Origin: Myxococcota bacterium
GTDB taxonomy: Bacteria > Myxococcota_A > UBA9160 > JAFDDA01
DNA: 64,000 nt
Direction of reading: 5' to 3'
NCBI GenBank assembly: GCA_965228475.1
Contig: OZ245817.1
Location: forward strand, 3,648,001-3,712,000
Part shown: positions 1 through 64,000 of the stretch, in pieces
Layout: each line of letters starts with the position of its first letter
Position numbering within the stretch: position 1 is the stretch's first letter
Notes under the pieces: generated by a model
What the model was told of the DNA's origin: nothing
Database searches by the model: none
What the model saw: the letters and a program-made list of their open reading frames with translations, nothing else
Program-made: the position numbers and the translations under genes

Positions 1-1
1 G

Positions 2-178
2 CGTGCGGCCTCCGCCGAACGCTTCCAGTTCGGAGCGGAACTGCGCGAAGAGTTCCCCACCCTCTCGGCGGACCTCTCGCGGGTGGAGCTGCTCGAGCAG
101 CTCGCGAAGCTCCGCGAGCAGGGCGACCTCTCGAACGCCGAGTTCCGCGCGGCGCTGAAGGGCCTGCTCGGCGAGTGA
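2..178 (+). CDS. 3' end of a SHOCT-domain-like protein (partial, runs off the window start)
   Basis: Open frame from base 2 ends ...VELLEQLAKLREQGDLSNAEFRAALKGLLGE* (TGA 176-178), resembling a SHOCT C-terminal motif. Confidence 0.6.
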   Translation, partial: RAASAERFQFGAELREEFPTLSADLSRVELLEQLAKLREQGDLSNAEFRAALKGLLGE

Positions 179-210
179 CGCGCTCGGTGTAGCGCGCTTC
201 GGCGCGGGCC

Positions 211-870
211 CTAGGGGCTCGATTCTCCGGTCGCGGTCTGGATCAGGATCCGCGCGCAGGTCTCGACGAGATCTTCCTGGCTGGCGCCGAAGGCGCGGAT
301 CTCCCGATGGAAGGCCGCCAGGCGCTCGAGCATCGACGCCATCGCCGCCGCCGCGGCGTAGGGGTGAATGCTCCGGGCGATCCGATCGGCGCGCTGGGCC
401 TCTTCGACCTTCCCGGAGAGCGCGTCGAGGAGCGGCTTCATGAAGTCCCGGCGCACGCGCTGGAAGCGCCGGTCCCCCTCTTCGCTCGCCAGGTTCCGGA
501 CGCGCAACACTGCATGGTGTTCGTCCCAGTGGCGGATGAAGCCCTCGACCAGGGCACGCCCCGCCTCGAGCCCCTCCGCCCCGCTCCAGGTGCGCTCGAC
601 GAGCGCGACCAGCGCCGGCACGTCGCCGTTGGCTTCCTCGGCGAGACGCAGCACCGCCTCGGGCACGTCCTTGAAGTACTGATAGAAGGTCGCCGGCGAG
701 GCATCGACGGCGCGTGCGATCTCGACGACCGACAGATCCCGCAAGCCCCGCTCGGCCAGGAGGTCCCGCGTCGCCTCGAGCAGCCGTTCGCGGGTCTTCC
801 GCGCGCGCGGACCGAGCGAGCGCCCGCTCTGGTCCACCGGTGCCTTCGCGCTCTTCGTGCCCCGTGCCAT
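211..870 (-). CDS. TetR/AcrR family transcriptional regulator
   Basis: N-terminal HTH TRERLLEATRDLLAERGLRDLSVVEIARAVDASPATFYQYFKD; 219 aa. Confidence 0.93.
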   Translation of the reverse strand: MARGTKSAKAPVDQSGRSLGPRARKTRERLLEATRDLLAERGLRDLSVVEIARAVDASPATFYQYFKDVPEAVLRLAEEANGDVPALVALVERTWSGAEGLEAGRALVEGFIRHWDEHHAVLRVRNLASEEGDRRFQRVRRDFMKPLLDALSGKVEEAQRADRIARSIHPYAAAAAMASMLERLAAFHREIRAFGASQEDLVETCARILIQTATGESSP

Positions 871-905
871 CCGCTCTCCACGCCCCGAGCAGCCTGCCGG
901 GCCCG

Positions 906-926
906 GATCTGACGTTATATCAGATC
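906..926. promoter_or_regulatory. Palindromic operator copy 1 (GATCTGAC-GTTAT-ATCAGATC), upstream of the TetR gene
   Basis: Inverted repeat about 36 nt upstream of the tetR ATG; contains a TATAAC -10-like hexamer on the minus strand; one mismatch to TCTGAC-N5-GTCAGA. Confidence 0.8.
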
Positions 927-966
927 GGCCTCTCGCTGGAGTACTTGTGGCGTGCTGGCGGCCCTT

Positions 967-3900
967 CTATGGCGCTTCGCGCAAGTCGGAGAGACGACTC
1001 GTGATCAAGTCTCGATCCCTCCCGGCAAGCCCATACACCTGGAAAGCCAAGTCATCGATCCGGCGATCGAGCGACTGCCGCTCGCGTTCGTTGACCGCCC
1101 GCTCCTCCGGTGTCCGGCCACGGCTCGCGGACAGCGCCACCCTTCGCCTTACAAGTCCATCAATAGCATCGTGCTGCACCGGCACAGCGCTGCGGCGGGG
1201 TATCGAGAGCCTGCCTACCTGGTTCCAGAAGTATTCGTACTGCCCTGCGCTCGTCAGCTTTCCGATAAATCGATAGCGGAACGTCAAGGCGAGGGAGTTC
1301 AAGAGTCCAAGGATGTAGTACATGGACTCCTCCTGTTGATTCTCGTAGAGGACGGTGGTGTCGGTGAGGCCGAGGAATTCGGAACGAGCATCGAAGGCGA
1401 ATCGATTCCGGCTGGCGCGGTAGGGGCACCAAATCCGCGCTCTGTCCACGTACTCTTGGTGGAGCGGCCACGTAAAACGCCACCACTCGCAGTCGCCTCG
1501 CTTGAAGGCAGCCCGGTTCCGAAGCCCTTCCTCGTGGCTCCGGAGGTGCGCCTGTAGCCCCTGCGGCAAGTCGGCGAATCGTGCCACCTGCTCAAGAAAC
1601 AAGACGGGCTGCCCCGAGTCGGAGATGTGGAAGCGGTCTATGTTCGAGTTTCGCACCCGGGTGTAGTAGTAAGTCGCGGGAACCTGCCAATCCTTTAGCT
1701 GATCCATCGACGGACCGGCGAAGGCGGCGTTGAGACCTGTCTCCATCCCCTTCCCAACGTGAAGGATCTCGGACACCGGCTCACCCTGCCCGTCGATTCT
1801 TCGCAGGACGCGCTCGACCTCCTCGGATGCGAAGATCCACGGCTCACGCGAGAATGCCTCTTGGGGAACAAACAACCGTTCAAAGAGTGCGGTCTCTTCG
1901 CGCTGAGCGGCCAGATCTCCTGGCACGAAATCGCGCGCAACGAGATCGAACACCTGGGCCGGTCCCTCGCCTGATGGGCGATTCTTCTCCAAGGTCACGA
2001 TCGCAGTTGCTATCCCGACTCCCGGGAACACGTAAAAGTCCCGGAAGTCCAGAATGTGATGAACGCGCGCGTTGCCCCCAATGAAGAAACGCAACTTGTC
2101 CGCCTTGTACGCTTCGCGGAACGCACGAGAAACAATGAAACCGATACGTCCGCGCGAGATACGAACTGCAGTGGCCAAGAAGTAGAAGAGCACGTCTGTC
2201 TTGTCGCGATGAATCTCTGGATACACGGCTTTGAGGTAGTCAAGGCGCGGGTCCTTCCTGCCCCAGGTGTCATCGACACTGTAGTAGGGCGGATTGCCGA
2301 CTACCGCGTCGAAACCGGGCTGAGGGCCCTCGAAAACCTCAGGGAACTCGCGCTCCCAATCGAAGCAGTTGATCCTCAGCCGCTCTTCGTCGTCGGCAAG
2401 TGGGAGGCCCAACTGGGCGTAGTAGTCGGTGCCGACCAATGAGTTCCCACACCTGATATTTCTGTCGAGATCAGGGAGGGCCCGCTCCTGAAAAAGGCTC
2501 AGGTTCTGGCCGATCGTCTCCTCGGACTCACCCTCAAGGACTTTCAGGAGGAGCGCAAGCTTGGTGACTTCGACTGCCTGGGGATCGATATCGACTCCGA
2601 AGATATTCGAGATAAGAATCCGCTTCCGCTCGCTCGAAGTGAGTCGCCAATCACCGTGACGAGCGCGATAGAGCCGAGGCGGTCTGCCGCGAGCGTGACG
2701 TTCCGGGTTGTCATTCACATAGCGGTTGAGATACCAGTCGAGCAGGTACTGATATGCAACGATTAGGAAGGATCCGCTACCGCAAGATGGATCGACGATT
2801 CGAAGAGTTCGTGCTGTCTCCGGCGTTTGCCCCTCGAGCAGCGAGCCTAGGGTCTCCTGAACGATGTAGCGGACGACAAACGAGGGAGTGTAGTAGACTC
2901 CGCCGGCCTTCTTGACCTCTGGCTTCTGCTCGACTCTCACACTGCGATCCGGGGCGAGCGTCAGAGTGTTTCCCAGAAACCGTTCGTACGTTTGACCCAA
3001 GATGTCTGCCGGTAGTACCGAGAACTCGTACGGGCTGTCGGGGTAGTAGAGGGGTTTCAGGATCCTGCGCAGAGTCGTATCACCGACCTTCAGGAGTGGC
3101 GTCAGACCATCCGGCGCAGTTGCCCGCCCCTTCTCAACGCGAAAATGGAACAGACCCGAGTTATACCGATCATCCGAACGCCTAAATACTCTGAGCAGCT
3201 CGCTATAGATTCCATCCCGCTCGCAAATTTTCTGAAGCTGTCCGTACGGTTCTACTCCACGGTCTTCGCAGATCCGTAGGAATACGATGCGGTCTATCGT
3301 CACCTGGACTGCGTAGTTGAGCTCTCGAAGCGACAGGTCGGCGTTCTCTCGAGCGAAGTCCTGAGCGAAATCAATGCGCCATCTCTCGATCTCATCAAGG
3401 AAGGCCTCATCAACCGCCTCTGTTCCGCGCCTACCCTTCGTCGAGTCGACATACCGATCGAACGAACCAGAAGCAAGGGCCTCCCGAGAGAAGACTGACT
3501 CGATCTCGGCCCAGCGGTCCTTGTACTCTTCGAACTTTAGATACTTGATTCGCGCAGTCGCAGCGCCGTGTTCTTTCTTGGGAGGGATGCGACAGTCGTA
3601 GATCGCGAACTCCTCGAAGTCGGTAAGTACCGAGAGCGGAAGACCTGCTGACCACCCATAGCGCCGCAGCTGGTAGGAGGGCCCAGACGCAGTCTCGAGA
3701 GCAGTTGCGGGCTTCTTCGCCTCGACGAAGAATCGACGCTCACCACCGACACGAAAGCAGTAGTCGGGAGCTTTGACACTCCCTTCGATTCGTATCGAGT
3801 CCTCATGAATTACTTCTTTGTAGGGCTCCGGATATCCTTTCTCGTTTGCGACATCCCAACCGAGCGCGCCAAAGAGCGGATCGAGAAACTCTTTGCGCAG

Positions 3901-3990
3901 CTGAGCCTCGTTGTAGCTTGCGGCCTTGTACGACCGATAGTTCTCCCTAAACCGTCTGACCAGCTCAAGTACAGCGGCGGGCGCGGACAA
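967..3990 (-). CDS. Type IIG restriction-modification enzyme (fused endonuclease, N6-adenine methyltransferase and TRD; Eco57I/TaqI-C-like)
   Basis: N-terminal PD-(D/E)xK nuclease (APDY...FVEAKKP), GGVYYTP, SAM motif DPSCGSGSFL, catalytic GNPPY, C-terminal YILGLLNS. Start taken as TTG 3990 after an AAGGGGAG RBS; the ORF track extends it to 4032. GC is visibly lower than in the flanks. Confidence 0.9.
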   Translation of the reverse strand: MSAPAAVLELVRRFRENYRSYKAASYNEAQLRKEFLDPLFGALGWDVANEKGYPEPYKEVIHEDSIRIEGSVKAPDYCFRVGGERRFFVEAKKPATALETASGPSYQLRRYGWSAGLPLSVLTDFEEFAIYDCRIPPKKEHGAATARIKYLKFEEYKDRWAEIESVFSREALASGSFDRYVDSTKGRRGTEAVDEAFLDEIERWRIDFAQDFARENADLSLRELNYAVQVTIDRIVFLRICEDRGVEPYGQLQKICERDGIYSELLRVFRRSDDRYNSGLFHFRVEKGRATAPDGLTPLLKVGDTTLRRILKPLYYPDSPYEFSVLPADILGQTYERFLGNTLTLAPDRSVRVEQKPEVKKAGGVYYTPSFVVRYIVQETLGSLLEGQTPETARTLRIVDPSCGSGSFLIVAYQYLLDWYLNRYVNDNPERHARGRPPRLYRARHGDWRLTSSERKRILISNIFGVDIDPQAVEVTKLALLLKVLEGESEETIGQNLSLFQERALPDLDRNIRCGNSLVGTDYYAQLGLPLADDEERLRINCFDWEREFPEVFEGPQPGFDAVVGNPPYYSVDDTWGRKDPRLDYLKAVYPEIHRDKTDVLFYFLATAVRISRGRIGFIVSRAFREAYKADKLRFFIGGNARVHHILDFRDFYVFPGVGIATAIVTLEKNRPSGEGPAQVFDLVARDFVPGDLAAQREETALFERLFVPQEAFSREPWIFASEEVERVLRRIDGQGEPVSEILHVGKGMETGLNAAFAGPSMDQLKDWQVPATYYYTRVRNSNIDRFHISDSGQPVLFLEQVARFADLPQGLQAHLRSHEEGLRNRAAFKRGDCEWWRFTWPLHQEYVDRARIWCPYRASRNRFAFDARSEFLGLTDTTVLYENQQEESMYYILGLLNSLALTFRYRFIGKLTSAGQYEYFWNQVGRLSIPRRSAVPVQHDAIDGLVRRRVALSASRGRTPEERAVNERERQSLDRRIDDLAFQVYGLAGRDRDLITSRLSDLREAP

Positions 3991-4263
3991 TTCAACTCCC
4001 CTTCCAACGAACCAGAATGCTGTTCGAACCAAGAAGAGTATGCCCTCGTAGAGTCGACACAGCCCCTTTTTTGTCGGGCCAACGCAGGCTAGGCGGCAGC
4101 CGAAAGACAGTTCTGGAACGCGTTAGCACCTTGACGCTCGCGCTTCGCGAAGCGATGAAAGCGTGACTAGGCCGGCAGATCAGACCTACAGCGGAGGGAA
4201 ACCGACAGTAGGTTGATTTCGGGCTCGGGACCGGGGTAGAAAGGTTCGAGCTGCGAGGTCCCG

Positions 4264-5427
4264 ATGCCCGCGTCCCACAGTGCGCCCCCCGGCCCGGCCG
4301 ACGAGATCGCCGTCGTCGCCGCGATCCAATCGGCCGCGCTCGACCCGGAGCATTGGCACGAAACGCTCGCCCTCCTCGACCGGACCCTCGGCGGCTCGAC
4401 CGTCGCGTTGCACTTCTCCTTCCCCGCGCCCGGCGAGCCGGTGCGCGCCTTCATGCACGGCTACGACCCGGCGAAGATCGTGGAGTGGGAGGAGCACCTG
4501 CGCGAGGTGGATCCCTGGGTCCGCGACATCCAGCGCGGGCTGCTGCCCGAGGGCAAGGCCCTGTTCTCCCTCGTGCCCCACGAGGAATTCCGGGCCAGCG
4601 AGTTCAGTGCGGACTTCCTCGAACCTCAGGAGCTGCGCCCGTTCGACAGCGTCGCGGTGGCGCTCGACGGAAGCGGCCCCGACATGCGCGCGGCGCTCGG
4701 CCTGACTCCCAAGAAGGGCTCGCCGGTGCGCGGGGCGGACGAGCTCGCCTTCATCCAACGCCTCGTTCCCCACCTCCGGAACGGCGTCGCGCTCTCCCGC
4801 CTCGTCTCCGGCTTCGAGCCGTCTCTCGACGTCCTCGACACCCTGACCGCGGGGCTTGCCCTGCTCGACGAGCGCGGCCACGTCTGTGCGGCCAACCGCG
4901 CGCTGCGCGAGCGCGCCGAGCGACGCGACGGGCTGCGCATCGAACGCGGCAGGCTCGAGGCGGAAGGCGCGCGCGACCGAGGGTCCCTCGCCCGGGCGTT
5001 GGCGGACGTCCTGCGTCCGGCCGAAGCGATCCCTTCGGGTGCGACGGTCCGCATGGGCGACGAGCGGCGCCCTTTCGTCTTGCACACCTTCCCCGTTCCC
5101 CGACGCGAAGCGCCCCCCGGCTGGGTGGGCCCCTTCGGCGCCGCCGCGGGGGTCTGGGTGATGGATCCGAGCACGGGCGCGCCGGCCTCGGCCGACGTGC
5201 TCGGCGCGGCCTTCGGCCTCACCCCCGCCGAAGCGCGGACCGCCGCGATCCTCGCCGAAGGGCGCGCGCCCGCCGACGTCGCGGACGCGCTCGCCATCAC
5301 CCGGAACACCGCGCGCGAGTACACCAAACGGGTGCTCTCGAAGGCGGGCGCGCGACGCCAGCCGGAGCTCGTCCGCCGCCTGATCTCGGTGCTGCCCCCC
5401 GCACGCCTCGAAGACGAAGACCGCTAG
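4264..5427 (+). CDS. LuxR-type HTH transcriptional regulator with N-terminal sensor (GAF/PAS-like) region
   Basis: C-terminal FGLTPAEARTAAILAEGRAPADVADALAITRNTAREYTKRVLSKAG. Confidence 0.85.
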   Translation: MPASHSAPPGPADEIAVVAAIQSAALDPEHWHETLALLDRTLGGSTVALHFSFPAPGEPVRAFMHGYDPAKIVEWEEHLREVDPWVRDIQRGLLPEGKALFSLVPHEEFRASEFSADFLEPQELRPFDSVAVALDGSGPDMRAALGLTPKKGSPVRGADELAFIQRLVPHLRNGVALSRLVSGFEPSLDVLDTLTAGLALLDERGHVCAANRALRERAERRDGLRIERGRLEAEGARDRGSLARALADVLRPAEAIPSGATVRMGDERRPFVLHTFPVPRREAPPGWVGPFGAAAGVWVMDPSTGAPASADVLGAAFGLTPAEARTAAILAEGRAPADVADALAITRNTAREYTKRVLSKAGARRQPELVRRLISVLPPARLEDEDR

Positions 5428-6584
5428 TGGACGCGCGCCTCGGCGACCAGCAGCTCCTCCTCCGGGATTCCGCGCGGGATTTTCTCGCGCGCGAATGTCC
5501 GATGGCTTACGTGCGCGAGATGATGGAGCACCCGGCCGGAACGACGGAGGCGTTCTGGGGAAAGCTCGTCGAGCTCGGCTGGACGGGACTCGTCCTCCCG
5601 GAGGCCGTCGGCGGTGCCGGGCTCGGCTGGCTCGACCTCGCGGTCGTCCTCGAGGAAGCCGGCGCCGCGCTCCTCCCGGGGCCGTACTTCTCGTCGCTGG
5701 TGCTCGGCGCCGGATCCATCGCTGCGGCGGGCGATGCCGCGCAGCGCGAGCGTCTGCTTCCGCCCCTCGCGCGCGGCGAACGCCGCGCGACCCTGGCCCT
5801 CGCCGAGCCCGGAGGGGGCGCGCTCGGGCCGATCTCGCTCTGCGCCCGCCCGGCGGACGGCGGCATCCGCCTCACCGGACAGAAGGTCTTCGTACCGGAC
5901 GGCGCCCACGCCGACGAGATCGTCGTCGCCGCGCGGCGGGATCACGCGGACGGGCCGCTGCTGCTCGCCCGGATCCCGAGCGACCGCAGCGGCCTGCGAG
6001 CCCGCCCGGTCGCCTTCACGGATGAGACGCGCAAACTCGCGGAACTCGAGCTGCACGAGGTGTTCGTTCCGGAGGAAGACGTGCTCGGCGGCGAGACCGA
6101 CGCAGAAGCGACGCTCTCCCGCGCCCTCGACCGGGCACGCGTCGCGCTCGTCGCGGAGATGACCGGCCTGGCCGCCCGGGTCCTCGATCTCTCGGTCGCC
6201 TTCGCGCGCACCCGCGAACAGTTCGGCCAGCCGATCGGGAGCTTCCAGGCCATCCAGCACAAGTGCGCCGACATGCTCCTGCGCGTCGAGAACCTCCGGT
6301 CGGCCACCTGGGCCGCCGCCTGGGCCCTCGACGAAGACGAAGCCTCCGCCCACGAGGCCGCGTGCATGGCCCAGGCCTACGCTTCTTCCGCTTGCAGCGC
6401 CGTCGCCGCCGAGGGCATCCAGATCCACGGCGGGCTCGGCTACACCTGGGAACAGGATCTCCATCTCTACTACAAACGTGCGAAGGCCGTTGAAGCCGCT
6501 CTCGGCGACGGCAGCGAGCACCGCGAGCGCGTCGCCGCGCTCGTTCTCGACGGACCCGATCGGAAGACCGGGACCTCGGGGTAG
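5427..6584 (+). CDS. Acyl-CoA dehydrogenase family protein
   Basis: GTG overlaps the upstream TAG; motifs LTGQKVFV, REQFGQPIGSFQAIQHKCADM, QIHGGLGYTWEQDLHLYYKRA. Confidence 0.92.
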   Translation: MDARLGDQQLLLRDSARDFLARECPMAYVREMMEHPAGTTEAFWGKLVELGWTGLVLPEAVGGAGLGWLDLAVVLEEAGAALLPGPYFSSLVLGAGSIAAAGDAAQRERLLPPLARGERRATLALAEPGGGALGPISLCARPADGGIRLTGQKVFVPDGAHADEIVVAARRDHADGPLLLARIPSDRSGLRARPVAFTDETRKLAELELHEVFVPEEDVLGGETDAEATLSRALDRARVALVAEMTGLAARVLDLSVAFARTREQFGQPIGSFQAIQHKCADMLLRVENLRSATWAAAWALDEDEASAHEAACMAQAYASSACSAVAAEGIQIHGGLGYTWEQDLHLYYKRAKAVEAALGDGSEHRERVAALVLDGPDRKTGTSG

Positions 6585-6593
6585 ACTCGCTCG

Positions 6594-7469
6594 ATGCCCG
6601 AAACACAGCCGGCTGATTTCCTCGCGGACTCCGAGATCCGGTTCGACGACGGCGCCGAGATCGGACGGGTCGACCTCTCGCCCCGCTGGGCCGTCTGGGG
6701 GCCGAACGGGGGCTACCTCGCCGCCATCGCCCTGCGCGCCGCGATGGCGCGCAGCCGGCTCCCGCGGCCGGCGAGCTTCCACTGCCACTTCCTCGCCATC
6801 GGGGAGTTCGCACCGGCAGCGCTGCACGTCTCGACGCAGGGAGGAGGCAAACGGGCCGAGTCCCTTCGCGTGGAGATCGTGCAGGAAGGGCGAACCCTGC
6901 TCTCCGCTTCCGTCTGGATGGTCGACGAGGGCCTCGGCGGGTACACCCACGACTTCGGTAGGGCGCCGGCAGTCCCGCCTCCGGGCGACCTGCGCAGCTA
7001 CCACGATCTCGTCGACAACTACGACGAGTGGTATCCGATCTGGCGAAGCATGGAGGGCCGGCCCACGCGGTGGCAGGAAGGCCACCCGGAACCCGGAGAA
7101 CCCGTCTCCCGGACCTGGCTCCGCTTCACCGGCACACCGATTCCCGACGCGCGGGCCGACGCCCTGCGCCAGCTGTTCTGGCTCGACTACCCGGGCTGGA
7201 ACGCGACCATCGCCGCACACCGCTGGCCCTTCCCGTACCTCACGCCCAACCTGGACCTGAACGTCCAGTTCCACCGCTTCGCACCGGAAGCGGACTGGAT
7301 GCTCGCCGACGGGAACGTCTGGGTCGCCGAGGACGGCCTCGTCGGATGCGTCTCACGCCTCTGGTCCGAAGACGGGCGGCTGCTCGCCTCCGCGACGTCG
7401 AACCATTCGTGCCGGCCCAACCCGCAGTACGAGCAGGACCTGGCCGAGGCGCGGGCGCAGGAGCGCTGA
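6594..7469 (+). CDS. Acyl-CoA thioesterase (TesB-like double hot-dog)
   Basis: WAVWGPNGGYLAAIALRAA, TPNLDLNVQFH, LWSEDGRLLASA. Confidence 0.85.
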   Translation: MPETQPADFLADSEIRFDDGAEIGRVDLSPRWAVWGPNGGYLAAIALRAAMARSRLPRPASFHCHFLAIGEFAPAALHVSTQGGGKRAESLRVEIVQEGRTLLSASVWMVDEGLGGYTHDFGRAPAVPPPGDLRSYHDLVDNYDEWYPIWRSMEGRPTRWQEGHPEPGEPVSRTWLRFTGTPIPDARADALRQLFWLDYPGWNATIAAHRWPFPYLTPNLDLNVQFHRFAPEADWMLADGNVWVAEDGLVGCVSRLWSEDGRLLASATSNHSCRPNPQYEQDLAEARAQER

Positions 7470-7475
7470 GGCCCG

Positions 7476-8945
7476 TCAGCTTGCGCGGAAGGTGCCGTCG
7501 GCGGAGACGCGCACGGTCCGGCCGCACCACTCCTCCGCCATGCAGGCGGCCAGCAGGGACGGGTCTTCGCTCGCTGCGACGGTCCGGTCGCCGTTCTCGA
7601 GGTCGCAGACGGCGATGGCGCGCTTCGGGGCGCCGGCCTCGTGGAGCAGGGTGTAGCCCCCGACCCGAGCCGCCCCCTCGAACCGGCCGTCGAGACGCCG
7701 GACCCGCGTCGCGGCGGCGACCTCTTCGCTCACGTCGTCGAAGGCGAAGGGCGCCGAGGGCGCTTCGGTCGAGAGGGCCAGGAACCCCTGCTTGGTGAAC
7801 ATCCCGCTCACCGCGGTCACGAGGCCCGTCGCATCGGCCGATTCGCGCAGGAGGCCCGCCATGCGCGCCGTCGCCTGCAGCACGTAGTTGTTCACGGGAC
7901 CGCCCGCGAAGGGCATCCCGCCCGTGACGGTGAAGGGCCCCTCGCTGCGGCCGAGGGCGCGCGCGAGAAAGCGAACGGCGACCGGGAAGCAGCTGTAGAG
8001 ATCGACGTGGGTGAAGTCGGCCGGCGCGACGCCCGACGCTTCGCACACGCGCTCGGCCGCGATGCGCGCGGCCTCGCTCTCGAAGAGCACGTCACGCTCG
8101 CAGACGGCGGCCATGTGGTTCGACTCGCTCGCGGCGAGCGGATGGATCGCGCGGTCCGGCGCGATGCCGAGCGCCTGCGCCCGCTCCGCCGAGCAGAACA
8201 GGAGCGCCGCCGCCTGGTCCACGTTCCAGCCCGAGGTGTGGAGCTTCGCGTAGGGGAAGGCGAGCATCGGATTCGCGGTGCCGGGCGTCGCGATCGTTTC
8301 GGCGGTGAAGGGGGCGCGGCGCCAGGCCTCGGGGTTGTCTTGGGCGACGCGGCTGAAACCTTCGTAGAGACGGCCGAGCCTCTCCGCGTGCTCGCCGATC
8401 CCGAGACCCTCCTTCGCGCGGAGCGCACTCTCGAGCAGGGCGTAGTAGCCGACCGGGAAACGCAGGCCGCGCTCCCACTCGATCTCCGCCCAGAGGGCGT
8501 CGTGCGGCCGCCACAGGTGGGTCGGCGCGACGTCGCGCTGCTGGGTCTCCTCGAGCTCGACGCCGGCGATCTCGGCCCGGAGGCTCCGGTACTTCGCCTC
8601 GCCCCCCACGACGAGGGCGACGTCGGCTTCCCCATCGCGAATCGCCCGGCACGCATCCGCAAGCAGGGTCGTCTGGAGGACGCCGAACTCGGCGAGGATC
8701 GTCTCCGCCCCGGCGGAGCCCAAACGCTCCGCGAGCAGCCGCCCCGGGTCCGGGTAGCTCCAGAAGCCACGCGGCACGGCGATGCGGTCCAGACGGCCGA
8801 GCAGCGCCGGCGCCCCCGCGTCCTCGGCCGCGGCGCGCACGGCTTCTTCCATCAGCGCAACGGGCTCGAGGGCGTCGCGTGCGTCTTCGCAGCGGCGGGT
8901 GGCCGTTCCGGCGCCGACCAGGAGCGGGGTGCGCGAGTCGATCAG
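7476..8945 (-). CDS. Thiolase-like (acetyl-CoA acetyltransferase family) protein
   Basis: N-terminus (L)IDSRTPLLVGAG; VDLYSCFPVAV, TVTGGMPFAGGPVNNY. Start placed at CTG 8945, overlapping the upstream TGA. Confidence 0.85.
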   Translation of the reverse strand: MIDSRTPLLVGAGTATRRCEDARDALEPVALMEEAVRAAAEDAGAPALLGRLDRIAVPRGFWSYPDPGRLLAERLGSAGAETILAEFGVLQTTLLADACRAIRDGEADVALVVGGEAKYRSLRAEIAGVELEETQQRDVAPTHLWRPHDALWAEIEWERGLRFPVGYYALLESALRAKEGLGIGEHAERLGRLYEGFSRVAQDNPEAWRRAPFTAETIATPGTANPMLAFPYAKLHTSGWNVDQAAALLFCSAERAQALGIAPDRAIHPLAASESNHMAAVCERDVLFESEAARIAAERVCEASGVAPADFTHVDLYSCFPVAVRFLARALGRSEGPFTVTGGMPFAGGPVNNYVLQATARMAGLLRESADATGLVTAVSGMFTKQGFLALSTEAPSAPFAFDDVSEEVAAATRVRRLDGRFEGAARVGGYTLLHEAGAPKRAIAVCDLENGDRTVAASEDPSLLAACMAEEWCGRTVRVSADGTFRAS

Positions 8946-9757
8946 CCCGCCTCCCCGTAGAAGAGGCGCGCGGCGTTGCCGTGGAGGTAACCGTCGAGCA
9001 CTTCGGCGGGCAGGTCGAGCTTCCTCGCTTCCTCGATGCAGCGATCCATCTGGATCGCGGGATGATCGGAAGCGAAGATCACCTTGCCCTTCCCCCGCGT
9101 CCGCATGAAGTGGATCAGCTCGGGCGGCAGATACTTCGGGAGATAGGCCGACGTCATCAGGTGGAGGCCCGGATATTTGAGCATCAGGCGGATCGCGACG
9201 GCCCACCAAGGGTCGGCGCCGTGAGCCATCACCAGCTTCAACTCCGGGAAGTGCAGACAGACCTTGTCGAGATGCATCGGATGCTGGCACTCACCGGGGG
9301 CGGGGGGCCCGGGGATCCCCGTATTGATCGTGATCGGCAGATCGAGCTCGATGCACTTCGCGTACACCGGGTAGTAGACGGCGTCGTTCGGGGCGATGTC
9401 GAGATAGAAGGGCGTGATCCGGGCCAGCACGACGGGATGGTTCGCATGGAACGCCTCGAGCGCGCGGAGCGCCTTCATCCCGCGCCGCGGGTCGAGCTGA
9501 GCCCCGAGCGAAAAGCGCTCCGGGTGCTTCTCCGCGAACTGCAGCACGTGCGGCGAGGGCTTGCCCGGGTCCGTCGTCAGGATGGCGCGCTCGACGCCGC
9601 AGGCGTCCATGCGCTCGAGCGTCTCTTCGACCTCGTAGTTCCGGAAGAAGTCCTCGCCCTGCTTGAAGTACTGGCTCGCGACGGTGACCAGGTAGTCCGG
9701 GCGACCGAGCTCGGCCATGTTCACGTTCACCCAGGCGTCGATGACGCGTCCGCTCAT
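8942..9757 (-). CDS. Amidohydrolase family protein (amidohydro_2 type)
   Basis: MSGRVIDAW..., YYPVYAKCIELDLPI, FPELKLVMAHGADPW, KVIFASDHP, GNAARL; ATGA overlap with the Rieske gene. Confidence 0.88.
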   Translation of the reverse strand: MSGRVIDAWVNVNMAELGRPDYLVTVASQYFKQGEDFFRNYEVEETLERMDACGVERAILTTDPGKPSPHVLQFAEKHPERFSLGAQLDPRRGMKALRALEAFHANHPVVLARITPFYLDIAPNDAVYYPVYAKCIELDLPITINTGIPGPPAPGECQHPMHLDKVCLHFPELKLVMAHGADPWWAVAIRLMLKYPGLHLMTSAYLPKYLPPELIHFMRTRGKGKVIFASDHPAIQMDRCIEEARKLDLPAEVLDGYLHGNAARLFYGEAG

Positions 9758-10728
9758 CGGAGGCCGCCTCGCGAGGCCGCCTCGGCGGAGTGTTCGCTGA
9801 AGAACTGGGCGTACCACTTGCGATACGTGCGGAAGTGCTCGTCGCCTTCGGCGAGCACCGGGCGCTCCCAGAACGTCTTGTTCTCCCAGATCGGGATGTC
9901 CTGGGCCATCTGACGTTCGAGGTCCTTGATGATCGCGGCGCCGACGCCGCGCGCCGCGTCCGCCCCGCCCTGCTTCGAAACCGTGTAGGCGAAACTCACG
10001 TCCGTCGTCTCTTCGTCGAGGGGCGTCGCCGTGTTGATCATGAGCGTATCCACGATACCCGAGAGCCGCACGGCCTGGAGCGCCGGCCCGTAGTCCGTGG
10101 TGTAGATGCCGCCGGTGACCTCGCCCTTCGGCGTCCCGAGCTTCATGCGATTCTTCACGGAGAAGACGGGGCCCTCGGCGTGGACTTCGCTCTCCGGGAT
10201 GGTGTGTGCGCCGTGGACGTACTTGAAGTGGACGCCATCGACGCAGTTCTCGTTCATGTCGAGCCAGCGCGCCCGCACCGTCCAGTGGCGGACCTCGAGG
10301 GGCGTCCAATCGGGCGAGCCGACCTCCTCGAACTCCGGCACCTCGTAGGCGGGCGGCCGTCCCTCGGCGTCGTGGTGAAGGAAGACGATCCCGTTGCGCT
10401 CGCAGGTCCGCCACGCCCGGAGCCGGGCCTTCGGCGGGATCTTCTTCGCGTAGGGGACGTGTTCGCAGCGCCCGTCCGGCCCGAACTCCCAGGCGTGGAA
10501 CGGACAGCGCACCCGGTTTCCGCCGACGACCCGTCCGCCGTGGCCGAGGTGCGCCCCGAGGTGCGGACAGAAGGCATCGAGCACGTGCGCCGCGCCCTCG
10601 GCGTCGCGGTAGGCGATGAGTTCCCGGCCGAGCCGGCGGAACGCCGCGACCTCACCGGCCTCGATCTCCTCGGCGTAGGCGAGGCGGAACCAGCCGTTGG
10701 CGTAGGCGGGGAACGGGTAGCGGCTCAT
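9754..10728 (-). CDS. Rieske 2Fe-2S non-heme iron oxygenase (KshA/sterol desaturase-like)
   Basis: Rieske CPHLGAHL...CPFHAW; mononuclear Fe motif ENCVDGVHFKYVH; C-terminal DIPIWENK. Confidence 0.92.
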   Translation of the reverse strand: MSRYPFPAYANGWFRLAYAEEIEAGEVAAFRRLGRELIAYRDAEGAAHVLDAFCPHLGAHLGHGGRVVGGNRVRCPFHAWEFGPDGRCEHVPYAKKIPPKARLRAWRTCERNGIVFLHHDAEGRPPAYEVPEFEEVGSPDWTPLEVRHWTVRARWLDMNENCVDGVHFKYVHGAHTIPESEVHAEGPVFSVKNRMKLGTPKGEVTGGIYTTDYGPALQAVRLSGIVDTLMINTATPLDEETTDVSFAYTVSKQGGADAARGVGAAIIKDLERQMAQDIPIWENKTFWERPVLAEGDEHFRTYRKWYAQFFSEHSAEAASRGGLR

Positions 10729-10751
10729 CGCGTCCTCGGCGGGCCCGGCAA

Positions 10752-10772
10752 AATCTGACGGACCGTCAGATT
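10752..10772. promoter_or_regulatory. Palindromic operator copy 2 (AATCTGAC-GGACC-GTCAGATT)
   Basis: Perfect 8-bp arms, about 24 nt upstream of the Rieske ATG. Confidence 0.85.
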
Positions 10773-10816
10773 GGACCATATCCGCCTTCGTTCGGCAATC
10801 CGGGCGGATCTCGCGG

Positions 10817-12055
10817 TCAATGGTCGGACGGGCCCCGCCCCAGCAGGAACCCCGCGAGCGCACGGATCGTCGGGTCTTCGTGGGAATCGGCGAGCGCGCG
10901 GAGGGCGCGGCTGCCTTCGGGGCCCGCGAAGGCCAGGGCGAGGACGGCTCCCCGCGCGGCCTTGGCCGGCCCGGTGCGGATCTTCTCGACGAGCGGCGGC
11001 ACCACCGGCGCGCCGAGCTCCCCGAGCGCCCGGGCGGCCGCCGCACCCTCGGCTCCGTTCGGGCTCGCGAGAAACGGCTCGACGTCCGCCAGCGCCCACA
11101 CGCCCTTGCGCTCGACGAGCGCCCGGATCGCCGCGGCACGGACCTCGGCCACCGGATCCTCGAGCCCCTTGCGCAGCGCCGCATCCGGGAGACCCGCCGC
11201 GGCATGGGTGAACGCCGCCGCACGCACGTCCGCCTCTTCGCGCGCCAGCCACCCCCGCGCCTGCTCCGCGCTCGGCACGTTCCCGAGCCCGATCCAGGCC
11301 GCGATCGCCTCCGCCGCCAGCGGTTTCCCCTTCGCGAACTGGGCGCGAACGTCGTCCGAAAAGACCGCGAGCTTCCGCTCGGCGATCACTTCGAGCCAGC
11401 GCGCACGGAGTGCGGGCGTGCGCTCCTCCGAGACGAGGAGCGCGCGAAGCGAGGCGAGCGCCGCAGGGGAGAGGCCCTGGCCGAGGCCCGGCGTCGCGGC
11501 GAGACGCTCGAGGGCGGAATGGGCGAGCGCCGGCGCGCCCTGCACCGTCAACGCCGCGAGCGGCGTTCGGGCATCGGCGGAGCCGGAGAGAACCGCGGCG
11601 AGGCCCTCGATGCTCGGGGCGTCGGGGTTCCGCAGGAAGGCACGGCCCCGGTCGGCCACCGCGAGGGCCGACGCGCCCTCGAGGCGCGTCCGCCAGATCG
11701 ACCAGCCCGGGAGCGGCTCGAGGGCGACCAGGATCCGTGTGCCCGGATCGAAACGACGCGGGCGCTCGCGGGCCAGCTCCTCCCAGGCGATCGCGAGGGT
11801 GGCACCGGGCGTCGTCTCCCCGCGCAGGACGGTCTCGACGCGGAGCCCGGCCCGATGCGCCACCTCGTCGAGCGCTTCGACCGGTCCGACTTCGCCGACG
11901 ACGACGTACGGGGCTTCGAGCGACGCCTCGAGCAGGCCGCTTCCCGCGGCCGGCACCTTCGCGGCCGCGCCCGAACGCTCTTCGGCCGAAGCACTCCCGA
12001 GTGCCAGGACGAGAAGCAGCCCCAGGCCGGCGCGATGAACGAAGCCTCGGGTCAG
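10817..12055 (-). CDS. Exported HEAT-repeat protein
   Basis: Hydrophobic N-terminus (AGLGLLLVLALGSASA); HEAT-like repeats DPVAEVRAAAIRAL, AAAARALGELG, DPTIRALA. Start uncertain; CTG 12055 proposed. Confidence 0.7.
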   Translation of the reverse strand: MTRGFVHRAGLGLLLVLALGSASAEERSGAAAKVPAAGSGLLEASLEAPYVVVGEVGPVEALDEVAHRAGLRVETVLRGETTPGATLAIAWEELARERPRRFDPGTRILVALEPLPGWSIWRTRLEGASALAVADRGRAFLRNPDAPSIEGLAAVLSGSADARTPLAALTVQGAPALAHSALERLAATPGLGQGLSPAALASLRALLVSEERTPALRARWLEVIAERKLAVFSDDVRAQFAKGKPLAAEAIAAWIGLGNVPSAEQARGWLAREEADVRAAAFTHAAAGLPDAALRKGLEDPVAEVRAAAIRALVERKGVWALADVEPFLASPNGAEGAAAARALGELGAPVVPPLVEKIRTGPAKAARGAVLALAFAGPEGSRALRALADSHEDPTIRALAGFLLGRGPSDH

Positions 12056-15000
12056 GGCGCGAGCCTGACGCCCGGCGCGTCGAAGCCCGGGTTGCCGTCG
12101 ACGTCGGCGTAGAGCGCGTTGGTCGCGCCGAGCGCGAGGACGCCGCTCTCGCCGAGATTCCCGTCGAGCAGGTCGGCCAGGGTTCCGTTCCCGCCCTGCG
12201 AGAGGCTGCTCGGGTAGACCGGGAACATCGGCTCCGAGACACCGTCGGTGCCGCGCACGATCACCACGAACCAGGTGTCCTCGCCGAGGCTGTAGGGCAG
12301 CTCGAGTTGGAGTTCCTGGCGCGCCGCCCCGGGGATGCCCGCATCCACCACGACCGGCGGCGGCAGGACGAAGTCGACGCCCGCAACGAGCGTCGCCGTC
12401 GGCGCCGCGTTGAAGGCGACCGGCGTTCCGCCCGAGGTGCCGCTCACCGAGGTTTCCGCGTTCGCGTAGATCTCGACGGTGTCGAAGGACGCCCAGACCG
12501 GAGCCTGGACGTCGATCACGAGGATCACGTCCCCGTCGCCCGCGGTGTCGAGCGTGGTCGATCCGCCGAGGGCGAGGCTCGCCTCGTTCGACGGCGTGTC
12601 CGCTTCGCGAAGGCGGGTCTGCACGTAGAGGCCCTGCCCGCCCGTCGAACGGCCGGTGAGGACCGCCTCGCCGACGTCGTCGGGATCGATCAGCGACGGA
12701 TCGTCGGTCGGCGACGCCGTCCAGCTCCGCGCCCCGGCCGTTCGCAGGTTCAGGAAGGTGTGCGTGTCCGTGTCGGCGATGAAGGTCGTCGGATAGCCCT
12801 GGTTCAGCAGGTTCATCCACACCCCGATCCGCCCGAAGCGGAACTCGTTCTGGGCGCCACGGGTCGAGCCGTTCCACAGCTCGAGCGCCGGGAAGGGGTG
12901 GAAGTAGTTCGTGACCGCCGGGTCGAGCCGGAAGGCCGCCGCCTCCGCCGGGGTGATGAACGACTGCGGCGGCTCCGCGGACGTATCGATCTGGAGCGGA
13001 GCGAAGTGGCTGTTGATGTGGTTGATCTGGACCGCGACCGAGTTCGAGGTGTTCTGCGGCAGCCCGTTCGAATCCACCTGGTTCAACACCTTGTCGTGGA
13101 TCTCTTCCGGCGAAAGGATGTAGCTCCCGAAGGCGGGGAAGTCCTGGCCGGGGGGAGCGGAGCCGCCCCAGTCCGTCGAGCCGCCGGAGGGGCGCGCCGG
13201 GTCGAGACCCAGCGGATAGGCGTTGTAGTGACCGGTGTCGAAGGTGGTGATCTCCTCGCCCGTGGTCCCCGTCAGCCAGGCGCCGAGGCCCTCGGCCGCG
13301 ATGGCCGGGTTCGGGTCCGTGCGGGAGTCATGATCCGTGGCCACGAAGTTCTCGACGCCCTCCCCTGCGAACTGCTCCACGCGGTTCAGCAAGCTGATGC
13401 GGGAATCCGGGCTGTTGGTGGAGTGGACGTGGAAGTCCGAAGAGACGAAGCCCGGCGTCTCGAGCACGCGCGTCAGCGCGGCCGCGACGCTGGCGGTCAC
13501 GCCGGCCTGGATCGTCACGGGCTCGCGGTGGAGCGAGTACTCCGTGCCGCGGGAAACCGCGATCTCGTAGCTCCCAGGCTCGACGTCGAACTCGACGATG
13601 CCGTCGGCGCCCGTGTACTTCACCGCGCTGACGCCGAAGGGGAGCGGGTCCTTCGTGATGTCGTTGAACGTGCCTCCGTCGTCGATGAAGAAGCCGAGGA
13701 AGTTGAACGTGATGCGCGGCTCCGGGCTCGGGTCGAAGCCGACCACGGTCACGCGCGCCGGGAGGGACTTGTCCGCGCCGGGGCGGTTCGGATCCACGAC
13801 GGCCACGCGAAGGCGGCCCGTCGCCGGGAGCGCGATGTCCTGGACCACGGCTCCGCCGTCGGCCACCACGATCGGGTGGAGGAGCGGAGTCGTGCCGCCG
13901 CCTTCGTAGGGCGCCCCCTCCTGGGCGGCCGCTACGGAGTAGCTCCCGACGGGCACGCGCCCCGAGTAGCAGCCCGCCGCATCGGTCACGAAGGAGGTCG
14001 TCAGCTCCGCGATCAGCCCGCCCGATTCCGGACCCACCGCGACGCGAGCACCGGGCGCCGGCGCGCCACCGACGGTCACGCAGCCGGAGAGCGTTCCGAA
14101 CTGGGCGCCGAGCAGCTCGATCTCCGCGTCGATGATCTCCGAGGCCCCGCCGGTGCCGACGAGGAACACGCGGCTGTAGCCCTGGCTCTCGCCCGGAGCG
14201 ATCTCGATGGTCGGCGGATCCGCCCCGGGGAGCAGGAGGTTCGGAACGGAGTTCTCGGACAGGATGAACGAGACCCCCGAGGTGCTGAAGCTCGAGTCCG
14301 AGAGCCCGCTGCCGAGCGAGGGCAGACCGATCCGGCCGTAGGAGACGCCCTCCGCCTGTCCGAAGCCGAAGTAGGAGAAGCTCGAGAGGCCGGGGATGGC
14401 GGTCAGCTCCCCGATCCCGGCGTCGAAGAACAGGCTGCTCGGTCCGTCCAGCTTCGTGTACTGCTCGAGCTCACCCATGCCGTTGATGTAGTCGCCGGGG
14501 AAGAGGCCGATGGGGTCGGGGCCGTTGTTGAAGAACGTCGTCGTCACGAGCACGCGGTTTCCGGGCTCGCCGCTGCGGCGCGGCTCCAGCTCGTAGCGCG
14601 TGCAGCCCTCGACGTCGTAGTCCTGATCGTCGATGCCGGGCGGAAGCTCCACGCCGAAGTTCGCCACCTGGCCCGAAGCGTTGATGTAGTCGATCAGATC
14701 GTCGGGGCCGCAGCTCTCGACGATCGCCGCCGTGCCGTCCTGTCCGTCGTTCAGGACCACGACGCTCGTCGCGTTGATCACGGTTTCGACGTTGACCGAG
14801 GGCGCCATCTCGAAGAAGTTGTCGCGGCCGGGATCGGAGAGCAGCTCGGCGTCGATCAGGTTCCCACCGTACTGGCCGATCGAGTAGAGGTCGCGAACGT
14901 TGGCCTGCTGGACCACGAAGCGCGCGACGTCGTTGCGCAGCATGAAGTCGCCCTTGCGGTTGTGCGCGAGCGGGCCCGTCAAGAGGTCGGCCGGGTCCGT

Positions 15001-15372
15001 GATCTCGTAGGCACTCGCCTTCCCGGGCGGCAGGTACTCGAACTTGGTCTTGTACAGCTCGCTTCCGCCGCCGAGGAGCGGAGCAGTCGCCTCGAAGACG
15101 TTCTTGTCCCGCAGCGGCGGGCCGGGCTCGACGGCCACGGTGAATCGGCCGCCGGGGCCCTCGACGGCGGGAACGAGTTCGCCGTTCAGCCGGACCTCGA
15201 CGCCGCTCGCATCGTGACGAGCCGGGTCGAGCTGCAGCACGGCCTCGAACTCGTACGTGAGCACCGTCGAATCGTTGGGCGGGGACTGCCACGGGTCGGG
15301 CGGCGCGCAGCCCGGGCCGGCCGAGGCGAGGGCGACGAAGGCGAGGACGGGAAGGAGCAGAAGACGGTGCAT
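12052..15372 (-). CDS. Large exported PHP-domain (CehA/McbA-like) metallohydrolase with carboxypeptidase-regulatory-like beta domains
   Basis: Signal peptide MHRLLLLPVLAFVALASA; SDFHVHSTNSPDS, VATDHD, GEEITTFDTGHYNAYP, QINH, DTDTH. Confidence 0.8.
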   Translation of the reverse strand: MHRLLLLPVLAFVALASAGPGCAPPDPWQSPPNDSTVLTYEFEAVLQLDPARHDASGVEVRLNGELVPAVEGPGGRFTVAVEPGPPLRDKNVFEATAPLLGGGSELYKTKFEYLPPGKASAYEITDPADLLTGPLAHNRKGDFMLRNDVARFVVQQANVRDLYSIGQYGGNLIDAELLSDPGRDNFFEMAPSVNVETVINATSVVVLNDGQDGTAAIVESCGPDDLIDYINASGQVANFGVELPPGIDDQDYDVEGCTRYELEPRRSGEPGNRVLVTTTFFNNGPDPIGLFPGDYINGMGELEQYTKLDGPSSLFFDAGIGELTAIPGLSSFSYFGFGQAEGVSYGRIGLPSLGSGLSDSSFSTSGVSFILSENSVPNLLLPGADPPTIEIAPGESQGYSRVFLVGTGGASEIIDAEIELLGAQFGTLSGCVTVGGAPAPGARVAVGPESGGLIAELTTSFVTDAAGCYSGRVPVGSYSVAAAQEGAPYEGGGTTPLLHPIVVADGGAVVQDIALPATGRLRVAVVDPNRPGADKSLPARVTVVGFDPSPEPRITFNFLGFFIDDGGTFNDITKDPLPFGVSAVKYTGADGIVEFDVEPGSYEIAVSRGTEYSLHREPVTIQAGVTASVAAALTRVLETPGFVSSDFHVHSTNSPDSRISLLNRVEQFAGEGVENFVATDHDSRTDPNPAIAAEGLGAWLTGTTGEEITTFDTGHYNAYPLGLDPARPSGGSTDWGGSAPPGQDFPAFGSYILSPEEIHDKVLNQVDSNGLPQNTSNSVAVQINHINSHFAPLQIDTSAEPPQSFITPAEAAAFRLDPAVTNYFHPFPALELWNGSTRGAQNEFRFGRIGVWMNLLNQGYPTTFIADTDTHTFLNLRTAGARSWTASPTDDPSLIDPDDVGEAVLTGRSTGGQGLYVQTRLREADTPSNEASLALGGSTTLDTAGDGDVILVIDVQAPVWASFDTVEIYANAETSVSGTSGGTPVAFNAAPTATLVAGVDFVLPPPVVVDAGIPGAARQELQLELPYSLGEDTWFVVIVRGTDGVSEPMFPVYPSSLSQGGNGTLADLLDGNLGESGVLALGATNALYADVDGNPGFDAPGVRLAP

Positions 15373-15437
15373 GGGGCTCTCCAGCGACGGCATTCGAACG
15401 ACCGTTCATTCTACACCCTGCCGCCATGCAACCGACC

Positions 15438-15470
15438 TGGAAACGCCACCCTGGCGGCGTGGAAACGCCA
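15438..15470. repeat. Direct repeat TGGAAACGCCA x2 (22-bp period), candidate regulatory site
   Basis: Copies at 15438-15448 and 15460-15470, upstream of the metallohydrolase gene. Confidence 0.5.
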
Positions 15471-15525
15471 TCCGGCACATCCGGCAGGTGAAAGGAAGGC
15501 GCAGCCAGGCGGCAGGCCGGGCCGC

Positions 15526-16698
15526 CTAGCGGCGCGGCAGCCCGAGGGCGCGCTGGGCGACGATGTTGCGCTGAATCTCCGAGGTCCCGGCGTAGATCGT
15601 CGCGGCCCGGGACCAGAGGAGCTCGTGCTGCCAGAAGCCGTCGTCGACGGCGGCCGGGTCGCCCCCGGGAACGAGCGCTGCCTCCCCCAGGATCTCGAGC
15701 GCCGTGTCCTTGATCCGTTGATCGAGCTCGCTCCAGAAGATCTTCAGGACGGACCCTTCGGGACCGGGCTCCTCCCCGTGCTCGAGCTTCGTCGCGTTCC
15801 GGTAGCCGGTCATGCGCAGGATCATGAGCTCGCTCGCGAACTCTCCGAGCTTCTGGCGGATCACCGGGTCGTCGGCCGCCGTTCCCGAGCCGCGCGGGGT
15901 GCGTCTGGCCAGCTCGACGAGCTTTCGGAACTGCATCTGCAGCCGTTCGTGGGCGGAGGCCGTTCCGCGCTCGACGTTCAGGGTCGTCATGACCACGTCC
16001 CACCCGCGATGGAGCTCGCCGACCAGGTTCTCGCGCGGCACGCGGACGCCGTCGAAGAAGACCTCGTTGAACCAGGCCTCGCCGGTCATCTCGACGAGGG
16101 GCCGGATCGTGATCCCGGGCGAGCGCATGTCGACGAGCAGGAAGGAGAGGCCCCGGTGGCGCTGGCTCTCGGGGTCCGTGCGGACGACGAGAATGCACCA
16201 CTCCGAGTGCTGGGCGAAGCTCGTCCAGATCTTCTGCCCCGTGACGACGATCTCGTCGCCTTCGACGTCCCCGCGCGTGCGCAGGGCGGCGAGGTCCGAG
16301 CCGGCGCCCGGCTCCGAGAAGCCCTGGCACCAGACCTCTTCGCCGCGCAGGATCGGCCCGAGGTAGCGCTCCTTCTGCGCGTCGGTCCCATGATGGATCA
16401 GGGTCGGGCCGACCAGCGACGTGCCGACCGAGAGCTGGATCAGGTTCGGGGCTTCTGCGCGGGCGTACTCTTCTCCCCAGATGAGCGCCTCGATCACGCT
16501 GGCCCCGCGCCCGCCGAACTCGCGCGGCCAGGTCAACCCGGCGTAGCCGCCTTCGTGGAGGGTCGCCTGCCAGCGGCGCCCGAACGCCACGCGCTCCTCG
16601 GTGCGATCGGGGCCGGGCCCCTCGGGCACGTTGGCGCGGAGCCACGCGCGCACCTCCGTACGGAAGGCGGCCTGTTCGGGGGAGTCACGCAGATCCAT
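15526..16698 (-). CDS. Acyl-CoA dehydrogenase
   Basis: WCQGFSEPGAGSDLAALRT, GQKIWTS, FNEVFFD, TIYAGTSEIQRNIVA. Confidence 0.95.
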   Translation of the reverse strand: MDLRDSPEQAAFRTEVRAWLRANVPEGPGPDRTEERVAFGRRWQATLHEGGYAGLTWPREFGGRGASVIEALIWGEEYARAEAPNLIQLSVGTSLVGPTLIHHGTDAQKERYLGPILRGEEVWCQGFSEPGAGSDLAALRTRGDVEGDEIVVTGQKIWTSFAQHSEWCILVVRTDPESQRHRGLSFLLVDMRSPGITIRPLVEMTGEAWFNEVFFDGVRVPRENLVGELHRGWDVVMTTLNVERGTASAHERLQMQFRKLVELARRTPRGSGTAADDPVIRQKLGEFASELMILRMTGYRNATKLEHGEEPGPEGSVLKIFWSELDQRIKDTALEILGEAALVPGGDPAAVDDGFWQHELLWSRAATIYAGTSEIQRNIVAQRALGLPRR

Positions 16699-17953
16699 GC
16701 AGGCTCCGTTCGGCGGCGGGGCCGACGCGGCTCGATCGTTCGTCGCGCACCCCCAGCATCATCCACAGGACCGCGCCGTTGACCAGGGTGAAGGCCACGA
16801 ACGCCGGCAGGTAGCTTCCGGTCCGGTCGAAGACCCCGCCCGCGAAGACCGGGCCGAGCCCCCCTCCGACGAAGAGCGCGACCATCAACACGCCGTAGAT
16901 CTTGGCCATGTGGTCGACGCCGAAGCTGTCCGCGACCAGCAGCGGCAGCAGCACGTTCTCCGCCGCCACGGCAAAGCCGTGCGCCAGCAGGAAGAGCAGC
17001 AGGAGGAGCGGCTGGTTCGCGAACAGCAGCAGCACCGAGGCGAGCCAGAGCAGGGCGAAGTTCAGGAGCACGGCGCGCCGGTGGGAGATGCGGTCGGCGA
17101 ACCAGCCGATCGAGAGCTTCCCCGCCACGCCGACGAAGGCGGCGCCCGCGAAGCTCGCCGCGGCCCGGCCGTCGGAGTAGCCGACGTCGCTCAGGTACGC
17201 GGCCAGGTGTTGATGGACGCCCAGGTAGTAGAAGTAGAAGAACACGAGGCCCGCGAAGAGAAGCCAGAACGAGCGGGTGCGGAGGGCGGCGGAGAGGTCG
17301 AGTGCATCGGGCCCGACGGCGCCCGCGTGGGTCGCGATCTCGCCCTCCCCCTCGGGCACCCAGCCATCGGGGGGCTCGCGCACGGCGAACCAGGTGAAGG
17401 GGAGGATCAGCGCGAGGACGAGACCCGCGATCACCACCAGCGCTTCGCGCCAGGAGCCGCCCGGACGTCCCGCGATCCATGCCGCCAGCAGCGGGATCAC
17501 CGTTCCCCCGAGGTTCGAACCGGTGTAGACGAAGCCGAGCGCGAGGCCCCGCCCGTTCGCGATCCACTGGGAGGTCACCGCCGCGACCGGGATGTCGCCG
17601 AGCCCGACCAGCGAGATCCCCATGCACAGCGAAAGCGCGTAGAAGTGCCACAGGGCGTCCATCTCGCTGATGCCGACGAAGGTCCCCGCGAGCAGGACCG
17701 CCGCGCCGGACATCACACCGCGCGCACCGAGGCGATCCGTCAGCGCGCCGACGAGCGGGGAGCCGACGGCGTAGCCCAGCAGCAGCGGCACGCTCGACCC
17801 GGCGAACTGGGCGCGCGACCACTCGAACTCCGAGACGATGTGCTTGAGCATCACCCCGAAGAAGTACGAGCAGCCGAGCCCGATCTGCGCGACGAGGCAG
17901 CCGACGAGCACCGGGCCCGAGGGCCCGCGAAAGGCTCGCGCGAGCTCGTTCAC
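16685..17953 (-). CDS. MFS transporter
   Basis: Many hydrophobic helices; motif A GALTDRLGARG and GWFADRISHR; GTGA overlap with the upstream gene. Confidence 0.92.
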   Translation of the reverse strand: MNELARAFRGPSGPVLVGCLVAQIGLGCSYFFGVMLKHIVSEFEWSRAQFAGSSVPLLLGYAVGSPLVGALTDRLGARGVMSGAAVLLAGTFVGISEMDALWHFYALSLCMGISLVGLGDIPVAAVTSQWIANGRGLALGFVYTGSNLGGTVIPLLAAWIAGRPGGSWREALVVIAGLVLALILPFTWFAVREPPDGWVPEGEGEIATHAGAVGPDALDLSAALRTRSFWLLFAGLVFFYFYYLGVHQHLAAYLSDVGYSDGRAAASFAGAAFVGVAGKLSIGWFADRISHRRAVLLNFALLWLASVLLLFANQPLLLLLFLLAHGFAVAAENVLLPLLVADSFGVDHMAKIYGVLMVALFVGGGLGPVFAGGVFDRTGSYLPAFVAFTLVNGAVLWMMLGVRDERSSRVGPAAERSLHGSA

Positions 17954-18426
17954 CCTGCGGCGGGGGCGTAGAGCACGAGGCCCTTGTAGAGCAGCGACGG
18001 CTTCTCGTTCCCGACGACGTGCACCGCCGTTTCGGTCGTGACGAGCGTCCCCTTCGGCTTCGCCACGGCCGCAGCGAGGCGCGCGCGGGCATGCACCTGG
18101 CTCCCGCAGGGGACCGGCGCCAGGAAGCGGAAGCCGTCCGATCCGTAGTTGACCGCGCTCCCGTACCCGACGATGGAAACCGTTTGCCCGGGGCGCAGGG
18201 CCGGAACCAGCGAGAGCGTGAAGAAGCCGTGGGCGATGGGGCCGCCGAAGGGGCTCTCCTTCTTCGCGCGCTCGACGTCGACGTGGATCCACTGATGATC
18301 GCCGGTGAGTTCGGCGAACCGGTCGACCTTTTCCTGGGTCACGTCGGTCGGCGGGCCCCACTCGCCGAACTCCTCGGAAACGGCGGCGGACAGCGCGGTG
18401 ACGTCGTCGAAGCGGATCTCTTGCAT
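17950..18426 (-). CDS. MaoC family dehydratase
   Basis: FAELTGDHQWIHVDVERA...GGPIAHGFFTLSL. Confidence 0.92.
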   Translation of the reverse strand: MQEIRFDDVTALSAAVSEEFGEWGPPTDVTQEKVDRFAELTGDHQWIHVDVERAKKESPFGGPIAHGFFTLSLVPALRPGQTVSIVGYGSAVNYGSDGFRFLAPVPCGSQVHARARLAAAVAKPKGTLVTTETAVHVVGNEKPSLLYKGLVLYAPAAG

Positions 18427-18440
18427 GGTTCCTCCTTGAG

Positions 18441-19649
18441 TCAGCGCACGACGCCATCGGCCTCGAGCGCGGCGATCTCCTCCTCGGAGAGCCCGAGGAG
18501 GCCCCCGAGCACTTCCCTCGTGTGTTCTCCGAGATTCGGTCCAGGGCGGCGAAACCCGCCTTCGCTCTCGCCGAGGCGGAACCCCGATCGCTCGAAGGCG
18601 AGCGTTCCGAGATGAACGTGTTCGATCGGGACGAAGTGCTTTCGGTGAGCGAGCTGGGGGTCGGCGAGAAGCGCATCGAGATCCGCGACGGGGCCGGCTG
18701 CGACGCCCGCCGCCTGGAGGCGCTCCGAAAGCTCCGCGGCTTCGCGTTCCCGCGTGAAGGCCGCGAGGTGCCCGTCGATCTCTTCCTCCGCGGCGAGGCG
18801 CCCGGCGACCCCCGCGAGCGAATCGTCGCTCGCCCACGCCGGCTCCCCGAGCACGCCCCGCAGCGCCCGCCACGCCTCGTCGTCCGTCACCTCGATCGCG
18901 ATCCAGGCATCCTCTCCGCGGCACGGGTAGACGCCGTGCGGTGCGGCGCGCTCGCTCGCGTTGCCGCGCCGCGTCTCCACTTCCCCGTTCGCGCTGTAGC
19001 GGACGACCATCTCGGAGAGCCCGTAGACGCCGGCCTCGATCTGGGAGACGTCGATCGTCCGCCCGCGGCCCGTGCGCTTCCTCTCGAGCAGTGCCGCCGC
19101 CAGGGCGACGGCCACGAACCGCGGCGCGAGGGAGTCCGTGATGGTCCCGTAGGGTCCGTGAGCCTCGCGGTCGGGCCAGCCCGTCAGATGGTTGAAGCCG
19201 GCGATCGCGGAGCCCTGCCCGCCGAACCCCGGGTACTTGCGCTGCGGCCCGGTCTGACCGAACAGGCAGCCGGAGACGACGATGGCGTCGGGCCGGATCG
19301 CGTGGATCCCCTCGGCGTCGAGCCCCCACTTTGCCATCACGCCCGGCGAGAAGTTCTCGGCGACCACGTCCGCCCAGGCGACCAGGCGCTTCACGAGGGC
19401 GACGCCGGCCTCGCTCCGCATGTCGATGGCGACGCTCTCCTTCTCCGGGTTCAGCAGGACGTACATCGGCGATCCGTCGAGACCGTGCTTGGAGTCCTTC
19501 GTCAGAAAGAGCGCACGCAGAAAGTCGGGGCGCGCCGCGGATTCGACGCGCACGACGCGCGCCCCCTGCTCGGCGAAGTACCGCGTCGCCACGGGGCCCG
19601 CCGCCCCGGAGCCGAGTTCGAGCACGTTCAGTCCGGCGTAGACCGACAC
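18441..19649 (-). CDS. Family III (CaiB/BaiF) CoA transferase, Asp-bearing subunit
   Basis: GLNVLELG...AGP...GARVVRVES, ADVVAENFSPG, GTITDSLAP. Confidence 0.92.
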   Translation of the reverse strand: MSVYAGLNVLELGSGAAGPVATRYFAEQGARVVRVESAARPDFLRALFLTKDSKHGLDGSPMYVLLNPEKESVAIDMRSEAGVALVKRLVAWADVVAENFSPGVMAKWGLDAEGIHAIRPDAIVVSGCLFGQTGPQRKYPGFGGQGSAIAGFNHLTGWPDREAHGPYGTITDSLAPRFVAVALAAALLERKRTGRGRTIDVSQIEAGVYGLSEMVVRYSANGEVETRRGNASERAAPHGVYPCRGEDAWIAIEVTDDEAWRALRGVLGEPAWASDDSLAGVAGRLAAEEEIDGHLAAFTREREAAELSERLQAAGVAAGPVADLDALLADPQLAHRKHFVPIEHVHLGTLAFERSGFRLGESEGGFRRPGPNLGEHTREVLGGLLGLSEEEIAALEADGVVR

Positions 19650-20863
19650 TAGACGACCCCGTCCGCCGCGAGCTTCTCGAGTTCGCCCGGCCCGAGGCCG
19701 AGTTCTTCGTAGACCTCGGCGTTGTGTTCCCCGATGCGGGGCGCGCGTCGGCGGATCCCGACCGCGCCGTCGCCGGCCCGTGCGAAGAAGGCCGGGTGCT
19801 CGATGGCCGCACCGAGTTCGGGGTAGTCGAGGGTCGTGAACAGCTCGCGGCTGCGCAGCTGCGGATGCGCGAGGATCTCCCGCGCGTCGTTGCACGGGGC
19901 GAGCAGGATGCGGCGCTCGAGCGCCCCGTCGTAGAGCTCGCGCATGGTGCGGCTCGCGAAGAAAGCGCCGAAGGCGTCTTCGAGCCGCGCGACCTCTTCG
20001 TCGGAAACGGTGAGATGGCTGTAGCCCGCCCAGTCGTACCCGCGCAGCCAGTCGGGCGCGAGGTCCGCTTCGGCCATCCACGAGACGGTCGCCTCGAGGT
20101 TCGGGATGCGGGCGGCGCCGCCGCGCAGACCGAACGAGATCCAGCCATCGCGGGCCGCCCAGATTTCCCGGGTGCGGCCGAGACGCGCGCCGCTTCGCCG
20201 CAGGGGCCGAGGCTGGTGTGCGTGCTGACCCGGCGCCGAGAGCAGACTCTGCAGCTGGGTCTCGTGGAGGGAGACGTCGACGTGCTGGCCGCGCCCCGTC
20301 TCTTCGCGCTGATGGAGCGCCATCACGATGCCGAGGGCCGCCTCGGGCCCGGCGTGGATCCACGCGCTCGGGAGACTGCATCGGACCGGCGGCCGGTCCG
20401 CGTGGCCGGTGAGCATCATGTTCCCGCCCAGGGCCACGACGACGAGGTCGCCGGCCCGCCAGGAAGCGCGGGGCCCGCTTCCGCCGAACGGGGTCACCGA
20501 ACACCAGACGAGGCCCGGTGCGTCGGCCCGGCAGTCCTCGAAACCGATCCCGTCCGCCGCCATCTTCCCGGTCGGCGCGGTCTCGAGGACGACGTCGAAG
20601 CGCGCGGCCAGGCGGCGGAAGACCGAACGGCCCGCCTCGCTCGCCCGGCAGAGGGTGATGCCGCGTTTGCTCGTGTTGAGCGCGAGCCAGGCGAGGCTCC
20701 GCTCGGGGTCCGCTTCGCCGTTCAGGTAGGGCGCGCGGCGCCCGCGCAGATCGCCTCCGGGCGGTTCGACCTTCACGACGTCGGCGCCGAGGTCGCCGAG
20801 CACCTTCCCGGCGAGGAAGCCCGATTCGTCCGAGAGGTCGAGCACGCGCACGCCGGCCAGCAA
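19649..20863 (-). CDS. Family III (CaiB/BaiF) CoA transferase, probable non-catalytic subunit
   Basis: LAGVRVLDLS, LGADVVKVEPPGGD, GRGQHVDVSL, APRIGEHN; TTG start after GGGAGG. Confidence 0.9.
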   Translation of the reverse strand: MLAGVRVLDLSDESGFLAGKVLGDLGADVVKVEPPGGDLRGRRAPYLNGEADPERSLAWLALNTSKRGITLCRASEAGRSVFRRLAARFDVVLETAPTGKMAADGIGFEDCRADAPGLVWCSVTPFGGSGPRASWRAGDLVVVALGGNMMLTGHADRPPVRCSLPSAWIHAGPEAALGIVMALHQREETGRGQHVDVSLHETQLQSLLSAPGQHAHQPRPLRRSGARLGRTREIWAARDGWISFGLRGGAARIPNLEATVSWMAEADLAPDWLRGYDWAGYSHLTVSDEEVARLEDAFGAFFASRTMRELYDGALERRILLAPCNDAREILAHPQLRSRELFTTLDYPELGAAIEHPAFFARAGDGAVGIRRRAPRIGEHNAEVYEELGLGPGELEKLAADGVV

Positions 20864-20898
20864 GTCGGATCCTCCCGGCCCGGTAGGGTATCACCGTT

Positions 20899-20915
20899 TC
20901 TGACACATCGTCAGA
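20899..20915. promoter_or_regulatory. Palindromic operator copy 3 (TCTGAC-ACATC-GTCAGA)
   Basis: Lies in the divergent intergenic region between the CoA-transferase operon and an SDR gene. Confidence 0.85.
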
Positions 20916-20956
20916 TTCGTGGAGTATGCTGCGGCCGATGCACGAGCCGGGTTCCG

Positions 20957-21736
20957 ATGCACGTTCGTGAGCTGCTCGACCTCTCCGGGCGCACGGCCCT
21001 CGTGACCGGCGGCGGCCGCGGGATCGGTCGCCACATCGCCGAAGGCCTCGCGGAGGCGGGCGCCGACGTCGTCGTCGTGTCGCGAAAGCGCGCGAACCTC
21101 GATGCGGCCGTCGCCGCGATCGAAGCCGAAGGCCGCCGGGCCTGGGCCTTCGAAGCCGACCTCTCGAAGCCCGAGGCGATCGACCGCGTCGTGGCCAGCG
21201 TGGCCCAGGAGATCGGACGCGTCGACGTGCTCGTCGCGAACGCGGGCTTCGCCTGGGGCGAGCCGGTGCTCGAGCACGGCCTCGAAGGCTGGGACAAGGT
21301 CTACGACCTGAACGTGCGCGGCACCTTCTACCTCTGCCAGCAGATGGCGCGCGCCATGAAGGACGCCGGCGGCGGCGCGATGATCCTGGTGAGCTCGATC
21401 TCCGGCCTGCGCGGCGCCCGCGACGAAGAGCAGCCGTCCATCGCCTACAACTCGAGCAAGGGCGCCCTCGTCACCCTCACCAAGGATCTCGCGGTGAAGC
21501 TCGCCCCCTTCGGCATCCGCGTGAACGGCATCGCGCCCGGGCCGTTCTCGACGGACATGATGGATCACATGCGCGAGAACCCCGAGCGCTGGGCCGGGTT
21601 CCGCAAGCGCATCCCGCTCGACCGCGCGGGGGAAGCCGACGACGTCAAGGGCGCCGCCGTCTTCCTCGCGAGCCGCGCCGCCGCCTACGTGACGGGGCAC
21701 ACCCTCGTCGTCGATGGCGGCATCATGGCGATGTGA
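20957..21736 (+). CDS. SDR family oxidoreductase
   Basis: TGGGRGIG, ANAG, catalytic YNSSK, IRVNGIAPG. Confidence 0.93.
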   Translation: MHVRELLDLSGRTALVTGGGRGIGRHIAEGLAEAGADVVVVSRKRANLDAAVAAIEAEGRRAWAFEADLSKPEAIDRVVASVAQEIGRVDVLVANAGFAWGEPVLEHGLEGWDKVYDLNVRGTFYLCQQMARAMKDAGGGAMILVSSISGLRGARDEEQPSIAYNSSKGALVTLTKDLAVKLAPFGIRVNGIAPGPFSTDMMDHMRENPERWAGFRKRIPLDRAGEADDVKGAAVFLASRAAAYVTGHTLVVDGGIMAM

Positions 21737-22244
21737 AGTCGGCGCGCGCGAGGGCGTAGTGGATCGTCTCGCCCGAGGGGCCGGGCTCCCGACCCGTCTC
21801 GATGAAGCCGAGGCGGTCCGCAACGCGGATCGACGCGGCGTTCGGGGAATCGATGCTCGCCCGGATCGGGTCGAAGCCCCGGGCCTCGAAGCCCCAGGCG
21901 AGCGCTGCACGGGCCCCCTCGACGGCGAACCCCCTGCCCTGGCTGTCCGTATCGAGGACCCAGATGATCTCGCGCACCGGCGGCTCGAAGAACTCGCGGT
22001 AGCCGAACAGGCCGACGATCCCGCCGCTCTCGCGGCCTTCGGCCAGGAAGAGGCCGGCGCTTTCGCGGAAGTCCTCCTGGCTCTGGGCGATCACCTCCTC
22101 GCTCCAGGAGCGGGGCATCACCTCGTCGTCGAGCAGGTAGCGGCGCACGACGGGCTGGGCGAAGAGCGCTTCGAGGCCTTCCGCGTCGGACGGTTCGAGG
22201 GGGCGCAGCCGCAGCCGCTCGGTTTCGAGAAGGGGATTCGCCAT
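21723..22244 (-). CDS. GNAT N-acetyltransferase (RimJ/RimL type)
   Basis: LETERLRLRP, QGRGFAVEG, NAASIRVADRLGF. Confidence 0.9.
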   Translation of the reverse strand: MANPLLETERLRLRPLEPSDAEGLEALFAQPVVRRYLLDDEVMPRSWSEEVIAQSQEDFRESAGLFLAEGRESGGIVGLFGYREFFEPPVREIIWVLDTDSQGRGFAVEGARAALAWGFEARGFDPIRASIDSPNAASIRVADRLGFIETGREPGPSGETIHYALARADFTSP

Positions 22245-22305
22245 GGCCGGAGCGTAGCGAGCACCTCGGGGCCCGGTAGACTGACGCCGCGCTCGCGGAG
22301 GAAGC

Positions 22306-23142
22306 ATGAAGCAACTAGAGGATCGCGTGGCCGTCGTCACCGGCGCCGCGAGCGGCATCGGCCGGGCCCTGGCCGTCGCGTTGGCGAAGAAGGGCTGCCA
22401 CCTCGCCCTGGTGGACGTGAACGAAGCGTGCCTGCAGGAGACCGCGGCGATGGCCGGAGCGACCGGCCGCAAGGTCTCGACCCACCTCGTCTCCGTCGCC
22501 GACCGCGAGGCCATGCGCGCGCTGCCCGAGCAGGTCGTCGCAGAGCACGGCCACGTCCACATCGTGGTGAACAACGCGGGGGTCGCCCTCGACGCGAGCT
22601 TCGAGGACGCGAGCCTCGAGAACCTCGACTGGATCGTCGGGATCAACTTCTGGGGCGTCGTCTACGGCTGCAAGTTCTTCCTGCCCTACCTCCGGCGCGA
22701 GGAGGAAGCCCACATCGTGAACCTCTCGAGCCTGTTCGGAATCATCGGCGTGCCACGCAACAGCGCCTACTGCGCCACGAAGTTCGCGGTGCGCGGCATG
22801 ACCGAGTCCATGTGGTGCGAGATGTCGAAGGAGGGCATCGGCCTCTCCACCGTCCACCCCGGCGGCATCAAGACCAACATCGCACGCGCCGCGCGCACGG
22901 GCGCCGGAACGGACACGAGCGAGTTCGCCGGCGAGTTCGACAAGCTCGCCCGCACCTCGCCCGAGCGCGCCGCCGAGAAGATCGTGCGCGGCATCGAGAA
23001 GAACCAGCTCCGCGTCCGCATCACGAGCGAGACGTACCTGCTCGACTGGCTGAAGCGCCTCTTCCCGACCGCGACCCAGGCGCTGATCCGGCGCGGCGCG
23101 GACCGGGTCCCGCAACAGCCCTCGGCCGGCACCCCGTCCTAG
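22306..23142 (+). CDS. SDR family oxidoreductase
   Basis: TGAASGIG, NNAG, YCATK. Confidence 0.93.
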   Translation: MKQLEDRVAVVTGAASGIGRALAVALAKKGCHLALVDVNEACLQETAAMAGATGRKVSTHLVSVADREAMRALPEQVVAEHGHVHIVVNNAGVALDASFEDASLENLDWIVGINFWGVVYGCKFFLPYLRREEEAHIVNLSSLFGIIGVPRNSAYCATKFAVRGMTESMWCEMSKEGIGLSTVHPGGIKTNIARAARTGAGTDTSEFAGEFDKLARTSPERAAEKIVRGIEKNQLRVRITSETYLLDWLKRLFPTATQALIRRGADRVPQQPSAGTPS

Positions 23143-23145
23143 GCC

Positions 23146-23532
23146 CTACCCCTTCCGAGCGATCGCCCGGATCTCGGCGAGCAGACCCGGAACCACGAGT
23201 GCCGTGACACCGACGGCCGTCCAGGCCGGGAACGGCTCCTCGATGAAGCGGCCCTTCACCTCGGCGAACTTGCCGATGTGGTCCGGCAGGTCGACGTGAT
23301 AGGTCGTGAGGTCGACGAGATCCGCAAAGCCGAGACCCGCCTCCTCGAGCACCGAGGCGAGGCTCTCGAAGGCGAGCTCGAACTGGCGCCCGGGCTCCGA
23401 GGGAACGCGCCCGTCGGCCTCGAGCCCCACCTGCCCCGAGATGAAGACGAACGGGTCGCTCTCGATTCCCGCCGAGAAACCGAACTGGCGATTGACCGCG
23501 GCCGTCGCGGCCGGCTGAACGGGCTTCTTCAT
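23146..23532 (-). CDS. RidA/YjgF family protein
   Basis: FVFISGQVG, PAWTAVGVTAL, LAEIRAIA. Confidence 0.88.
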   Translation of the reverse strand: MKKPVQPAATAAVNRQFGFSAGIESDPFVFISGQVGLEADGRVPSEPGRQFELAFESLASVLEEAGLGFADLVDLTTYHVDLPDHIGKFAEVKGRFIEEPFPAWTAVGVTALVVPGLLAEIRAIARKG

Positions 23533-23625
23533 GGCTTCCTCCACGGGGCCGCGCTTGCAATGCGAGGCCGCGAAGGGTCATGCTAAGGGCTCGAGACAGC
23601 AGCGCCAGCTGTCCTGGAGGGCCCC

Positions 23626-24915
23626 ATGAGCGAATCTGCCACGACCCCGGAGTTCCCTTCCCTGGGCCAGGCCGGCACGGACCCCTACTCCGTCCCTCTC
23701 GAGAAGATCGACATGTCGGACTCGGAGATCTTCGAGACCGACGAGATCTGGGGCTACTTCGAGCGGCTCCGCAAGGAGGACCCGATCCACTACTGCGCCG
23801 AGAGCGAGTTCGGCCCGTTCTGGTCCGTGACGAAGTTCGACGACATCGTCACGGTCGAGAAGGACCCCGAGACCTTCTCCTCGGCCGTGAGCATCGTCGT
23901 GGGAGACCCCGACCCGGACTTCCCGATCGAAGCCGGCTTCATCACGATGGACGGACCGAAGCACATCGCCCACCGGAAGACGGTCCAGCCCGTGGTGGCT
24001 CCCCGCAACCTGAAGCGCCTCGAACCCCTGATCCGCGAGCGCGTCATCGAGATTCTCGACGGCCTGCCCGTGGGCGAGACCTTCGACTGGGTGGACCGCG
24101 TCTCGATCGAGCTCACCACCGGCATGCTCGCGACCCTCTTCGATTTCCCCTACGAAGAGCGGCGCAAGCTCACCTTCTGGAGCGACATGGCGACGGCGAG
24201 CCCCATGCAGGTGGGCGCGACCGGCCACACCGAAGAAGAGCGCCGCGGCGCCCTGCTCCAGTGCCTCGCCGAGTTCCAGGAGCTCTGGAAGCAGCGGGAA
24301 GGCTCCCCGGCGGAAGGGGACTTCGTGGCGGCCCTGGCCAACGGCGCCGCCACCAAGGACATGCCGCCGCTCGAGTACCTCGGCACCCTCATCCTGCTGA
24401 TCGTCGGCGGCAACGACACGACGCGCAATTCGATCAGCGGCGGCGTCCTGGCCCTGAACGAGAACCCCACCGAGTATCAGAAGCTGCGCGACGACCCGAG
24501 CCTCATCCCGAACATGGTGAGCGAGATCATCCGCTGGCAGACGCCGCTCGCCCACATGCGCCGCACCGCCACGCGCGACACCGAGCTCGGCGGCAAGCAG
24601 ATCAAGAAGGGCGACAAGGTCGTCATGTGGTACGTCTCGGCCAACCGCGACGAAACCGCCATCGAGAACGCCAACCAGTTCCTGATCGACCGCGCGGACG
24701 CGAAGCGCCACCTCTCCTTCGGATGGGGCGTGCATTTCTGCGTCGGCAGCCGGCTCGCGGAGATGCAGCTTCGCATCCTCTGGGAGGAGATCATGGCGCG
24801 CTACGAGAAGGTCGAGGTCGTGGGGGAACCCGTGCGGGTGCGCTCGAACTTCGTCAAGGGCTTCGAGAGCATGCAGGTCCGCCTGCACCCGTGGCCCGAA
24901 GGCTCGAAGCGCTAG
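23626..24915 (+). CDS. Cytochrome P450 (CYP153-like)
   Basis: I-helix LIVGGNDTTRNS, EIIRWQTPLAHMRR, heme-binding HLSFGWGVHFCVG. Confidence 0.93.
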   Translation: MSESATTPEFPSLGQAGTDPYSVPLEKIDMSDSEIFETDEIWGYFERLRKEDPIHYCAESEFGPFWSVTKFDDIVTVEKDPETFSSAVSIVVGDPDPDFPIEAGFITMDGPKHIAHRKTVQPVVAPRNLKRLEPLIRERVIEILDGLPVGETFDWVDRVSIELTTGMLATLFDFPYEERRKLTFWSDMATASPMQVGATGHTEEERRGALLQCLAEFQELWKQREGSPAEGDFVAALANGAATKDMPPLEYLGTLILLIVGGNDTTRNSISGGVLALNENPTEYQKLRDDPSLIPNMVSEIIRWQTPLAHMRRTATRDTELGGKQIKKGDKVVMWYVSANRDETAIENANQFLIDRADAKRHLSFGWGVHFCVGSRLAEMQLRILWEEIMARYEKVEVVGEPVRVRSNFVKGFESMQVRLHPWPEGSKR

Positions 24916-24918
24916 CCG

Positions 24919-25671
24919 ATGGCCTCTGCAGCCCCGCACCCTCCGAAGGGACGGATCCGCCCGCTCGTCGCACTCCGCGCGATCGCGGATCAACTGCGCG
25001 ACAACGAGGACACCGCAGCCGGCGCCCGCTTCGTCTACGCCCTCCAGGGCCCGGTGACGGAGCGCGTCTTCCAGCGGTTCCGGAGGGACCCGGACGGCGC
25101 GCGGATCCTCGCCGAGAGGCGTTCGATCCGAGAGACCCTCGAGGATCGCGAGGCGCTGCGCGCGCTTCCGGAGGGAACCCTCGGCCGCGAGTACGTCGAG
25201 TTCATGGATGCAGAGGGGATCAGCCTGACCGGCTTGCACGAAGCCATCGCCGAGCCGGCGCGGGAGATCCTCGGCGAGATGGACGAGGAGCGGCAGCTCG
25301 TGCTCGACCGCATCACGGATCTCCACGACCTCTGGCACGTCGCCACGGGCTACTCCCGCGATCTCGTCGGCGAGTTCGCGCTGCTTGCGCTCGGCTACGA
25401 GCAGCTCGGGAACCCCGCCTACCGGCTCTCGCTCTTCGCGGTCCGTCCGCTCTGCGCCCTCCAGGCGCCGGGCGCCAACGCGCTCATCGACGACGCCCGC
25501 CGGCGCGGGCGCGAGGCCCGGTGGCTTCCGACCCAGGATTGGGAGAGCTACCTCGCGCTTCCGATCGAAGAGGCCCGGGAGCGCCTCGGCCTGGGCCCGC
25601 CGCCCCCCTACACCCGCTACTTCCGCGTGGGCAACCGTCTTCGGCCCGAGCGCCACGACGAGGCCGCGTAG
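24919..25671 (+). CDS. Coq4 family protein
   Basis: LRALPEGTLGREY and HDLWHVATGYSRDLVGE (HDxxH...E). Confidence 0.85.
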   Translation: MASAAPHPPKGRIRPLVALRAIADQLRDNEDTAAGARFVYALQGPVTERVFQRFRRDPDGARILAERRSIRETLEDREALRALPEGTLGREYVEFMDAEGISLTGLHEAIAEPAREILGEMDEERQLVLDRITDLHDLWHVATGYSRDLVGEFALLALGYEQLGNPAYRLSLFAVRPLCALQAPGANALIDDARRRGREARWLPTQDWESYLALPIEEARERLGLGPPPPYTRYFRVGNRLRPERHDEAA

Positions 25672-25721
25672 CCTCGACGGGACGGCTTCCATCCACTCCA
25701 ACCATGAAGGGGAGTCCCGAC

Positions 25722-26552
25722 GTGGACGTCTGGCAAGACAAGAGCGCAGTCATCACGGGGGGCGGATCCGGCATCGGGAAGGCCCTCGGTGCCGCGCTCG
25801 CGGGACGCGGGGCACGGGTCTGGCTGAGCGACGTGGACGGCGATGCGGCCGCGGCCGCCGCCGCGGAGATCGGCCACGGTGCCGCATCGGCCGCCCTCGA
25901 CGTAACGGATGCGGAGGCCGTGAAGCGCCACGTCGAAGACGTCGCGCGCAGCCACGGGCGGATCGACGCCGTCTTCAACAATGCGGGGATCGGCGTCGTG
26001 GGAGATCTCCGCGAGCTGAACCTCGACCACTTCGACCGCTCGATCGACGTCAACATCCGCGGCGTGGTGCACGGCATCCTTGCGGCGTTCCCACTCATGA
26101 AGGGACAGGGCGGGGGCATCATCGTCAACACGGCATCCGCGGCGGGGCTCCTTCCCCTCCCGCTGATGGCGCCCTACTGCATGAGCAAGCACGCCGTCGT
26201 CGGCCTCTCGAACTCCCTGCGGCCCGAGGCGGCGCGGCACGGCGTACGGATCAACGTGCTCTGCCCGACGGCGATCGAAACGCCGCTCCTCGAGACCGAC
26301 GTCTCCCGTGAGCTCGGCGCCGCGTGGCGGCCGGACCTTCGCGCATACCTCACGGAGGTCGGCGGCCCGCCCTACCCCGTCGACCGCTTCGTCGACTACG
26401 CCCTCGAGCAGATCGAGAGGGACCGCGGCGTCATCGTCGCGCCGCGCGGGGCGCGGATCCGGCTCGCCTTCAACCGGCTTTTCCCGTCCGTCGTCGAACG
26501 CATGTCGAAGAAGGCCTACCTCGGCATGCTCGCGACGCGGCCGAAGGACTGA
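25722..26552 (+). CDS. SDR family oxidoreductase
   Basis: TGGGSGIG, FNNAG, YCMSK; GTG start after GGGGAG. Confidence 0.92.
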   Translation: MDVWQDKSAVITGGGSGIGKALGAALAGRGARVWLSDVDGDAAAAAAAEIGHGAASAALDVTDAEAVKRHVEDVARSHGRIDAVFNNAGIGVVGDLRELNLDHFDRSIDVNIRGVVHGILAAFPLMKGQGGGIIVNTASAAGLLPLPLMAPYCMSKHAVVGLSNSLRPEAARHGVRINVLCPTAIETPLLETDVSRELGAAWRPDLRAYLTEVGGPPYPVDRFVDYALEQIERDRGVIVAPRGARIRLAFNRLFPSVVERMSKKAYLGMLATRPKD

Positions 26553-26559
26553 GACGGCT

Positions 26560-27378
26560 TCACTCGAGCCCGAAGACCCGCTCGGCGTTTCCGGCCAGGA
26601 AAGCCGACTGGACGTCCGCCTCGAGCCCGAGGTCCGCGAGACCGGCGAGGGCCTTCTTGGGCGGGATCATCGGGAAGTTCGTTCCGAACAGGACCTTGTT
26701 CCTGCCGTTCGTCTTCAGGTAGTCGACGAGCGCGGCCGGGTAGCGCCGCACGGTGTAGGCGGACGTGTCGATGTAGAAGTTCTCGTGCTTCGTCGCGACC
26801 GCGATGGCTTCGTCGGTCCACGGGTATCCGATGTGGCCCCCGACGACCACGAGCTCCGGGAAGTCGAGGCAGACCTGGTCGAGGTAGATCGGCCGCCCGA
26901 CCTCGGAGGGCATGAGCGGGCCCGTGTGACCGATCTGCGTGCAGAACGGGACGCCGAGTTCGCAGCAGGCGACGTACACGGGGTAGAAGCGGCGATCGGT
27001 CGGCGGCGCTTCCCATAGCCAGGGGAGGACGCGGATCGCCTTGAAGCCGAGCTCCTCCACGCAGCGGCGGATCTCGGCGACCGCGGCCATCGGCTTCGAG
27101 AGATCGACCGAGCCGACGCCGGCCAGCCGGCCGGGTGCTTCGGCCACGAAGGACGCGACCTCGTCGTTCGAGATCATCACGTTCCGCGGCCCGTACCAGG
27201 CGCTGAGCAGCGTGGTCGAGACGCCGCCGTCGTCCATCGCCTGGAGCGTCAGCGAGAGCGGGATTTCTTGCACGGACTCTTCCGCCGCGCTCCGGTTCCA
27301 TCGCTTCAGCGAATCGAAGATGGGGTCGTTCCAGTGTCGCGGCGTCGGATGCTGGGCCCAGGCGTCGATGATCTTCAT
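26560..27378 (-). CDS. Amidohydrolase family protein
   Basis: MKIIDAWAQHP, FYPVYVACCELGVP, GHIGYPW, KVLFGTNFP. Confidence 0.9.
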   Translation of the reverse strand: MKIIDAWAQHPTPRHWNDPIFDSLKRWNRSAAEESVQEIPLSLTLQAMDDGGVSTTLLSAWYGPRNVMISNDEVASFVAEAPGRLAGVGSVDLSKPMAAVAEIRRCVEELGFKAIRVLPWLWEAPPTDRRFYPVYVACCELGVPFCTQIGHTGPLMPSEVGRPIYLDQVCLDFPELVVVGGHIGYPWTDEAIAVATKHENFYIDTSAYTVRRYPAALVDYLKTNGRNKVLFGTNFPMIPPKKALAGLADLGLEADVQSAFLAGNAERVFGLE

Positions 27379-27404
27379 TGGCTCCCCCGCACGGAGCCCT
27401 ACTT

Positions 27405-29060
27405 CTAGCCCGAGTAGCGGTGTCCCGCGATCTCGACGCCATCCGCGGCGAGCCGGGCGGCGGCCTTCTCTGCGAGCGGGGCGACCTGGAGCTTCTGGTT
27501 TCCGGTGTACTCGACCTCGCTCTCGTCGAACAGAAGAACGAGCCGCGGAACCTTGTACGCCGCGAGGCCGTCCTTCAGGAACGCCCGCAGCGCCTCCGCA
27601 TCGAGGTCGGCCCCCTCGACCGGCACCGCGCACAGCACGACCGCCTCCCCGAGCGTCGGGTGGGGAACGCCGATGGCGGCGCTCACGTGGACGCCGGGGA
27701 AGCGGAGCGCACGCGCCTCGATCTCGAGGGGCGAGACGTTCGCACCGCCGGTCTTGATCAGGTTCGAGAGGCGTCCCGTCCAGTGCAGGTAGCCGGCTTC
27801 GTCGATCGTGCCGGCGTCCTGGGTGCGGAAGAAGCCGTTTTCGTCGAGGAAGTCCTCCGGGTCGGCCTTGTAGTAGCCCCGCATGAAGGTGCGGCCCTTC
27901 ACGGCGATCTCGCCGTGGGCGCCGACGGGAAGTGACTCGCCGGTGTCCGGGTCGACGATGCGGATCTGCATCCCGGGGAGCGGCTTCCCGTGGGTCGGCT
28001 TGCGAATCTCGGCGGGGGTCGCGGCGGGGAGCGCCGAACAGATCGTGAACGTCTCGGAGAGGCCATAGCTCGCGTAGGTGCTGTACTCGTCCTTCTCGAG
28101 CCCGACGAGCGGCGCGAGCGGCGAGCTGAACTCGATCTTGCGCGCGCTCGAGAGGTCGCGCGTCTTCGCATCGGGATGCTCGGCCATCTCTTTCTCCTGG
28201 TGCGGCCAGGCATGGATCACCGTCGCGCGCTCGGCTTCGATGCGCGCGAGGGCCCGGCCGGCGTCGAGGGCCTCGTCGGTGAGCACCACGGCGCCGGCCG
28301 CGAGACCCGCGCCCAGGGACATGCAGATCCCGGCGGTCCAGAAGAACGGGAAGACGGTGTAGACGACGTCGTCGGAGGAGAGGCCCATCAGCTCCGCGAA
28401 TCGCCAGCTCTGGACGACGGGCGCGCGCTGCATGTGGAGGACGCCCTTCGGGAGCGACGTCGTGCCCGACGTGTAGATGATCATGGCATCGTCGCTCGGC
28501 GCGATGCCCGCTGCGATGGCGTCGAGCCGCGCCTCGGGGACGTCCGCGCCGAGCGCCAGGAGTGCCTCCCAGGGTTCGAGCGGGAGCGGCCCGCCCCCTC
28601 CGGCGACGAACACGCACCGGAGCTGCGGAAGCGACCCGATCGTCTCGAGGAGCTCGTCGCCGAGGTCGCGTCCAAGGAGCTGCCGCTGCATCAGGAGGAC
28701 CGCCACGTCGCCGTGATCGAGGACGTGATCGCGCTCTTCCTGTTTGGCGAAGGTGTTCACCGGGACCAGCACGCCCCCGGCGAGCGCGACGGCGAACGCC
28801 GCGACGGCCCAGTCGGGCCCGTTCGCCATCCAGAGACCGACCCGCGTCCCCTTGCCGACGCCCGCACCGAGGAGACCCCGCGCGAGACGCCGCGCCTCGT
28901 CGCGCAGCCCCGCGTAGCTGAGCTCCCGCTCGGGCGAGCGGATCGCCGGGCGGGCGCCATGGCGGGCGGCCACGTCGTCGAGGAAGCGGGCGAGGGTCTG
29001 TTGGTCCCGCGCGGGCTCGAGACGCCACTCGCTCACACCGTTCCGGGAGGCACCGCTCAT
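27405..29060 (-). CDS. Acyl-CoA synthetase / AMP-binding enzyme
   Basis: IIYTSGTTSLPKG, YGLSET, FRTQD, IKTGGANVSPLEIE, GNQK. Confidence 0.93.
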   Translation of the reverse strand: MSGASRNGVSEWRLEPARDQQTLARFLDDVAARHGARPAIRSPERELSYAGLRDEARRLARGLLGAGVGKGTRVGLWMANGPDWAVAAFAVALAGGVLVPVNTFAKQEERDHVLDHGDVAVLLMQRQLLGRDLGDELLETIGSLPQLRCVFVAGGGGPLPLEPWEALLALGADVPEARLDAIAAGIAPSDDAMIIYTSGTTSLPKGVLHMQRAPVVQSWRFAELMGLSSDDVVYTVFPFFWTAGICMSLGAGLAAGAVVLTDEALDAGRALARIEAERATVIHAWPHQEKEMAEHPDAKTRDLSSARKIEFSSPLAPLVGLEKDEYSTYASYGLSETFTICSALPAATPAEIRKPTHGKPLPGMQIRIVDPDTGESLPVGAHGEIAVKGRTFMRGYYKADPEDFLDENGFFRTQDAGTIDEAGYLHWTGRLSNLIKTGGANVSPLEIEARALRFPGVHVSAAIGVPHPTLGEAVVLCAVPVEGADLDAEALRAFLKDGLAAYKVPRLVLLFDESEVEYTGNQKLQVAPLAEKAAARLAADGVEIAGHRYSG

Positions 29061-30253
29061 GCCGGCGCCGGAAGCGTCTCGGTCGGCAGCAGGAGCTCGG
29101 CCTGCCCCGCCGCCATGACCTGCTCCTTCTGGTTCGTCATGGTCACCTTCACCGCCGCCACGGGCTGGCCGCTCGGATGGTCGTGGGAGACCCCGGTGAC
29201 CTCGCCGTCGAGGAAAGTGACGTCGCCGGTGAAGGCGGGCGAGCGGTAGGACATGTTGCTGTGGAGCACCTCGCCCCACTCGCCGACCCAGTTGCCGAGG
29301 TAGTCGAGGATCCAGGCGCCCATGCTCGCCCCGTAGCCGTAGCCGCGCGGCAGCCCGATCAGCTGGGCGTAGCGGTCCTGGACATGGCCGCGCGACGGCC
29401 CCTTGTAGAGGCCGTCGGCCTGGGACGGGTCGAGCTTCGCCGCTTCGCGGTCGCGATCCATCTCGGGGAGCCAGCCGGCGCGCCAGAGCGAGCTGGGCCC
29501 GCCGCTGTCCTCGAAGGCGCCCCACACCGTCATCAGGTAGGAGCGCCACTCCGTGGTGAAGCTTGCCACCGTGTGCGGCCCGATCACGCGCTGGGGCAGC
29601 GCATCGCCCTCCTTCACGAACAGGCGCCGGTCGTGGCCGAGGTCGCGGATCGACTGGATGTACTCGAACTGGCGCTTCTCGAGGTCCGCGAGGTCGGCAT
29701 CGCTCCACTCGGGCGCCTCGTCCTGCATGAAGAGCGCCTTCTGGCGGGCCTCGTCGGCGCGGTAGCGGACCGAGGTGCTCCTCTGCTTCGCGACCACCAT
29801 ACCCTGCTGGTTGATGTAGGTCGTGTCGCCGCGCGAGAACATGGTCGGCCCGGCGAACTTCGTGTCCGAGACCTTGTAGTCGAAGAGCATGCGGTCCTGG
29901 CGAATGCGGTCGCCGGCGCGGATGCGCTGGCCGTAGAACCACCACTCGTCGCCGCCGAAGATCATGTGGGTCCCGGGGATCGTTCCCTGGATCGCCGGCG
30001 CCGCGCCGTGGCTGTCGTCCGTGCAGACCGAAAAGGACTGCTGGGCGACGATCTCCCCGAAACGCCCCTCGGCGGCGTATTCGTCGTCGTAGTAGAGCGG
30101 GTTCGGGTTCTGCATGCCCTGGGCCCAGCGGCGGACGTCGTTCACGTGGACGTCGTCGCGCATGTGGGCGCCGCCCAGGGGCACCCCGATCCAGCGGTCG
30201 ACGTCGCTCGTGTCGAAATCCGGGAAGCGCTTCTTGACGTCCTCCCACCTCAT
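29057..30253 (-). CDS. Double hot-dog MaoC/FAS1-like dehydratase
   Basis: VRRWAQGMQNPNPLYYDDEYA, HMIFGGDEWWF; second hot-dog YGYGASMGAW...PAFTGD. Confidence 0.8.
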   Translation of the reverse strand: MRWEDVKKRFPDFDTSDVDRWIGVPLGGAHMRDDVHVNDVRRWAQGMQNPNPLYYDDEYAAEGRFGEIVAQQSFSVCTDDSHGAAPAIQGTIPGTHMIFGGDEWWFYGQRIRAGDRIRQDRMLFDYKVSDTKFAGPTMFSRGDTTYINQQGMVVAKQRSTSVRYRADEARQKALFMQDEAPEWSDADLADLEKRQFEYIQSIRDLGHDRRLFVKEGDALPQRVIGPHTVASFTTEWRSYLMTVWGAFEDSGGPSSLWRAGWLPEMDRDREAAKLDPSQADGLYKGPSRGHVQDRYAQLIGLPRGYGYGASMGAWILDYLGNWVGEWGEVLHSNMSYRSPAFTGDVTFLDGEVTGVSHDHPSGQPVAAVKVTMTNQKEQVMAAGQAELLLPTETLPAPA

Positions 30254-31389
30254 TCCGGGACGTCCAGGGCCTGGGGGAGCCCGTAGAGGTCGACCATGTT
30301 CCCGACGAGGATCTGGTAGCGCTCGCGCGCGGGCACGCCGTCGAGCAGCTCGCCGACCACCTTGCGGCTGTAGGGCCAGTCGTTGCCGTGGTGCGGGTAG
30401 TCCGTGCTCCAGGCCATGTTGGCGACGCCGACGTCGTAGCGGTTCTTGATGCCGATGCGGTCGTGGATGAAGGTGCAGCACCAGTTCGAGTGGAAGTACT
30501 CGCTCGGCAGCCGTTGGATTGCAATTCCGGTGTGGGCGCGGTTGCGCCAGTAGAAGTTGTCGAGCTGCTCGAGGCAGGCCGGGATCCAGCCGACGTCCGT
30601 TTCGACGCCGAGGAACTTGAGCTTCGGAAAACGATCGTGCACCCCGCCCATGATGATCTCGCACATCACCTCCGGGAAGAGCGACATGCCGGCCAGCGCC
30701 ATGTTGGCGATCGCGCCCGGCCCCTCGAGCGCCCCCGTGGATTGCCGGCTCGGCCGCACGATGCGGATGTGGATGCTGACGGGCATCTCGAGCTCTTCCG
30801 CGACGGCGAAGAACCGGTCGTCCTCGGGCCCGAGCGTGTCGCCGCCGTTCGGCCAGGCGGTGATGATGCAGCCGCGCATGCCCTTTTCCTTGCAGCGGCG
30901 AAGCTCGGCGATGGCCTCCTCGACGCCGAGGTTCGGCATCTGGGCCAGGCCGAAGAGCCGCTCGTGGTCGCCCGCCGCGAACTCGTCGTGGATCCAATCG
31001 TTGTAGGCCTGGACGCCGGCCCGGTGGAAGTCGACGTCCTGGTTCCCCATGAAGTGGTACATGGTCCGCTGGGAGGGATAGAGGAACTCGGCGTCGACGC
31101 CGTCGAAGTCCATGTCCTCGAGCCGCGCCTTTCCGTCGAAACAGCCCTTGCGGATCGTCTCGTAGGTGTACCCGCGCCACTTGATGTCCTCGTACCGCAT
31201 GCCGGGCGTCGCCACGAGACCGAGGTACATGAGCGGCTTGCCTTCGCCGAAGAACCAGGCGTCGCCGCCCTCCTCGTCCTTCACGAGCTTCGGCGCGCGC
31301 TCGTGGTACTGCTTCGGCAGCCACGTTTCCCAGATGTGGGGCGGCTCCACGGTGTGGCAGTCCGCGTCGATCAGCCGGTACTCGCGCAT
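30250..31389 (-). CDS. Amidohydrolase family protein
   Basis: IDADCHTVEPP, RLEDMDFDGVDAEFLYPS, MPVSIH, WSTDYPH. Confidence 0.92.
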   Translation of the reverse strand: MREYRLIDADCHTVEPPHIWETWLPKQYHERAPKLVKDEEGGDAWFFGEGKPLMYLGLVATPGMRYEDIKWRGYTYETIRKGCFDGKARLEDMDFDGVDAEFLYPSQRTMYHFMGNQDVDFHRAGVQAYNDWIHDEFAAGDHERLFGLAQMPNLGVEEAIAELRRCKEKGMRGCIITAWPNGGDTLGPEDDRFFAVAEELEMPVSIHIRIVRPSRQSTGALEGPGAIANMALAGMSLFPEVMCEIIMGGVHDRFPKLKFLGVETDVGWIPACLEQLDNFYWRNRAHTGIAIQRLPSEYFHSNWCCTFIHDRIGIKNRYDVGVANMAWSTDYPHHGNDWPYSRKVVGELLDGVPARERYQILVGNMVDLYGLPQALDVPE

Positions 31390-31406
31390 GGGGTCTCTCC
31401 TCGAGA

Positions 31407-31430
31407 CGCCCTGCGGCGGGCCGCAGGGCG
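31407..31430. other. Perfect 10-bp hairpin in the 5' leader of the amidohydrolase operon
   Basis: CGCCCTGCGG-CGGG-CCGCAGGGCG. Confidence 0.6.
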
Positions 31431-31453
31431 GAATCTGACGGTGTGTCAGATTC
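31431..31453. promoter_or_regulatory. Palindromic operator copy 4 (GAATCTGAC-GGTGT-GTCAGATTC)
   Basis: Perfect 9-bp arms; overlaps a TAGAAT -10-like hexamer on the minus strand. Confidence 0.87.
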
Positions 31454-31485
31454 TATCCCAGGGCCTCGGAGAAAGGGAACCCCGT

Positions 31486-31506
31486 CCCGGCCCGGCGCGG
31501 GCCGGG
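31486..31506 (-). terminator. Possible intrinsic terminator after the HupE/UreJ gene
   Basis: CCCGGCCC-N5-GGGCCGGG stem followed on the minus strand by a weak pyrimidine tract. Confidence 0.35.
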
Positions 31507-31541
31507 GAGGAAGAACCGGAACGATTCCGACGGCTTCGGCC

Positions 31542-32567
31542 CTAGGGGTGGGCCAGAGCCGCGACCGTTCGCTCGATCGCCCAGTAGCCGGCCAGGCCGC
31601 CTAGACCGTACGCCGCGGCGTGGGCGCGCCAGGCGGAGGGAACCGCCTGCGCGGGCCCGCGCAGGGCCCGGGCCGCGGCCAGGGCCACGGCCACCAGCCC
31701 GAGCTGGCCGAGTTCGATGCCGAGATTGAACGCGACGAGCGCCGTCACGATCTCCCCGCGCGGCAGGCCGATTTCGGAGAGCGCGCCGGCGAACCCCAGG
31801 CCGTGGAGCAACCCGAACGCCCACGCCATCCGCCAGGGCCGTTCGCGGAAGCCCGCGAAGGATCGCCCTTCGCGCGGCACCAGCTCGACGGCCAGCGCGA
31901 GGAGCGTCGCGGCGATGGCCACCTCGGCCCAGCGCGAGGGTACGGGCGAATGGCCGAGTGCCGCGATCGAGAGCGTCACGCTGTGCCCGAGCGTGAAGGC
32001 CGTCACGGTGAGCACGAGGGCACGGGGGCCGCGCACGAGGAGGAGGAGCCCGAGCACGAACAGGACGTGGTCGATGCCGAAGACGAGGTGCCCGACGCCG
32101 AGACGCAGATAGTCGCCGAGCACGCCGAGGCGCGATGGCACCTCCGGGACGGCGACGATCGCGGACCCTGCCGTCAGGAGCTGCTGGAGGACTTCGCCGT
32201 CGGCGAGCTCCACGCGCAGCACCGCACCGGCACCGCGGGGCTCGAGGCCCGAGACGCCGACCCCTCCGCCGCGGAGGCCGCCCGGACCGCACGCGACGGC
32301 GAAACGCGTGACGAGGGCCGTGGCCTCGGCGCGGCGCTCGGGCGCTCCGAGCGCACGGCAGGCCTCGGGCAGCACGGGCTCGTGCAGCGTGCCCGCCGGG
32401 CGCTGCAGCGGCGTCTTCCAGAGGACGTCGAAGTGCCCGGTGGCAGCATCCGTTTCGCGCAGCTCGAGGAGCGAGGGTGCGCGGGGGTGCGCCGCGGCGC
32501 CCGCTGCGGCGAGCCCGGCCACGAGCATCGCCACGCCGAACCGCTTGGGGCCGAGCCTCGGACTCAA
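31542..32567 (-). CDS. HupE/UreJ family membrane protein
   Basis: GVGHLVFGIDHVLF, TAFTLGHSVTL, FGLLHGLGFA, FNLGIELGQ. Confidence 0.9.
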   Translation of the reverse strand: MSPRLGPKRFGVAMLVAGLAAAGAAAHPRAPSLLELRETDAATGHFDVLWKTPLQRPAGTLHEPVLPEACRALGAPERRAEATALVTRFAVACGPGGLRGGGVGVSGLEPRGAGAVLRVELADGEVLQQLLTAGSAIVAVPEVPSRLGVLGDYLRLGVGHLVFGIDHVLFVLGLLLLVRGPRALVLTVTAFTLGHSVTLSIAALGHSPVPSRWAEVAIAATLLALAVELVPREGRSFAGFRERPWRMAWAFGLLHGLGFAGALSEIGLPRGEIVTALVAFNLGIELGQLGLVAVALAAARALRGPAQAVPSAWRAHAAAYGLGGLAGYWAIERTVAALAHP

Positions 32568-34141
32568 GGCGCTCCCCGGGCAAAGCCCCGCGGGTCTTCG
32601 AGGAAGGCGCGGCGCCAGGCGACGAGCCGTGCTTCCAGGTCGCGGACGATCTCCGGGTGGCGATCGGCGACGTTGTACGCCTCCTCGGCGTCGCGTTCGA
32701 GGTCGTAGAGGAGCGGCCAGGTTCCGAGGGTCGGGACCGAGCGCTCCTCGCCCTCCGGCTTGTAGTCGCGCCCGGTCAAGAGGCGGCCGCCGGGCGTGTC
32801 GGGCTTGTCGAGGGGTGCCGGCCAGACGTAGTGGCTGTTGCTGTGGATGTACTTCCAGCGTCCGATGCGGACGGCTTCGACGTCGTACTCGTGGAAGAAG
32901 AAGATCGGCCGGTCGTCCGGGCCCGCCGCCGGATCGCGCAGCACGGACCCGAGATCCACGCCGTCGACGACCCGGTCGTTCGGGAGTGAAAGGCCCGCCA
33001 GGCCGAGGAAGGTCGGGAAGAGGTCGAGGTTCGTCCCCGGGACCTCACTCACGCTGCCCGCCGGCACCGCGCCCGGCTGCCAGGCGAGGAACGGAACGCG
33101 GAATCCCCCCTCGTAGCTCTGGCCCTTGCGCCCGCGCAGCCCGCCCGGACTGCCCTCGAACCACGGGCCGTTGTCGCTGGTCACGACGACGAGCGTTTCT
33201 TCGGCGATCCCGGCGCGGCGGAGCGCGGCGACCACCTCGCCGACGCTCCAATCGAACTCCGAGACCGCGTCGCCGTAGGGCCCGCCGGCGGAGCGCCCGG
33301 CGAAGTCCTCCGAGGGCAGGAACGGCTGATGGGGATCCTTGTGGGAGAGGTAGAGGAAGAAAGGGGTCTCGCCCGCAGCCTCGATGAAGGCGACGGCCTC
33401 CTCGGTGAAGAGCTGCGTGTAGTGCGCCTGATCGAGTCCGATGTCGCGCACCACCTCCTGGCCGTCCCGCCAGAACGCCACGGGCCAGTCGTCGTTCGAC
33501 ATGTTGAAGCCGACGAAGCGGTCAAAGCCGTGGTTCGAGGGGTGGTACTCGGGTAGACCCGTGAAGTCACCGAGGTGCCACTTCCCGATCGCCATGGTGC
33601 GGTAGCCCGCGACCTGCAGCGCCTCCGCGAGGGTGAGCTCCGAGGGCGGGAGGCCCTGCACGGCATTCCCGCCGCCGGCCAGATCCACGGCCCCGAGCTT
33701 CGCGAAGACGGCACCCGCCCGGTACGTGATGCGGCGCAGGAGGGAATCGTCCGCGGCCTGGAGCGCCGTCGTGATGCCACTGCGCAGGGGGTAGCGGCCG
33801 GTGAGCAGGCCCGCGCGGGAAGGCGAGCAGATGGAAGCGCTCGAGTAGAACTGGGTGAAGCGCATGCCCTCGGCCGCGAGGCGATCGAGGTGGGGCGTCG
33901 CGATCGCGGTGCTGCCCTGGACGCCGAGGTCCCCGTACCCGAGGTCGTCGGCGAGGATGATCACGAGGTTCGGGCGCGGGGCCTCCCCTTCGCGGCGCTC
34001 GAGGATCGAGCCGGGCGCGGGCCCCTCGCCGGCCCCGAAGCCGCTGGCCTCGAAACCGTGGTCGATCGGGGCGAGCGCGGCGCGTCCGAGCCAGGCCAAC
34101 CCGATCGCCGCGAGCACCGTCACGATGAGGAGATTTCGCAC
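32564..34141 (-). CDS. Arylsulfatase (Cys-type, formylglycine-dependent)
   Basis: PNLVIILADDLGYGD, CSPSRAGLLTGR, GKWHLG, TSDNG; N-terminal membrane/signal segment. Confidence 0.93.
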   Translation of the reverse strand: MRNLLIVTVLAAIGLAWLGRAALAPIDHGFEASGFGAGEGPAPGSILERREGEAPRPNLVIILADDLGYGDLGVQGSTAIATPHLDRLAAEGMRFTQFYSSASICSPSRAGLLTGRYPLRSGITTALQAADDSLLRRITYRAGAVFAKLGAVDLAGGGNAVQGLPPSELTLAEALQVAGYRTMAIGKWHLGDFTGLPEYHPSNHGFDRFVGFNMSNDDWPVAFWRDGQEVVRDIGLDQAHYTQLFTEEAVAFIEAAGETPFFLYLSHKDPHQPFLPSEDFAGRSAGGPYGDAVSEFDWSVGEVVAALRRAGIAEETLVVVTSDNGPWFEGSPGGLRGRKGQSYEGGFRVPFLAWQPGAVPAGSVSEVPGTNLDLFPTFLGLAGLSLPNDRVVDGVDLGSVLRDPAAGPDDRPIFFFHEYDVEAVRIGRWKYIHSNSHYVWPAPLDKPDTPGGRLLTGRDYKPEGEERSVPTLGTWPLLYDLERDAEEAYNVADRHPEIVRDLEARLVAWRRAFLEDPRGFARGAP

Positions 34142-34271
34142 GCGTCCTCGCTTCCGCAGTCCCGATCCGCTCGCTGGAGACCGTCTCCCAGCGCGGGGCC
34201 CGGCCGAGAGAAGCACAGCCCATCCGCCAGTTCACCCCGACGCCACGCGGACGTGGTATCGGTTCGCGCAG

Positions 34272-36437
34272 ATGCTGCGCGCACACCGACGCCCCCGGCC
34301 GCTGGCCCTCCTGCTCGCCGCCTTCACTCTTGCAGGCTGCGCGGGGGACGAAGAGCCCACCCCGCTGAGCCTCGTCGGCGGGGCGGTCTGCGCGGGTTGC
34401 CACGCGAAGGAAGCCGAAGCGTGGCGAGGCTCCCACCACGATCTCGCCATGCAGCTCCCCGGCCCGGGATCCGTTCGCGGCGACTTCGGGGACGTCGCCG
34501 TCGAACACGACGGGACGACCTCCCGCTTCCGCCGCGCGGGTGACCGGTACGTCGTCACCACCGCCGGGCCGGACGGCACCGTCGGCGACTTCGAGGTCGC
34601 GTACACGTTCGGCGTCGAGCCGCTCCAGCAGATCCTCCTGCGGCTGCCGAGCGGCCGGCTCCAGGCCTTCACGGTGGCCTGGGATGCCCGGCCTGCTGGC
34701 GAAGGCGGCGAGCGCTGGTTCTCGCTCTACCCGAACGAGACCCTCGTGCCGGGCGATCCGCTGCACTGGACCGGGATCCAACACAACTGGAACCACATGT
34801 GCGCGGACTGCCACTCGACGGGTCTGCGCAAGAACTGGAACGCCGAAGAGGAGCGCTACGAAACCACGTGGACCGACCTCGACGTCGCCTGCGAGGCCTG
34901 CCACGGCGCGGGGGGCCGGCACGCGGCCGCTCCCGCGACGCCCATGCCCGTGCCGCTCTCCCGCGCGGGGCGGCGCTGGGAACTCGGCCCAGGGGCGGCC
35001 ATCGCGCACCTCGCAGCCGACAACGGGTCTGCCGCCGAGATCGAGACCTGCGGACGCTGCCACGCGCGGCGCGCGACCTTGCGCGAGAAACCCGCGAGCG
35101 GCGCTCCCCTGCTCGAGACCCACCGCGTGGCGCGCCTCGACGCCGGCCTCTACTTCGACGACGGACAGATCCGCGACGAGGTCTACGTCTACGGATCGTT
35201 CCGGCAGAGCGCCATGGCCGCGGCGGGCGTCCTCTGCAGCGACTGTCACGAACCCCACGGCCTCGAGCTGCGCGCCGAGGGCAACGCGCTCTGCGCCCAG
35301 TGCCACGCACCCGAGGTCTTCGACGAACGCTCCCATCACCACCACGCGGAGGGCACCGCCGGCAGCGCCTGCATCGACTGCCACATGCCCGAGCGAACCT
35401 ACATGCGCGTCGACGTCCGCCACGACCACTCCTTCCGGGTGCCGCGGCCCGATCTCTCCGTGCGCCTGGGGACGCCGAACGCCTGCGACACCTGCCACGA
35501 GGAGGGCGCTGCCTGGGCCGCCGCCGCCGTGGCCGGCTGGTACCCGGAGGGCCGCAGCGGAACGCCGCACTTCGGGGAGGCCTTCGCGGCAGGCCGGCGC
35601 GGCGAGCCCGGTGCGGCGGCATCCCTCGTCGCGATCGCGGGAGACCCGGCGCAACCGGCCCTCGTCCGCGCGACCGCCCTCGACCTTCTGCTCGGGGCGG
35701 GAGCCCCGGGTGCCGTGCAGGCGCTGCGGAGTTCGGCCCGGGACGGGGATCCGATCCTTCGCTCGGCGGCGGCGGAGGGGGCGGGACGCCTGCCGGGCCC
35801 GCGGGCGATCGAGGTCGCCCGCCCTCTGCTCTCGGATCCCGTCGCCGCCGTGCGGATGTCCGCGGCCGAGACTCTGGCCGGCGTGTCCGACTCGGCGCTC
35901 GCGCCCGCGGAGCAAGAGGCGCGCCGGCGCGGGGTCGAGGAACTCGAATCCGCGCTCGCGCGCGATGCGGACCGGCCCGAGGGCCGTTTCCATCGCGGGC
36001 TGCTCGACGCGCGCCGCGGCCGCCTCGACGAAGCCGCCGCCTGGTACGACGCCGCTCTCGAACTCGAACCCGCCTTCACCCCCGCCGTCGTCAACCGGGC
36101 CGACCTCGCCCGCGCCACGGGAGACGAGGCCCACGGTGAAGCCGTCCTCCGCCGCGCACTCGAGCGGGCGCCCGACGACCCCGACCTGCACCACGCGCTG
36201 GGGCTGTCGCTCGTTCGCACCGGCGGCAAGCGGCTCGCCCTCGAGCACCTCGGGCGCGCGGCCCGGCTCGCGCCCGAACGCGTCCACTTCGCCTACGTCC
36301 ACGCGGTCGCCCTGCGGGACGCCGGGCAGACCGAGCAGGCACGGCGGGTCGCAGCCATCGCTACCGAGCGCAACCCCGGCCATCGCGGCCTCGAGGCCCT
36401 GCTGCGCGAGCTCGAGCGAGACCGCGGCGCGCGCTAG
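34272..36437 (+). CDS. Multiheme (8 CxxCH) cytochrome c lipoprotein with C-terminal HEAT/TPR repeats
   Basis: Lipobox LAGC; CAGCH, CADCH, CEACH, CGRCH, CSDCH, CAQCH, CIDCH, CDTCH; TPR-like C-terminus. Confidence 0.9.
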   Translation: MLRAHRRPRPLALLLAAFTLAGCAGDEEPTPLSLVGGAVCAGCHAKEAEAWRGSHHDLAMQLPGPGSVRGDFGDVAVEHDGTTSRFRRAGDRYVVTTAGPDGTVGDFEVAYTFGVEPLQQILLRLPSGRLQAFTVAWDARPAGEGGERWFSLYPNETLVPGDPLHWTGIQHNWNHMCADCHSTGLRKNWNAEEERYETTWTDLDVACEACHGAGGRHAAAPATPMPVPLSRAGRRWELGPGAAIAHLAADNGSAAEIETCGRCHARRATLREKPASGAPLLETHRVARLDAGLYFDDGQIRDEVYVYGSFRQSAMAAAGVLCSDCHEPHGLELRAEGNALCAQCHAPEVFDERSHHHHAEGTAGSACIDCHMPERTYMRVDVRHDHSFRVPRPDLSVRLGTPNACDTCHEEGAAWAAAAVAGWYPEGRSGTPHFGEAFAAGRRGEPGAAASLVAIAGDPAQPALVRATALDLLLGAGAPGAVQALRSSARDGDPILRSAAAEGAGRLPGPRAIEVARPLLSDPVAAVRMSAAETLAGVSDSALAPAEQEARRRGVEELESALARDADRPEGRFHRGLLDARRGRLDEAAAWYDAALELEPAFTPAVVNRADLARATGDEAHGEAVLRRALERAPDDPDLHHALGLSLVRTGGKRLALEHLGRAARLAPERVHFAYVHAVALRDAGQTEQARRVAAIATERNPGHRGLEALLRELERDRGAR

Positions 36438-38512
36438 CCCCGCTCGAGGAGGTAGTCGCCGCCTTGGTCGAGCCGGGCACGCCAGCCCGGGTAGACGACG
36501 ATCGTGGTGAAGGTCTCCTCGAGAATCACCGGTCCTTCGACGACCTCTCCCGGGGCGAGACTCGCTCCGTCCCGGATCGGCGTCTCGGCAAATCCGTTCC
36601 CGAGATGGGCGCGGCGCGTCCGCCCTTCGCTCACGGTCCGGGCGCCGTCGCCCCGCCCGGCCGCAGCGAAGTCCGGCGGCGGCGTATCGACGAAGGCCGT
36701 GAGCCGTACCCCCGTGATCTCCGGCACCTCCGCCGGCCGATCGTGACCGTACTCGGAACGGTGTCGGGCGTGGAACGCATCGGCGGCCCGCTCTCCGAGC
36801 CCGGGCGTCACGAAGCCGAGGTCGCACCCGCCGACGCTTTCCCCGACGCGCACCGCGAGGGACCAGTTCTGCCCCGGGTAGCGAAGGTTGAGCGCGTACT
36901 CGCGTCGGAGCTCGCCGGGCGGAAACCCCGCTTCTTCGAAGCGCCGCGCGGCGCGCACATCGAGGTCCGCGAAGAGCTCCGTCAGCCGGTCGGCCGGCGC
37001 GACCGCCGAGGAGACGAGCAACGATCGTTCTTCGTCGATGGTCGGCTTCGCTGCGAGCGCGCCGAGGGCGGAGAATGCGGGCGAGGCCTTGGGCACCAGG
37101 ACCCGCTCGATCCCGAGCTCCTCGGCCTGGATTCCCGCGAAGATCGGGCCGTTCCCGCCGTAGGCGAGCATGGCGAGGCCGCGCGGGTCCGTTCCCTTCT
37201 CGGCGGTCCAACGCCGCACGGCCTGGGTCATGTTGGCGTTCACGATGCGGAAGCAGTCGAAGGCCGCCTCCTCGACGCTGCACCCGAGCGGGCCGGCGAC
37301 GTGCTCCTCGAAGGCTTCCTCGACGCCCTTGCGCTGCAGGGCGAAACGGCCCCCGGCGAAGGCCGACGTCTCGGAGAGCAGGCCGAGCAGCAGGATCGCG
37401 TCGGTCACCGTCGGCTGCGTTCCTCCGCGGCCGTAGCAGACCGGCCCGGGGTCGGCGCCCGCGCTCCCGGGCCCGACGCGCAGCGTTCCCTCGTGGAGCT
37501 GGCAGAGCGACCCCCCGCCGGCGCCGAGGGTCTCGACGGCGACCATCGGCAGCCCGAGCACGTGCCGGTGATGCCAGTTCCAGCCGGGCTCGGCGGGCGC
37601 CGCGCCTCCGCGAACGACCGAGACGTCGTAGCTCGTGCCGCCCATGTCGACGCACAGGAGGTCCGGGGCGGACTTCGCCGAACCGAAGTGCGCCGCGCCG
37701 ATCACGCCTCCGGCCGGGCCCGAGGCCAGTACGCGCACCGGGCTCCCGCGGAGGTACGCGCGCGACATCACGCCACCGCTCGACTGCATGACGAGCAGGT
37801 CTCGCTCGTAGCCGGCCTCCCGGAGCCGCTCGATCAGACGATCGAGGTAGGCCGTGACGCGAGGGCCGACGTAGGCGTTCACCGCGGTCGTGCTGGTGCG
37901 CTCGTACTCCGGCGCCTTGGGCAGGACCTCGTGGGAGAGCGAGATCGGCACGCCGGGCAGCGCCTCCTCGACCCAGCGGGCGAGGAGCTGCTCGTGCTCG
38001 GGGTTCACGAAAGCGAAGAGCAGGCTGATCGCGACCGACTCGACGCCCTGACGCGCGAGCCGCTCGATCGCCGCACGCGCCGACCACTCGTCGAGGGGCA
38101 CGTGGACGCGGCCGTCGTGGAGAATGCGCTCCCGCACCGTGAGGCGGCGGCGCCGCGGAACGATCGGATCGGGCGGCGGCAGCCGGACGTCCCAGATGTC
38201 CTCCTTGTAGCCGCGGCGGAGTTCGAGCTCGTCCCGAAACCCCTCCGTCGTCAGGAGTCCGGTCTTCGCACCGTCCCGTTCGATCAAGGTGTTGTCGGCG
38301 ACGGTGGTGCCGTGGACGATCGCGTCGAGGCCGCCGAGGAACTCGGCCAGCCCGAGGCCCTGGCGCTGCGCGAGCCGTTCGAGGCCCGTCAGCACCGCCT
38401 CCGAGCGGTCGGCCGGCGTCGAGAGCACCTTCTCGAGCACGAAGCCCTCGGACGTCTCGAGCGCGAAGTCCGTGAACGTTCCCCCGATGTCGACCCCGAC
38501 GCGCCGGCTCAC
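36434..38512 (-). CDS. Hydantoinase A / 5-oxoprolinase family protein (ATP-binding subunit)
   Basis: GVDIGGTFTD, HGTTVADN, SGPAGG, DMGGTSYD, GAGGGS, SAGADPGPVCYG. Confidence 0.93.
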   Translation of the reverse strand: MSRRVGVDIGGTFTDFALETSEGFVLEKVLSTPADRSEAVLTGLERLAQRQGLGLAEFLGGLDAIVHGTTVADNTLIERDGAKTGLLTTEGFRDELELRRGYKEDIWDVRLPPPDPIVPRRRRLTVRERILHDGRVHVPLDEWSARAAIERLARQGVESVAISLLFAFVNPEHEQLLARWVEEALPGVPISLSHEVLPKAPEYERTSTTAVNAYVGPRVTAYLDRLIERLREAGYERDLLVMQSSGGVMSRAYLRGSPVRVLASGPAGGVIGAAHFGSAKSAPDLLCVDMGGTSYDVSVVRGGAAPAEPGWNWHHRHVLGLPMVAVETLGAGGGSLCQLHEGTLRVGPGSAGADPGPVCYGRGGTQPTVTDAILLLGLLSETSAFAGGRFALQRKGVEEAFEEHVAGPLGCSVEEAAFDCFRIVNANMTQAVRRWTAEKGTDPRGLAMLAYGGNGPIFAGIQAEELGIERVLVPKASPAFSALGALAAKPTIDEERSLLVSSAVAPADRLTELFADLDVRAARRFEEAGFPPGELRREYALNLRYPGQNWSLAVRVGESVGGCDLGFVTPGLGERAADAFHARHRSEYGHDRPAEVPEITGVRLTAFVDTPPPDFAAAGRGDGARTVSEGRTRRAHLGNGFAETPIRDGASLAPGEVVEGPVILEETFTTIVVYPGWRARLDQGGDYLLERG

Positions 38513-40329
38513 GCGGCCGGCCCCCGGGCGCTCGCGAGTGCCTGGCGGCGGCGGGACGTCGCGGCAGCGTCGACGGCGAGGTCGCCGCCCTCGACGGAAC
38601 CGGTGAGCACGACGCCGTAGCGTTCGGCGGCGGCCGCGACGCTCACGTACTCGTCGAGCACGTCCTCGCGAACCGCATCCGGGTCGCGCTCGAGGGGATC
38701 CCCGAACCCCGCACCGCCCCCGTACTGGTAGGCGAGCACCGCGCCCGCAGGCAGCTGGGCCGCAGCCGAGTTCTCGATCGCGTACTCGTCCTCGGTGCCG
38801 ACGAGGAAGCGGTTCTCGTAGGGTGCGGCGTCTTCGCCCCCGCACAGACCGCGCAGCGGGTGGCGCATCGAGACCATCCAGGTCACGGCGGTGACCGGCT
38901 CGAGGACCTGCTTCACGTTGCGGCTGCCGGGCTGCCCGCGCCATTGGCCGGCGCCGCCGGTGTCCGGCGTCATCTCGCGGGAGAGGTTCAGGACCGGAAA
39001 GCGGCTCTCCGCCTCTTCCGCCGTCGCCAGGATCAGGTTGCCGAGGCCGCTGCACATCGCGCCCCAGCCATCGATGCCCTGCGTGGCCGAGGCGTCCGAC
39101 GCGCGCACGTCGACGCCCTGGTCCATCCACATCTGCCCGGCGGCATCGAACCCCACCACCGCGTTCGGCATGCCGAGCTTGTAGACCTGGGGCGAAGCGC
39201 GCTCGGGCAGCACCGGCGAGAGGGCGACGCAGATCGCCTCCCCGACCTCGACCGCCGGATGGAAGGCCCCGAGCGCCGCCGGCTTGCCGGGCGGCGGCTG
39301 CAGGATCGACCCTTCGGGCACGATCATCTCGACCGCGTCGAAGAGGCCCTCGTTCTTCGGCAGGGTCGGGTCGACCATGGAAGCGAGCTGGGCCATCGCG
39401 TAGCCGCGCGTGTTCGCGAAGGTGTTCCAGACGCAGACGAGCTCGGGCCGGTCGTCGCTGCCGGTCATGTCCACGGTGAGCTGGTCGCCCGCGACGCGGC
39501 AAGCGACCTCGACCCGCACGTCGCGGTGGCCGACGGTGTCGTGATCGATGAAGACCCGCGCCCGGTACTCGCCGTCGGGCCAGTCGGCGACCTGTGCGCG
39601 GAAGCGCCGCTCGGTCTCGGCGATGTTCCAGTTGATCGCGGCGCGCACGACGTCGGCGCCGTAGCGCCCGACGAGTTCCCCGAGCTTGCCCGCCCCGAGC
39701 TCCACCGCCGAGATCATCGCCGCGATGTCCCCGGCGAAGGAGGGCATGCGGTTGTTGCGGACGAGCATCTCGAGCACGTCCTCGCGCCGCTCGCCGCCCC
39801 GCACGAGCTGGAGGTACGGGATGATCATCCCCTCGGCGTGGAGCTCCATGGCATCGACCGAGAAACCGCCCGGGTCCTTGCCGCCGGTATCGCCCTGGTG
39901 GGCCTGGAGCGCCTGGATCGCGACGATCTCGCCCTCCCCGTCGAAGACCGGCGCGTAGACGTTGTAGTCCGGCAGGTGGCCGCCGCCGGCCTCCGGGTCG
40001 TTGCCGACGAAGACGTCGCCGGGGCCCCAGGCGTCGCGCTCGCGCCGTTCGAGCCCGTAGCGAACCGAGAGCGGCGAGATGAAGAGGAGCTGCGGGATGC
40101 CGACGGAGATGCCGGCCAGGCGGCCGTTGCCGTCGAGGATGCTCGCGTTGCGTTCGTTGCTCTGGTTGATGATGGCCGACGAGGCACAGCGGCCGAGGTG
40201 CGTCGCCACCTCGAAGCAGATGGTCTCGAAGGCGCCGCGGATGATCCCGGCCGTCACCGCGTCGAGCTCCGCGGAGGTCGGGAGCGGCGGGCGCGGCGCC
40301 ACCAGCCGGCGGTTGGTCTCGTAGGACAC
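38509..40329 (-). CDS. Hydantoinase B / oxoprolinase family protein
   Basis: PGDVFVGNDP..GGGHLPD, AHQGDTGG, TGGAGQWRG, GGGAGFGDPLERDP. Confidence 0.93.
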   Translation of the reverse strand: MSYETNRRLVAPRPPLPTSAELDAVTAGIIRGAFETICFEVATHLGRCASSAIINQSNERNASILDGNGRLAGISVGIPQLLFISPLSVRYGLERRERDAWGPGDVFVGNDPEAGGGHLPDYNVYAPVFDGEGEIVAIQALQAHQGDTGGKDPGGFSVDAMELHAEGMIIPYLQLVRGGERREDVLEMLVRNNRMPSFAGDIAAMISAVELGAGKLGELVGRYGADVVRAAINWNIAETERRFRAQVADWPDGEYRARVFIDHDTVGHRDVRVEVACRVAGDQLTVDMTGSDDRPELVCVWNTFANTRGYAMAQLASMVDPTLPKNEGLFDAVEMIVPEGSILQPPPGKPAALGAFHPAVEVGEAICVALSPVLPERASPQVYKLGMPNAVVGFDAAGQMWMDQGVDVRASDASATQGIDGWGAMCSGLGNLILATAEEAESRFPVLNLSREMTPDTGGAGQWRGQPGSRNVKQVLEPVTAVTWMVSMRHPLRGLCGGEDAAPYENRFLVGTEDEYAIENSAAAQLPAGAVLAYQYGGGAGFGDPLERDPDAVREDVLDEYVSVAAAAERYGVVLTGSVEGGDLAVDAAATSRRRQALASARGPAA

Positions 40330-40376
40330 GCGGCCCTCCCGCTTCCGGCCCCGGCTTCGAGCGTGGAGCCCGAAGC

Positions 40377-40405
40377 AGTATCTGACGGAGCGTCAGAAAC
40401 GTCAA
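40377..40405 (-). promoter_or_regulatory. Sigma70-like promoter TTGACG-N17-GATACT carrying operator copy 5 (TCTGAC-GGAGC-GTCAGA, 40381-40397)
   Basis: Minus strand reads TTGACG TTTCTGACGCTCCGTCA GATACT; the palindrome fills the spacer and overlaps the -10 hexamer. Confidence 0.82.
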
Positions 40406-40436
40406 CCGAAGGCGGGGGATGGCGTATGCTGCCGCG

Positions 40437-40913
40437 ATGCCCGTCGAGCACGTCTCGCACCTCGGCCTGTGCGTCGCGGATCTCGATCGCGCGGCGCGCT
40501 TCTACCGCGAAGGGCTCGGCTTCCGCGAGCGCTCGCGGATCGAGGTCGCCGGGGAAACGTCGAGCCGGCTGCTCGGGCTGGAAGGGGCGGCGCTCCGTGG
40601 CCTCTATCTCGAACGGGACGGGCTTCGCCTCGAGCTCCTCCAGTTCGACGCCCCGGGGCCGCGCGCGCTCGAGACCCCCCGCCCCATGAACGGCCTCGGG
40701 CTCACGCACCTGTCCCTGCGCGTCTCGGACCTCGACACCCTGACCCCGGCCCTCGTCGCCGCGGGGGGCCGGGTGCTCGAGGAGAGCCGCATCGAAGCCG
40801 GCCCGGTCAAGGCCCTCTTCCTGCTCGATCCCGACGGCACGCGGCTCGAGCTGCTCGAGGCGCCCGGCGACCCGTCCCGGCTCCCGGGCGAACCGGTGCC
40901 GGCGTCCGAATAA
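40437..40913 (+). CDS. VOC/glyoxalase family protein
   Basis: HLGLCVADLDRAARFY, GLTHLSLRVSD, DPDGTRLELLE. Confidence 0.9.
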   Translation: MPVEHVSHLGLCVADLDRAARFYREGLGFRERSRIEVAGETSSRLLGLEGAALRGLYLERDGLRLELLQFDAPGPRALETPRPMNGLGLTHLSLRVSDLDTLTPALVAAGGRVLEESRIEAGPVKALFLLDPDGTRLELLEAPGDPSRLPGEPVPASE

Positions 40914-40955
40914 CCCGACCGTCGCGCCGTCCAACGGCGACCAAGGAGGATCATC

Positions 40956-41456
40956 ATGCGAACCCTCGTGAGCACCCTGTCCCTGACCGCCCTCGTCCTC
41001 GGCGCCGGCACGGCCGCGGCGGAAATGAAGCCCGGCGACGAAGGCCAGCAGTCGAATCGGATCGAGGCCCCGGGCTCGATCTATGAATTCAACCCGCAGC
41101 CCGAACCGCCGCGCGTGAAGAAGAAGATGGACCCGACGAACCCTGCCGCTCCGGTGAAGCAGAAGATGGACGCGACGAACCCGGCCGCTCGAGTGAAGCT
41201 CAACCCGCAGCCGGAACCGCCGAGCAAGACCGTCGAGGGTGCGGTCGCGCTTCCGGGCGCGGAGGACCGGTTCAACCCGCAGCCCGAGCCTCCGCCGCAC
41301 GAAGGCAAGGGAGAGATCCCGGCCGAGCAGTCGACGAGCCAGCAGGCCCCCGGTGCGATCTACGAGTTCAACCCGCAGCCCGAGCCGCCGAAGGTCGCTC
41401 CCCTCGAGCCGGACGGGAAAGTCGGGATGAAGACGAAGCGCAAGGTCGCGCAGTAG
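40956..41456 (+). CDS. Small secreted repeat protein with four (F/L)NPQPEPP motifs
   Basis: Strong RBS AAGGAGGA; signal peptide MRTLVSTLSLTALVLGAGTAAA; repeats differ at synonymous positions. Confidence 0.8.
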   Translation: MRTLVSTLSLTALVLGAGTAAAEMKPGDEGQQSNRIEAPGSIYEFNPQPEPPRVKKKMDPTNPAAPVKQKMDATNPAARVKLNPQPEPPSKTVEGAVALPGAEDRFNPQPEPPPHEGKGEIPAEQSTSQQAPGAIYEFNPQPEPPKVAPLEPDGKVGMKTKRKVAQ

Positions 41457-41462
41457 ACCCGG

Positions 41463-41490
41463 CGCACCGCACCGCACCGCGCCGCGCCGC
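41463..41490. repeat. Short tandem pentamer run (CGCAC/CGCGC) between convergent genes
   Basis: cgcaccgcaccgcaccgcgccgcgccgc. Confidence 0.5.
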
Positions 41491-41494
41491 CCGG

Positions 41495-42238
41495 CTAGAG
41501 CTCGCCGAGCTCCTGGCCTGCGAGCGCGGCGCCGATGATCCCGGCCTGGTTGCGCAGCGCGGCCGGGACGATCTCGACTTCGGCCTCGAGCAGCGGCACG
41601 AACTTCTCGTGCTTCTTGCTGATCCCGCCGCCGAGGATCACGAGATCCGCGCCGGTGTGGAACACGAGACGGCCGACGACCTCGTCGAGGCGTTCGGCCC
41701 ACTTCTTCCAGGAGAGCTCCTTCTCCTGGCGGACGCGGTCCGCCGCTCGATCCTCGGCACTCTTCCCGCCGACCTCGATGTGGCCGAACTCGGTGTTCGG
41801 GACGAGCCGGCCGTCGACGAAGAGCGCGGAGCCGATGCCGGTCCCGAGGGTCAGGACGAGCACCACGCCGCGCCGCCCGCGCCCGGCGCCGAAACGGACC
41901 TCCGCGAGCCCGGCGGCGTCCGCATCGTTGAGGACAGTGACGGGGCACGCGGTCGCATCCGAGAGCGCCGTTCGCAGGTTCGTGCCGACGAAGGACGGGT
42001 CGAGGTTCGCCGCGGTCTGGACGACGCCGGCCCGGACCACCCCGGGGAAGCCGCACCCGAGCGTGCCGTCCCAGCCGAAGTGATCGACGACCTTGGCGAG
42101 GACTTCGACGACGGCGTCCGGTGTCGCCGGCTGCGGCGTCTCCATCCGGAACCGATCGGTCGTGAGCTCACCGGTGGACGTGTCCACCAGAGCCCCCTTG
42201 ATGCCCGATCCGCCGACGTCGATCCCGAGGATCTCCAC
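41495..42238 (-). CDS. ppgK: Polyphosphate glucokinase (ROK family)
   Basis: [54 protein letters not shown]. Confidence 0.88.
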
Positions 42239-42311
42239 GCCCTACCTCCGCGGTATCAGACCCCGCGCCAACCGACCTCGCACTGCCGGACTCCCGGCCC
42301 GCGGCTGAAAG

Positions 42312-44729
42312 CTAACGACCCTGCTTGGATGCGTCCGCAGGAATCACGAGGCGCTCCACGGGGTCCGGGACCTCCCCCGGCTTCCACAGCGCCGATCGGA
42401 AGTATTCGAAGCGGTGCCACGAAGCGGAGAGATTTCCGTACCAGGCGGAGCCCGGGTCGCCGCGCGGGCCCGCCGAGTGCGCGAAGAGCGCCTCCTCCGG
42501 CTGCGAGAGGTCGCAGACGAAACGGCTCGTCGCGCCGATCAGGTTGCGGAGCCGGTGCTTCTCGTCGATCGGGCGCGAGGGGCTCACGGTGTAGTCGTCG
42601 CCCGGGAACGGGGCGTCGAGCGCGACGAAGCGGTCCCCGAGGCCGGGGATCTCGGCCAGGAGCGTGCCGAGCCGGACCCGCTGGATCTCGCCCCACGCCC
42701 AGCCGGCCGGATCGGCACCGCAGTGGCGGGCGATGCGCGCGACCGCCGCCAGGAAGGCTTCGCGGACGAGCGCGGCGAGGGGCTCGCCCGCCGCCTCCTC
42801 GATGTCCTTGCGCAGCGGGTCGTCCGGGTCGAGCAGCAGCCGGTGGAAGCGCGGAAGCGCGCGCCGGCCGCCCGTGTAGCGGGGGCCGACCTCCGGGCCG
42901 AGCAGCGGATGGAGGCAGCGCGGCAGGGCCTCCCTCATGGTGAAGAAGTAGATCGCCGGCGCGGCGTCTTCGCAGCGGAAGACGCCATCCCAGCGCTCGA
43001 AGAGTTCGAGGGCGACGCCCGCGTGGGCCGCGACGCCGCGGAACTCGGCCAGCATCGGCAGCAGGGCATCGCGCAGGGGGAGCGCGTAGTCCGTCCCGAA
43101 GTCCGATTGCAGGTCCGTCGAGACCTTGACGTCCTGGGCTTCCCGGGCGAGGAGCGTCTTCTCGATGCGGTCGTGCCGGTAGCGCGGCTCGAAGTGAGCG
43201 CGGGAGGCGATGCGCTCGAAGTCGTCCGGGTTCACGATCGAGTTCGCCGAGGCGACGACGCCATTCTCCGGGTTGAGGATGCGCGGCATCTCCTCGAAGG
43301 AGAGGAAGCCGTCCCACTGCGCCAGGGGGTCGTCGGAGTCGCGGACGAAGAGCCCGTCCGCCGGTCGGCGCGGAAGGCGGCCGTAGAGTTCCCAGCCGAT
43401 GTGGCCGTCGCGATGGCCGTAGGTGTGGTTGAAGTCGAAGGGGCCTTCGTTCATCCGCGCGAGCGCGGCGCGGTGCTCCTCGACCGTCTTCGAGGCGGTG
43501 AGATCGAGGTTCCCTTCGATGTAGGCGGCCAGATCCGTCGAGACGTAGCGCACGGCGAGGTCCACCCCGTCGTGGTGCTGCCAGCCCTCGTAGAGGATGC
43601 CGTGCTCGCACTCCTCCCAGGAGCACGCGACGTCCTTTCCGGCCCGCACGCGGAGCGTCTCGCGGCGGCGTTCGAGGGGCGCCGTCCCGTCCGGCACGTG
43701 GTAGCGGTTCGGATCGCCTTCGACGCGGCGAATGCGCACCAGGTCCCACGCGTCCCGGAAACCGGTCGTGCATCCCCAGGCGAGGTGACCGTTGTGCCCG
43801 AACCCGAAGGCCGGGAAGCCGGGGAAGACGCCGCCCTGTACGCGGAACTCCGGACACTCGAGGTGTGCGTGATACCAGTACGTGGGGAGCGGGAAGAGCG
43901 GCACGTGCGGGTCGTCCGCGACGATGGGCGCACCGCCCGCCGCCCGCTCCGACGAGATCGCCCAGTTGTTGCTTCCGCCGGCCGGCACGTGGATCGGCGC
44001 GCTCGGCGGGATGTCGCCCCGGGCCTCGTAGCTCGTCGGCGCGTTCTGCCAGGGAGCCTCGGGGTACAGGCGCTGGGCACCGGCATCTCCCAGGCGGGCG
44101 CGCACGGCATCGAAGGTGAGCTCGTTCTCGAGGTTGATCAGCGTCACGACGAAGGCGCTGGTTCGCGCGAGAAGCAGGCTGTCGCGCGGTTGCCAGGGCC
44201 GGACCTTGCCGAGGAAGAGGTACTCGGCCGGGTAGACGCCGTCCATGGCACGCAGCGCCGCGTTCACCCCCGCGCTGAACGCCTCGAGACAGGCCTTCGT
44301 CCGCGGCGAGAGTTTCTCGGCGTCGCGGTCGGCCTCGCGCTCGAAGCCGAGCGGGCGCAGAAAGAGGTCGAGATCCGCCAGGCGCTTGCCTTGGAGCATC
44401 TCGACGTCGGGGAGCGGCGGGTTCCCGATCCACTCGGTCATCCGTCCCGATCCGAGATGACGAAGGACGTCGAGGAAGAGGAACCGGTCGGCGCCCTGGA
44501 GCCAGCCGAGCAGGGCGTAGGCATCGGCCTCGTGCTCGGCGTAGACGTGGGGGACGCCGCGCGCGTCGCGAACGACCTCGGCGCCGCCTTCGAGGGCCGG
44601 GAGGTTCGTCGCGGTGAGGGCGGGCCGGGTGCCTTCCACCTTGGCGCCGAAGGCGTCGGCGAGAAGGCGGCGAATCAGCGCCCCGTACTTCTTGCGCGGC
44701 AGCGCCTCGGCCGACGGCTCCGTCATCAC
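42312..44729 (-). CDS. Penicillin acylase family Ntn hydrolase
   Basis: RDARGVPHVYA, autoproteolytic GGSNNWAIS, ADDPH, FGHNGHLAWG; no obvious signal peptide. Confidence 0.9.
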   Translation of the reverse strand: MMTEPSAEALPRKKYGALIRRLLADAFGAKVEGTRPALTATNLPALEGGAEVVRDARGVPHVYAEHEADAYALLGWLQGADRFLFLDVLRHLGSGRMTEWIGNPPLPDVEMLQGKRLADLDLFLRPLGFEREADRDAEKLSPRTKACLEAFSAGVNAALRAMDGVYPAEYLFLGKVRPWQPRDSLLLARTSAFVVTLINLENELTFDAVRARLGDAGAQRLYPEAPWQNAPTSYEARGDIPPSAPIHVPAGGSNNWAISSERAAGGAPIVADDPHVPLFPLPTYWYHAHLECPEFRVQGGVFPGFPAFGFGHNGHLAWGCTTGFRDAWDLVRIRRVEGDPNRYHVPDGTAPLERRRETLRVRAGKDVACSWEECEHGILYEGWQHHDGVDLAVRYVSTDLAAYIEGNLDLTASKTVEEHRAALARMNEGPFDFNHTYGHRDGHIGWELYGRLPRRPADGLFVRDSDDPLAQWDGFLSFEEMPRILNPENGVVASANSIVNPDDFERIASRAHFEPRYRHDRIEKTLLAREAQDVKVSTDLQSDFGTDYALPLRDALLPMLAEFRGVAAHAGVALELFERWDGVFRCEDAAPAIYFFTMREALPRCLHPLLGPEVGPRYTGGRRALPRFHRLLLDPDDPLRKDIEEAAGEPLAALVREAFLAAVARIARHCGADPAGWAWGEIQRVRLGTLLAEIPGLGDRFVALDAPFPGDDYTVSPSRPIDEKHRLRNLIGATSRFVCDLSQPEEALFAHSAGPRGDPGSAWYGNLSASWHRFEYFRSALWKPGEVPDPVERLVIPADASKQGR

Positions 44730-45571
44730 CGGCCGTTCCCCGCAGGCTCACCATCGACGGTGACCGTGACGAGCAGCAGACGATCGGCGGAACCCGAGCG
44801 TTGCACGCCGCCCGAGACGGCCGAGCCGGAGCGCATCGTCTCGACGCCGCCGATCCCGCCGACCACGGCCGTCTCGCCCGGCGCGACGACGAGCGTGGTG
44901 TCCGCGCTCGAGCGGTGCACGACGGCCCCGCGTCCGAGCCGCGCCTGGAAGGGCCGCAGGTCGAGGCGCACGCGGCCGTCCCCGAGAATGCGTGGCCGCA
45001 CTTCGAGGCCCGACTCCGCGGCGACGCGTACCGCGTCCGGGTAGCGGAAGGAGCCCGTCGGAAGCACGACCTCCGAGCCCCGAGCGATGCGGCCCCACTC
45101 CCCTTCGAGCACCCGCACCACGCCGACCTGGGACCCGCTCCCCCTCCGGTGCCGGTCGCCGAGCGTGACGCTCGCGCCCGACCCGCCTCCGGGCCGGACC
45201 ACGTTGCCCACCCGGAAGGAGTTTCCGCCGGCGCTCCAGGTGATCCGTGCTCCGGTCGCATCGAGATCGCTCGCGGTCCGCGTCTCGTGCTCGATCAACA
45301 CGGTTCGGAGCTTGCGGTCCTGGATCGCCAGGAGCTCGAGGGCCTGGGCGATGGCCTCGGCCGGACCGACGAGGACCATCGCTCCCGAGTGGCCGTCCAC
45401 GGCGATCCGTCCCTCGGGGCCAATCACCGCCTCGACCATGGGGACGAGGTCCTCGGCCACCCGGTACTTCGGGTGGTAGACCTCCATCTCGGCTCGCGCG
45501 GAGCCCGCCGCGAACGAGGAAACGGAAACGAGGATCAGCACGAGCCAACGGAGCGAAGCAGCCGAACGCAT
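44726..45571 (-). CDS. Short exported secretin N-domain (NolW-like) protein
   Basis: Signal peptide; AEDLVPMVEAVIGPEGRIAVD...LVLVGPAEAIAQALELLAIQD; C-terminal GLEVRPRI...ADTTLVVAPGETAVVGG. Confidence 0.7.
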   Translation of the reverse strand: MRSAASLRWLVLILVSVSSFAAGSARAEMEVYHPKYRVAEDLVPMVEAVIGPEGRIAVDGHSGAMVLVGPAEAIAQALELLAIQDRKLRTVLIEHETRTASDLDATGARITWSAGGNSFRVGNVVRPGGGSGASVTLGDRHRRGSGSQVGVVRVLEGEWGRIARGSEVVLPTGSFRYPDAVRVAAESGLEVRPRILGDGRVRLDLRPFQARLGRGAVVHRSSADTTLVVAPGETAVVGGIGGVETMRSGSAVSGGVQRSGSADRLLLVTVTVDGEPAGNGR

Positions 45572-45594
45572 GGCCGAAGTGTACTTCTTCGGTG

Positions 45595-46716
45595 CTACTG
45601 GCGGCCGCCCAAACCGAGGCCCTGCCGCGCGACGACGGAGCGCATGATCTCGGTCGTCCCGCCGCCGAGGGTCTCCCAGAGACTCTGCAGCCAGAGGAGC
45701 TGCGCGCGCGAGTCGGCGCACAGTGACTCCGGGCCGCCCCAGTCGAACGCCGCCCGGGCGATCTGCTGCGCCGCCAGGGTGTGGACGATCTTGTTGGCCG
45801 CAGCCTCGACCGAGCCCGTCCGCCCTTTCTGCATCGCATCGAGCACGCGCAGCGCGTGGACCTCGACCTCGAGGCTCGTGACGGCGAGCTCGGCCATCCG
45901 CTCGCGCACCACGGGCTCGCTCGCACGCCCGCTGCGCCGGAGCCAGGCGGCGACCTCCTCGAGGTCCCGGGCGACCCGTGCGGGCGGGAACTGGATGTGG
46001 CGCTCGTCCGCCAGGGCCTCCCCCATGATCTTCCACGCGCCGTTCTCCGGGCCGACGCGCCGCTCGGCGGGAATGCGCACGCCGTCGAGCCGGACCTCGT
46101 TCAGCTGGTCGCCGTCGAGGGTGGGCAGCGGGGCGACGGTCACCCCCGGCGCATCGAGTTCGACGATGAAGAGCGAGAGCCCGCGGCCGCGGCTCTCCGG
46201 GCTCCCCGTGCGCGCGAGCAGCCAGAGGAAGTCCATGTCCTGGGCGTAGGACTGCCAGCACTTCTCGCCCGTCACGACGTAGGCGTCGCCGTCGCGCTCG
46301 GCGCGGCAGCGCAGGCTCGCCAGATCGCTGCCCGCCTCGGGCTCGGAGTAGCCGAGGGAGAAGTGCGCGGCGCCGCGGCGGATCTCCGGCAGGAAGGCCT
46401 TCTTCTGCGCGTCGCTCCCGTAGCGAAGGAGCGTCTTGGCGACGATGCCGGGGCCGAGCGGGTTGCGCGCGGCGCGAGCGCGCGCAACCTCGTTCCACAG
46501 CAGGTACTCGCAGGCGAGGGACCGGTCGAGCCCGCCCCATTCTTCGGGCCAGCCGAGGGAGAGCCAGCCGCGCTCGCCCATCGCCCGGAAGAGCGCCCGG
46601 ACGCGCGGCCATTGGTGACCCTGCACGAAGTACGCGCCGAGATCCGACCAGTCGCGGAGGAACTCGCGCACCTCGTCGCGGAAGCGAAGCTCGTCCCGGG
46701 AGAAGGACGCCTTCAT
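45595..46716 (-). CDS. Acyl-CoA dehydrogenase
   Basis: LGYSEPEAGSDLASLR, GEKCWQS, TLGGGTTEIMR. Confidence 0.93.
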   Translation of the reverse strand: MKASFSRDELRFRDEVREFLRDWSDLGAYFVQGHQWPRVRALFRAMGERGWLSLGWPEEWGGLDRSLACEYLLWNEVARARAARNPLGPGIVAKTLLRYGSDAQKKAFLPEIRRGAAHFSLGYSEPEAGSDLASLRCRAERDGDAYVVTGEKCWQSYAQDMDFLWLLARTGSPESRGRGLSLFIVELDAPGVTVAPLPTLDGDQLNEVRLDGVRIPAERRVGPENGAWKIMGEALADERHIQFPPARVARDLEEVAAWLRRSGRASEPVVRERMAELAVTSLEVEVHALRVLDAMQKGRTGSVEAAANKIVHTLAAQQIARAAFDWGGPESLCADSRAQLLWLQSLWETLGGGTTEIMRSVVARQGLGLGGRQ

Positions 46717-46744
46717 CGGAGCGCGACGCCTCCGGCCGACACGC

Positions 46745-47596
46745 TCACTCGTCCCCGTCCTCGGCCTCGTCGATGCGGGCGTTCGGATCGGGATTCCAGC
46801 GCGGCGCGCGCTTCTCTGCGAAGGCGCGCGAGCCTTCGAGGAAGTCCGGGTGGGACCAGTGCGCCCGCAGGGAGTCCCAGGCGCGCTCGAGGGCCTCCTG
46901 ATAGCCGAACTCGACCGCACCCCAGACGGCCTCCTTCGAGCGAGCCATCGCCTGGGGCGAGTTGCCCTTCATCTGCTCGGCCATCTCTTCGGCCAGGGGC
47001 AGGAGATCGGCGGGAGCGTCGACCAGCTCGTCGACCAGTCCGAGCTGCCAGGCGCGGTCGGCCTCGAGCCGGTAGTGCCGTCCGAGCAGGGTCATGCGCA
47101 GGGCGGTCCCGAGCGGGAGCCGCTTGGCGAGGCCGACGTTCTCGAGCGCGCCCACCATACCGACGTTCACGTGCGCATCGACGAACGCCGCGTTCGCCGA
47201 GGCGAGCACGATGTCGGCGTCCACCACGAAGTGGAGTCCGCCTCCGACGCACAGCCCGTTCACCAGGCAGATCACGGGTTTCCAGACCCGGTTCTGCTGC
47301 GGCGACCAGAAGACCGCTTCGGCCAGGGGCCGGTCGGCGAAGACCTCGTCGGCCTCGTCGCCCTCCGCCTCGGCGACGTCGAAGCCGGTGCAGAAGTGCC
47401 GCTCCCCGGTGGACCCCAGGATCGCGACCCGAACCTCGGGGTCGTCGCGCACGTCGGCCCAGATCGCGCGGAACACCGGCTGCATCGGCGGCGTGAGCGA
47501 GTTCCCGCGCTCGGGGCGGCAGAGGCGGATGAAGGCCTTGCCGTCGCGCTTCTCGTATTCGACACCCGGCAGCGGTCCGTCGAGATCGATGCTCAT
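46745..47596 (-). CDS. Enoyl-CoA hydratase/isomerase family protein
   Basis: FCTGFDV, KPVICLVNGLCVGGG, EGSRAFAEKRAPRW. Confidence 0.92.
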   Translation of the reverse strand: MSIDLDGPLPGVEYEKRDGKAFIRLCRPERGNSLTPPMQPVFRAIWADVRDDPEVRVAILGSTGERHFCTGFDVAEAEGDEADEVFADRPLAEAVFWSPQQNRVWKPVICLVNGLCVGGGLHFVVDADIVLASANAAFVDAHVNVGMVGALENVGLAKRLPLGTALRMTLLGRHYRLEADRAWQLGLVDELVDAPADLLPLAEEMAEQMKGNSPQAMARSKEAVWGAVEFGYQEALERAWDSLRAHWSHPDFLEGSRAFAEKRAPRWNPDPNARIDEAEDGDE

Positions 47597-48576
47597 CCGG
47601 AGACTCCCTCGCCGTCGAGGAACGGCACGAATGCTTCGAGCAGGCGCGGTGTCGCACCGAGCTCGGCAGGCGGCAGCGAGGCCACCTCGCGGATGCGGCG
47701 CGAGATCGGGAAGGCCGGCCCCTCGCGCGTGATGCCGACCGCCCCGAAGACCTGGTGGCCGACGTGGACCGCGTCGAGCGCGGCGCGCGTAGCCGAGCGC
47801 CGCGCGGCCGTGGCCCAGGCCGGTGCCTCGGGATCGTCTTCGTCGCAGCGCCACGCCGCCGCGCGCGCGAGGGCCGCGGCGCCCTCGAGGGCCACCGCGG
47901 AATCCGCGAGCGGATGAGAGACCGCCTGGAACTCGCCGATGGCGCGGCCGAACTGACTCCGCAGGCGGGCGTGTTCGCACGCGGCGTCGAGGAGCCGTCG
48001 GCCGACCGCGGCGAGATACGCAGCGCGCGAGAGATCGGAGCGAAGGAGCGCGTGCGCCGCCGGACCGAGGCACGTCGTCCGCTCGAGCGCACCGCGGGCC
48101 GCCGGCTCACCGGCGAGGGTCCTCACCGCTTCGAGCTCGCCGGCCGGCTTCGCGAGCCAGACCTCACCGCTCTGGGCATCGACCTCGAGAAAGCGCTCCG
48201 CATCGAGGCCCCAGGGCAGCACGGGCGGTTCCCCCAGACAGACGACCACCCCGCCCGCGGCCACGTCGGCGCGGTCCGGCTCGGGGAGAACGTCGCAGGC
48301 GAAGAACGTCGCGAGCAACGGGCCGGGGAACGCTGCGAACCCGAGCGCTTCGAAGAGCGCGACGCGTTCGAGCGCCCCGCCCTGCCCCTCGGCACCCGCC
48401 ACCGCGAAGCCGCCGAGCTCGGCAAAGGCCCGCCATGCGTCGGCCGGGAAGGCGCCTTCGCGGCGAAGCAGCGCGTCGTCGCAGTGATCGCGGCAGAGCG
48501 CGGCGACGGCGTCGTGGAGCGCCTGCTGGCCCTCGTCGAAGCCGAGGTCGAGGCTTCGTTCGGTGGCAGCGCTCAC
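47593..48576 (-). CDS. Short acyl-CoA dehydrogenase (probable partner subunit)
   Basis: RSQFGRAIGEFQAVSHPLAD, HQVFGAVGITRE; ~327 aa. Confidence 0.88.
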   Translation of the reverse strand: MSAATERSLDLGFDEGQQALHDAVAALCRDHCDDALLRREGAFPADAWRAFAELGGFAVAGAEGQGGALERVALFEALGFAAFPGPLLATFFACDVLPEPDRADVAAGGVVVCLGEPPVLPWGLDAERFLEVDAQSGEVWLAKPAGELEAVRTLAGEPAARGALERTTCLGPAAHALLRSDLSRAAYLAAVGRRLLDAACEHARLRSQFGRAIGEFQAVSHPLADSAVALEGAAALARAAAWRCDEDDPEAPAWATAARRSATRAALDAVHVGHQVFGAVGITREGPAFPISRRIREVASLPPAELGATPRLLEAFVPFLDGEGVSG

Positions 48577-49532
48577 GCGGAGACGGGCCATCGGGCCCGG
48601 GCTGCGCTGCGCCGGTGGCCGGCCGCGCCGCCGAGCTCGAGCCGAAGCGCCTGGAGGCGCATGCTGAAGACGTGGAGGTCGTGCTCGCGCGTGAAACCCA
48701 TCGCACCGCAGAACTGGTGCGTCTCGTCGAAGACGGCCTTCGCCGTTTCGCTCGCGTAGGCGGCGGCGACCGCGGCGGCCTCCGCGGCCCGAGCGCCCGT
48801 CGCATCCGCGGCTTCGAGGGCCAGCCAGCGGGTCCCTTCGACGCGGACCGCCAGATGGGCGAGGCGATGCTGCAGGCCCTGGAAGGAACCGAGCGCACGC
48901 CCGAACTGCCGGCGCTGCTTCACGTGCTCGAGCGTCGCATCGAGTGCGCCCCGGGCGCTCCCCGCGACTTCGCACGCCAATGCGACCCGCCACCAGCGCA
49001 GCAGCGCCCCGCTCTCGCCCGCGAGCCCTTCGGACTCTGCGTGGATCTCCGATGAGACCATGCCGAAGGGATACCCGAAGCTCGAACGCACCGGCTCGAC
49101 GCTGCCCGGCCGGATCGTCGCGATCCGCATCGCCTCCTCGGAAGCGAACAGCACCTGCCGGGCATGGGCGGCGAAGCGGACCGGCCTGCCGGACCCGGCT
49201 TCGGGCCGCCATGCCAGGGCGACGGGCCCGGAGGCTTCGCGGCCGCCGAGCCCGCCTGCCTCCCGGACTCCGGGGATCACGAGTGTCGCGGCTCCGATCG
49301 CCGCGACCCCTGCCGCACGCGCCACCGCCTCCGTGAGCAGCGCGGCCTCGAGCGCACCGGACTCGGCGAAGAGTCCGAGAAAGCCGGCTTCCTCGAGCGC
49401 GGCCTCGAGCTCCGCGTCGTACCCGCCCTTGGCCGCGAGCTCGATGGCGCGCGCCGGCCCCGCATGGCGCTCGAGGAGCTGCCCGACGGCGTCGAGGACC
49501 GATCGCTGGTCTTCGTCGAGTTCGAAGTCCAC
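48573..49532 (-). CDS. Short acyl-CoA dehydrogenase (probable partner subunit)
   Basis: RRQFGRALGSFQGLQHRLA, HQFCGAMGFTREHDLH; 319 aa. Confidence 0.9.
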   Translation of the reverse strand: MDFELDEDQRSVLDAVGQLLERHAGPARAIELAAKGGYDAELEAALEEAGFLGLFAESGALEAALLTEAVARAAGVAAIGAATLVIPGVREAGGLGGREASGPVALAWRPEAGSGRPVRFAAHARQVLFASEEAMRIATIRPGSVEPVRSSFGYPFGMVSSEIHAESEGLAGESGALLRWWRVALACEVAGSARGALDATLEHVKQRRQFGRALGSFQGLQHRLAHLAVRVEGTRWLALEAADATGARAAEAAAVAAAYASETAKAVFDETHQFCGAMGFTREHDLHVFSMRLQALRLELGGAAGHRRSAARARWPVSA

Positions 49533-49535
49533 GCC

Positions 49536-50681
49536 CTACTCCCGCGGCAGCTCGAGAAGATGACGCGCGATCAGGTTCAGCTGGACCTCGGTCGCCCCCA
49601 CCGCCACCCCGGCCGTCATCGCCCAGCGAAAGCGCGTGTCCGCGTAGCTCCCGTGGGCGAGCGCCTCCTCCCCGAAGACCTCGATGGCCAGCTCCGCCAC
49701 CGCCTGCTCGGCCGCCGTTCCGGCCACGCGGGCGACGTTGCTGTCGGCACTCGGGGGTGCACCGTGCGCGCGCTGATCGATCACGCGATAGGTCAGCACG
49801 CGCGCAGCCTCGCAGGCGGCGCGCGCCTGGCCGAGCTTCTCCTGGATCCGCGGGTCTTCGAGCTGGCCGCGAGCCCGCGCGCGCTCGGCGAGGTCGTCGA
49901 GGATCAGGGCGGCCCGGTGATAGCGCGCGGCACCGACGCGCTCGAACTGCAGGGCATAGGAGACCACGTTCCAGCCTTCGTCCTCGGGCCCGAGCCGGCA
50001 GGAGACCGGGACCCGGACCGCATCGAAGAACACTTCGTGGAAGTAGCGGTCCCCCACGACCGAGGGGATCTCGCGCACCTCGATTCCCGGCAGGTCCATC
50101 GGGCAGAGCAGGACCGAGATACCCTTGTGGCGGCGCGAATCCGGATCCGTGCGGACCAGCAGGAAGCAGAAGCGCGCGTGGTTGGCGTAGGAGGTCCAGA
50201 TCTTCGAACCGTCGACCACGTAGTCGTCGCCGTCCCGGCGGGCGGCGGTCCGGAGCGCCGCGAGGTCGCTACCCGCTTCGGGCTCGGAGAAGCCCTGACA
50301 CCAGAGGACGTCGCCCGACGAGATCAGCGGCAGGTGTTCGGCCTTCTGCGCCTCGCTGCCGAACTTCATGATCGCGGGGCCGATCCAGTTGACGTTCATG
50401 TACTGGGGACCGCGCGGCTCCCCGTTGCCCCACATCTCCTCGCCCAGGATCGCGTGGCGCCACGGCGAAGCGTCGCTCCCGCCGAACTCCACGGGCCAGC
50501 TCTGGGTCAGCCAACCGCGGTTCGCGAGCTGCGCGCAGAAGCCCCGGGAGAACTCGGCCTGGTCGTCGCTGCCGGGGCCGCCCTTCGACAGCCGCTCCCA
50601 GTCCCCGGGCAGGGCCTCCGCGAGGAAGGCCTGGACCTCCCGGCGGTAGGATTCCTCTTCCGGCGACCAACCGAAGTGCAC
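49536..50681 (-). CDS. Acyl-CoA dehydrogenase
   Basis: WCQGFSEPEAGSDLAALRT, GSKIWTS, FHEVFFD, GATEVQLNLIA. Confidence 0.94.
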   Translation of the reverse strand: MHFGWSPEEESYRREVQAFLAEALPGDWERLSKGGPGSDDQAEFSRGFCAQLANRGWLTQSWPVEFGGSDASPWRHAILGEEMWGNGEPRGPQYMNVNWIGPAIMKFGSEAQKAEHLPLISSGDVLWCQGFSEPEAGSDLAALRTAARRDGDDYVVDGSKIWTSYANHARFCFLLVRTDPDSRRHKGISVLLCPMDLPGIEVREIPSVVGDRYFHEVFFDAVRVPVSCRLGPEDEGWNVVSYALQFERVGAARYHRAALILDDLAERARARGQLEDPRIQEKLGQARAACEAARVLTYRVIDQRAHGAPPSADSNVARVAGTAAEQAVAELAIEVFGEEALAHGSYADTRFRWAMTAGVAVGATEVQLNLIARHLLELPRE

Positions 50682-50774
50682 CGCCCTCCCTCCCTCGTTC
50701 CTCCGGATTTCGGATCGCGCGCGTGCCTGACCCGAAACAGGCTCCGGATGCCGCGGAAGACCATCCTACCATGA

Positions 50775-50791
50775 ACTGACGCACCGTCAGA
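50775..50791. promoter_or_regulatory. Palindromic operator copy 6 (ACTGAC-GCACC-GTCAGA)
   Basis: One mismatch; upstream of the ACAD operon, with a TAGGAT -10-like hexamer just downstream on the minus strand. Confidence 0.78.
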
Positions 50792-51040
50792 TTTCCGACC
50801 AGATCTCTCGACGCGGGCGCCCCTGCTCAAGGGCTGCCGCTCCCCTTCCGATTTTCTCCGCGCCGGCCGGTGCGCACGGCCCGGCAGGCGCCCGACGGCA
50901 CGCCAAGGATGGCCTCGTCGGGCGCCGACCTTCGGGTCTCGGCGGCTCGGGCCTTTCCAACGCAACCGTCCCGCCCGTCCCGCCGACTGCGGCCGCTTTC
51001 TCCGGCAGGCCACACGCAGGACTCAACCCCAAGCCCCTTC

Positions 51041-51082
51041 CGGACGAAGCGTTCTTCATGGCGGACGAAGCGTTCCCCATGG
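51041..51082. repeat. 21-bp tandem duplication CGGACGAAGCGTTC(TT/CC)CATGG x2
   Basis: Seen directly; creates alternative in-frame ATGs at 51058 and 51079. Confidence 0.6.
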
Positions 51083-51939
51083 CGAAGCGCGAAGCGCTCC
51101 GGAAATCGAAGCCCGGGCTCGCGCGGCGAGCGCGCGCGGGCGCGACCCTGTTCTTCGCGGGTGCGCCGCTGCTCGGGCTGCTCGGCTGCGTCCGGGTGCC
51201 CCCGCCGATCACGCTGCTGACCACGCCGGAGCCCCTCACGATCCGCACGCCGTACCCTGCCCTCCGGCTGCACGAAGCCCCGAGCCCGCGTGCCACCTTC
51301 ACCTGGGCGAACGGGGGCGACTACGACTTCTTCGGAACGCCGCCCGTCGGCGACCCGTGGAGCTACCGCATCGGCGGCTGGCAGGTTCGCCAGCAGGCCG
51401 CCCAGGGCTTCCTGCCGCTGCCCGCCCACCCGCGCCTTCCCCCCGTCGCGGCCGAACCGCTGATGCTGCGCGAGACGCCTCGGGCTTCCGGGGCGCTCGG
51501 CCGCCGCTACCGCAACTTCCTCCGCTTCGATGCCCCCTTCGCAGGGACGCAGCGCCAGCGCGCCGAGGCCGTGCTCGACTTCGTCCAGGGCGAGGCGCGC
51601 ACGCGCTTCGTCGAGGACGGGCCGATCGACCACTGGCCGACGCTCACCGAGATGCTCGCCGCGGAGGGCGACGACTGCGACGGCTTCGAATTGCTCGCGA
51701 ACCATGCGCTGCGCGAACTCGGCTTCGGCGACGCCTACGTCTACCGCGCGATCCTCCGGCGGCCGCGCTCCGGCGAGCATCACATGGTGACGCTGTGGTT
51801 CGAGGATCCGGACGACCCCTGGGTCCTCGACCCGACGGCGACCATCACGACCCGGCTCCAGCGGCTGTCGGAGCTGCGCGGATGGGAGCCCCTCAAGATG
51901 TTCACCGAGACGCGCAACTTCACGGTCGTCCCGCGCTAG
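51079..51939 (+). CDS. Transglutaminase-like cysteine proteinase (BTLCP/LapG-like), probable lipoprotein
   Basis: LLGLLGC lipobox-like; DHWPT...EGDDCDGF, HHMVT, WVLDP give a Cys-His-Asp triad; start at 51058 or 51079. Confidence 0.72.
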   Translation: MAKREALRKSKPGLARRARAGATLFFAGAPLLGLLGCVRVPPPITLLTTPEPLTIRTPYPALRLHEAPSPRATFTWANGGDYDFFGTPPVGDPWSYRIGGWQVRQQAAQGFLPLPAHPRLPPVAAEPLMLRETPRASGALGRRYRNFLRFDAPFAGTQRQRAEAVLDFVQGEARTRFVEDGPIDHWPTLTEMLAAEGDDCDGFELLANHALRELGFGDAYVYRAILRRPRSGEHHMVTLWFEDPDDPWVLDPTATITTRLQRLSELRGWEPLKMFTETRNFTVVPR

Positions 51940-52006
51940 ATCGCGGCCCGCGAGTCCGCCGACGCTCCCAACCCCCGCCCGTGTAGAATCCGGGCGAGGT
52001 CGCGTC

Positions 52007-53632
52007 ATGCCCTTCCCCGACTACGAGCCGGCCCTCCCGGCCTTCCTCGAACGTCTCGCCGCTCGCGGCGACCGGGAGCTGATCGTCCAGGACGATCGCC
52101 GCCTGACCTACGCCGAAGCCGAGCAGCGCTCCGCCCGGCTCGCGCGCGGCCTGCTCGGGCTCGGTGTGGGCAAGGGAAGCCACGTCGGGATCCTCTTCCC
52201 GAACGGGCCCGAGTGGGTGCTCGCCTTCCTGGCGACGTGCCGCATCGGTGCCGTCGCGGTCCCGATCAACACCTTCTACAAGGCGCGCGAGCTCGGCTGG
52301 ACCCTGCGCCACGCCGACGTGCACACGCTGCTCACGGCCGACGCGTTCCTCGGCAACGACTACCTCGCGCGGCTCGAGGAGGCGGCCCCCTCCCTCACAG
52401 GGGCTGCGAGCGCGAGCGAACCGCTGCGTGCGCCGGAGCTGCCCTTCCTGCGCAACGTGGCCGTGGCGGGCGACGGCGGGCGTCCCTTCGCGCACCGCTT
52501 CGAGGATCTCGAGGACCGACCCGGCGAGAGCGAAGCCCTGCTCAGCGAGGTGGAACGGGAGGTCTGCCCCGCGGACACGATGCTCCTGCTCTACAGCTCG
52601 GGCAGCACGGCCGCACCCAAGGGGGCGCTTCACACCCACGAGACCGTGCTTCGCCACTCCTTCAACCTGACGGCCCACCGCGACCTCAAGGAGAGCGACC
52701 GCGTCTGGTCGCCGATGCCGTTCTTCTGGGTCGGAGGTCTCGTCTTCGCCTTCCTCGGGAACCTCCAGGCCGGCGCGACGACGCTGTGCGAAGAGCGATT
52801 CGAGCCCGGCCAGACCCTGGCGTTCCTGGAACGGGAACGCGCGACCGTGGCCGTCGGCTGGCCACACTTCGGGCAGGCCCTCGCGAGCCACCCCGATGCC
52901 GCGACCCGCGACCTCTCGGCCCTCCGGGCCGGCAACGTGCCGGAGATCCTGCCTCCGGAACTCGTCCCCCTCGACCCGCGGCGGCGCAGCAACGCCCTCG
53001 GCATGACCGAGACGTGCGGGCCCCACACCTGGAGCGAGGGGCCGCTCCCCGAGGCGCTCGCGGGCTCCTTCGGACGCGCCGTTCCGGGCGTCGAGCACAA
53101 GGTGATCGACCCGGAGACCGGCGCGACCCTCCCGCCCGGCGAGTTCGGCGAGATCTGCATCCGCGGCTACAGCCTCATGCAGGGGCTCTACAAGATCCCA
53201 CGAAGCGAGACCTTCGAAGAGGACGGCTTCTACCGGACGGGCGACGGAGGCTCCTTCGACGAGAACGGCATCCTCTGGTTCCAGGCGCGCCTCGGCGACA
53301 TGATCAAGACCGGCGGCGCGAACGTCACACCGGCGGAGGTCGAGGGGGTGCTCGCGAGCGACCCGGAGGTTCGTGCGGCCTTCGTGGTCGGGCTTCCGGA
53401 TCCCGAGCGCGGCCAGAACGTCGCGGCGGCGGTCGTGCTGGAAACCGGTTTCGAGACGCCTGCCGCGGAGCTGAAGGCGCGCGTGAAGCGGGAGCTCTCC
53501 GCCTACAAGGTCCCTCGCCATCTCTGGGTCTTCGCGGACGGCACCCTGCCCTTCACCGACAGCGGGAAGATCGACAAGAAGCGGCTGACCGCCCTGCTCG
53601 AGGAGCGCGTCGCCGCGGGGGATATGGGCTAG
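52007..53632 (+). CDS. Acyl-CoA synthetase / AMP-binding enzyme
   Basis: YSSGSTAAPKG, GMTET, YRTGD, IKTGGANV, SGKIDK. Confidence 0.93.
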   Translation: MPFPDYEPALPAFLERLAARGDRELIVQDDRRLTYAEAEQRSARLARGLLGLGVGKGSHVGILFPNGPEWVLAFLATCRIGAVAVPINTFYKARELGWTLRHADVHTLLTADAFLGNDYLARLEEAAPSLTGAASASEPLRAPELPFLRNVAVAGDGGRPFAHRFEDLEDRPGESEALLSEVEREVCPADTMLLLYSSGSTAAPKGALHTHETVLRHSFNLTAHRDLKESDRVWSPMPFFWVGGLVFAFLGNLQAGATTLCEERFEPGQTLAFLERERATVAVGWPHFGQALASHPDAATRDLSALRAGNVPEILPPELVPLDPRRRSNALGMTETCGPHTWSEGPLPEALAGSFGRAVPGVEHKVIDPETGATLPPGEFGEICIRGYSLMQGLYKIPRSETFEEDGFYRTGDGGSFDENGILWFQARLGDMIKTGGANVTPAEVEGVLASDPEVRAAFVVGLPDPERGQNVAAAVVLETGFETPAAELKARVKRELSAYKVPRHLWVFADGTLPFTDSGKIDKKRLTALLEERVAAGDMG

Positions 53633-53853
53633 TCCGGGTCGACTTCCTGGCCGGCCTCGTCGAAGAGGCGGATCGCCAGCGCCGGGCAGGCGCGCGCGAC
53701 CGCGCGCTTTCGTTCGTCGGAGAGGGCCGCCGCGCCGTCGATGGCTTCGACGAGGTGGTCCGCATCGAGCCGGAACGCCTCGGGCGCCTCCTTGGCACAG
53801 TGCCCCGAGCTCTGACAGCTCTCGCGGTCCGCCTCGACGCGCAGCCCGGCCAC
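53629..53853 (-). CDS. Small ferredoxin (3Fe-4S type)
   Basis: VEADRESCQSSGHC...ARACPALAI; 74 aa. Confidence 0.88.
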   Translation of the reverse strand: MAGLRVEADRESCQSSGHCAKEAPEAFRLDADHLVEAIDGAAALSDERKRAVARACPALAIRLFDEAGQEVDPD

Positions 53854-53858
53854 GGCCG

Positions 53859-54719
53859 CTACCCCTCGCCCAGCGCGAAGCGCGCGAGGACTTCGCGGAA
53901 ACCTTCGGGGTTGTCGACCATGACCGAGTGCCCGGCCCGCGCGACGATGGCGAGCTCGCCCTTCGGGAGCTTCTCCTCCATCCGGTCGGCCACCTCCGGC
54001 GAGAGCACGTCGCTCGCGGCGCCGCGCACCACCAGGGCCGGGCACGGCACCCGCCCGAGCGCGTCCCAGAGCGCCTCGGTCTCTTCGCGCGCGTAGCGCT
54101 CGGCGTCCTCGGGGCTTCGACTCTCGCGCAGGGCCTTCATGTCGAGCCGGAGCTTCATCTCGAAGCGGCCGTCCGGGCGCTCCCGAAGCTCGTGGCGCGC
54201 CATGCGCGCGACCGCTTCGGCCTTCGCCGCGGGATAGTTGCGTGCGAGCAGGCGCTCGTACTCGTCGACCGATTCGAAGACCGGCTCCTGGCGCACGGCC
54301 TCGGTCGTGATGCGGGAGACGCCGCGCTCGTCGAGTTCGGGCCCGGCATCGACCACGATGAGCCCCGCCAGGCGATCGGGGTTGCGCCCGGCGAAGCGCA
54401 TCGAGACGCGGCCGCCCATCGAGTGCCCGCACAGCACGAGACGTTCGATGCCGAGGCTCTCGCAGACCGCTTCGACATCCCGGGCCATCGTCTCGTGGTC
54501 GTAGCCGCCGTCGGGATCGGCCTCCGACTCCCCGTGCCCGCGTTGGTCGAGGGCCAGCACGCGGTAGTGCTCGGCGAGCATCGGCGCGACGTCGTCCCAG
54601 ATGTGCGCCTCGTTCGAGAAACCGTGCAGGAAGAGAAAGGGCACGCCCTCCTCGCTCCACTCGAGGAGGCGCAACGAAAGACCGTCGGCGCCGGGCACGT
54701 TTCGGGAGGTGGGTTGCAT
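53859..54719 (-). CDS. Alpha/beta fold hydrolase
   Basis: LHGF, DQRGHGES, nucleophile elbow GHSMGG, AGHSV. Confidence 0.92.
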   Translation of the reverse strand: MQPTSRNVPGADGLSLRLLEWSEEGVPFLFLHGFSNEAHIWDDVAPMLAEHYRVLALDQRGHGESEADPDGGYDHETMARDVEAVCESLGIERLVLCGHSMGGRVSMRFAGRNPDRLAGLIVVDAGPELDERGVSRITTEAVRQEPVFESVDEYERLLARNYPAAKAEAVARMARHELRERPDGRFEMKLRLDMKALRESRSPEDAERYAREETEALWDALGRVPCPALVVRGAASDVLSPEVADRMEEKLPKGELAIVARAGHSVMVDNPEGFREVLARFALGEG

Positions 54720-54808
54720 GTCGGTTTCCGATCGCACCAAGGGTTCGGCCGGATTCAAGCACGAAGCGTCCCTTCTGGAAAGCGAGAGGTTCGCTTAGAC
54801 TGGCCGCG

Positions 54809-55075
54809 ATGTCCGACTCCGAACGAGACCTCCCGGTCGCGAAGCCGACCGCCGAAGCCCGTGCGGCCGCATGGCTGCGCGAGGTCGATGGCCGGCTGAT
54901 GCGCAAGCGCGAAGATCCGGACGGTCCCGAGGGCTGGGTCGCCATCGTGAAGACGCCCGCCGCCACGGCGAAGCGCTCCCAGGTGATTCTCGGCTTCGGC
55001 GATTCCCCCGTGGCTGCCGTGTCGACGGCGCGCGAAGCCTGGATCACGGCCTCACAGACGCGGACGGTCCACTAG
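54809..55075 (+). CDS. Small hypothetical protein, weak HicB-like resemblance
   Basis: 88-aa ORF filling the gap; GWVAIV...GFGDSPVAAVSTAREAW. Confidence 0.55.
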   Translation: MSDSERDLPVAKPTAEARAAAWLREVDGRLMRKREDPDGPEGWVAIVKTPAATAKRSQVILGFGDSPVAAVSTAREAWITASQTRTVH

Positions 55076-55677
55076 CCAGCGACGCCGCGCGAGGCGTTTC
55101 CCGAGAGCCGGACCCGATGGAGCGACGGGTCGGCGCAGGCCTGCATCGCCTCGAGATCGAGCCCGCCGCCGAGGAACGCCGCGATGCGCTCGCACGCCGC
55201 GCGAGGCGCGTGGACGAGCTCCCGGTGCTCGAGGTCGAGACACGCGACGTCGAGGCGCCCCTCTAGCTGCGCCCGCGTCTCCACGGCCTGGTGCGAGAGG
55301 ATCGCCGCGACGCGCTCGTCCGAGAGGCCGTCCTCGGCGGGCGTGCCGAGCCTCGCGAGCAGTTCGGCCTGGGAGCGGACCGTCTCGAGCGGGTCTCGCC
55401 GCAGCCACAGGACCCGGTATAGAGGGCCCTCGGGCAGGTGCCGCACGGGCGGATGGACGACCTTCACGCAGCGTCCCGGCGCATCGGCGAGCCAGGCCGC
55501 GTCGCTCGGCAGACGCTTCACCGCTTCGAGTTCGAAATACCCGCGAGGGTTTCCGTCGTCGGCGGGCCGCTCCCCATCGGTGAGCGGCTCGATGCCCCCG
55601 GCGGCGAGCATCTGCATGAGCAACGAAGTGCCCGAGCGCGGAAGTCCCGAGACGACGGTGACGAAGGGGTGCGACAC
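55072..55677 (-). CDS. Sulfotransferase family protein
   Basis: PAPS-binding SGLPRSGTSLLMQML, NPRGYFE, RRDP. Confidence 0.88.
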   Translation of the reverse strand: MSHPFVTVVSGLPRSGTSLLMQMLAAGGIEPLTDGERPADDGNPRGYFELEAVKRLPSDAAWLADAPGRCVKVVHPPVRHLPEGPLYRVLWLRRDPLETVRSQAELLARLGTPAEDGLSDERVAAILSHQAVETRAQLEGRLDVACLDLEHRELVHAPRAACERIAAFLGGGLDLEAMQACADPSLHRVRLSGNASRGVAG

Positions 55678-55724
55678 GCGGCGAGCCTAGCCCGCGCGGC
55701 CGCGGCGGTCGGCCCCGCGCTTGC

Positions 55725-56468
55725 CTAGCGGACGAGGCGGAGGACGATGCCCGGGCGGACCGCCTGGGTGCGCGCGGCCGAGCCGGCGTCGTCGACGACC
55801 TGCTCGCGCAGTGCCGAGGCGTTGGCGAGGGCGCCGGATACCTCCCCGGGCGAGGCGTGGGCGGCCGCCACGTTCTCCCGGGCAACGCTCGTCTGGGCGA
55901 TCTCGGCCTCGAGCGCCCTTCCCCGATCGGCCAGCTCCTCGCGGAGCCGGTCGACGGCTTCGAGGGCGGTGTCGATGCGTTCGACGGCGTCCGGCGCCTC
56001 CGGGTCGAGCGCGTCCACGCCGAGCGCCTCGGCCGACGCGTCGGCCAGCGCGCCACGGCCCGCGAGAAGGGGCTGACCCACGTAGTCGGCGTTCTCGGCG
56101 ACCCGCGTCACTTCGAGGGCGAGCGCCGAGAGCTTGCCGTGGCGGTCCCGCGCTGCCGCGGAACGTGCGCCCTCGGAAGCCAGCGCGCGCATTTCCCGCA
56201 GGGCCGAGAGCGTTTCCGAGAGCGCACTCCGGGCCACGCGCAGCCCGCTGGCGTCGCGTTCGAGCGCGTCCGCCTGCCGCAGCGCCATTTCATCGACGAC
56301 GGCCAGCCAGCGTTCGAGCGCGACGCGATCGCCCTCGGGTGAGCGGGCGCCTCTCGCGACGGCACCCCCCGCGACGAGCCTCGCCAGGGCGCTCCCGAAG
56401 GACGGGTTCCGACGATGCTGGCGCAGCGGGATCACGTTCCCGATCCTGCGTTTCGTGTCCTGTCCCAC
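55725..56468 (-). CDS. Divergent flagellin-like protein (D0/D1 only)
   Basis: SGLRVARSALSETLSALREMRALA...EVTRVAENADYVGQPLLAG and AVERIDTALEAVDRLREELA...ENVAAA...QAVRPGIVLRLVR follow the flagellin N- and C-terminal helical patterns; GTG start after GGAG. Confidence 0.72.
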   Translation of the reverse strand: MGQDTKRRIGNVIPLRQHRRNPSFGSALARLVAGGAVARGARSPEGDRVALERWLAVVDEMALRQADALERDASGLRVARSALSETLSALREMRALASEGARSAAARDRHGKLSALALEVTRVAENADYVGQPLLAGRGALADASAEALGVDALDPEAPDAVERIDTALEAVDRLREELADRGRALEAEIAQTSVARENVAAAHASPGEVSGALANASALREQVVDDAGSAARTQAVRPGIVLRLVR

Positions 56469-56657
56469 GGCGACTCCCGCGCCCGAGAGCACCCTCCGCC
56501 GCTCTCCTGGAAGACATCGCCCGCTGCGCGCAGCGAGCGAGGGGGGAAGAACCCAGAACCGGCGGCCCGCGCGTGACGCGAGAGCAGGCCGCGCGCAGCG
56601 GATCGGCGCCCGGCGTGATGGCGGCCGAAACCGGCTCCGCGCCGTCGGAGGCGGACG

Positions 56658-57176
56658 TTGAGCGCCGACACGCGGCCGCTCGCGCGTCGCGCCCTCGACG
56701 CCGCGACGCGCGCCGTCCTGCGCATCGGCTTCTCCCTGCTGAAGCGCTGGTGGTGGCTGACCCATCCGACGATCGAAGGCGTCTACGTCGCCGTGCGGCG
56801 CGGCGACGACGTGCTCGTGATCCGCAACTCCTACCGGGCGGCGTACTCGTTCCCCTCGGGAAGGCGCGGCCGCAAGGAAGATCCGGCCCGGGCAGCGGCA
56901 CGCGAGCTCCGAGAGGAGGTCGGGATCGACGTTCCGCCGGAAGCGCTGCACGAGGTGGCCGAGGTGAAGCTCGAGACGAAGCTCGTCGACGATCACGTCC
57001 ACTTCTTCGAACTGCGGCTCACCGAGCCGCCGGCGATCCGGATCGACCGCCGCGAGGTCGTCTGGGCCGAGTTCGAGCCGCTCGCGAAGGCCCGCTCGCG
57101 CGAACTCCTCCCCCTGGTGCGGCGTTACGTCGAGGGCACCCTCGACGAGATCCGCGTCACGCCGGCGGGACGGTGA
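56658..57176 (+). CDS. NUDIX hydrolase
   Basis: FPSGRRGRKEDPARAAARELREEVGI. Confidence 0.88.
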   Translation: MSADTRPLARRALDAATRAVLRIGFSLLKRWWWLTHPTIEGVYVAVRRGDDVLVIRNSYRAAYSFPSGRRGRKEDPARAAARELREEVGIDVPPEALHEVAEVKLETKLVDDHVHFFELRLTEPPAIRIDRREVVWAEFEPLAKARSRELLPLVRRYVEGTLDEIRVTPAGR

Positions 57177-60100
57177 CGGCCTCTCCGCGCGAGAGGAACC
57201 AGAGCTCGAAGCGCGGGGCTTCTTCGAGGGCCAGCGCCTCGCGGACGGCGCGAACGTAGACCTCGCCCTGGGCGGCGTAGCGAGCGACGCGCTCGTCGAG
57301 CGCGGCGTCGGATTCGAGGACGTCGCTCTTGTAGTCCGCGACCACGAGAGCGCCATCTTCGTCGCGGTAGACCAGATCCACGGCGCCGACGACGTACCCG
57401 AGCGCCGGGTCCTCCTCCCCGGGAGGAAGCAGGACGGGGAGTTCGCGCGCCACCACGCGGGACTCGAGCGCTCGAAAACGCTCGAAGAGCGGCGTCTCGG
57501 CGAAGGCCGCGAGGGCGGCGTTCGCTTCGGCTTCGGCGTCTCCGAACCGCGCCGGAGGTAGGAGTCCAGCGAGCGTCGCAGCCATGACGCCGCGGGCCGC
57601 GACAAGCCCTTCTTCCCGGCCGGCCCCCTCGGGCCAGCGCTCGAGCGCCGCGTGCAGCGCCGTCCCGATCGCGGCGGCGGTCTCGGCCTCGCGCCCACTT
57701 TGCCTTCGACGGACGCCGCCGTCCTCGGTCGGGAAGTTCTCCTCGCGAGCCGCGTCGCGCTCCGCTTCGTGGGAGGACGCGGCGCGGGACCGCGCGCGCT
57801 GCTCGCGCGCGCGGGACTCTTCCCGCCGGGTCGCGAGAGCGGCTGCCTCGGACCGGATCGTGGCGAGATCCGGGAGCGGGTCGCCGGCAGCGGCCGCCAC
57901 GGCGAGCGCCGCCCGGGCCGGAGCGAGGGAAGGGAAACGCCAAAGCACACCGTTCTCGGAGCGCTCGGCGGCTTCGCCGCGCCCGGCGAGTTCGGCCATC
58001 CTCGTCTCCGCGCCCGCGCGCCGCTCGGCGAGGAGCGCGGCGTGGCTCCCCGAGAGCGAATCTCCCTTGATCGCATGCTTTCCGATCAGTACGAGCCGAT
58101 TCCGCGCGCGCGTCATCGCCACGTAGAGCGTGCGGACGCGCTCCGCCTCTTCGATCTGCTGGCGCTGCTCCTCGGCCTCACCGAAGCCGAGGGTCGGCAC
58201 GCCGAAGAGCTGGTACTCGCCCCGCTGGGGACCACGGCCCACCCGGGTCTGCGGCGAGCGCCCGCCCGCCCCGCGATGGAGCTGCGGGAGATAGACGTGG
58301 TCGAAGTCGAGCCCCTTGGCCTTGTGGATGCTCATGATGCGCACGGCGTCGTCGGCGGCTTCGCGGGGGCGCGCCTCCTCCACCTCGGCCTGGTTCTCCA
58401 CGGCGAGGCGGATGCGGCGAAGAACCTCCGATACGTCACCCCCCGTCTCCTCGAGGTCGCTCTGGACGTCGCGGAAGAACTGGTCGAGGTTCGCCACGCG
58501 ATAGGGGCCGAGGTAGCGGCCGGCTTCCGTCACCTCGATCAGCGTCCGCGTCCGCAGGGCTTCGATGAAGTCGTCCGAAGCCTCGGTGTGGAGCCGACGG
58601 CGAAGCTCGGCGAGCGCTTCGACTCCCTCCCACAACAACCCCTCCCAGCCCTCGATGCGACCGAGCCCCGGCGTCTCCGGTGCGACGGCAGCCGCTGCCT
58701 CGGCGATGCACGCGCGGAGTTCCTCGAGGCGGGCGGGGATCTGCTCCGACTCTTGCCCCTGGAGCGCCGACATCTTCTCCGGGAAACCCCTCGCCCAGAG
58801 CGGCACCCAGGCCGCGTCGGGGACGCCAACGGAGGCCGAGCGAAGCCAGGCGACCAGCGCCACGTGGTCGTGCGGGTCGAGCACCGTCCGTAGCAGCGCC
58901 GACGCCTCGATCACCTCGCGCCGCTGGAAGTAGCGGCGGTCCCGCTCGACGGTGTAGGGGACGCCCGCGTCTCGCAGGGCATCGAGGTAGGCGTCGACGT
59001 TCGTCATCGCCTTGAAGAGCACGGCGACGTCCCGCCAGGCAACGCCCTCGCCGTGCAGGCGCGTCACGTCCTCGGCCAGCGCCTGGGCCTCGATCTCCGT
59101 GGCCTCCGGGGCGCGGGTCTTGCCTGGCGCAGCGCCTTCCGCATCCCAACGCCAGGAGAGCCAATGCTCGATCTCCCCCGCGCCCTCGCGCTCGGCCAGG
59201 AGTTCCTGGAAGGGCGGCTGCACGCCGGGGCGCTCGACCATGACGCCTTCCATGCAACGCCCTACCTCCGCGAGCACGGCGGGCAGCGACCGGAAGTTCC
59301 GCGTCAGGTAGAGCCGCTCGCCTCCAGCCGCCTCGACCTTCGCCACGAACGCCTCGTAGGAACGCAGGTCGGCGCTCCGCCAGCCGTAGATCGATTGCCG
59401 CGGGTCGCCAACGAGGAAGAGGCCCGGCCTCGCCTCGGGCTCTCCCTGCAGGCCGAGCGCCTCGACGATGGCGCACTGCACGTCGTCCGTGTCCTGGAAC
59501 TCGTCGACGAGGAGCTGATCGATCCCTTCGCGGACCTTGCGCGCCACGTGCGGCTTTCCCTCGACGAGCTCGCGCGCGTCCGCGAGCAGTGCCGCGAAGG
59601 TCTCGATACCCGAGGTGCGGAGCCTCGCTTCGACCTCCGCGAGCAACGGGGTGAGGGCGTGGCGCCAGGTCTCGAGGGTCGACGGGTCGACCTTCAGCAC
59701 GTTGTCGAGTAGCGGGTGAAGCGAGCGACAGGCTGCGGAGGTGGGCTCGGCTCGGTCTCCGATCGCATCCGTCTTGCCAAAGTCACCCGAGGCCCACTCG
59801 TCGATCTTGTCGACGAAGTTCTCCTTCCAGATGTCCTGCAACCCGGAGACGAACTCGGAGTCGTCGAGTCGGTCCTCGAGGAGGCTCTGGGTATCTCCGA
59901 TCGAACCGAGTGCCCCCTGGTTCTTCGCGCCGCGGAGGCCGACCAGGCGGCCCTCCTCCGCCGCGACGAAGGCGGCGCATGCCGCGCGCAGCTTCTCCCG
60001 GAACCGACCGACCCGCTCCGGACTGAACGGATCCTCCTTCAGGCAAGACGAAGGGACGCCGGCCTGGACGAAGACGAGCAGCGCCTCCTCGACGTCTTGC

Positions 60101-60714
60101 GGGTCGAAGCCGGCGGCGGCGAGGCGGGAGAGCGCCGCTTCGGGATCCGCGTAGGCCCGAGGGAGAGCGTGCTCCATGACCTCCCGAACGGCGCGGGTCA
60201 TGCCCTCTTCATCGGCATCGACCTCGAAGGCCGGATGCAGGCCCGCCTCCATCGGGGACTCCGCGAGCAACCGGCGGCAGAAGGCGTGGATCGTGCGGAC
60301 GACGAGCCGGTCTAGGGAGGAGCGCAGCACCTCGGCCCGCGCACGTCGGACCTCCTCGGACGGCAGGGCCTCGACGAAGACGGCCTGGGGATCGGCCCCC
60401 GAGGCGATCTCGCCGAGCCACTCGCCGACGCGCTGGGCCATCTCAGCCGCAGCGGCGTCGGTAAAGGTGATGGCGACGACGCGGGAGAGCGCCCGCTGGG
60501 CCACGCGGTCCGGAACCGCCTCCTCCCCACGCTCGCGCAGCCAGGCCTCGGCCTTGTCCCACCCGGGCCCGAGCGTCCACGCCACGATCCGCGCAACGAG
60601 GATGCTCGTCTTCCCGCTTCCCGCGCCGGCCTCGACGAGCAGGGGCGCAGCGAAGTCCGTCTGGGCGCGTTCCCGCACCGCGCTATCCCGGGCGCGCACC
60701 TCGGCCTCACTCAT
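57157..60714 (-). CDS. addA: AddA-like UvrD helicase/nuclease
   Basis: AGAGSGKT, VDEFQD, GDPRQSIYGWR, SIHKAKGL, LYVAMTRAR, C-terminal GAVDL...DYKSD nuclease. Confidence 0.9.
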   Translation of the reverse strand: MSEAEVRARDSAVRERAQTDFAAPLLVEAGAGSGKTSILVARIVAWTLGPGWDKAEAWLRERGEEAVPDRVAQRALSRVVAITFTDAAAAEMAQRVGEWLGEIASGADPQAVFVEALPSEEVRRARAEVLRSSLDRLVVRTIHAFCRRLLAESPMEAGLHPAFEVDADEEGMTRAVREVMEHALPRAYADPEAALSRLAAAGFDPQDVEEALLVFVQAGVPSSCLKEDPFSPERVGRFREKLRAACAAFVAAEEGRLVGLRGAKNQGALGSIGDTQSLLEDRLDDSEFVSGLQDIWKENFVDKIDEWASGDFGKTDAIGDRAEPTSAACRSLHPLLDNVLKVDPSTLETWRHALTPLLAEVEARLRTSGIETFAALLADARELVEGKPHVARKVREGIDQLLVDEFQDTDDVQCAIVEALGLQGEPEARPGLFLVGDPRQSIYGWRSADLRSYEAFVAKVEAAGGERLYLTRNFRSLPAVLAEVGRCMEGVMVERPGVQPPFQELLAEREGAGEIEHWLSWRWDAEGAAPGKTRAPEATEIEAQALAEDVTRLHGEGVAWRDVAVLFKAMTNVDAYLDALRDAGVPYTVERDRRYFQRREVIEASALLRTVLDPHDHVALVAWLRSASVGVPDAAWVPLWARGFPEKMSALQGQESEQIPARLEELRACIAEAAAAVAPETPGLGRIEGWEGLLWEGVEALAELRRRLHTEASDDFIEALRTRTLIEVTEAGRYLGPYRVANLDQFFRDVQSDLEETGGDVSEVLRRIRLAVENQAEVEEARPREAADDAVRIMSIHKAKGLDFDHVYLPQLHRGAGGRSPQTRVGRGPQRGEYQLFGVPTLGFGEAEEQRQQIEEAERVRTLYVAMTRARNRLVLIGKHAIKGDSLSGSHAALLAERRAGAETRMAELAGRGEAAERSENGVLWRFPSLAPARAALAVAAAAGDPLPDLATIRSEAAALATRREESRAREQRARSRAASSHEAERDAAREENFPTEDGGVRRRQSGREAETAAAIGTALHAALERWPEGAGREEGLVAARGVMAATLAGLLPPARFGDAEAEANAALAAFAETPLFERFRALESRVVARELPVLLPPGEEDPALGYVVGAVDLVYRDEDGALVVADYKSDVLESDAALDERVARYAAQGEVYVRAVREALALEEAPRFELWFLSRGEAVTVPPA

Positions 60715-63700
60715 CGTCGAACCCCATTCGCCAGACCCCGAGGAGCGCGTCGGCCTGGGCTCCGGCGCCGCTCGCGCCTGTCTCGGACCACTCGGACAGA
60801 CGCCGGCGGGCGCCCGAGTCGCCGCGCGCGCAGGCGATCTTCACTTCGCACCACTCACAGGTGGCCGGCTCGTCGCCGTTCTTGAGGTCGAGCAGGCGCG
60901 GTACGAAGGTGCCGGCATCGCTCGCCGCGACGACCCGACCGACCGCGCGCCGGAATGCCTCCTTCAGTGCGTCGTCCCCGGGCCCCACTTCGTAGACCCG
61001 GCTGCGATCCTCGACTTCGGGCTTCAGGAAGAGGAAGCGCCCTCGGGCACCCGGCGAAGCCTCGGAGTAGGCCGCGGCTTGGAGCGCGCTGCCCATGCGC
61101 ACCCCCTTCAGGAGGTTTTCGGCGCGCTTCTCCGGCTTGGCGCCCTTCAGCTCGACGCCCCCCGCCTTTGCGTTTCCCGTCTTGTAGTCCGTGAAGATCC
61201 TCCCGCCCGGCTCTCCGTCCACCCGGTCCGCCCGGAACCAGAGGGTCTTCGCACCGGAGGGCGTCGGGACCTCGGCGCTGCCCACGGCTTCCACGCAGGC
61301 GACGCCGACCGGTCCGTCCTCCCAATCGGTGCAGCGCGCGACGTCGAGGAACCCGAGGATGCGCTCCGCCAGGAGAGCGGCGTAGCCGGGAACGGCGATG
61401 CCTTCCTCGAAGAGCAGCTTGCGCGCCGCGTCGACGGACCAACCGCGGAGCCGCTCCTCGCTCGGCCAGGGGACCGGCTGCGCCGTGGCCGCCTCGAGCT
61501 CGCGCGGATCCTCGCCGAGCGCCTCGACGGCGATGCGTTCGAGCACGTCGTGGACCAGGCGCCCCTGCAACAGGGCACTCGCGGCGGGGAGCGCTTCGAG
61601 CGCGTCCGGCGGGCGCTCCAGGCGGAGCATGCGCGTCAGAAACGCCTGCCACGGACAGCGCGCGATGGCCTCGACCGTGGTGACCCAGAGCGCGCCGTGG
61701 CGGAGATCCTTCGCCTCCCGAGCGGGGCCGACGTGGCCGAAGTACGGGCCGAGCAAGGACTCCGGATCCGTGCGCGCCTCGAACTCCTTGCGGACACGAT
61801 CGCGCGCCGCCGCGTTCTCGCGCGAACCGCCCGCCTCGTCCACCGCCTCCGCGAGCAGCTCTCGCTGTCGCTTCGGGCTGGCGTGGAGGCCGGCGAGGAG
61901 GGCCCACTCGTGGGCCGGGCGCATCGAGTGGCCGCCTTCCGGGGACTCCGGCTCGGGCACGAAGGCGGTGGGGACGAGCTCCGTCTCCTGCTTGGGCGCA
62001 AGCAAACGATCGACCAGGGGCGAAGGCGCCTTGGCCTTGCCGTCGTCACCGAGGATCTGCCAGGAAAGCGTGACGTCGGCGCTCGCGGAGAGGAGCTGCG
62101 CAAAGAGGAAGCGTTCTTCGTCGTGACCGCGCTTCATCACCGGAAGCTCCGGGAGGATCTCCTGGAGCGGCTCGCGGACCTCGTCCGGCAGCAGCGGATC
62201 ATCGGAAACGACGCGCGGGAACTGATCGCGGTTCAGGCCCAGCACGAAGAGGTGCCCGAAGGTCCGGCCGCGTGCCTCGGCGACGTCGAGCACCTGGACA
62301 CCCCCGCCGGCGCCACCGAGCGGTTCGTGGTTGCGCTGGAAGGCCCGCTCGATCACGAGCGCAAGCTCCGCGCGAGCGAGCGCGCCCTCGGGCGGGAGCG
62401 TGCGCCCCAGGTCTTCGAGCCGGGCGACGACCTCGCGGCTCGCTTCGTCCTTCCCCCAGCCGAGCCCCTTCCGCGCGAGCGCGATGGCCCGCTCGAGCTG
62501 CTCTCCGAAGGCGGCGCTCTCCGCGGCATCCTCGAGCCCGGTGACGACTTCCCGGGCTCGACGGATCCCTTCCTCGAGCGTTCTCACGCCCAGGGACCGG
62601 CGCTCCGCAAACCGATCCGAGCCCTCCTTGCGGGGGTCGGGCTCCGGGGAAGCCTCTTCGACCCCTTCCGCCTCCGCGGAACCACCGCCGAGGCCCCGCC
62701 GCACGGGCAGGGGCAGGCGGCCCGCCCCTCGCAGGGCCTCCTCCGCATCGAGGGCGGCGAGATCCCCGAGCCGTGCCACGCCGAGGGCATGCAGCCCGAG
62801 CCGAAGATCGTCGCGTCGAACGGCATCGATGCCGCCGAGCGCGTTCACGAACCGATCGACGGGGAAGCGCTCGGCCAGGCGGAGCAGATCCACGAGCAGG
62901 GAAGCGCGGCGTCCGGCCGGCGTGAGCGGGCCGCTGAGCCCCACACCGGAGAACGGGATGCCGAAGCGTCGGAACTGGACGCGAAGTGGCGAGGCGTAGA
63001 GGTGGGGCGTCCGGGTCACGACCGCCATGTCCTCCCAGGCGGCCCCCTGCTCTCGGAGGGCGAGCAGGCGGCGCCCGACCGCGCGGACCTCGGCGTCGGT
63101 CCCGGGGGCGCGGAAGAAGCTCCGCTGGCAGGTCTGCGCGGCCCCATCGCCGTCGGCCCCGGGAAGCGTCGCGGCAAGGGGCGCGACGCGCGCTTCGAAG
63201 CGGCGGGCGAACTCCACCCCAAGGTCCGGCCGCGCCGGGTCCAGCGGGTCGGGCGGGCGATCGAGCAGGACCAGCGACGGCCGCTGGCGCACGAGCTCGC
63301 GGAGCAGGTCCGTCACCAGACCCGTCGCGTCCGCATAGCCGTGGAGCAGAACCCGCGCGGCCGGGAAACTCTCGGGGCTCTTCTCGAGCGCTTCGCGGGC
63401 CTGCCGCAGGACGTCGCCCATCCGGCCCAGACCTCGGCCGGCCAGCTCGCGGCGCACCCCCAGCGCCGTCTGTGCGACGGCGGCCGCGCGCAGCCAGGGC
63501 CCGTCCCGGCGGCCCGACGATTCGAAGAAGTCCTCCACCGCCGGCGCCGTGGCTTCGTCGAGCCCGGCGTCGAGCAGGTCCGAGACGGCCGCGGTGACGG
63601 CGCCGTAGCCGTCGACGAGTTCAGCGAGAGCCGCGAGCCCGGGCACGGCCCGCGCCGCCTGCTGCGCGAGGACCGGGAACCACTCGGCTCCACGCAGCGG

Positions 63701-63997
63701 CTTCTCCCCCGCGCGCTCGAGGATCTGCAGAGCCACCGTGTGGTGCGTCTGGACCGAGACGCCCGCGACCGCGCCGAACTCCCGAACCAGTCGGGTCGCC
63801 ACGTGGTCTCGCAGGCTGCGGGAAGGAACGACGATCACCATCGGCCGGACGAGCCGCGCCGGTTCCTTCCGGACGGCGGCGTGCCAGGCAGCGACCTCCT
63901 CGAGGAGCTTCGCCTCGACGACGCGCGCACCGCGCCCGACGAAGACGGCATCCTCGCGCGCAGGTTCCCCCATCGCCATTTCCATCTGTTCGGCCAC
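60707..63997 (-). CDS. addB: AddB-like inactive helicase / PD-(D/E)xK nuclease with Fe-S cysteines
   Basis: IVVPS, RADRVD...TDYKTG, Cys in ARCPW and CEWCEVKIAC; overlaps the addA start. Confidence 0.85.
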   Translation of the reverse strand: MAEQMEMAMGEPAREDAVFVGRGARVVEAKLLEEVAAWHAAVRKEPARLVRPMVIVVPSRSLRDHVATRLVREFGAVAGVSVQTHHTVALQILERAGEKPLRGAEWFPVLAQQAARAVPGLAALAELVDGYGAVTAAVSDLLDAGLDEATAPAVEDFFESSGRRDGPWLRAAAVAQTALGVRRELAGRGLGRMGDVLRQAREALEKSPESFPAARVLLHGYADATGLVTDLLRELVRQRPSLVLLDRPPDPLDPARPDLGVEFARRFEARVAPLAATLPGADGDGAAQTCQRSFFRAPGTDAEVRAVGRRLLALREQGAAWEDMAVVTRTPHLYASPLRVQFRRFGIPFSGVGLSGPLTPAGRRASLLVDLLRLAERFPVDRFVNALGGIDAVRRDDLRLGLHALGVARLGDLAALDAEEALRGAGRLPLPVRRGLGGGSAEAEGVEEASPEPDPRKEGSDRFAERRSLGVRTLEEGIRRAREVVTGLEDAAESAAFGEQLERAIALARKGLGWGKDEASREVVARLEDLGRTLPPEGALARAELALVIERAFQRNHEPLGGAGGGVQVLDVAEARGRTFGHLFVLGLNRDQFPRVVSDDPLLPDEVREPLQEILPELPVMKRGHDEERFLFAQLLSASADVTLSWQILGDDGKAKAPSPLVDRLLAPKQETELVPTAFVPEPESPEGGHSMRPAHEWALLAGLHASPKRQRELLAEAVDEAGGSRENAAARDRVRKEFEARTDPESLLGPYFGHVGPAREAKDLRHGALWVTTVEAIARCPWQAFLTRMLRLERPPDALEALPAASALLQGRLVHDVLERIAVEALGEDPRELEAATAQPVPWPSEERLRGWSVDAARKLLFEEGIAVPGYAALLAERILGFLDVARCTDWEDGPVGVACVEAVGSAEVPTPSGAKTLWFRADRVDGEPGGRIFTDYKTGNAKAGGVELKGAKPEKRAENLLKGVRMGSALQAAAYSEASPGARGRFLFLKPEVEDRSRVYEVGPGDDALKEAFRRAVGRVVAASDAGTFVPRLLDLKNGDEPATCEWCEVKIACARGDSGARRRLSEWSETGASGAGAQADALLGVWRMGFDDE

Positions 63998-64000
63998 GAA

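Follow-up and report, generated by a model that had tools for sequence, protein, structure and literature searches.

A 17-bp palindrome with the consensus WTCTGAYRNNNYRTCAGAW recurs before gene units dispersed over 64,000 nucleotides of a Myxococcota genome (the whole of this stretch is referred to here as the window), and is very probably the operator of a TetR_C_38 repressor encoded in the same window, which would block its own gene and about eight catabolic units until released by an inducer. From the computed sites, their conservation, their co-occurrence with the regulator gene, their overlap with promoters and the families of the adjoining genes, we infer binding, repression, an inducer and a substrate, as follows. 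A dimer of the TetR_C_38 protein would bind one site per promoter, on or beside the -10 element of a sigma-70 promoter; the bound dimer would prevent transcription of tetR itself and of the catabolic units; and the inducer, most likely a steroid-like or terpenoid intermediate in the form of its CoA thioester, would free the operator.

Six matches to TCTGAC-N5-GTCAGA, four perfect and two with one mismatch, lie in the window at the positions given by an earlier sequence-only reading (Table 1), and a scan at up to two mismatches added none. That the motif exceeds chance, as had been stated, is borne out by 100 dinucleotide shuffles of the window, which gave a mean of 0.17 and a maximum of 2 matches. 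With a spacer of 5, the 5.0-Mb genome contains 7 perfect copies and 4 that differ by one mismatch; none of the 11 other spacers tested (range 0–11) yields a perfect copy. Similarly, 1.22 Mb of DNA surrounding 80 TetR homologues contains 64 spacer-5 hits, in 39 loci, and 0, 1, 3 and 0 hits with control spacers of 3, 4, 6 and 7, respectively. Thus, the shuffles and the spacer controls, in the genome and in the TetR-homologue loci, rule out a chance origin. All six copies in the window are situated between genes of a codon-model gene finder, as proposed, and the centre of each lies 34–102 bp ahead of the gene that opens a minus-strand unit. A repeat belonging to coding regions is also ruled out: the motif is not as common inside genes, with 167 of 170 matrix hits in one scan and 55 of 55 in another lying outside called genes. 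No paper was found that gives this operator; the Nocardioides motifs of two papers differ from it or are absent from the main text.

Table 1. Putative operators and adjoining genes in the window.
Feature	Position	Strand	Remarks
TetR-family repressor, TetR_N + TetR_C_38, 219 aa	211..870	-	likely operator reader; profile matches, predicted fold
Thiolase	7476-8852	-	family match
Amidohydro_2 protein, without ARO motifs	8942-9757	-	motif check
KshA-type Rieske oxygenase	9754-10728	-	orthologue directly after site in 7/16 relatives fetched
Rieske unit (the three preceding genes)	7476..10728	-	family matches
CoA-transferase unit: two family III CoA-transferase subunits, MaoC, MFS, acyl-CoA dehydrogenase	15526..20863	-	
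Divergent SDR, conserved target	20957..21736	+	directly after site in 6/16 relatives fetched
Amidohydro_2/ligase unit	26560..31389	-	family matches
Hydantoinase/oxoprolinase B and A unit	36434..40329	-	ATP-dependent lactamase/carboxylase family
Divergent glyoxalase/VOC gene, conserved target	40419..40913	+	directly after site in 5/16 relatives fetched
Dehydrogenase unit: four acyl-CoA dehydrogenases (two long, two short), enoyl-CoA hydratase	45595..50681	-	
Acyl-CoA ligase, possible target	52007..53632	+	orthologue directly divergent from site in 3 relatives
Operator 1, before tetR	908..924	.	TG-N-TATAAC extended -10-like element at 922-914, minus strand
Operator 2, before Rieske unit	10754..10770	.	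directly downstream of TATGGT -10-like hexamer (10780-10775)
Operator 3, flanked by the CoA-transferase unit and the divergent SDR gene	20899..20915	.	palindrome scan
Operator 4	31434..31450	.	first base = end of TAGAAT -10-like hexamer (31455-31450)
Operator 5, flanked by the hydantoinase B gene and the divergent VOC gene	40381..40397	.	fills spacer of TTGACG-N17-GATACT (40405-40377)
Operator 6	50775..50791	.	covers CTGACG-N16-TAGGAT promoter-like pair (50790-50763, minus strand)

The families previously listed for the six minus-strand units agree with those found here. The nearest solved structure to the CoA-transferase subunits is benzylsuccinate CoA-transferase, and the first acyl-CoA dehydrogenase of the dehydrogenase unit is nearest to the steroid-type Tcur3483 and 4x28. 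The Amidohydro_2/ligase unit comprises, in order, a PtmU3-like Amidohydro_2 protein, a double hot-dog/MaoC protein (29057-30253, for which no solved relative was found), an acyl-CoA ligase and a small Amidohydro_2 protein. The hydantoinase/oxoprolinase unit scores below the caprolactamase cut-offs. A gene without a Pfam match (51058-51939) separates the plus-strand acyl-CoA ligase from operator 6.

The operator overlaps predicted sigma-70 -10 elements, recognised as consensus matches. At sites with genes on one side, a TANNNT hexamer is found on the sense strand in 48 of 70 cases vs 12 of 70 on the antisense strand. The promoter previously proposed around operator 5 is present, with one such pair found and a mean of 0.0 in shuffles. 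The “mismatch” of operator 1 itself generates its TG-N-TATAAC element, a -10 reading suggested by the sequence, and this variant (TCTGATATA) is found again before tetR orthologues. The same sites could in principle act as RNA, i.e., as a leader stem or REP-like repeat, given that the palindrome can fold into a 7-bp stem closed by a 3-base loop and that the site before rpsU keeps its arms in two genomes that differ at its three central bases. Such a role is very improbable: many copies are located within promoter elements or upstream of them and would therefore not be transcribed, spacer 5 alone occurs, the matrix tolerates asymmetric C-to-T changes that break pairing, and there is a single copy per promoter, with flanks that are not shared.

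The protein proposed to read the operator matches PF00440 (38.9 bits) and PF19352 (96.4 bits), and is the product of the only PF19352 gene of the genome. Its predicted model (pLDDT 91.7) has an all-helical TetR fold with an N-terminal helix-turn-helix, the nearest fold being EthR (TM 0.73, 21% identity). The sequence-only reading had suggested looking for the motif upstream of tetR orthologues, and indeed 15 of 29 loci carry it in front of tetR or of the operon containing tetR at up to one mismatch (19 of 29 at up to two), in several different gene contexts. A perfect site is present in 23 of 32 relatives with a tetR orthologue vs 4 of 28 without, these kin not being independent; two or more sites are present in 15 relatives with the orthologue and 0 without. 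The exceptions are 9 of 32 relatives that have the orthologue and lack an exact site, including members of a single genus whose genomes are 92–98% complete (G030, G036, G048), and 4–5 of 28 that have sites without the orthologue, one (G043) having four. Of 151 genomes sampled from the phylum, 11 yielded a member of the TetR subfamily, and these all belong to the same class. Among 41 Halieaceae genomes, single sites were found in 5 and a TetR match in 2, and both together only in one (G189).

Both the TetR family and the palindrome also occur in Acidimicrobiia and Streptomyces. Actinobacterial and myxococcal site-bearing loci have 11 protein families in common, TetR being the only regulator, a count that is biased because the 80 loci were fetched via TetR. 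In a clade of TetR proteins with His for Gln in the helix-turn-helix, operator position 2 is T in 11 of 14 half-sites vs 5 of 130 elsewhere; this covariation represents one clade, in a tree built by a quick method from 104 of 108 rows after removal of identical ones, and a second His protein (L082) retains TCTGAC.

The window TetR is likely the reader of the six palindromes, because the site precedes its orthologues, co-occurs with the gene and follows the family across phyla. On the earlier claim that this TetR acts through the palindrome, footprinting, co-occurrence and promoter overlap agree; binding and repression are deduced from them. The palindrome could instead be a genuine operator read by another regulator inherited with the pathway, TetR being merely a target or neighbour. 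The TCTGAC/GTCAGA half-sites are reminiscent of GntR boxes, the genome holds 16 TetR-like matches, a LuxR-like regulator (judged from its C-terminal sequence) is encoded at 4264-5427, and both the nine relatives without sites and the Streptomyces tetR genes without a clear autoregulatory site would fit another reader. This is improbable, as no second regulator family is common to the site-bearing loci of both phyla, the site tracks tetR through several gene contexts, and the Streptomyces sites cluster around tetR. The LuxR-like gene was rejected as the reader, having no homologue in other site-bearing loci.

The closest parallel to the TetR_C_38 operator is that of KstR (Rv3574) of Mycobacterium and Rhodococcus, a TetR repressor with the palindromic box TnnAACnnGTTnnA; in the accessible text of PMC1995591, it likewise has a palindrome overlapping the -10 element, autoregulation, and dispersed acyl-CoA and steroid genes as targets. 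The KstR targets include the cyp125/fadA5 intergenic region (Rv3545c/Rv3546), the Streptomyces counterpart of which carries the present operator. However, the KstR box differs from the present operator, TCTGAYRNNNYRTCAGA, the C-terminal Pfam family of KstR is not TetR_C_38, and the present targets include dinuclear-oxygenase and hydantoinase genes. KstR structures and names are absent among the 35 sequence hits and the fold hits listed for the window TetR, which has no NCBIfam match at 1e-8, and none of the genome's 32 matches to the KstR box lies within the window. The ring C/D regulon belongs to KstR2 (Rv3557c) in the accessible text of PMC5380842; two Acidimicrobiia genomes carry the present operator before such genes. 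The KstR2 box AnCAAGnnCTTGnT, a consensus taken from the text of the sequence-only reading, has 0 matches in the window genome and at most one in three further genomes, fewer than its reversed control gives. Thus, the claim that the operator differs from the boxes of KstR (as given in PMC1995591) and KstR2 is supported.

A TetR member is present, in single copy, in all 61 Streptomyces genomes sampled, so that the genus offers no negative control. That of S. avermitilis (BAC71530.1) shares 35% identity over 202 residues with the window TetR (E 2e-47), with full-length similarity, PF19352 above the cut-off and an identical SPATFYQYF helix. In locus L115 the gene adjoins kbpA and afsK, and because afsK is SCO4423 and SAV3816, gene order indicates that this member is SCO4421/SAV3818. 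In the accessible parts of PMC3878966, PMC5640586 and PMC3742746, SCO4421 is expressed in spores, its deletion gives no phenotype and its function is termed unclear, SAV3818 is reported to boost avermectin when overexpressed, by a mechanism given as not known, and neither operator nor regulon is given.

Upstream of Streptomyces cyp125, the operator core is found in 30 of 30 loci (above the matrix threshold in 26) and in 0 of 30 downstream controls; the KstR box is in 0 of 30 of these promoters. The operator before cyp125 may, therefore, occupy the role that KstR has in mycobacteria, and the same family with the same DNA word before sterol-breakdown genes makes these candidate targets for SCO4421/SAV3818. 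A site precedes kstD in only 6 of 11 Streptomyces, two of the six also carrying a KstR-type box. In one Streptomyces region contained on a single contig, the 93 kb surrounding tetR hold 13 of the 44 15-bp cores counted in that genome. Upstream of the Streptomyces tetR itself, none of the 29 loci read shows a good site (best matrix score 7.2); a 3-mismatch copy lies over the gene's own -10 element and start codon. The exact 17-mer is absent in 9 of 61 Streptomyces, which have no close orthologue of the amidohydrolase, yet contain 7–33 15-bp cores each.

The estimate of about 20 genes forming one pathway fared less well: a single pathway is unsupported, and the regulon is larger. A matrix scan found nine strong intergenic copies in the genome, and sites also front genes in divergent orientation, a pair of catabolic units far from the window and rpsU-dnaG-rpoD, with gene sets that are rearranged among relatives. 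The three strong sites outside the window had been overlooked previously, as had the divergent plus-strand genes at 20899 (SDR, 50 bp away) and 40381 (glyoxalase/VOC, 30 bp away). Three further copies were left out of the regulon: C1:3719415 (score 22.5, inside a gene), C1:1557476 (perfect hexamers, matrix score 12.4, uncertain) and C1:607795 (score 17.8, preceding a gene).

Targets differ by lineage. The regulator–operator pair common to one Myxococcota class, Acidimicrobiia and Streptomyces would control the sterol side chain (cyp125/fadA5) in Streptomyces, ring C/D genes (ipdAB, echA20, ipdF and fadA6-type) in two Acidimicrobiia, and a set of its own in the window, where no target exceeds 46% identity to those of the other two. 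In the two Acidimicrobiia genomes the operator stands before echA20-ipdA-ipdB-ipdC-, fadE30-ipdF- and fadA6-type genes. The window genome has no KstD above the cut-off and no HsaD match, and its ipdAB cluster has no strong operator (best 9.6) and no strong KstR2 box; these results, and the low identity of the targets, weigh against a steroid substrate in this genome.

The target that recurs most broadly, in 24 genomes or loci from three phyla, is C1:4703983-4705293 in the window genome; its nearest matches are DitZ (E 1.9e-110) and PtmU3. Amidohydrolase-related (ARO) dinuclear oxygenases are described in the accessible text of PMC13154177 by the motifs D-x-H and D-x-P-H-x-D/E. The target shares both with DitZ and PtmU3 (PMC13154177, PMC10811679), the second as D-x-P-H-x-D, with a preceding Glu as in DitZ. 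Unlike these, the three Amidohydro_2 genes of the window fail the C-terminal motif: the PtmU3-like protein (30250-31389) has D-x-H and reads D-Y-P-H-H-G, and the short proteins (8942-9757 and 26560-27378) have neither motif. The DitZ-like target and the missing KstD and HsaD matches would suit degradation of resin-acid-type diterpenoids or other non-steroid cyclic isoprenoids by the window units, with the DitZ-like oxygenase as key step and the steroid genes of Actinomycetota as later additions. This combination is rather unlikely, in that site-bearing genes of Actinomycetota include cyp125, KstD and FadA5-, FadD3-, EchA20-, IpdF- and FadA6-type genes, and the steroid-like features of the window, limited to the KshA-type Rieske oxygenase and steroid-type dehydrogenases, are nearest to steroid enzymes.

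A wider reading joins four parts and, taken as a whole, falls slightly short of an even chance. TetR_C_38 may be a non-orthologous stand-in for KstR/KstR2, moved as one pair with its operator across Actinomycetota, Myxococcota and a few Gammaproteobacteria; it may control sterol/terpenoid CoA catabolism centred on DitZ-type dinuclear oxygenases; the near-universal SCO4421/SAV3818, beside afsK/afsR, may boost antibiotics by shutting genes that consume acyl-CoA; and the rpsU-dnaG-rpoD promoter may have been captured in the genus of the window.

The mechanism proposed is a textbook one; what is useful is a candidate operator and target list for a regulator of the SCO4421/SAV3818 type. This suggests how Streptomyces and Acidimicrobiia may control sterol-catabolic genes that have no KstR box, and gives a physiological context to the unstudied DitZ-like oxygenases. 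The uncultured Myxococcota class probably degrades steroid-like or terpenoid lipids.

The palindrome TCTGAC-N5-GTCAGA occurs at all six places in the window where the sequence-only reading had put it, the mean for shuffled sequence being 0.17. The host genome is a single contig (C1) of 5.0 Mb with 70% GC, on which the window spans C1:3648001-3712000. It holds seven perfect and four one-mismatch copies with the five-base spacer; the 11 other spacers tried give no perfect copy. When scored with a matrix trained on 77 sites from other genomes, the nine best matches in the genome (scores 25-35) are all intergenic, i.e., the six window sites and three others on the contig (see table); the tenth lies inside a gene. 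At a score of at least 20 there are 10 matches, versus 0-3 for eight column-shuffled matrices. The operator consensus is WTCTGAYRNNNYRTCAGAW. Gene calling used a purpose-built codon model, which gives approximate start positions; in two sets of matches (training sites included), 167/170 and 55/55 lay outside called genes. The hexamer pair at C1:1557476 may be the element of another regulator.

The palindrome is very probably a real operator, most likely read by the neighbouring TetR, the product of the only PF19352 gene in the genome, whose close named homologues come from Myxococcota MAGs. TetR orthologues (E below 1e-46) are present in 32 of 60 relatives, and in 15 of the 29 loci fetched a site with no more than one mismatch precedes the orthologue or the operon that contains it (19 of 29 at no more than two). 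Such sites accompany a solitary tetR as well as one placed after an SDR, Rieske or amidohydrolase gene. A perfect site is found in 23/32 relatives with an orthologue versus 4/28 without, and at least two sites in 15 versus 0; these genomes are related and not independent samples, which makes the Fisher value for this co-occurrence an overstatement. Around the 80 best TetR homologues in the genome collection (1.22 Mb) there are 64 matches with the five-base spacer, at 39 loci, and control spacers of 3, 4, 6 and 7 give 0, 1, 3 and 0. Among the source organisms are Acidimicrobiia, a small number of Gammaproteobacteria and a single Streptomyces; some loci repeat genomes of the 60-relative set, and some MAG labels appear doubtful. 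Eleven protein families are common to actinobacterial and myxococcal site-bearing loci, with TetR as the only regulator, the actinobacterial loci having been fetched via TetR. In a clade of nine TetR proteins, His replaces Gln after the recognition helix, and T stands at operator position 2 in 11/14 half-sites versus 5/130; this covariation counts as a single event, and another His protein retains the usual operator word. Against the assignment, nine relatives with a tetR gene have no exact site, in four or five relatives with sites no tetR gene was found, and no good site precedes the Streptomyces tetR.

Of 70 one-way sites, 48 have a TANNNT hexamer within or adjoining the operator on the sense strand, versus 12 of 70 for the antisense strand. 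The C-to-T change that creates the -10 of the tetR-side operator is common to many orthologues. As read from the sequence, the operator/promoter geometry is that of a repressor; by analogy with TetR biology, TetR would bind here and be released by an inducer. The earlier proposal that TetR reads the palindrome is supported, as predicted binding, by upstream sites, co-occurrence and promoter geometry.

Operators, genes and loci (window coordinates unless prefixed)
Feature	Position	Observation
tetR	211-870 (-)	TetR_N + TetR_C_38
Operator	908	contains extended -10
Operator	10754	begins at or just past -10-like hexamer
Operator	20899	begins at or just past -10-like hexamer
Operator	31434	begins at or just past -10-like hexamer
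Operator	40381	fills -35/-10 spacer
Operator	50775	covers -35-like hexamer
Matrix match	C1:3613383
Matrix match	C1:4703932
Matrix match	C1:4755719 (L034)	strong operator without mismatch, 22 bp upstream of rpsU in rpsU-dnaG-rpoD
Hexamer pair	C1:1557476 (L031)	perfect; atypical inner bases, extra TCTGAC just upstream; precedes family III CoA-transferase
Restriction-modification gene	967-4032 (-)	Eco57I-type; in a stretch with GC 56-61% vs about 70%
387-aa protein	4264-5427 (+)	C-terminal helix-turn-helix judged LuxR-like by eye; nothing in Pfam at 1e-3; genome holds one paralogue
Acyl-CoA dehydrogenase	5427-6584
272-aa Amidohydro_2 protein	26560-27378 (-)	may resemble mycobacterial Rv3510c
PtmU3-like protein	30250-31389 (-)	ARO C-terminal motif variant D-x-P-H-H-G in 7/7 members
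293-aa gene	51058-51939 (+)	no Pfam match; between operator 50775 and ligase
ipdA-ipdB-ipdC-echA20-ACADs-fadA6 + ipdF-fadE30/fadD3-type cluster	C1:3507689-3538879	several other TetR genes nearby; no KstR2 box
1279-aa fusion	C1:3633562-3637401 (L035:3562-7401, -)	FGGY kinase + 2-hydroxyacid dehydrogenase + SCP2 + class II aldolase; adjoins a P450 and a TetR
Streptomyces operator	L209:7227 (G188)	29 bp from amidohydrolase gene, about 200-290 bp from divergent afsR

The targets in the window are tetR itself; a Rieske unit of KshA type; two paired CoA-transferase genes together with MaoC, MFS and dehydrogenase genes; a unit of amidohydrolase, MaoC and ligase; hydantoinase B/A; and four dehydrogenases with a hydratase. 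For each lead gene, 3-8 of the 16 relatives with fetched site-bearing stretches carry an orthologue immediately after a site. To these can be added the SDR and VOC genes on the divergent side, a unit of SDR, thiolase and hydratase lying 35 kb ahead of the window, and a far-off amidohydrolase gene, none of which had been listed before. No other target is shared as widely as this last gene (24 genomes or loci, three phyla). The nearest relative of this amidohydrolase is the diterpenoid hydroxylase DitZ (E 1.9e-110), and it has both dinuclear-oxygenase motifs given in the available text of PMC13154177; the three window amidohydrolases do not show that pair. Another target family has D-Y-P-H-S-G at the ARO C-terminal motif, and its members and the D-x-P-H-H-G proteins are possibly altered or non-catalytic oxygenase subunits. 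The Eco57I-type gene, likely an insertion, separates tetR from the dehydrogenase at 5427-6584; in three relatives, homologues of that dehydrogenase are the immediate divergent neighbours of the tetR-side operator. The ligase beyond 51058-51939 is likewise, in relatives, the direct divergent neighbour of the operator at 50775. The rpsU-side operator is kept, with changed central bases, in the one congeneric genome (2 of 30 genomes checked) and is in none of the other 28.

The first dehydrogenase of the four-dehydrogenase unit is nearest to steroid-type enzymes and the Rieske oxygenase to KshA. The genome has no KstD above cut-off and no match to HsaD, and its ipdAB/fadD3 cluster (3.507-3.539 Mb) lacks a strong operator; the view that the regulon forms one pathway is therefore not borne out. 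The best guess for the substrate or inducer is a CoA ester of a steroid-like or terpenoid compound.

In two Acidimicrobiia the operator lies upstream of echA20-ipdAB-ipdC-, ipdF- and fadA6-type genes, the set that forms the KstR2 regulon in the available text of PMC5380842; that of PMC1995591 gives the M. tuberculosis Rv3545c/Rv3546 region as a KstR site. The TetR/operator pair would act like KstR and KstR2, but its operator matches neither the KstR nor the KstR2 box.

The exact 17-mer is present in 52 of 61 Streptomyces genomes (its reversed control in one), and PF19352 in all 61. In Streptomyces sp. NPDC021080 a 16-base form occurs at 30 places by hand count (29 fetched), 12 of them on the tetR contig; genes behind its sites that pass NCBIfam cut-offs include a FadD3 family ligase, steroid 3-ketoacyl-CoA thiolase, 3-oxosteroid 1-dehydrogenase, an Rv3520c-type F420 enzyme and lipid-transfer thiolases. 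The site-linked Streptomyces P450 has CYP125 as its nearest relative (E 8e-158), and the 15-bp core precedes cyp125 in 30/30 loci fetched (41 genomes searched, 32 of them carrying cyp125), where there is no KstR box upstream and no core match downstream. The core also precedes kstD in 6/11 Streptomyces, two of these six having a KstR-type box as well.

The Streptomyces tetR gene adjoins kbpA and afsK, with afsR near. As afsK is SCO4423 and SAV3816 in the available sources, the regulator is, by gene order, SCO4421/SAV3818; the S. avermitilis TetR_C_38 protein is 35% identical to the window TetR. In the available text of PMC3878966, SCO4421 is spore-expressed, its deletion is without phenotype and its function is called unclear; in that of PMC5640586, SAV3818 stimulated avermectin by a mechanism called unknown. 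Searches of the openly accessible literature found no account of the operator; subscription journals, RegPrecise, supplements or the original SAV3818 paper could hold one. The TetR/operator assignment is of more than usual value, as it supplies a regulon open to testing for a regulator that is near-universal in Streptomyces.
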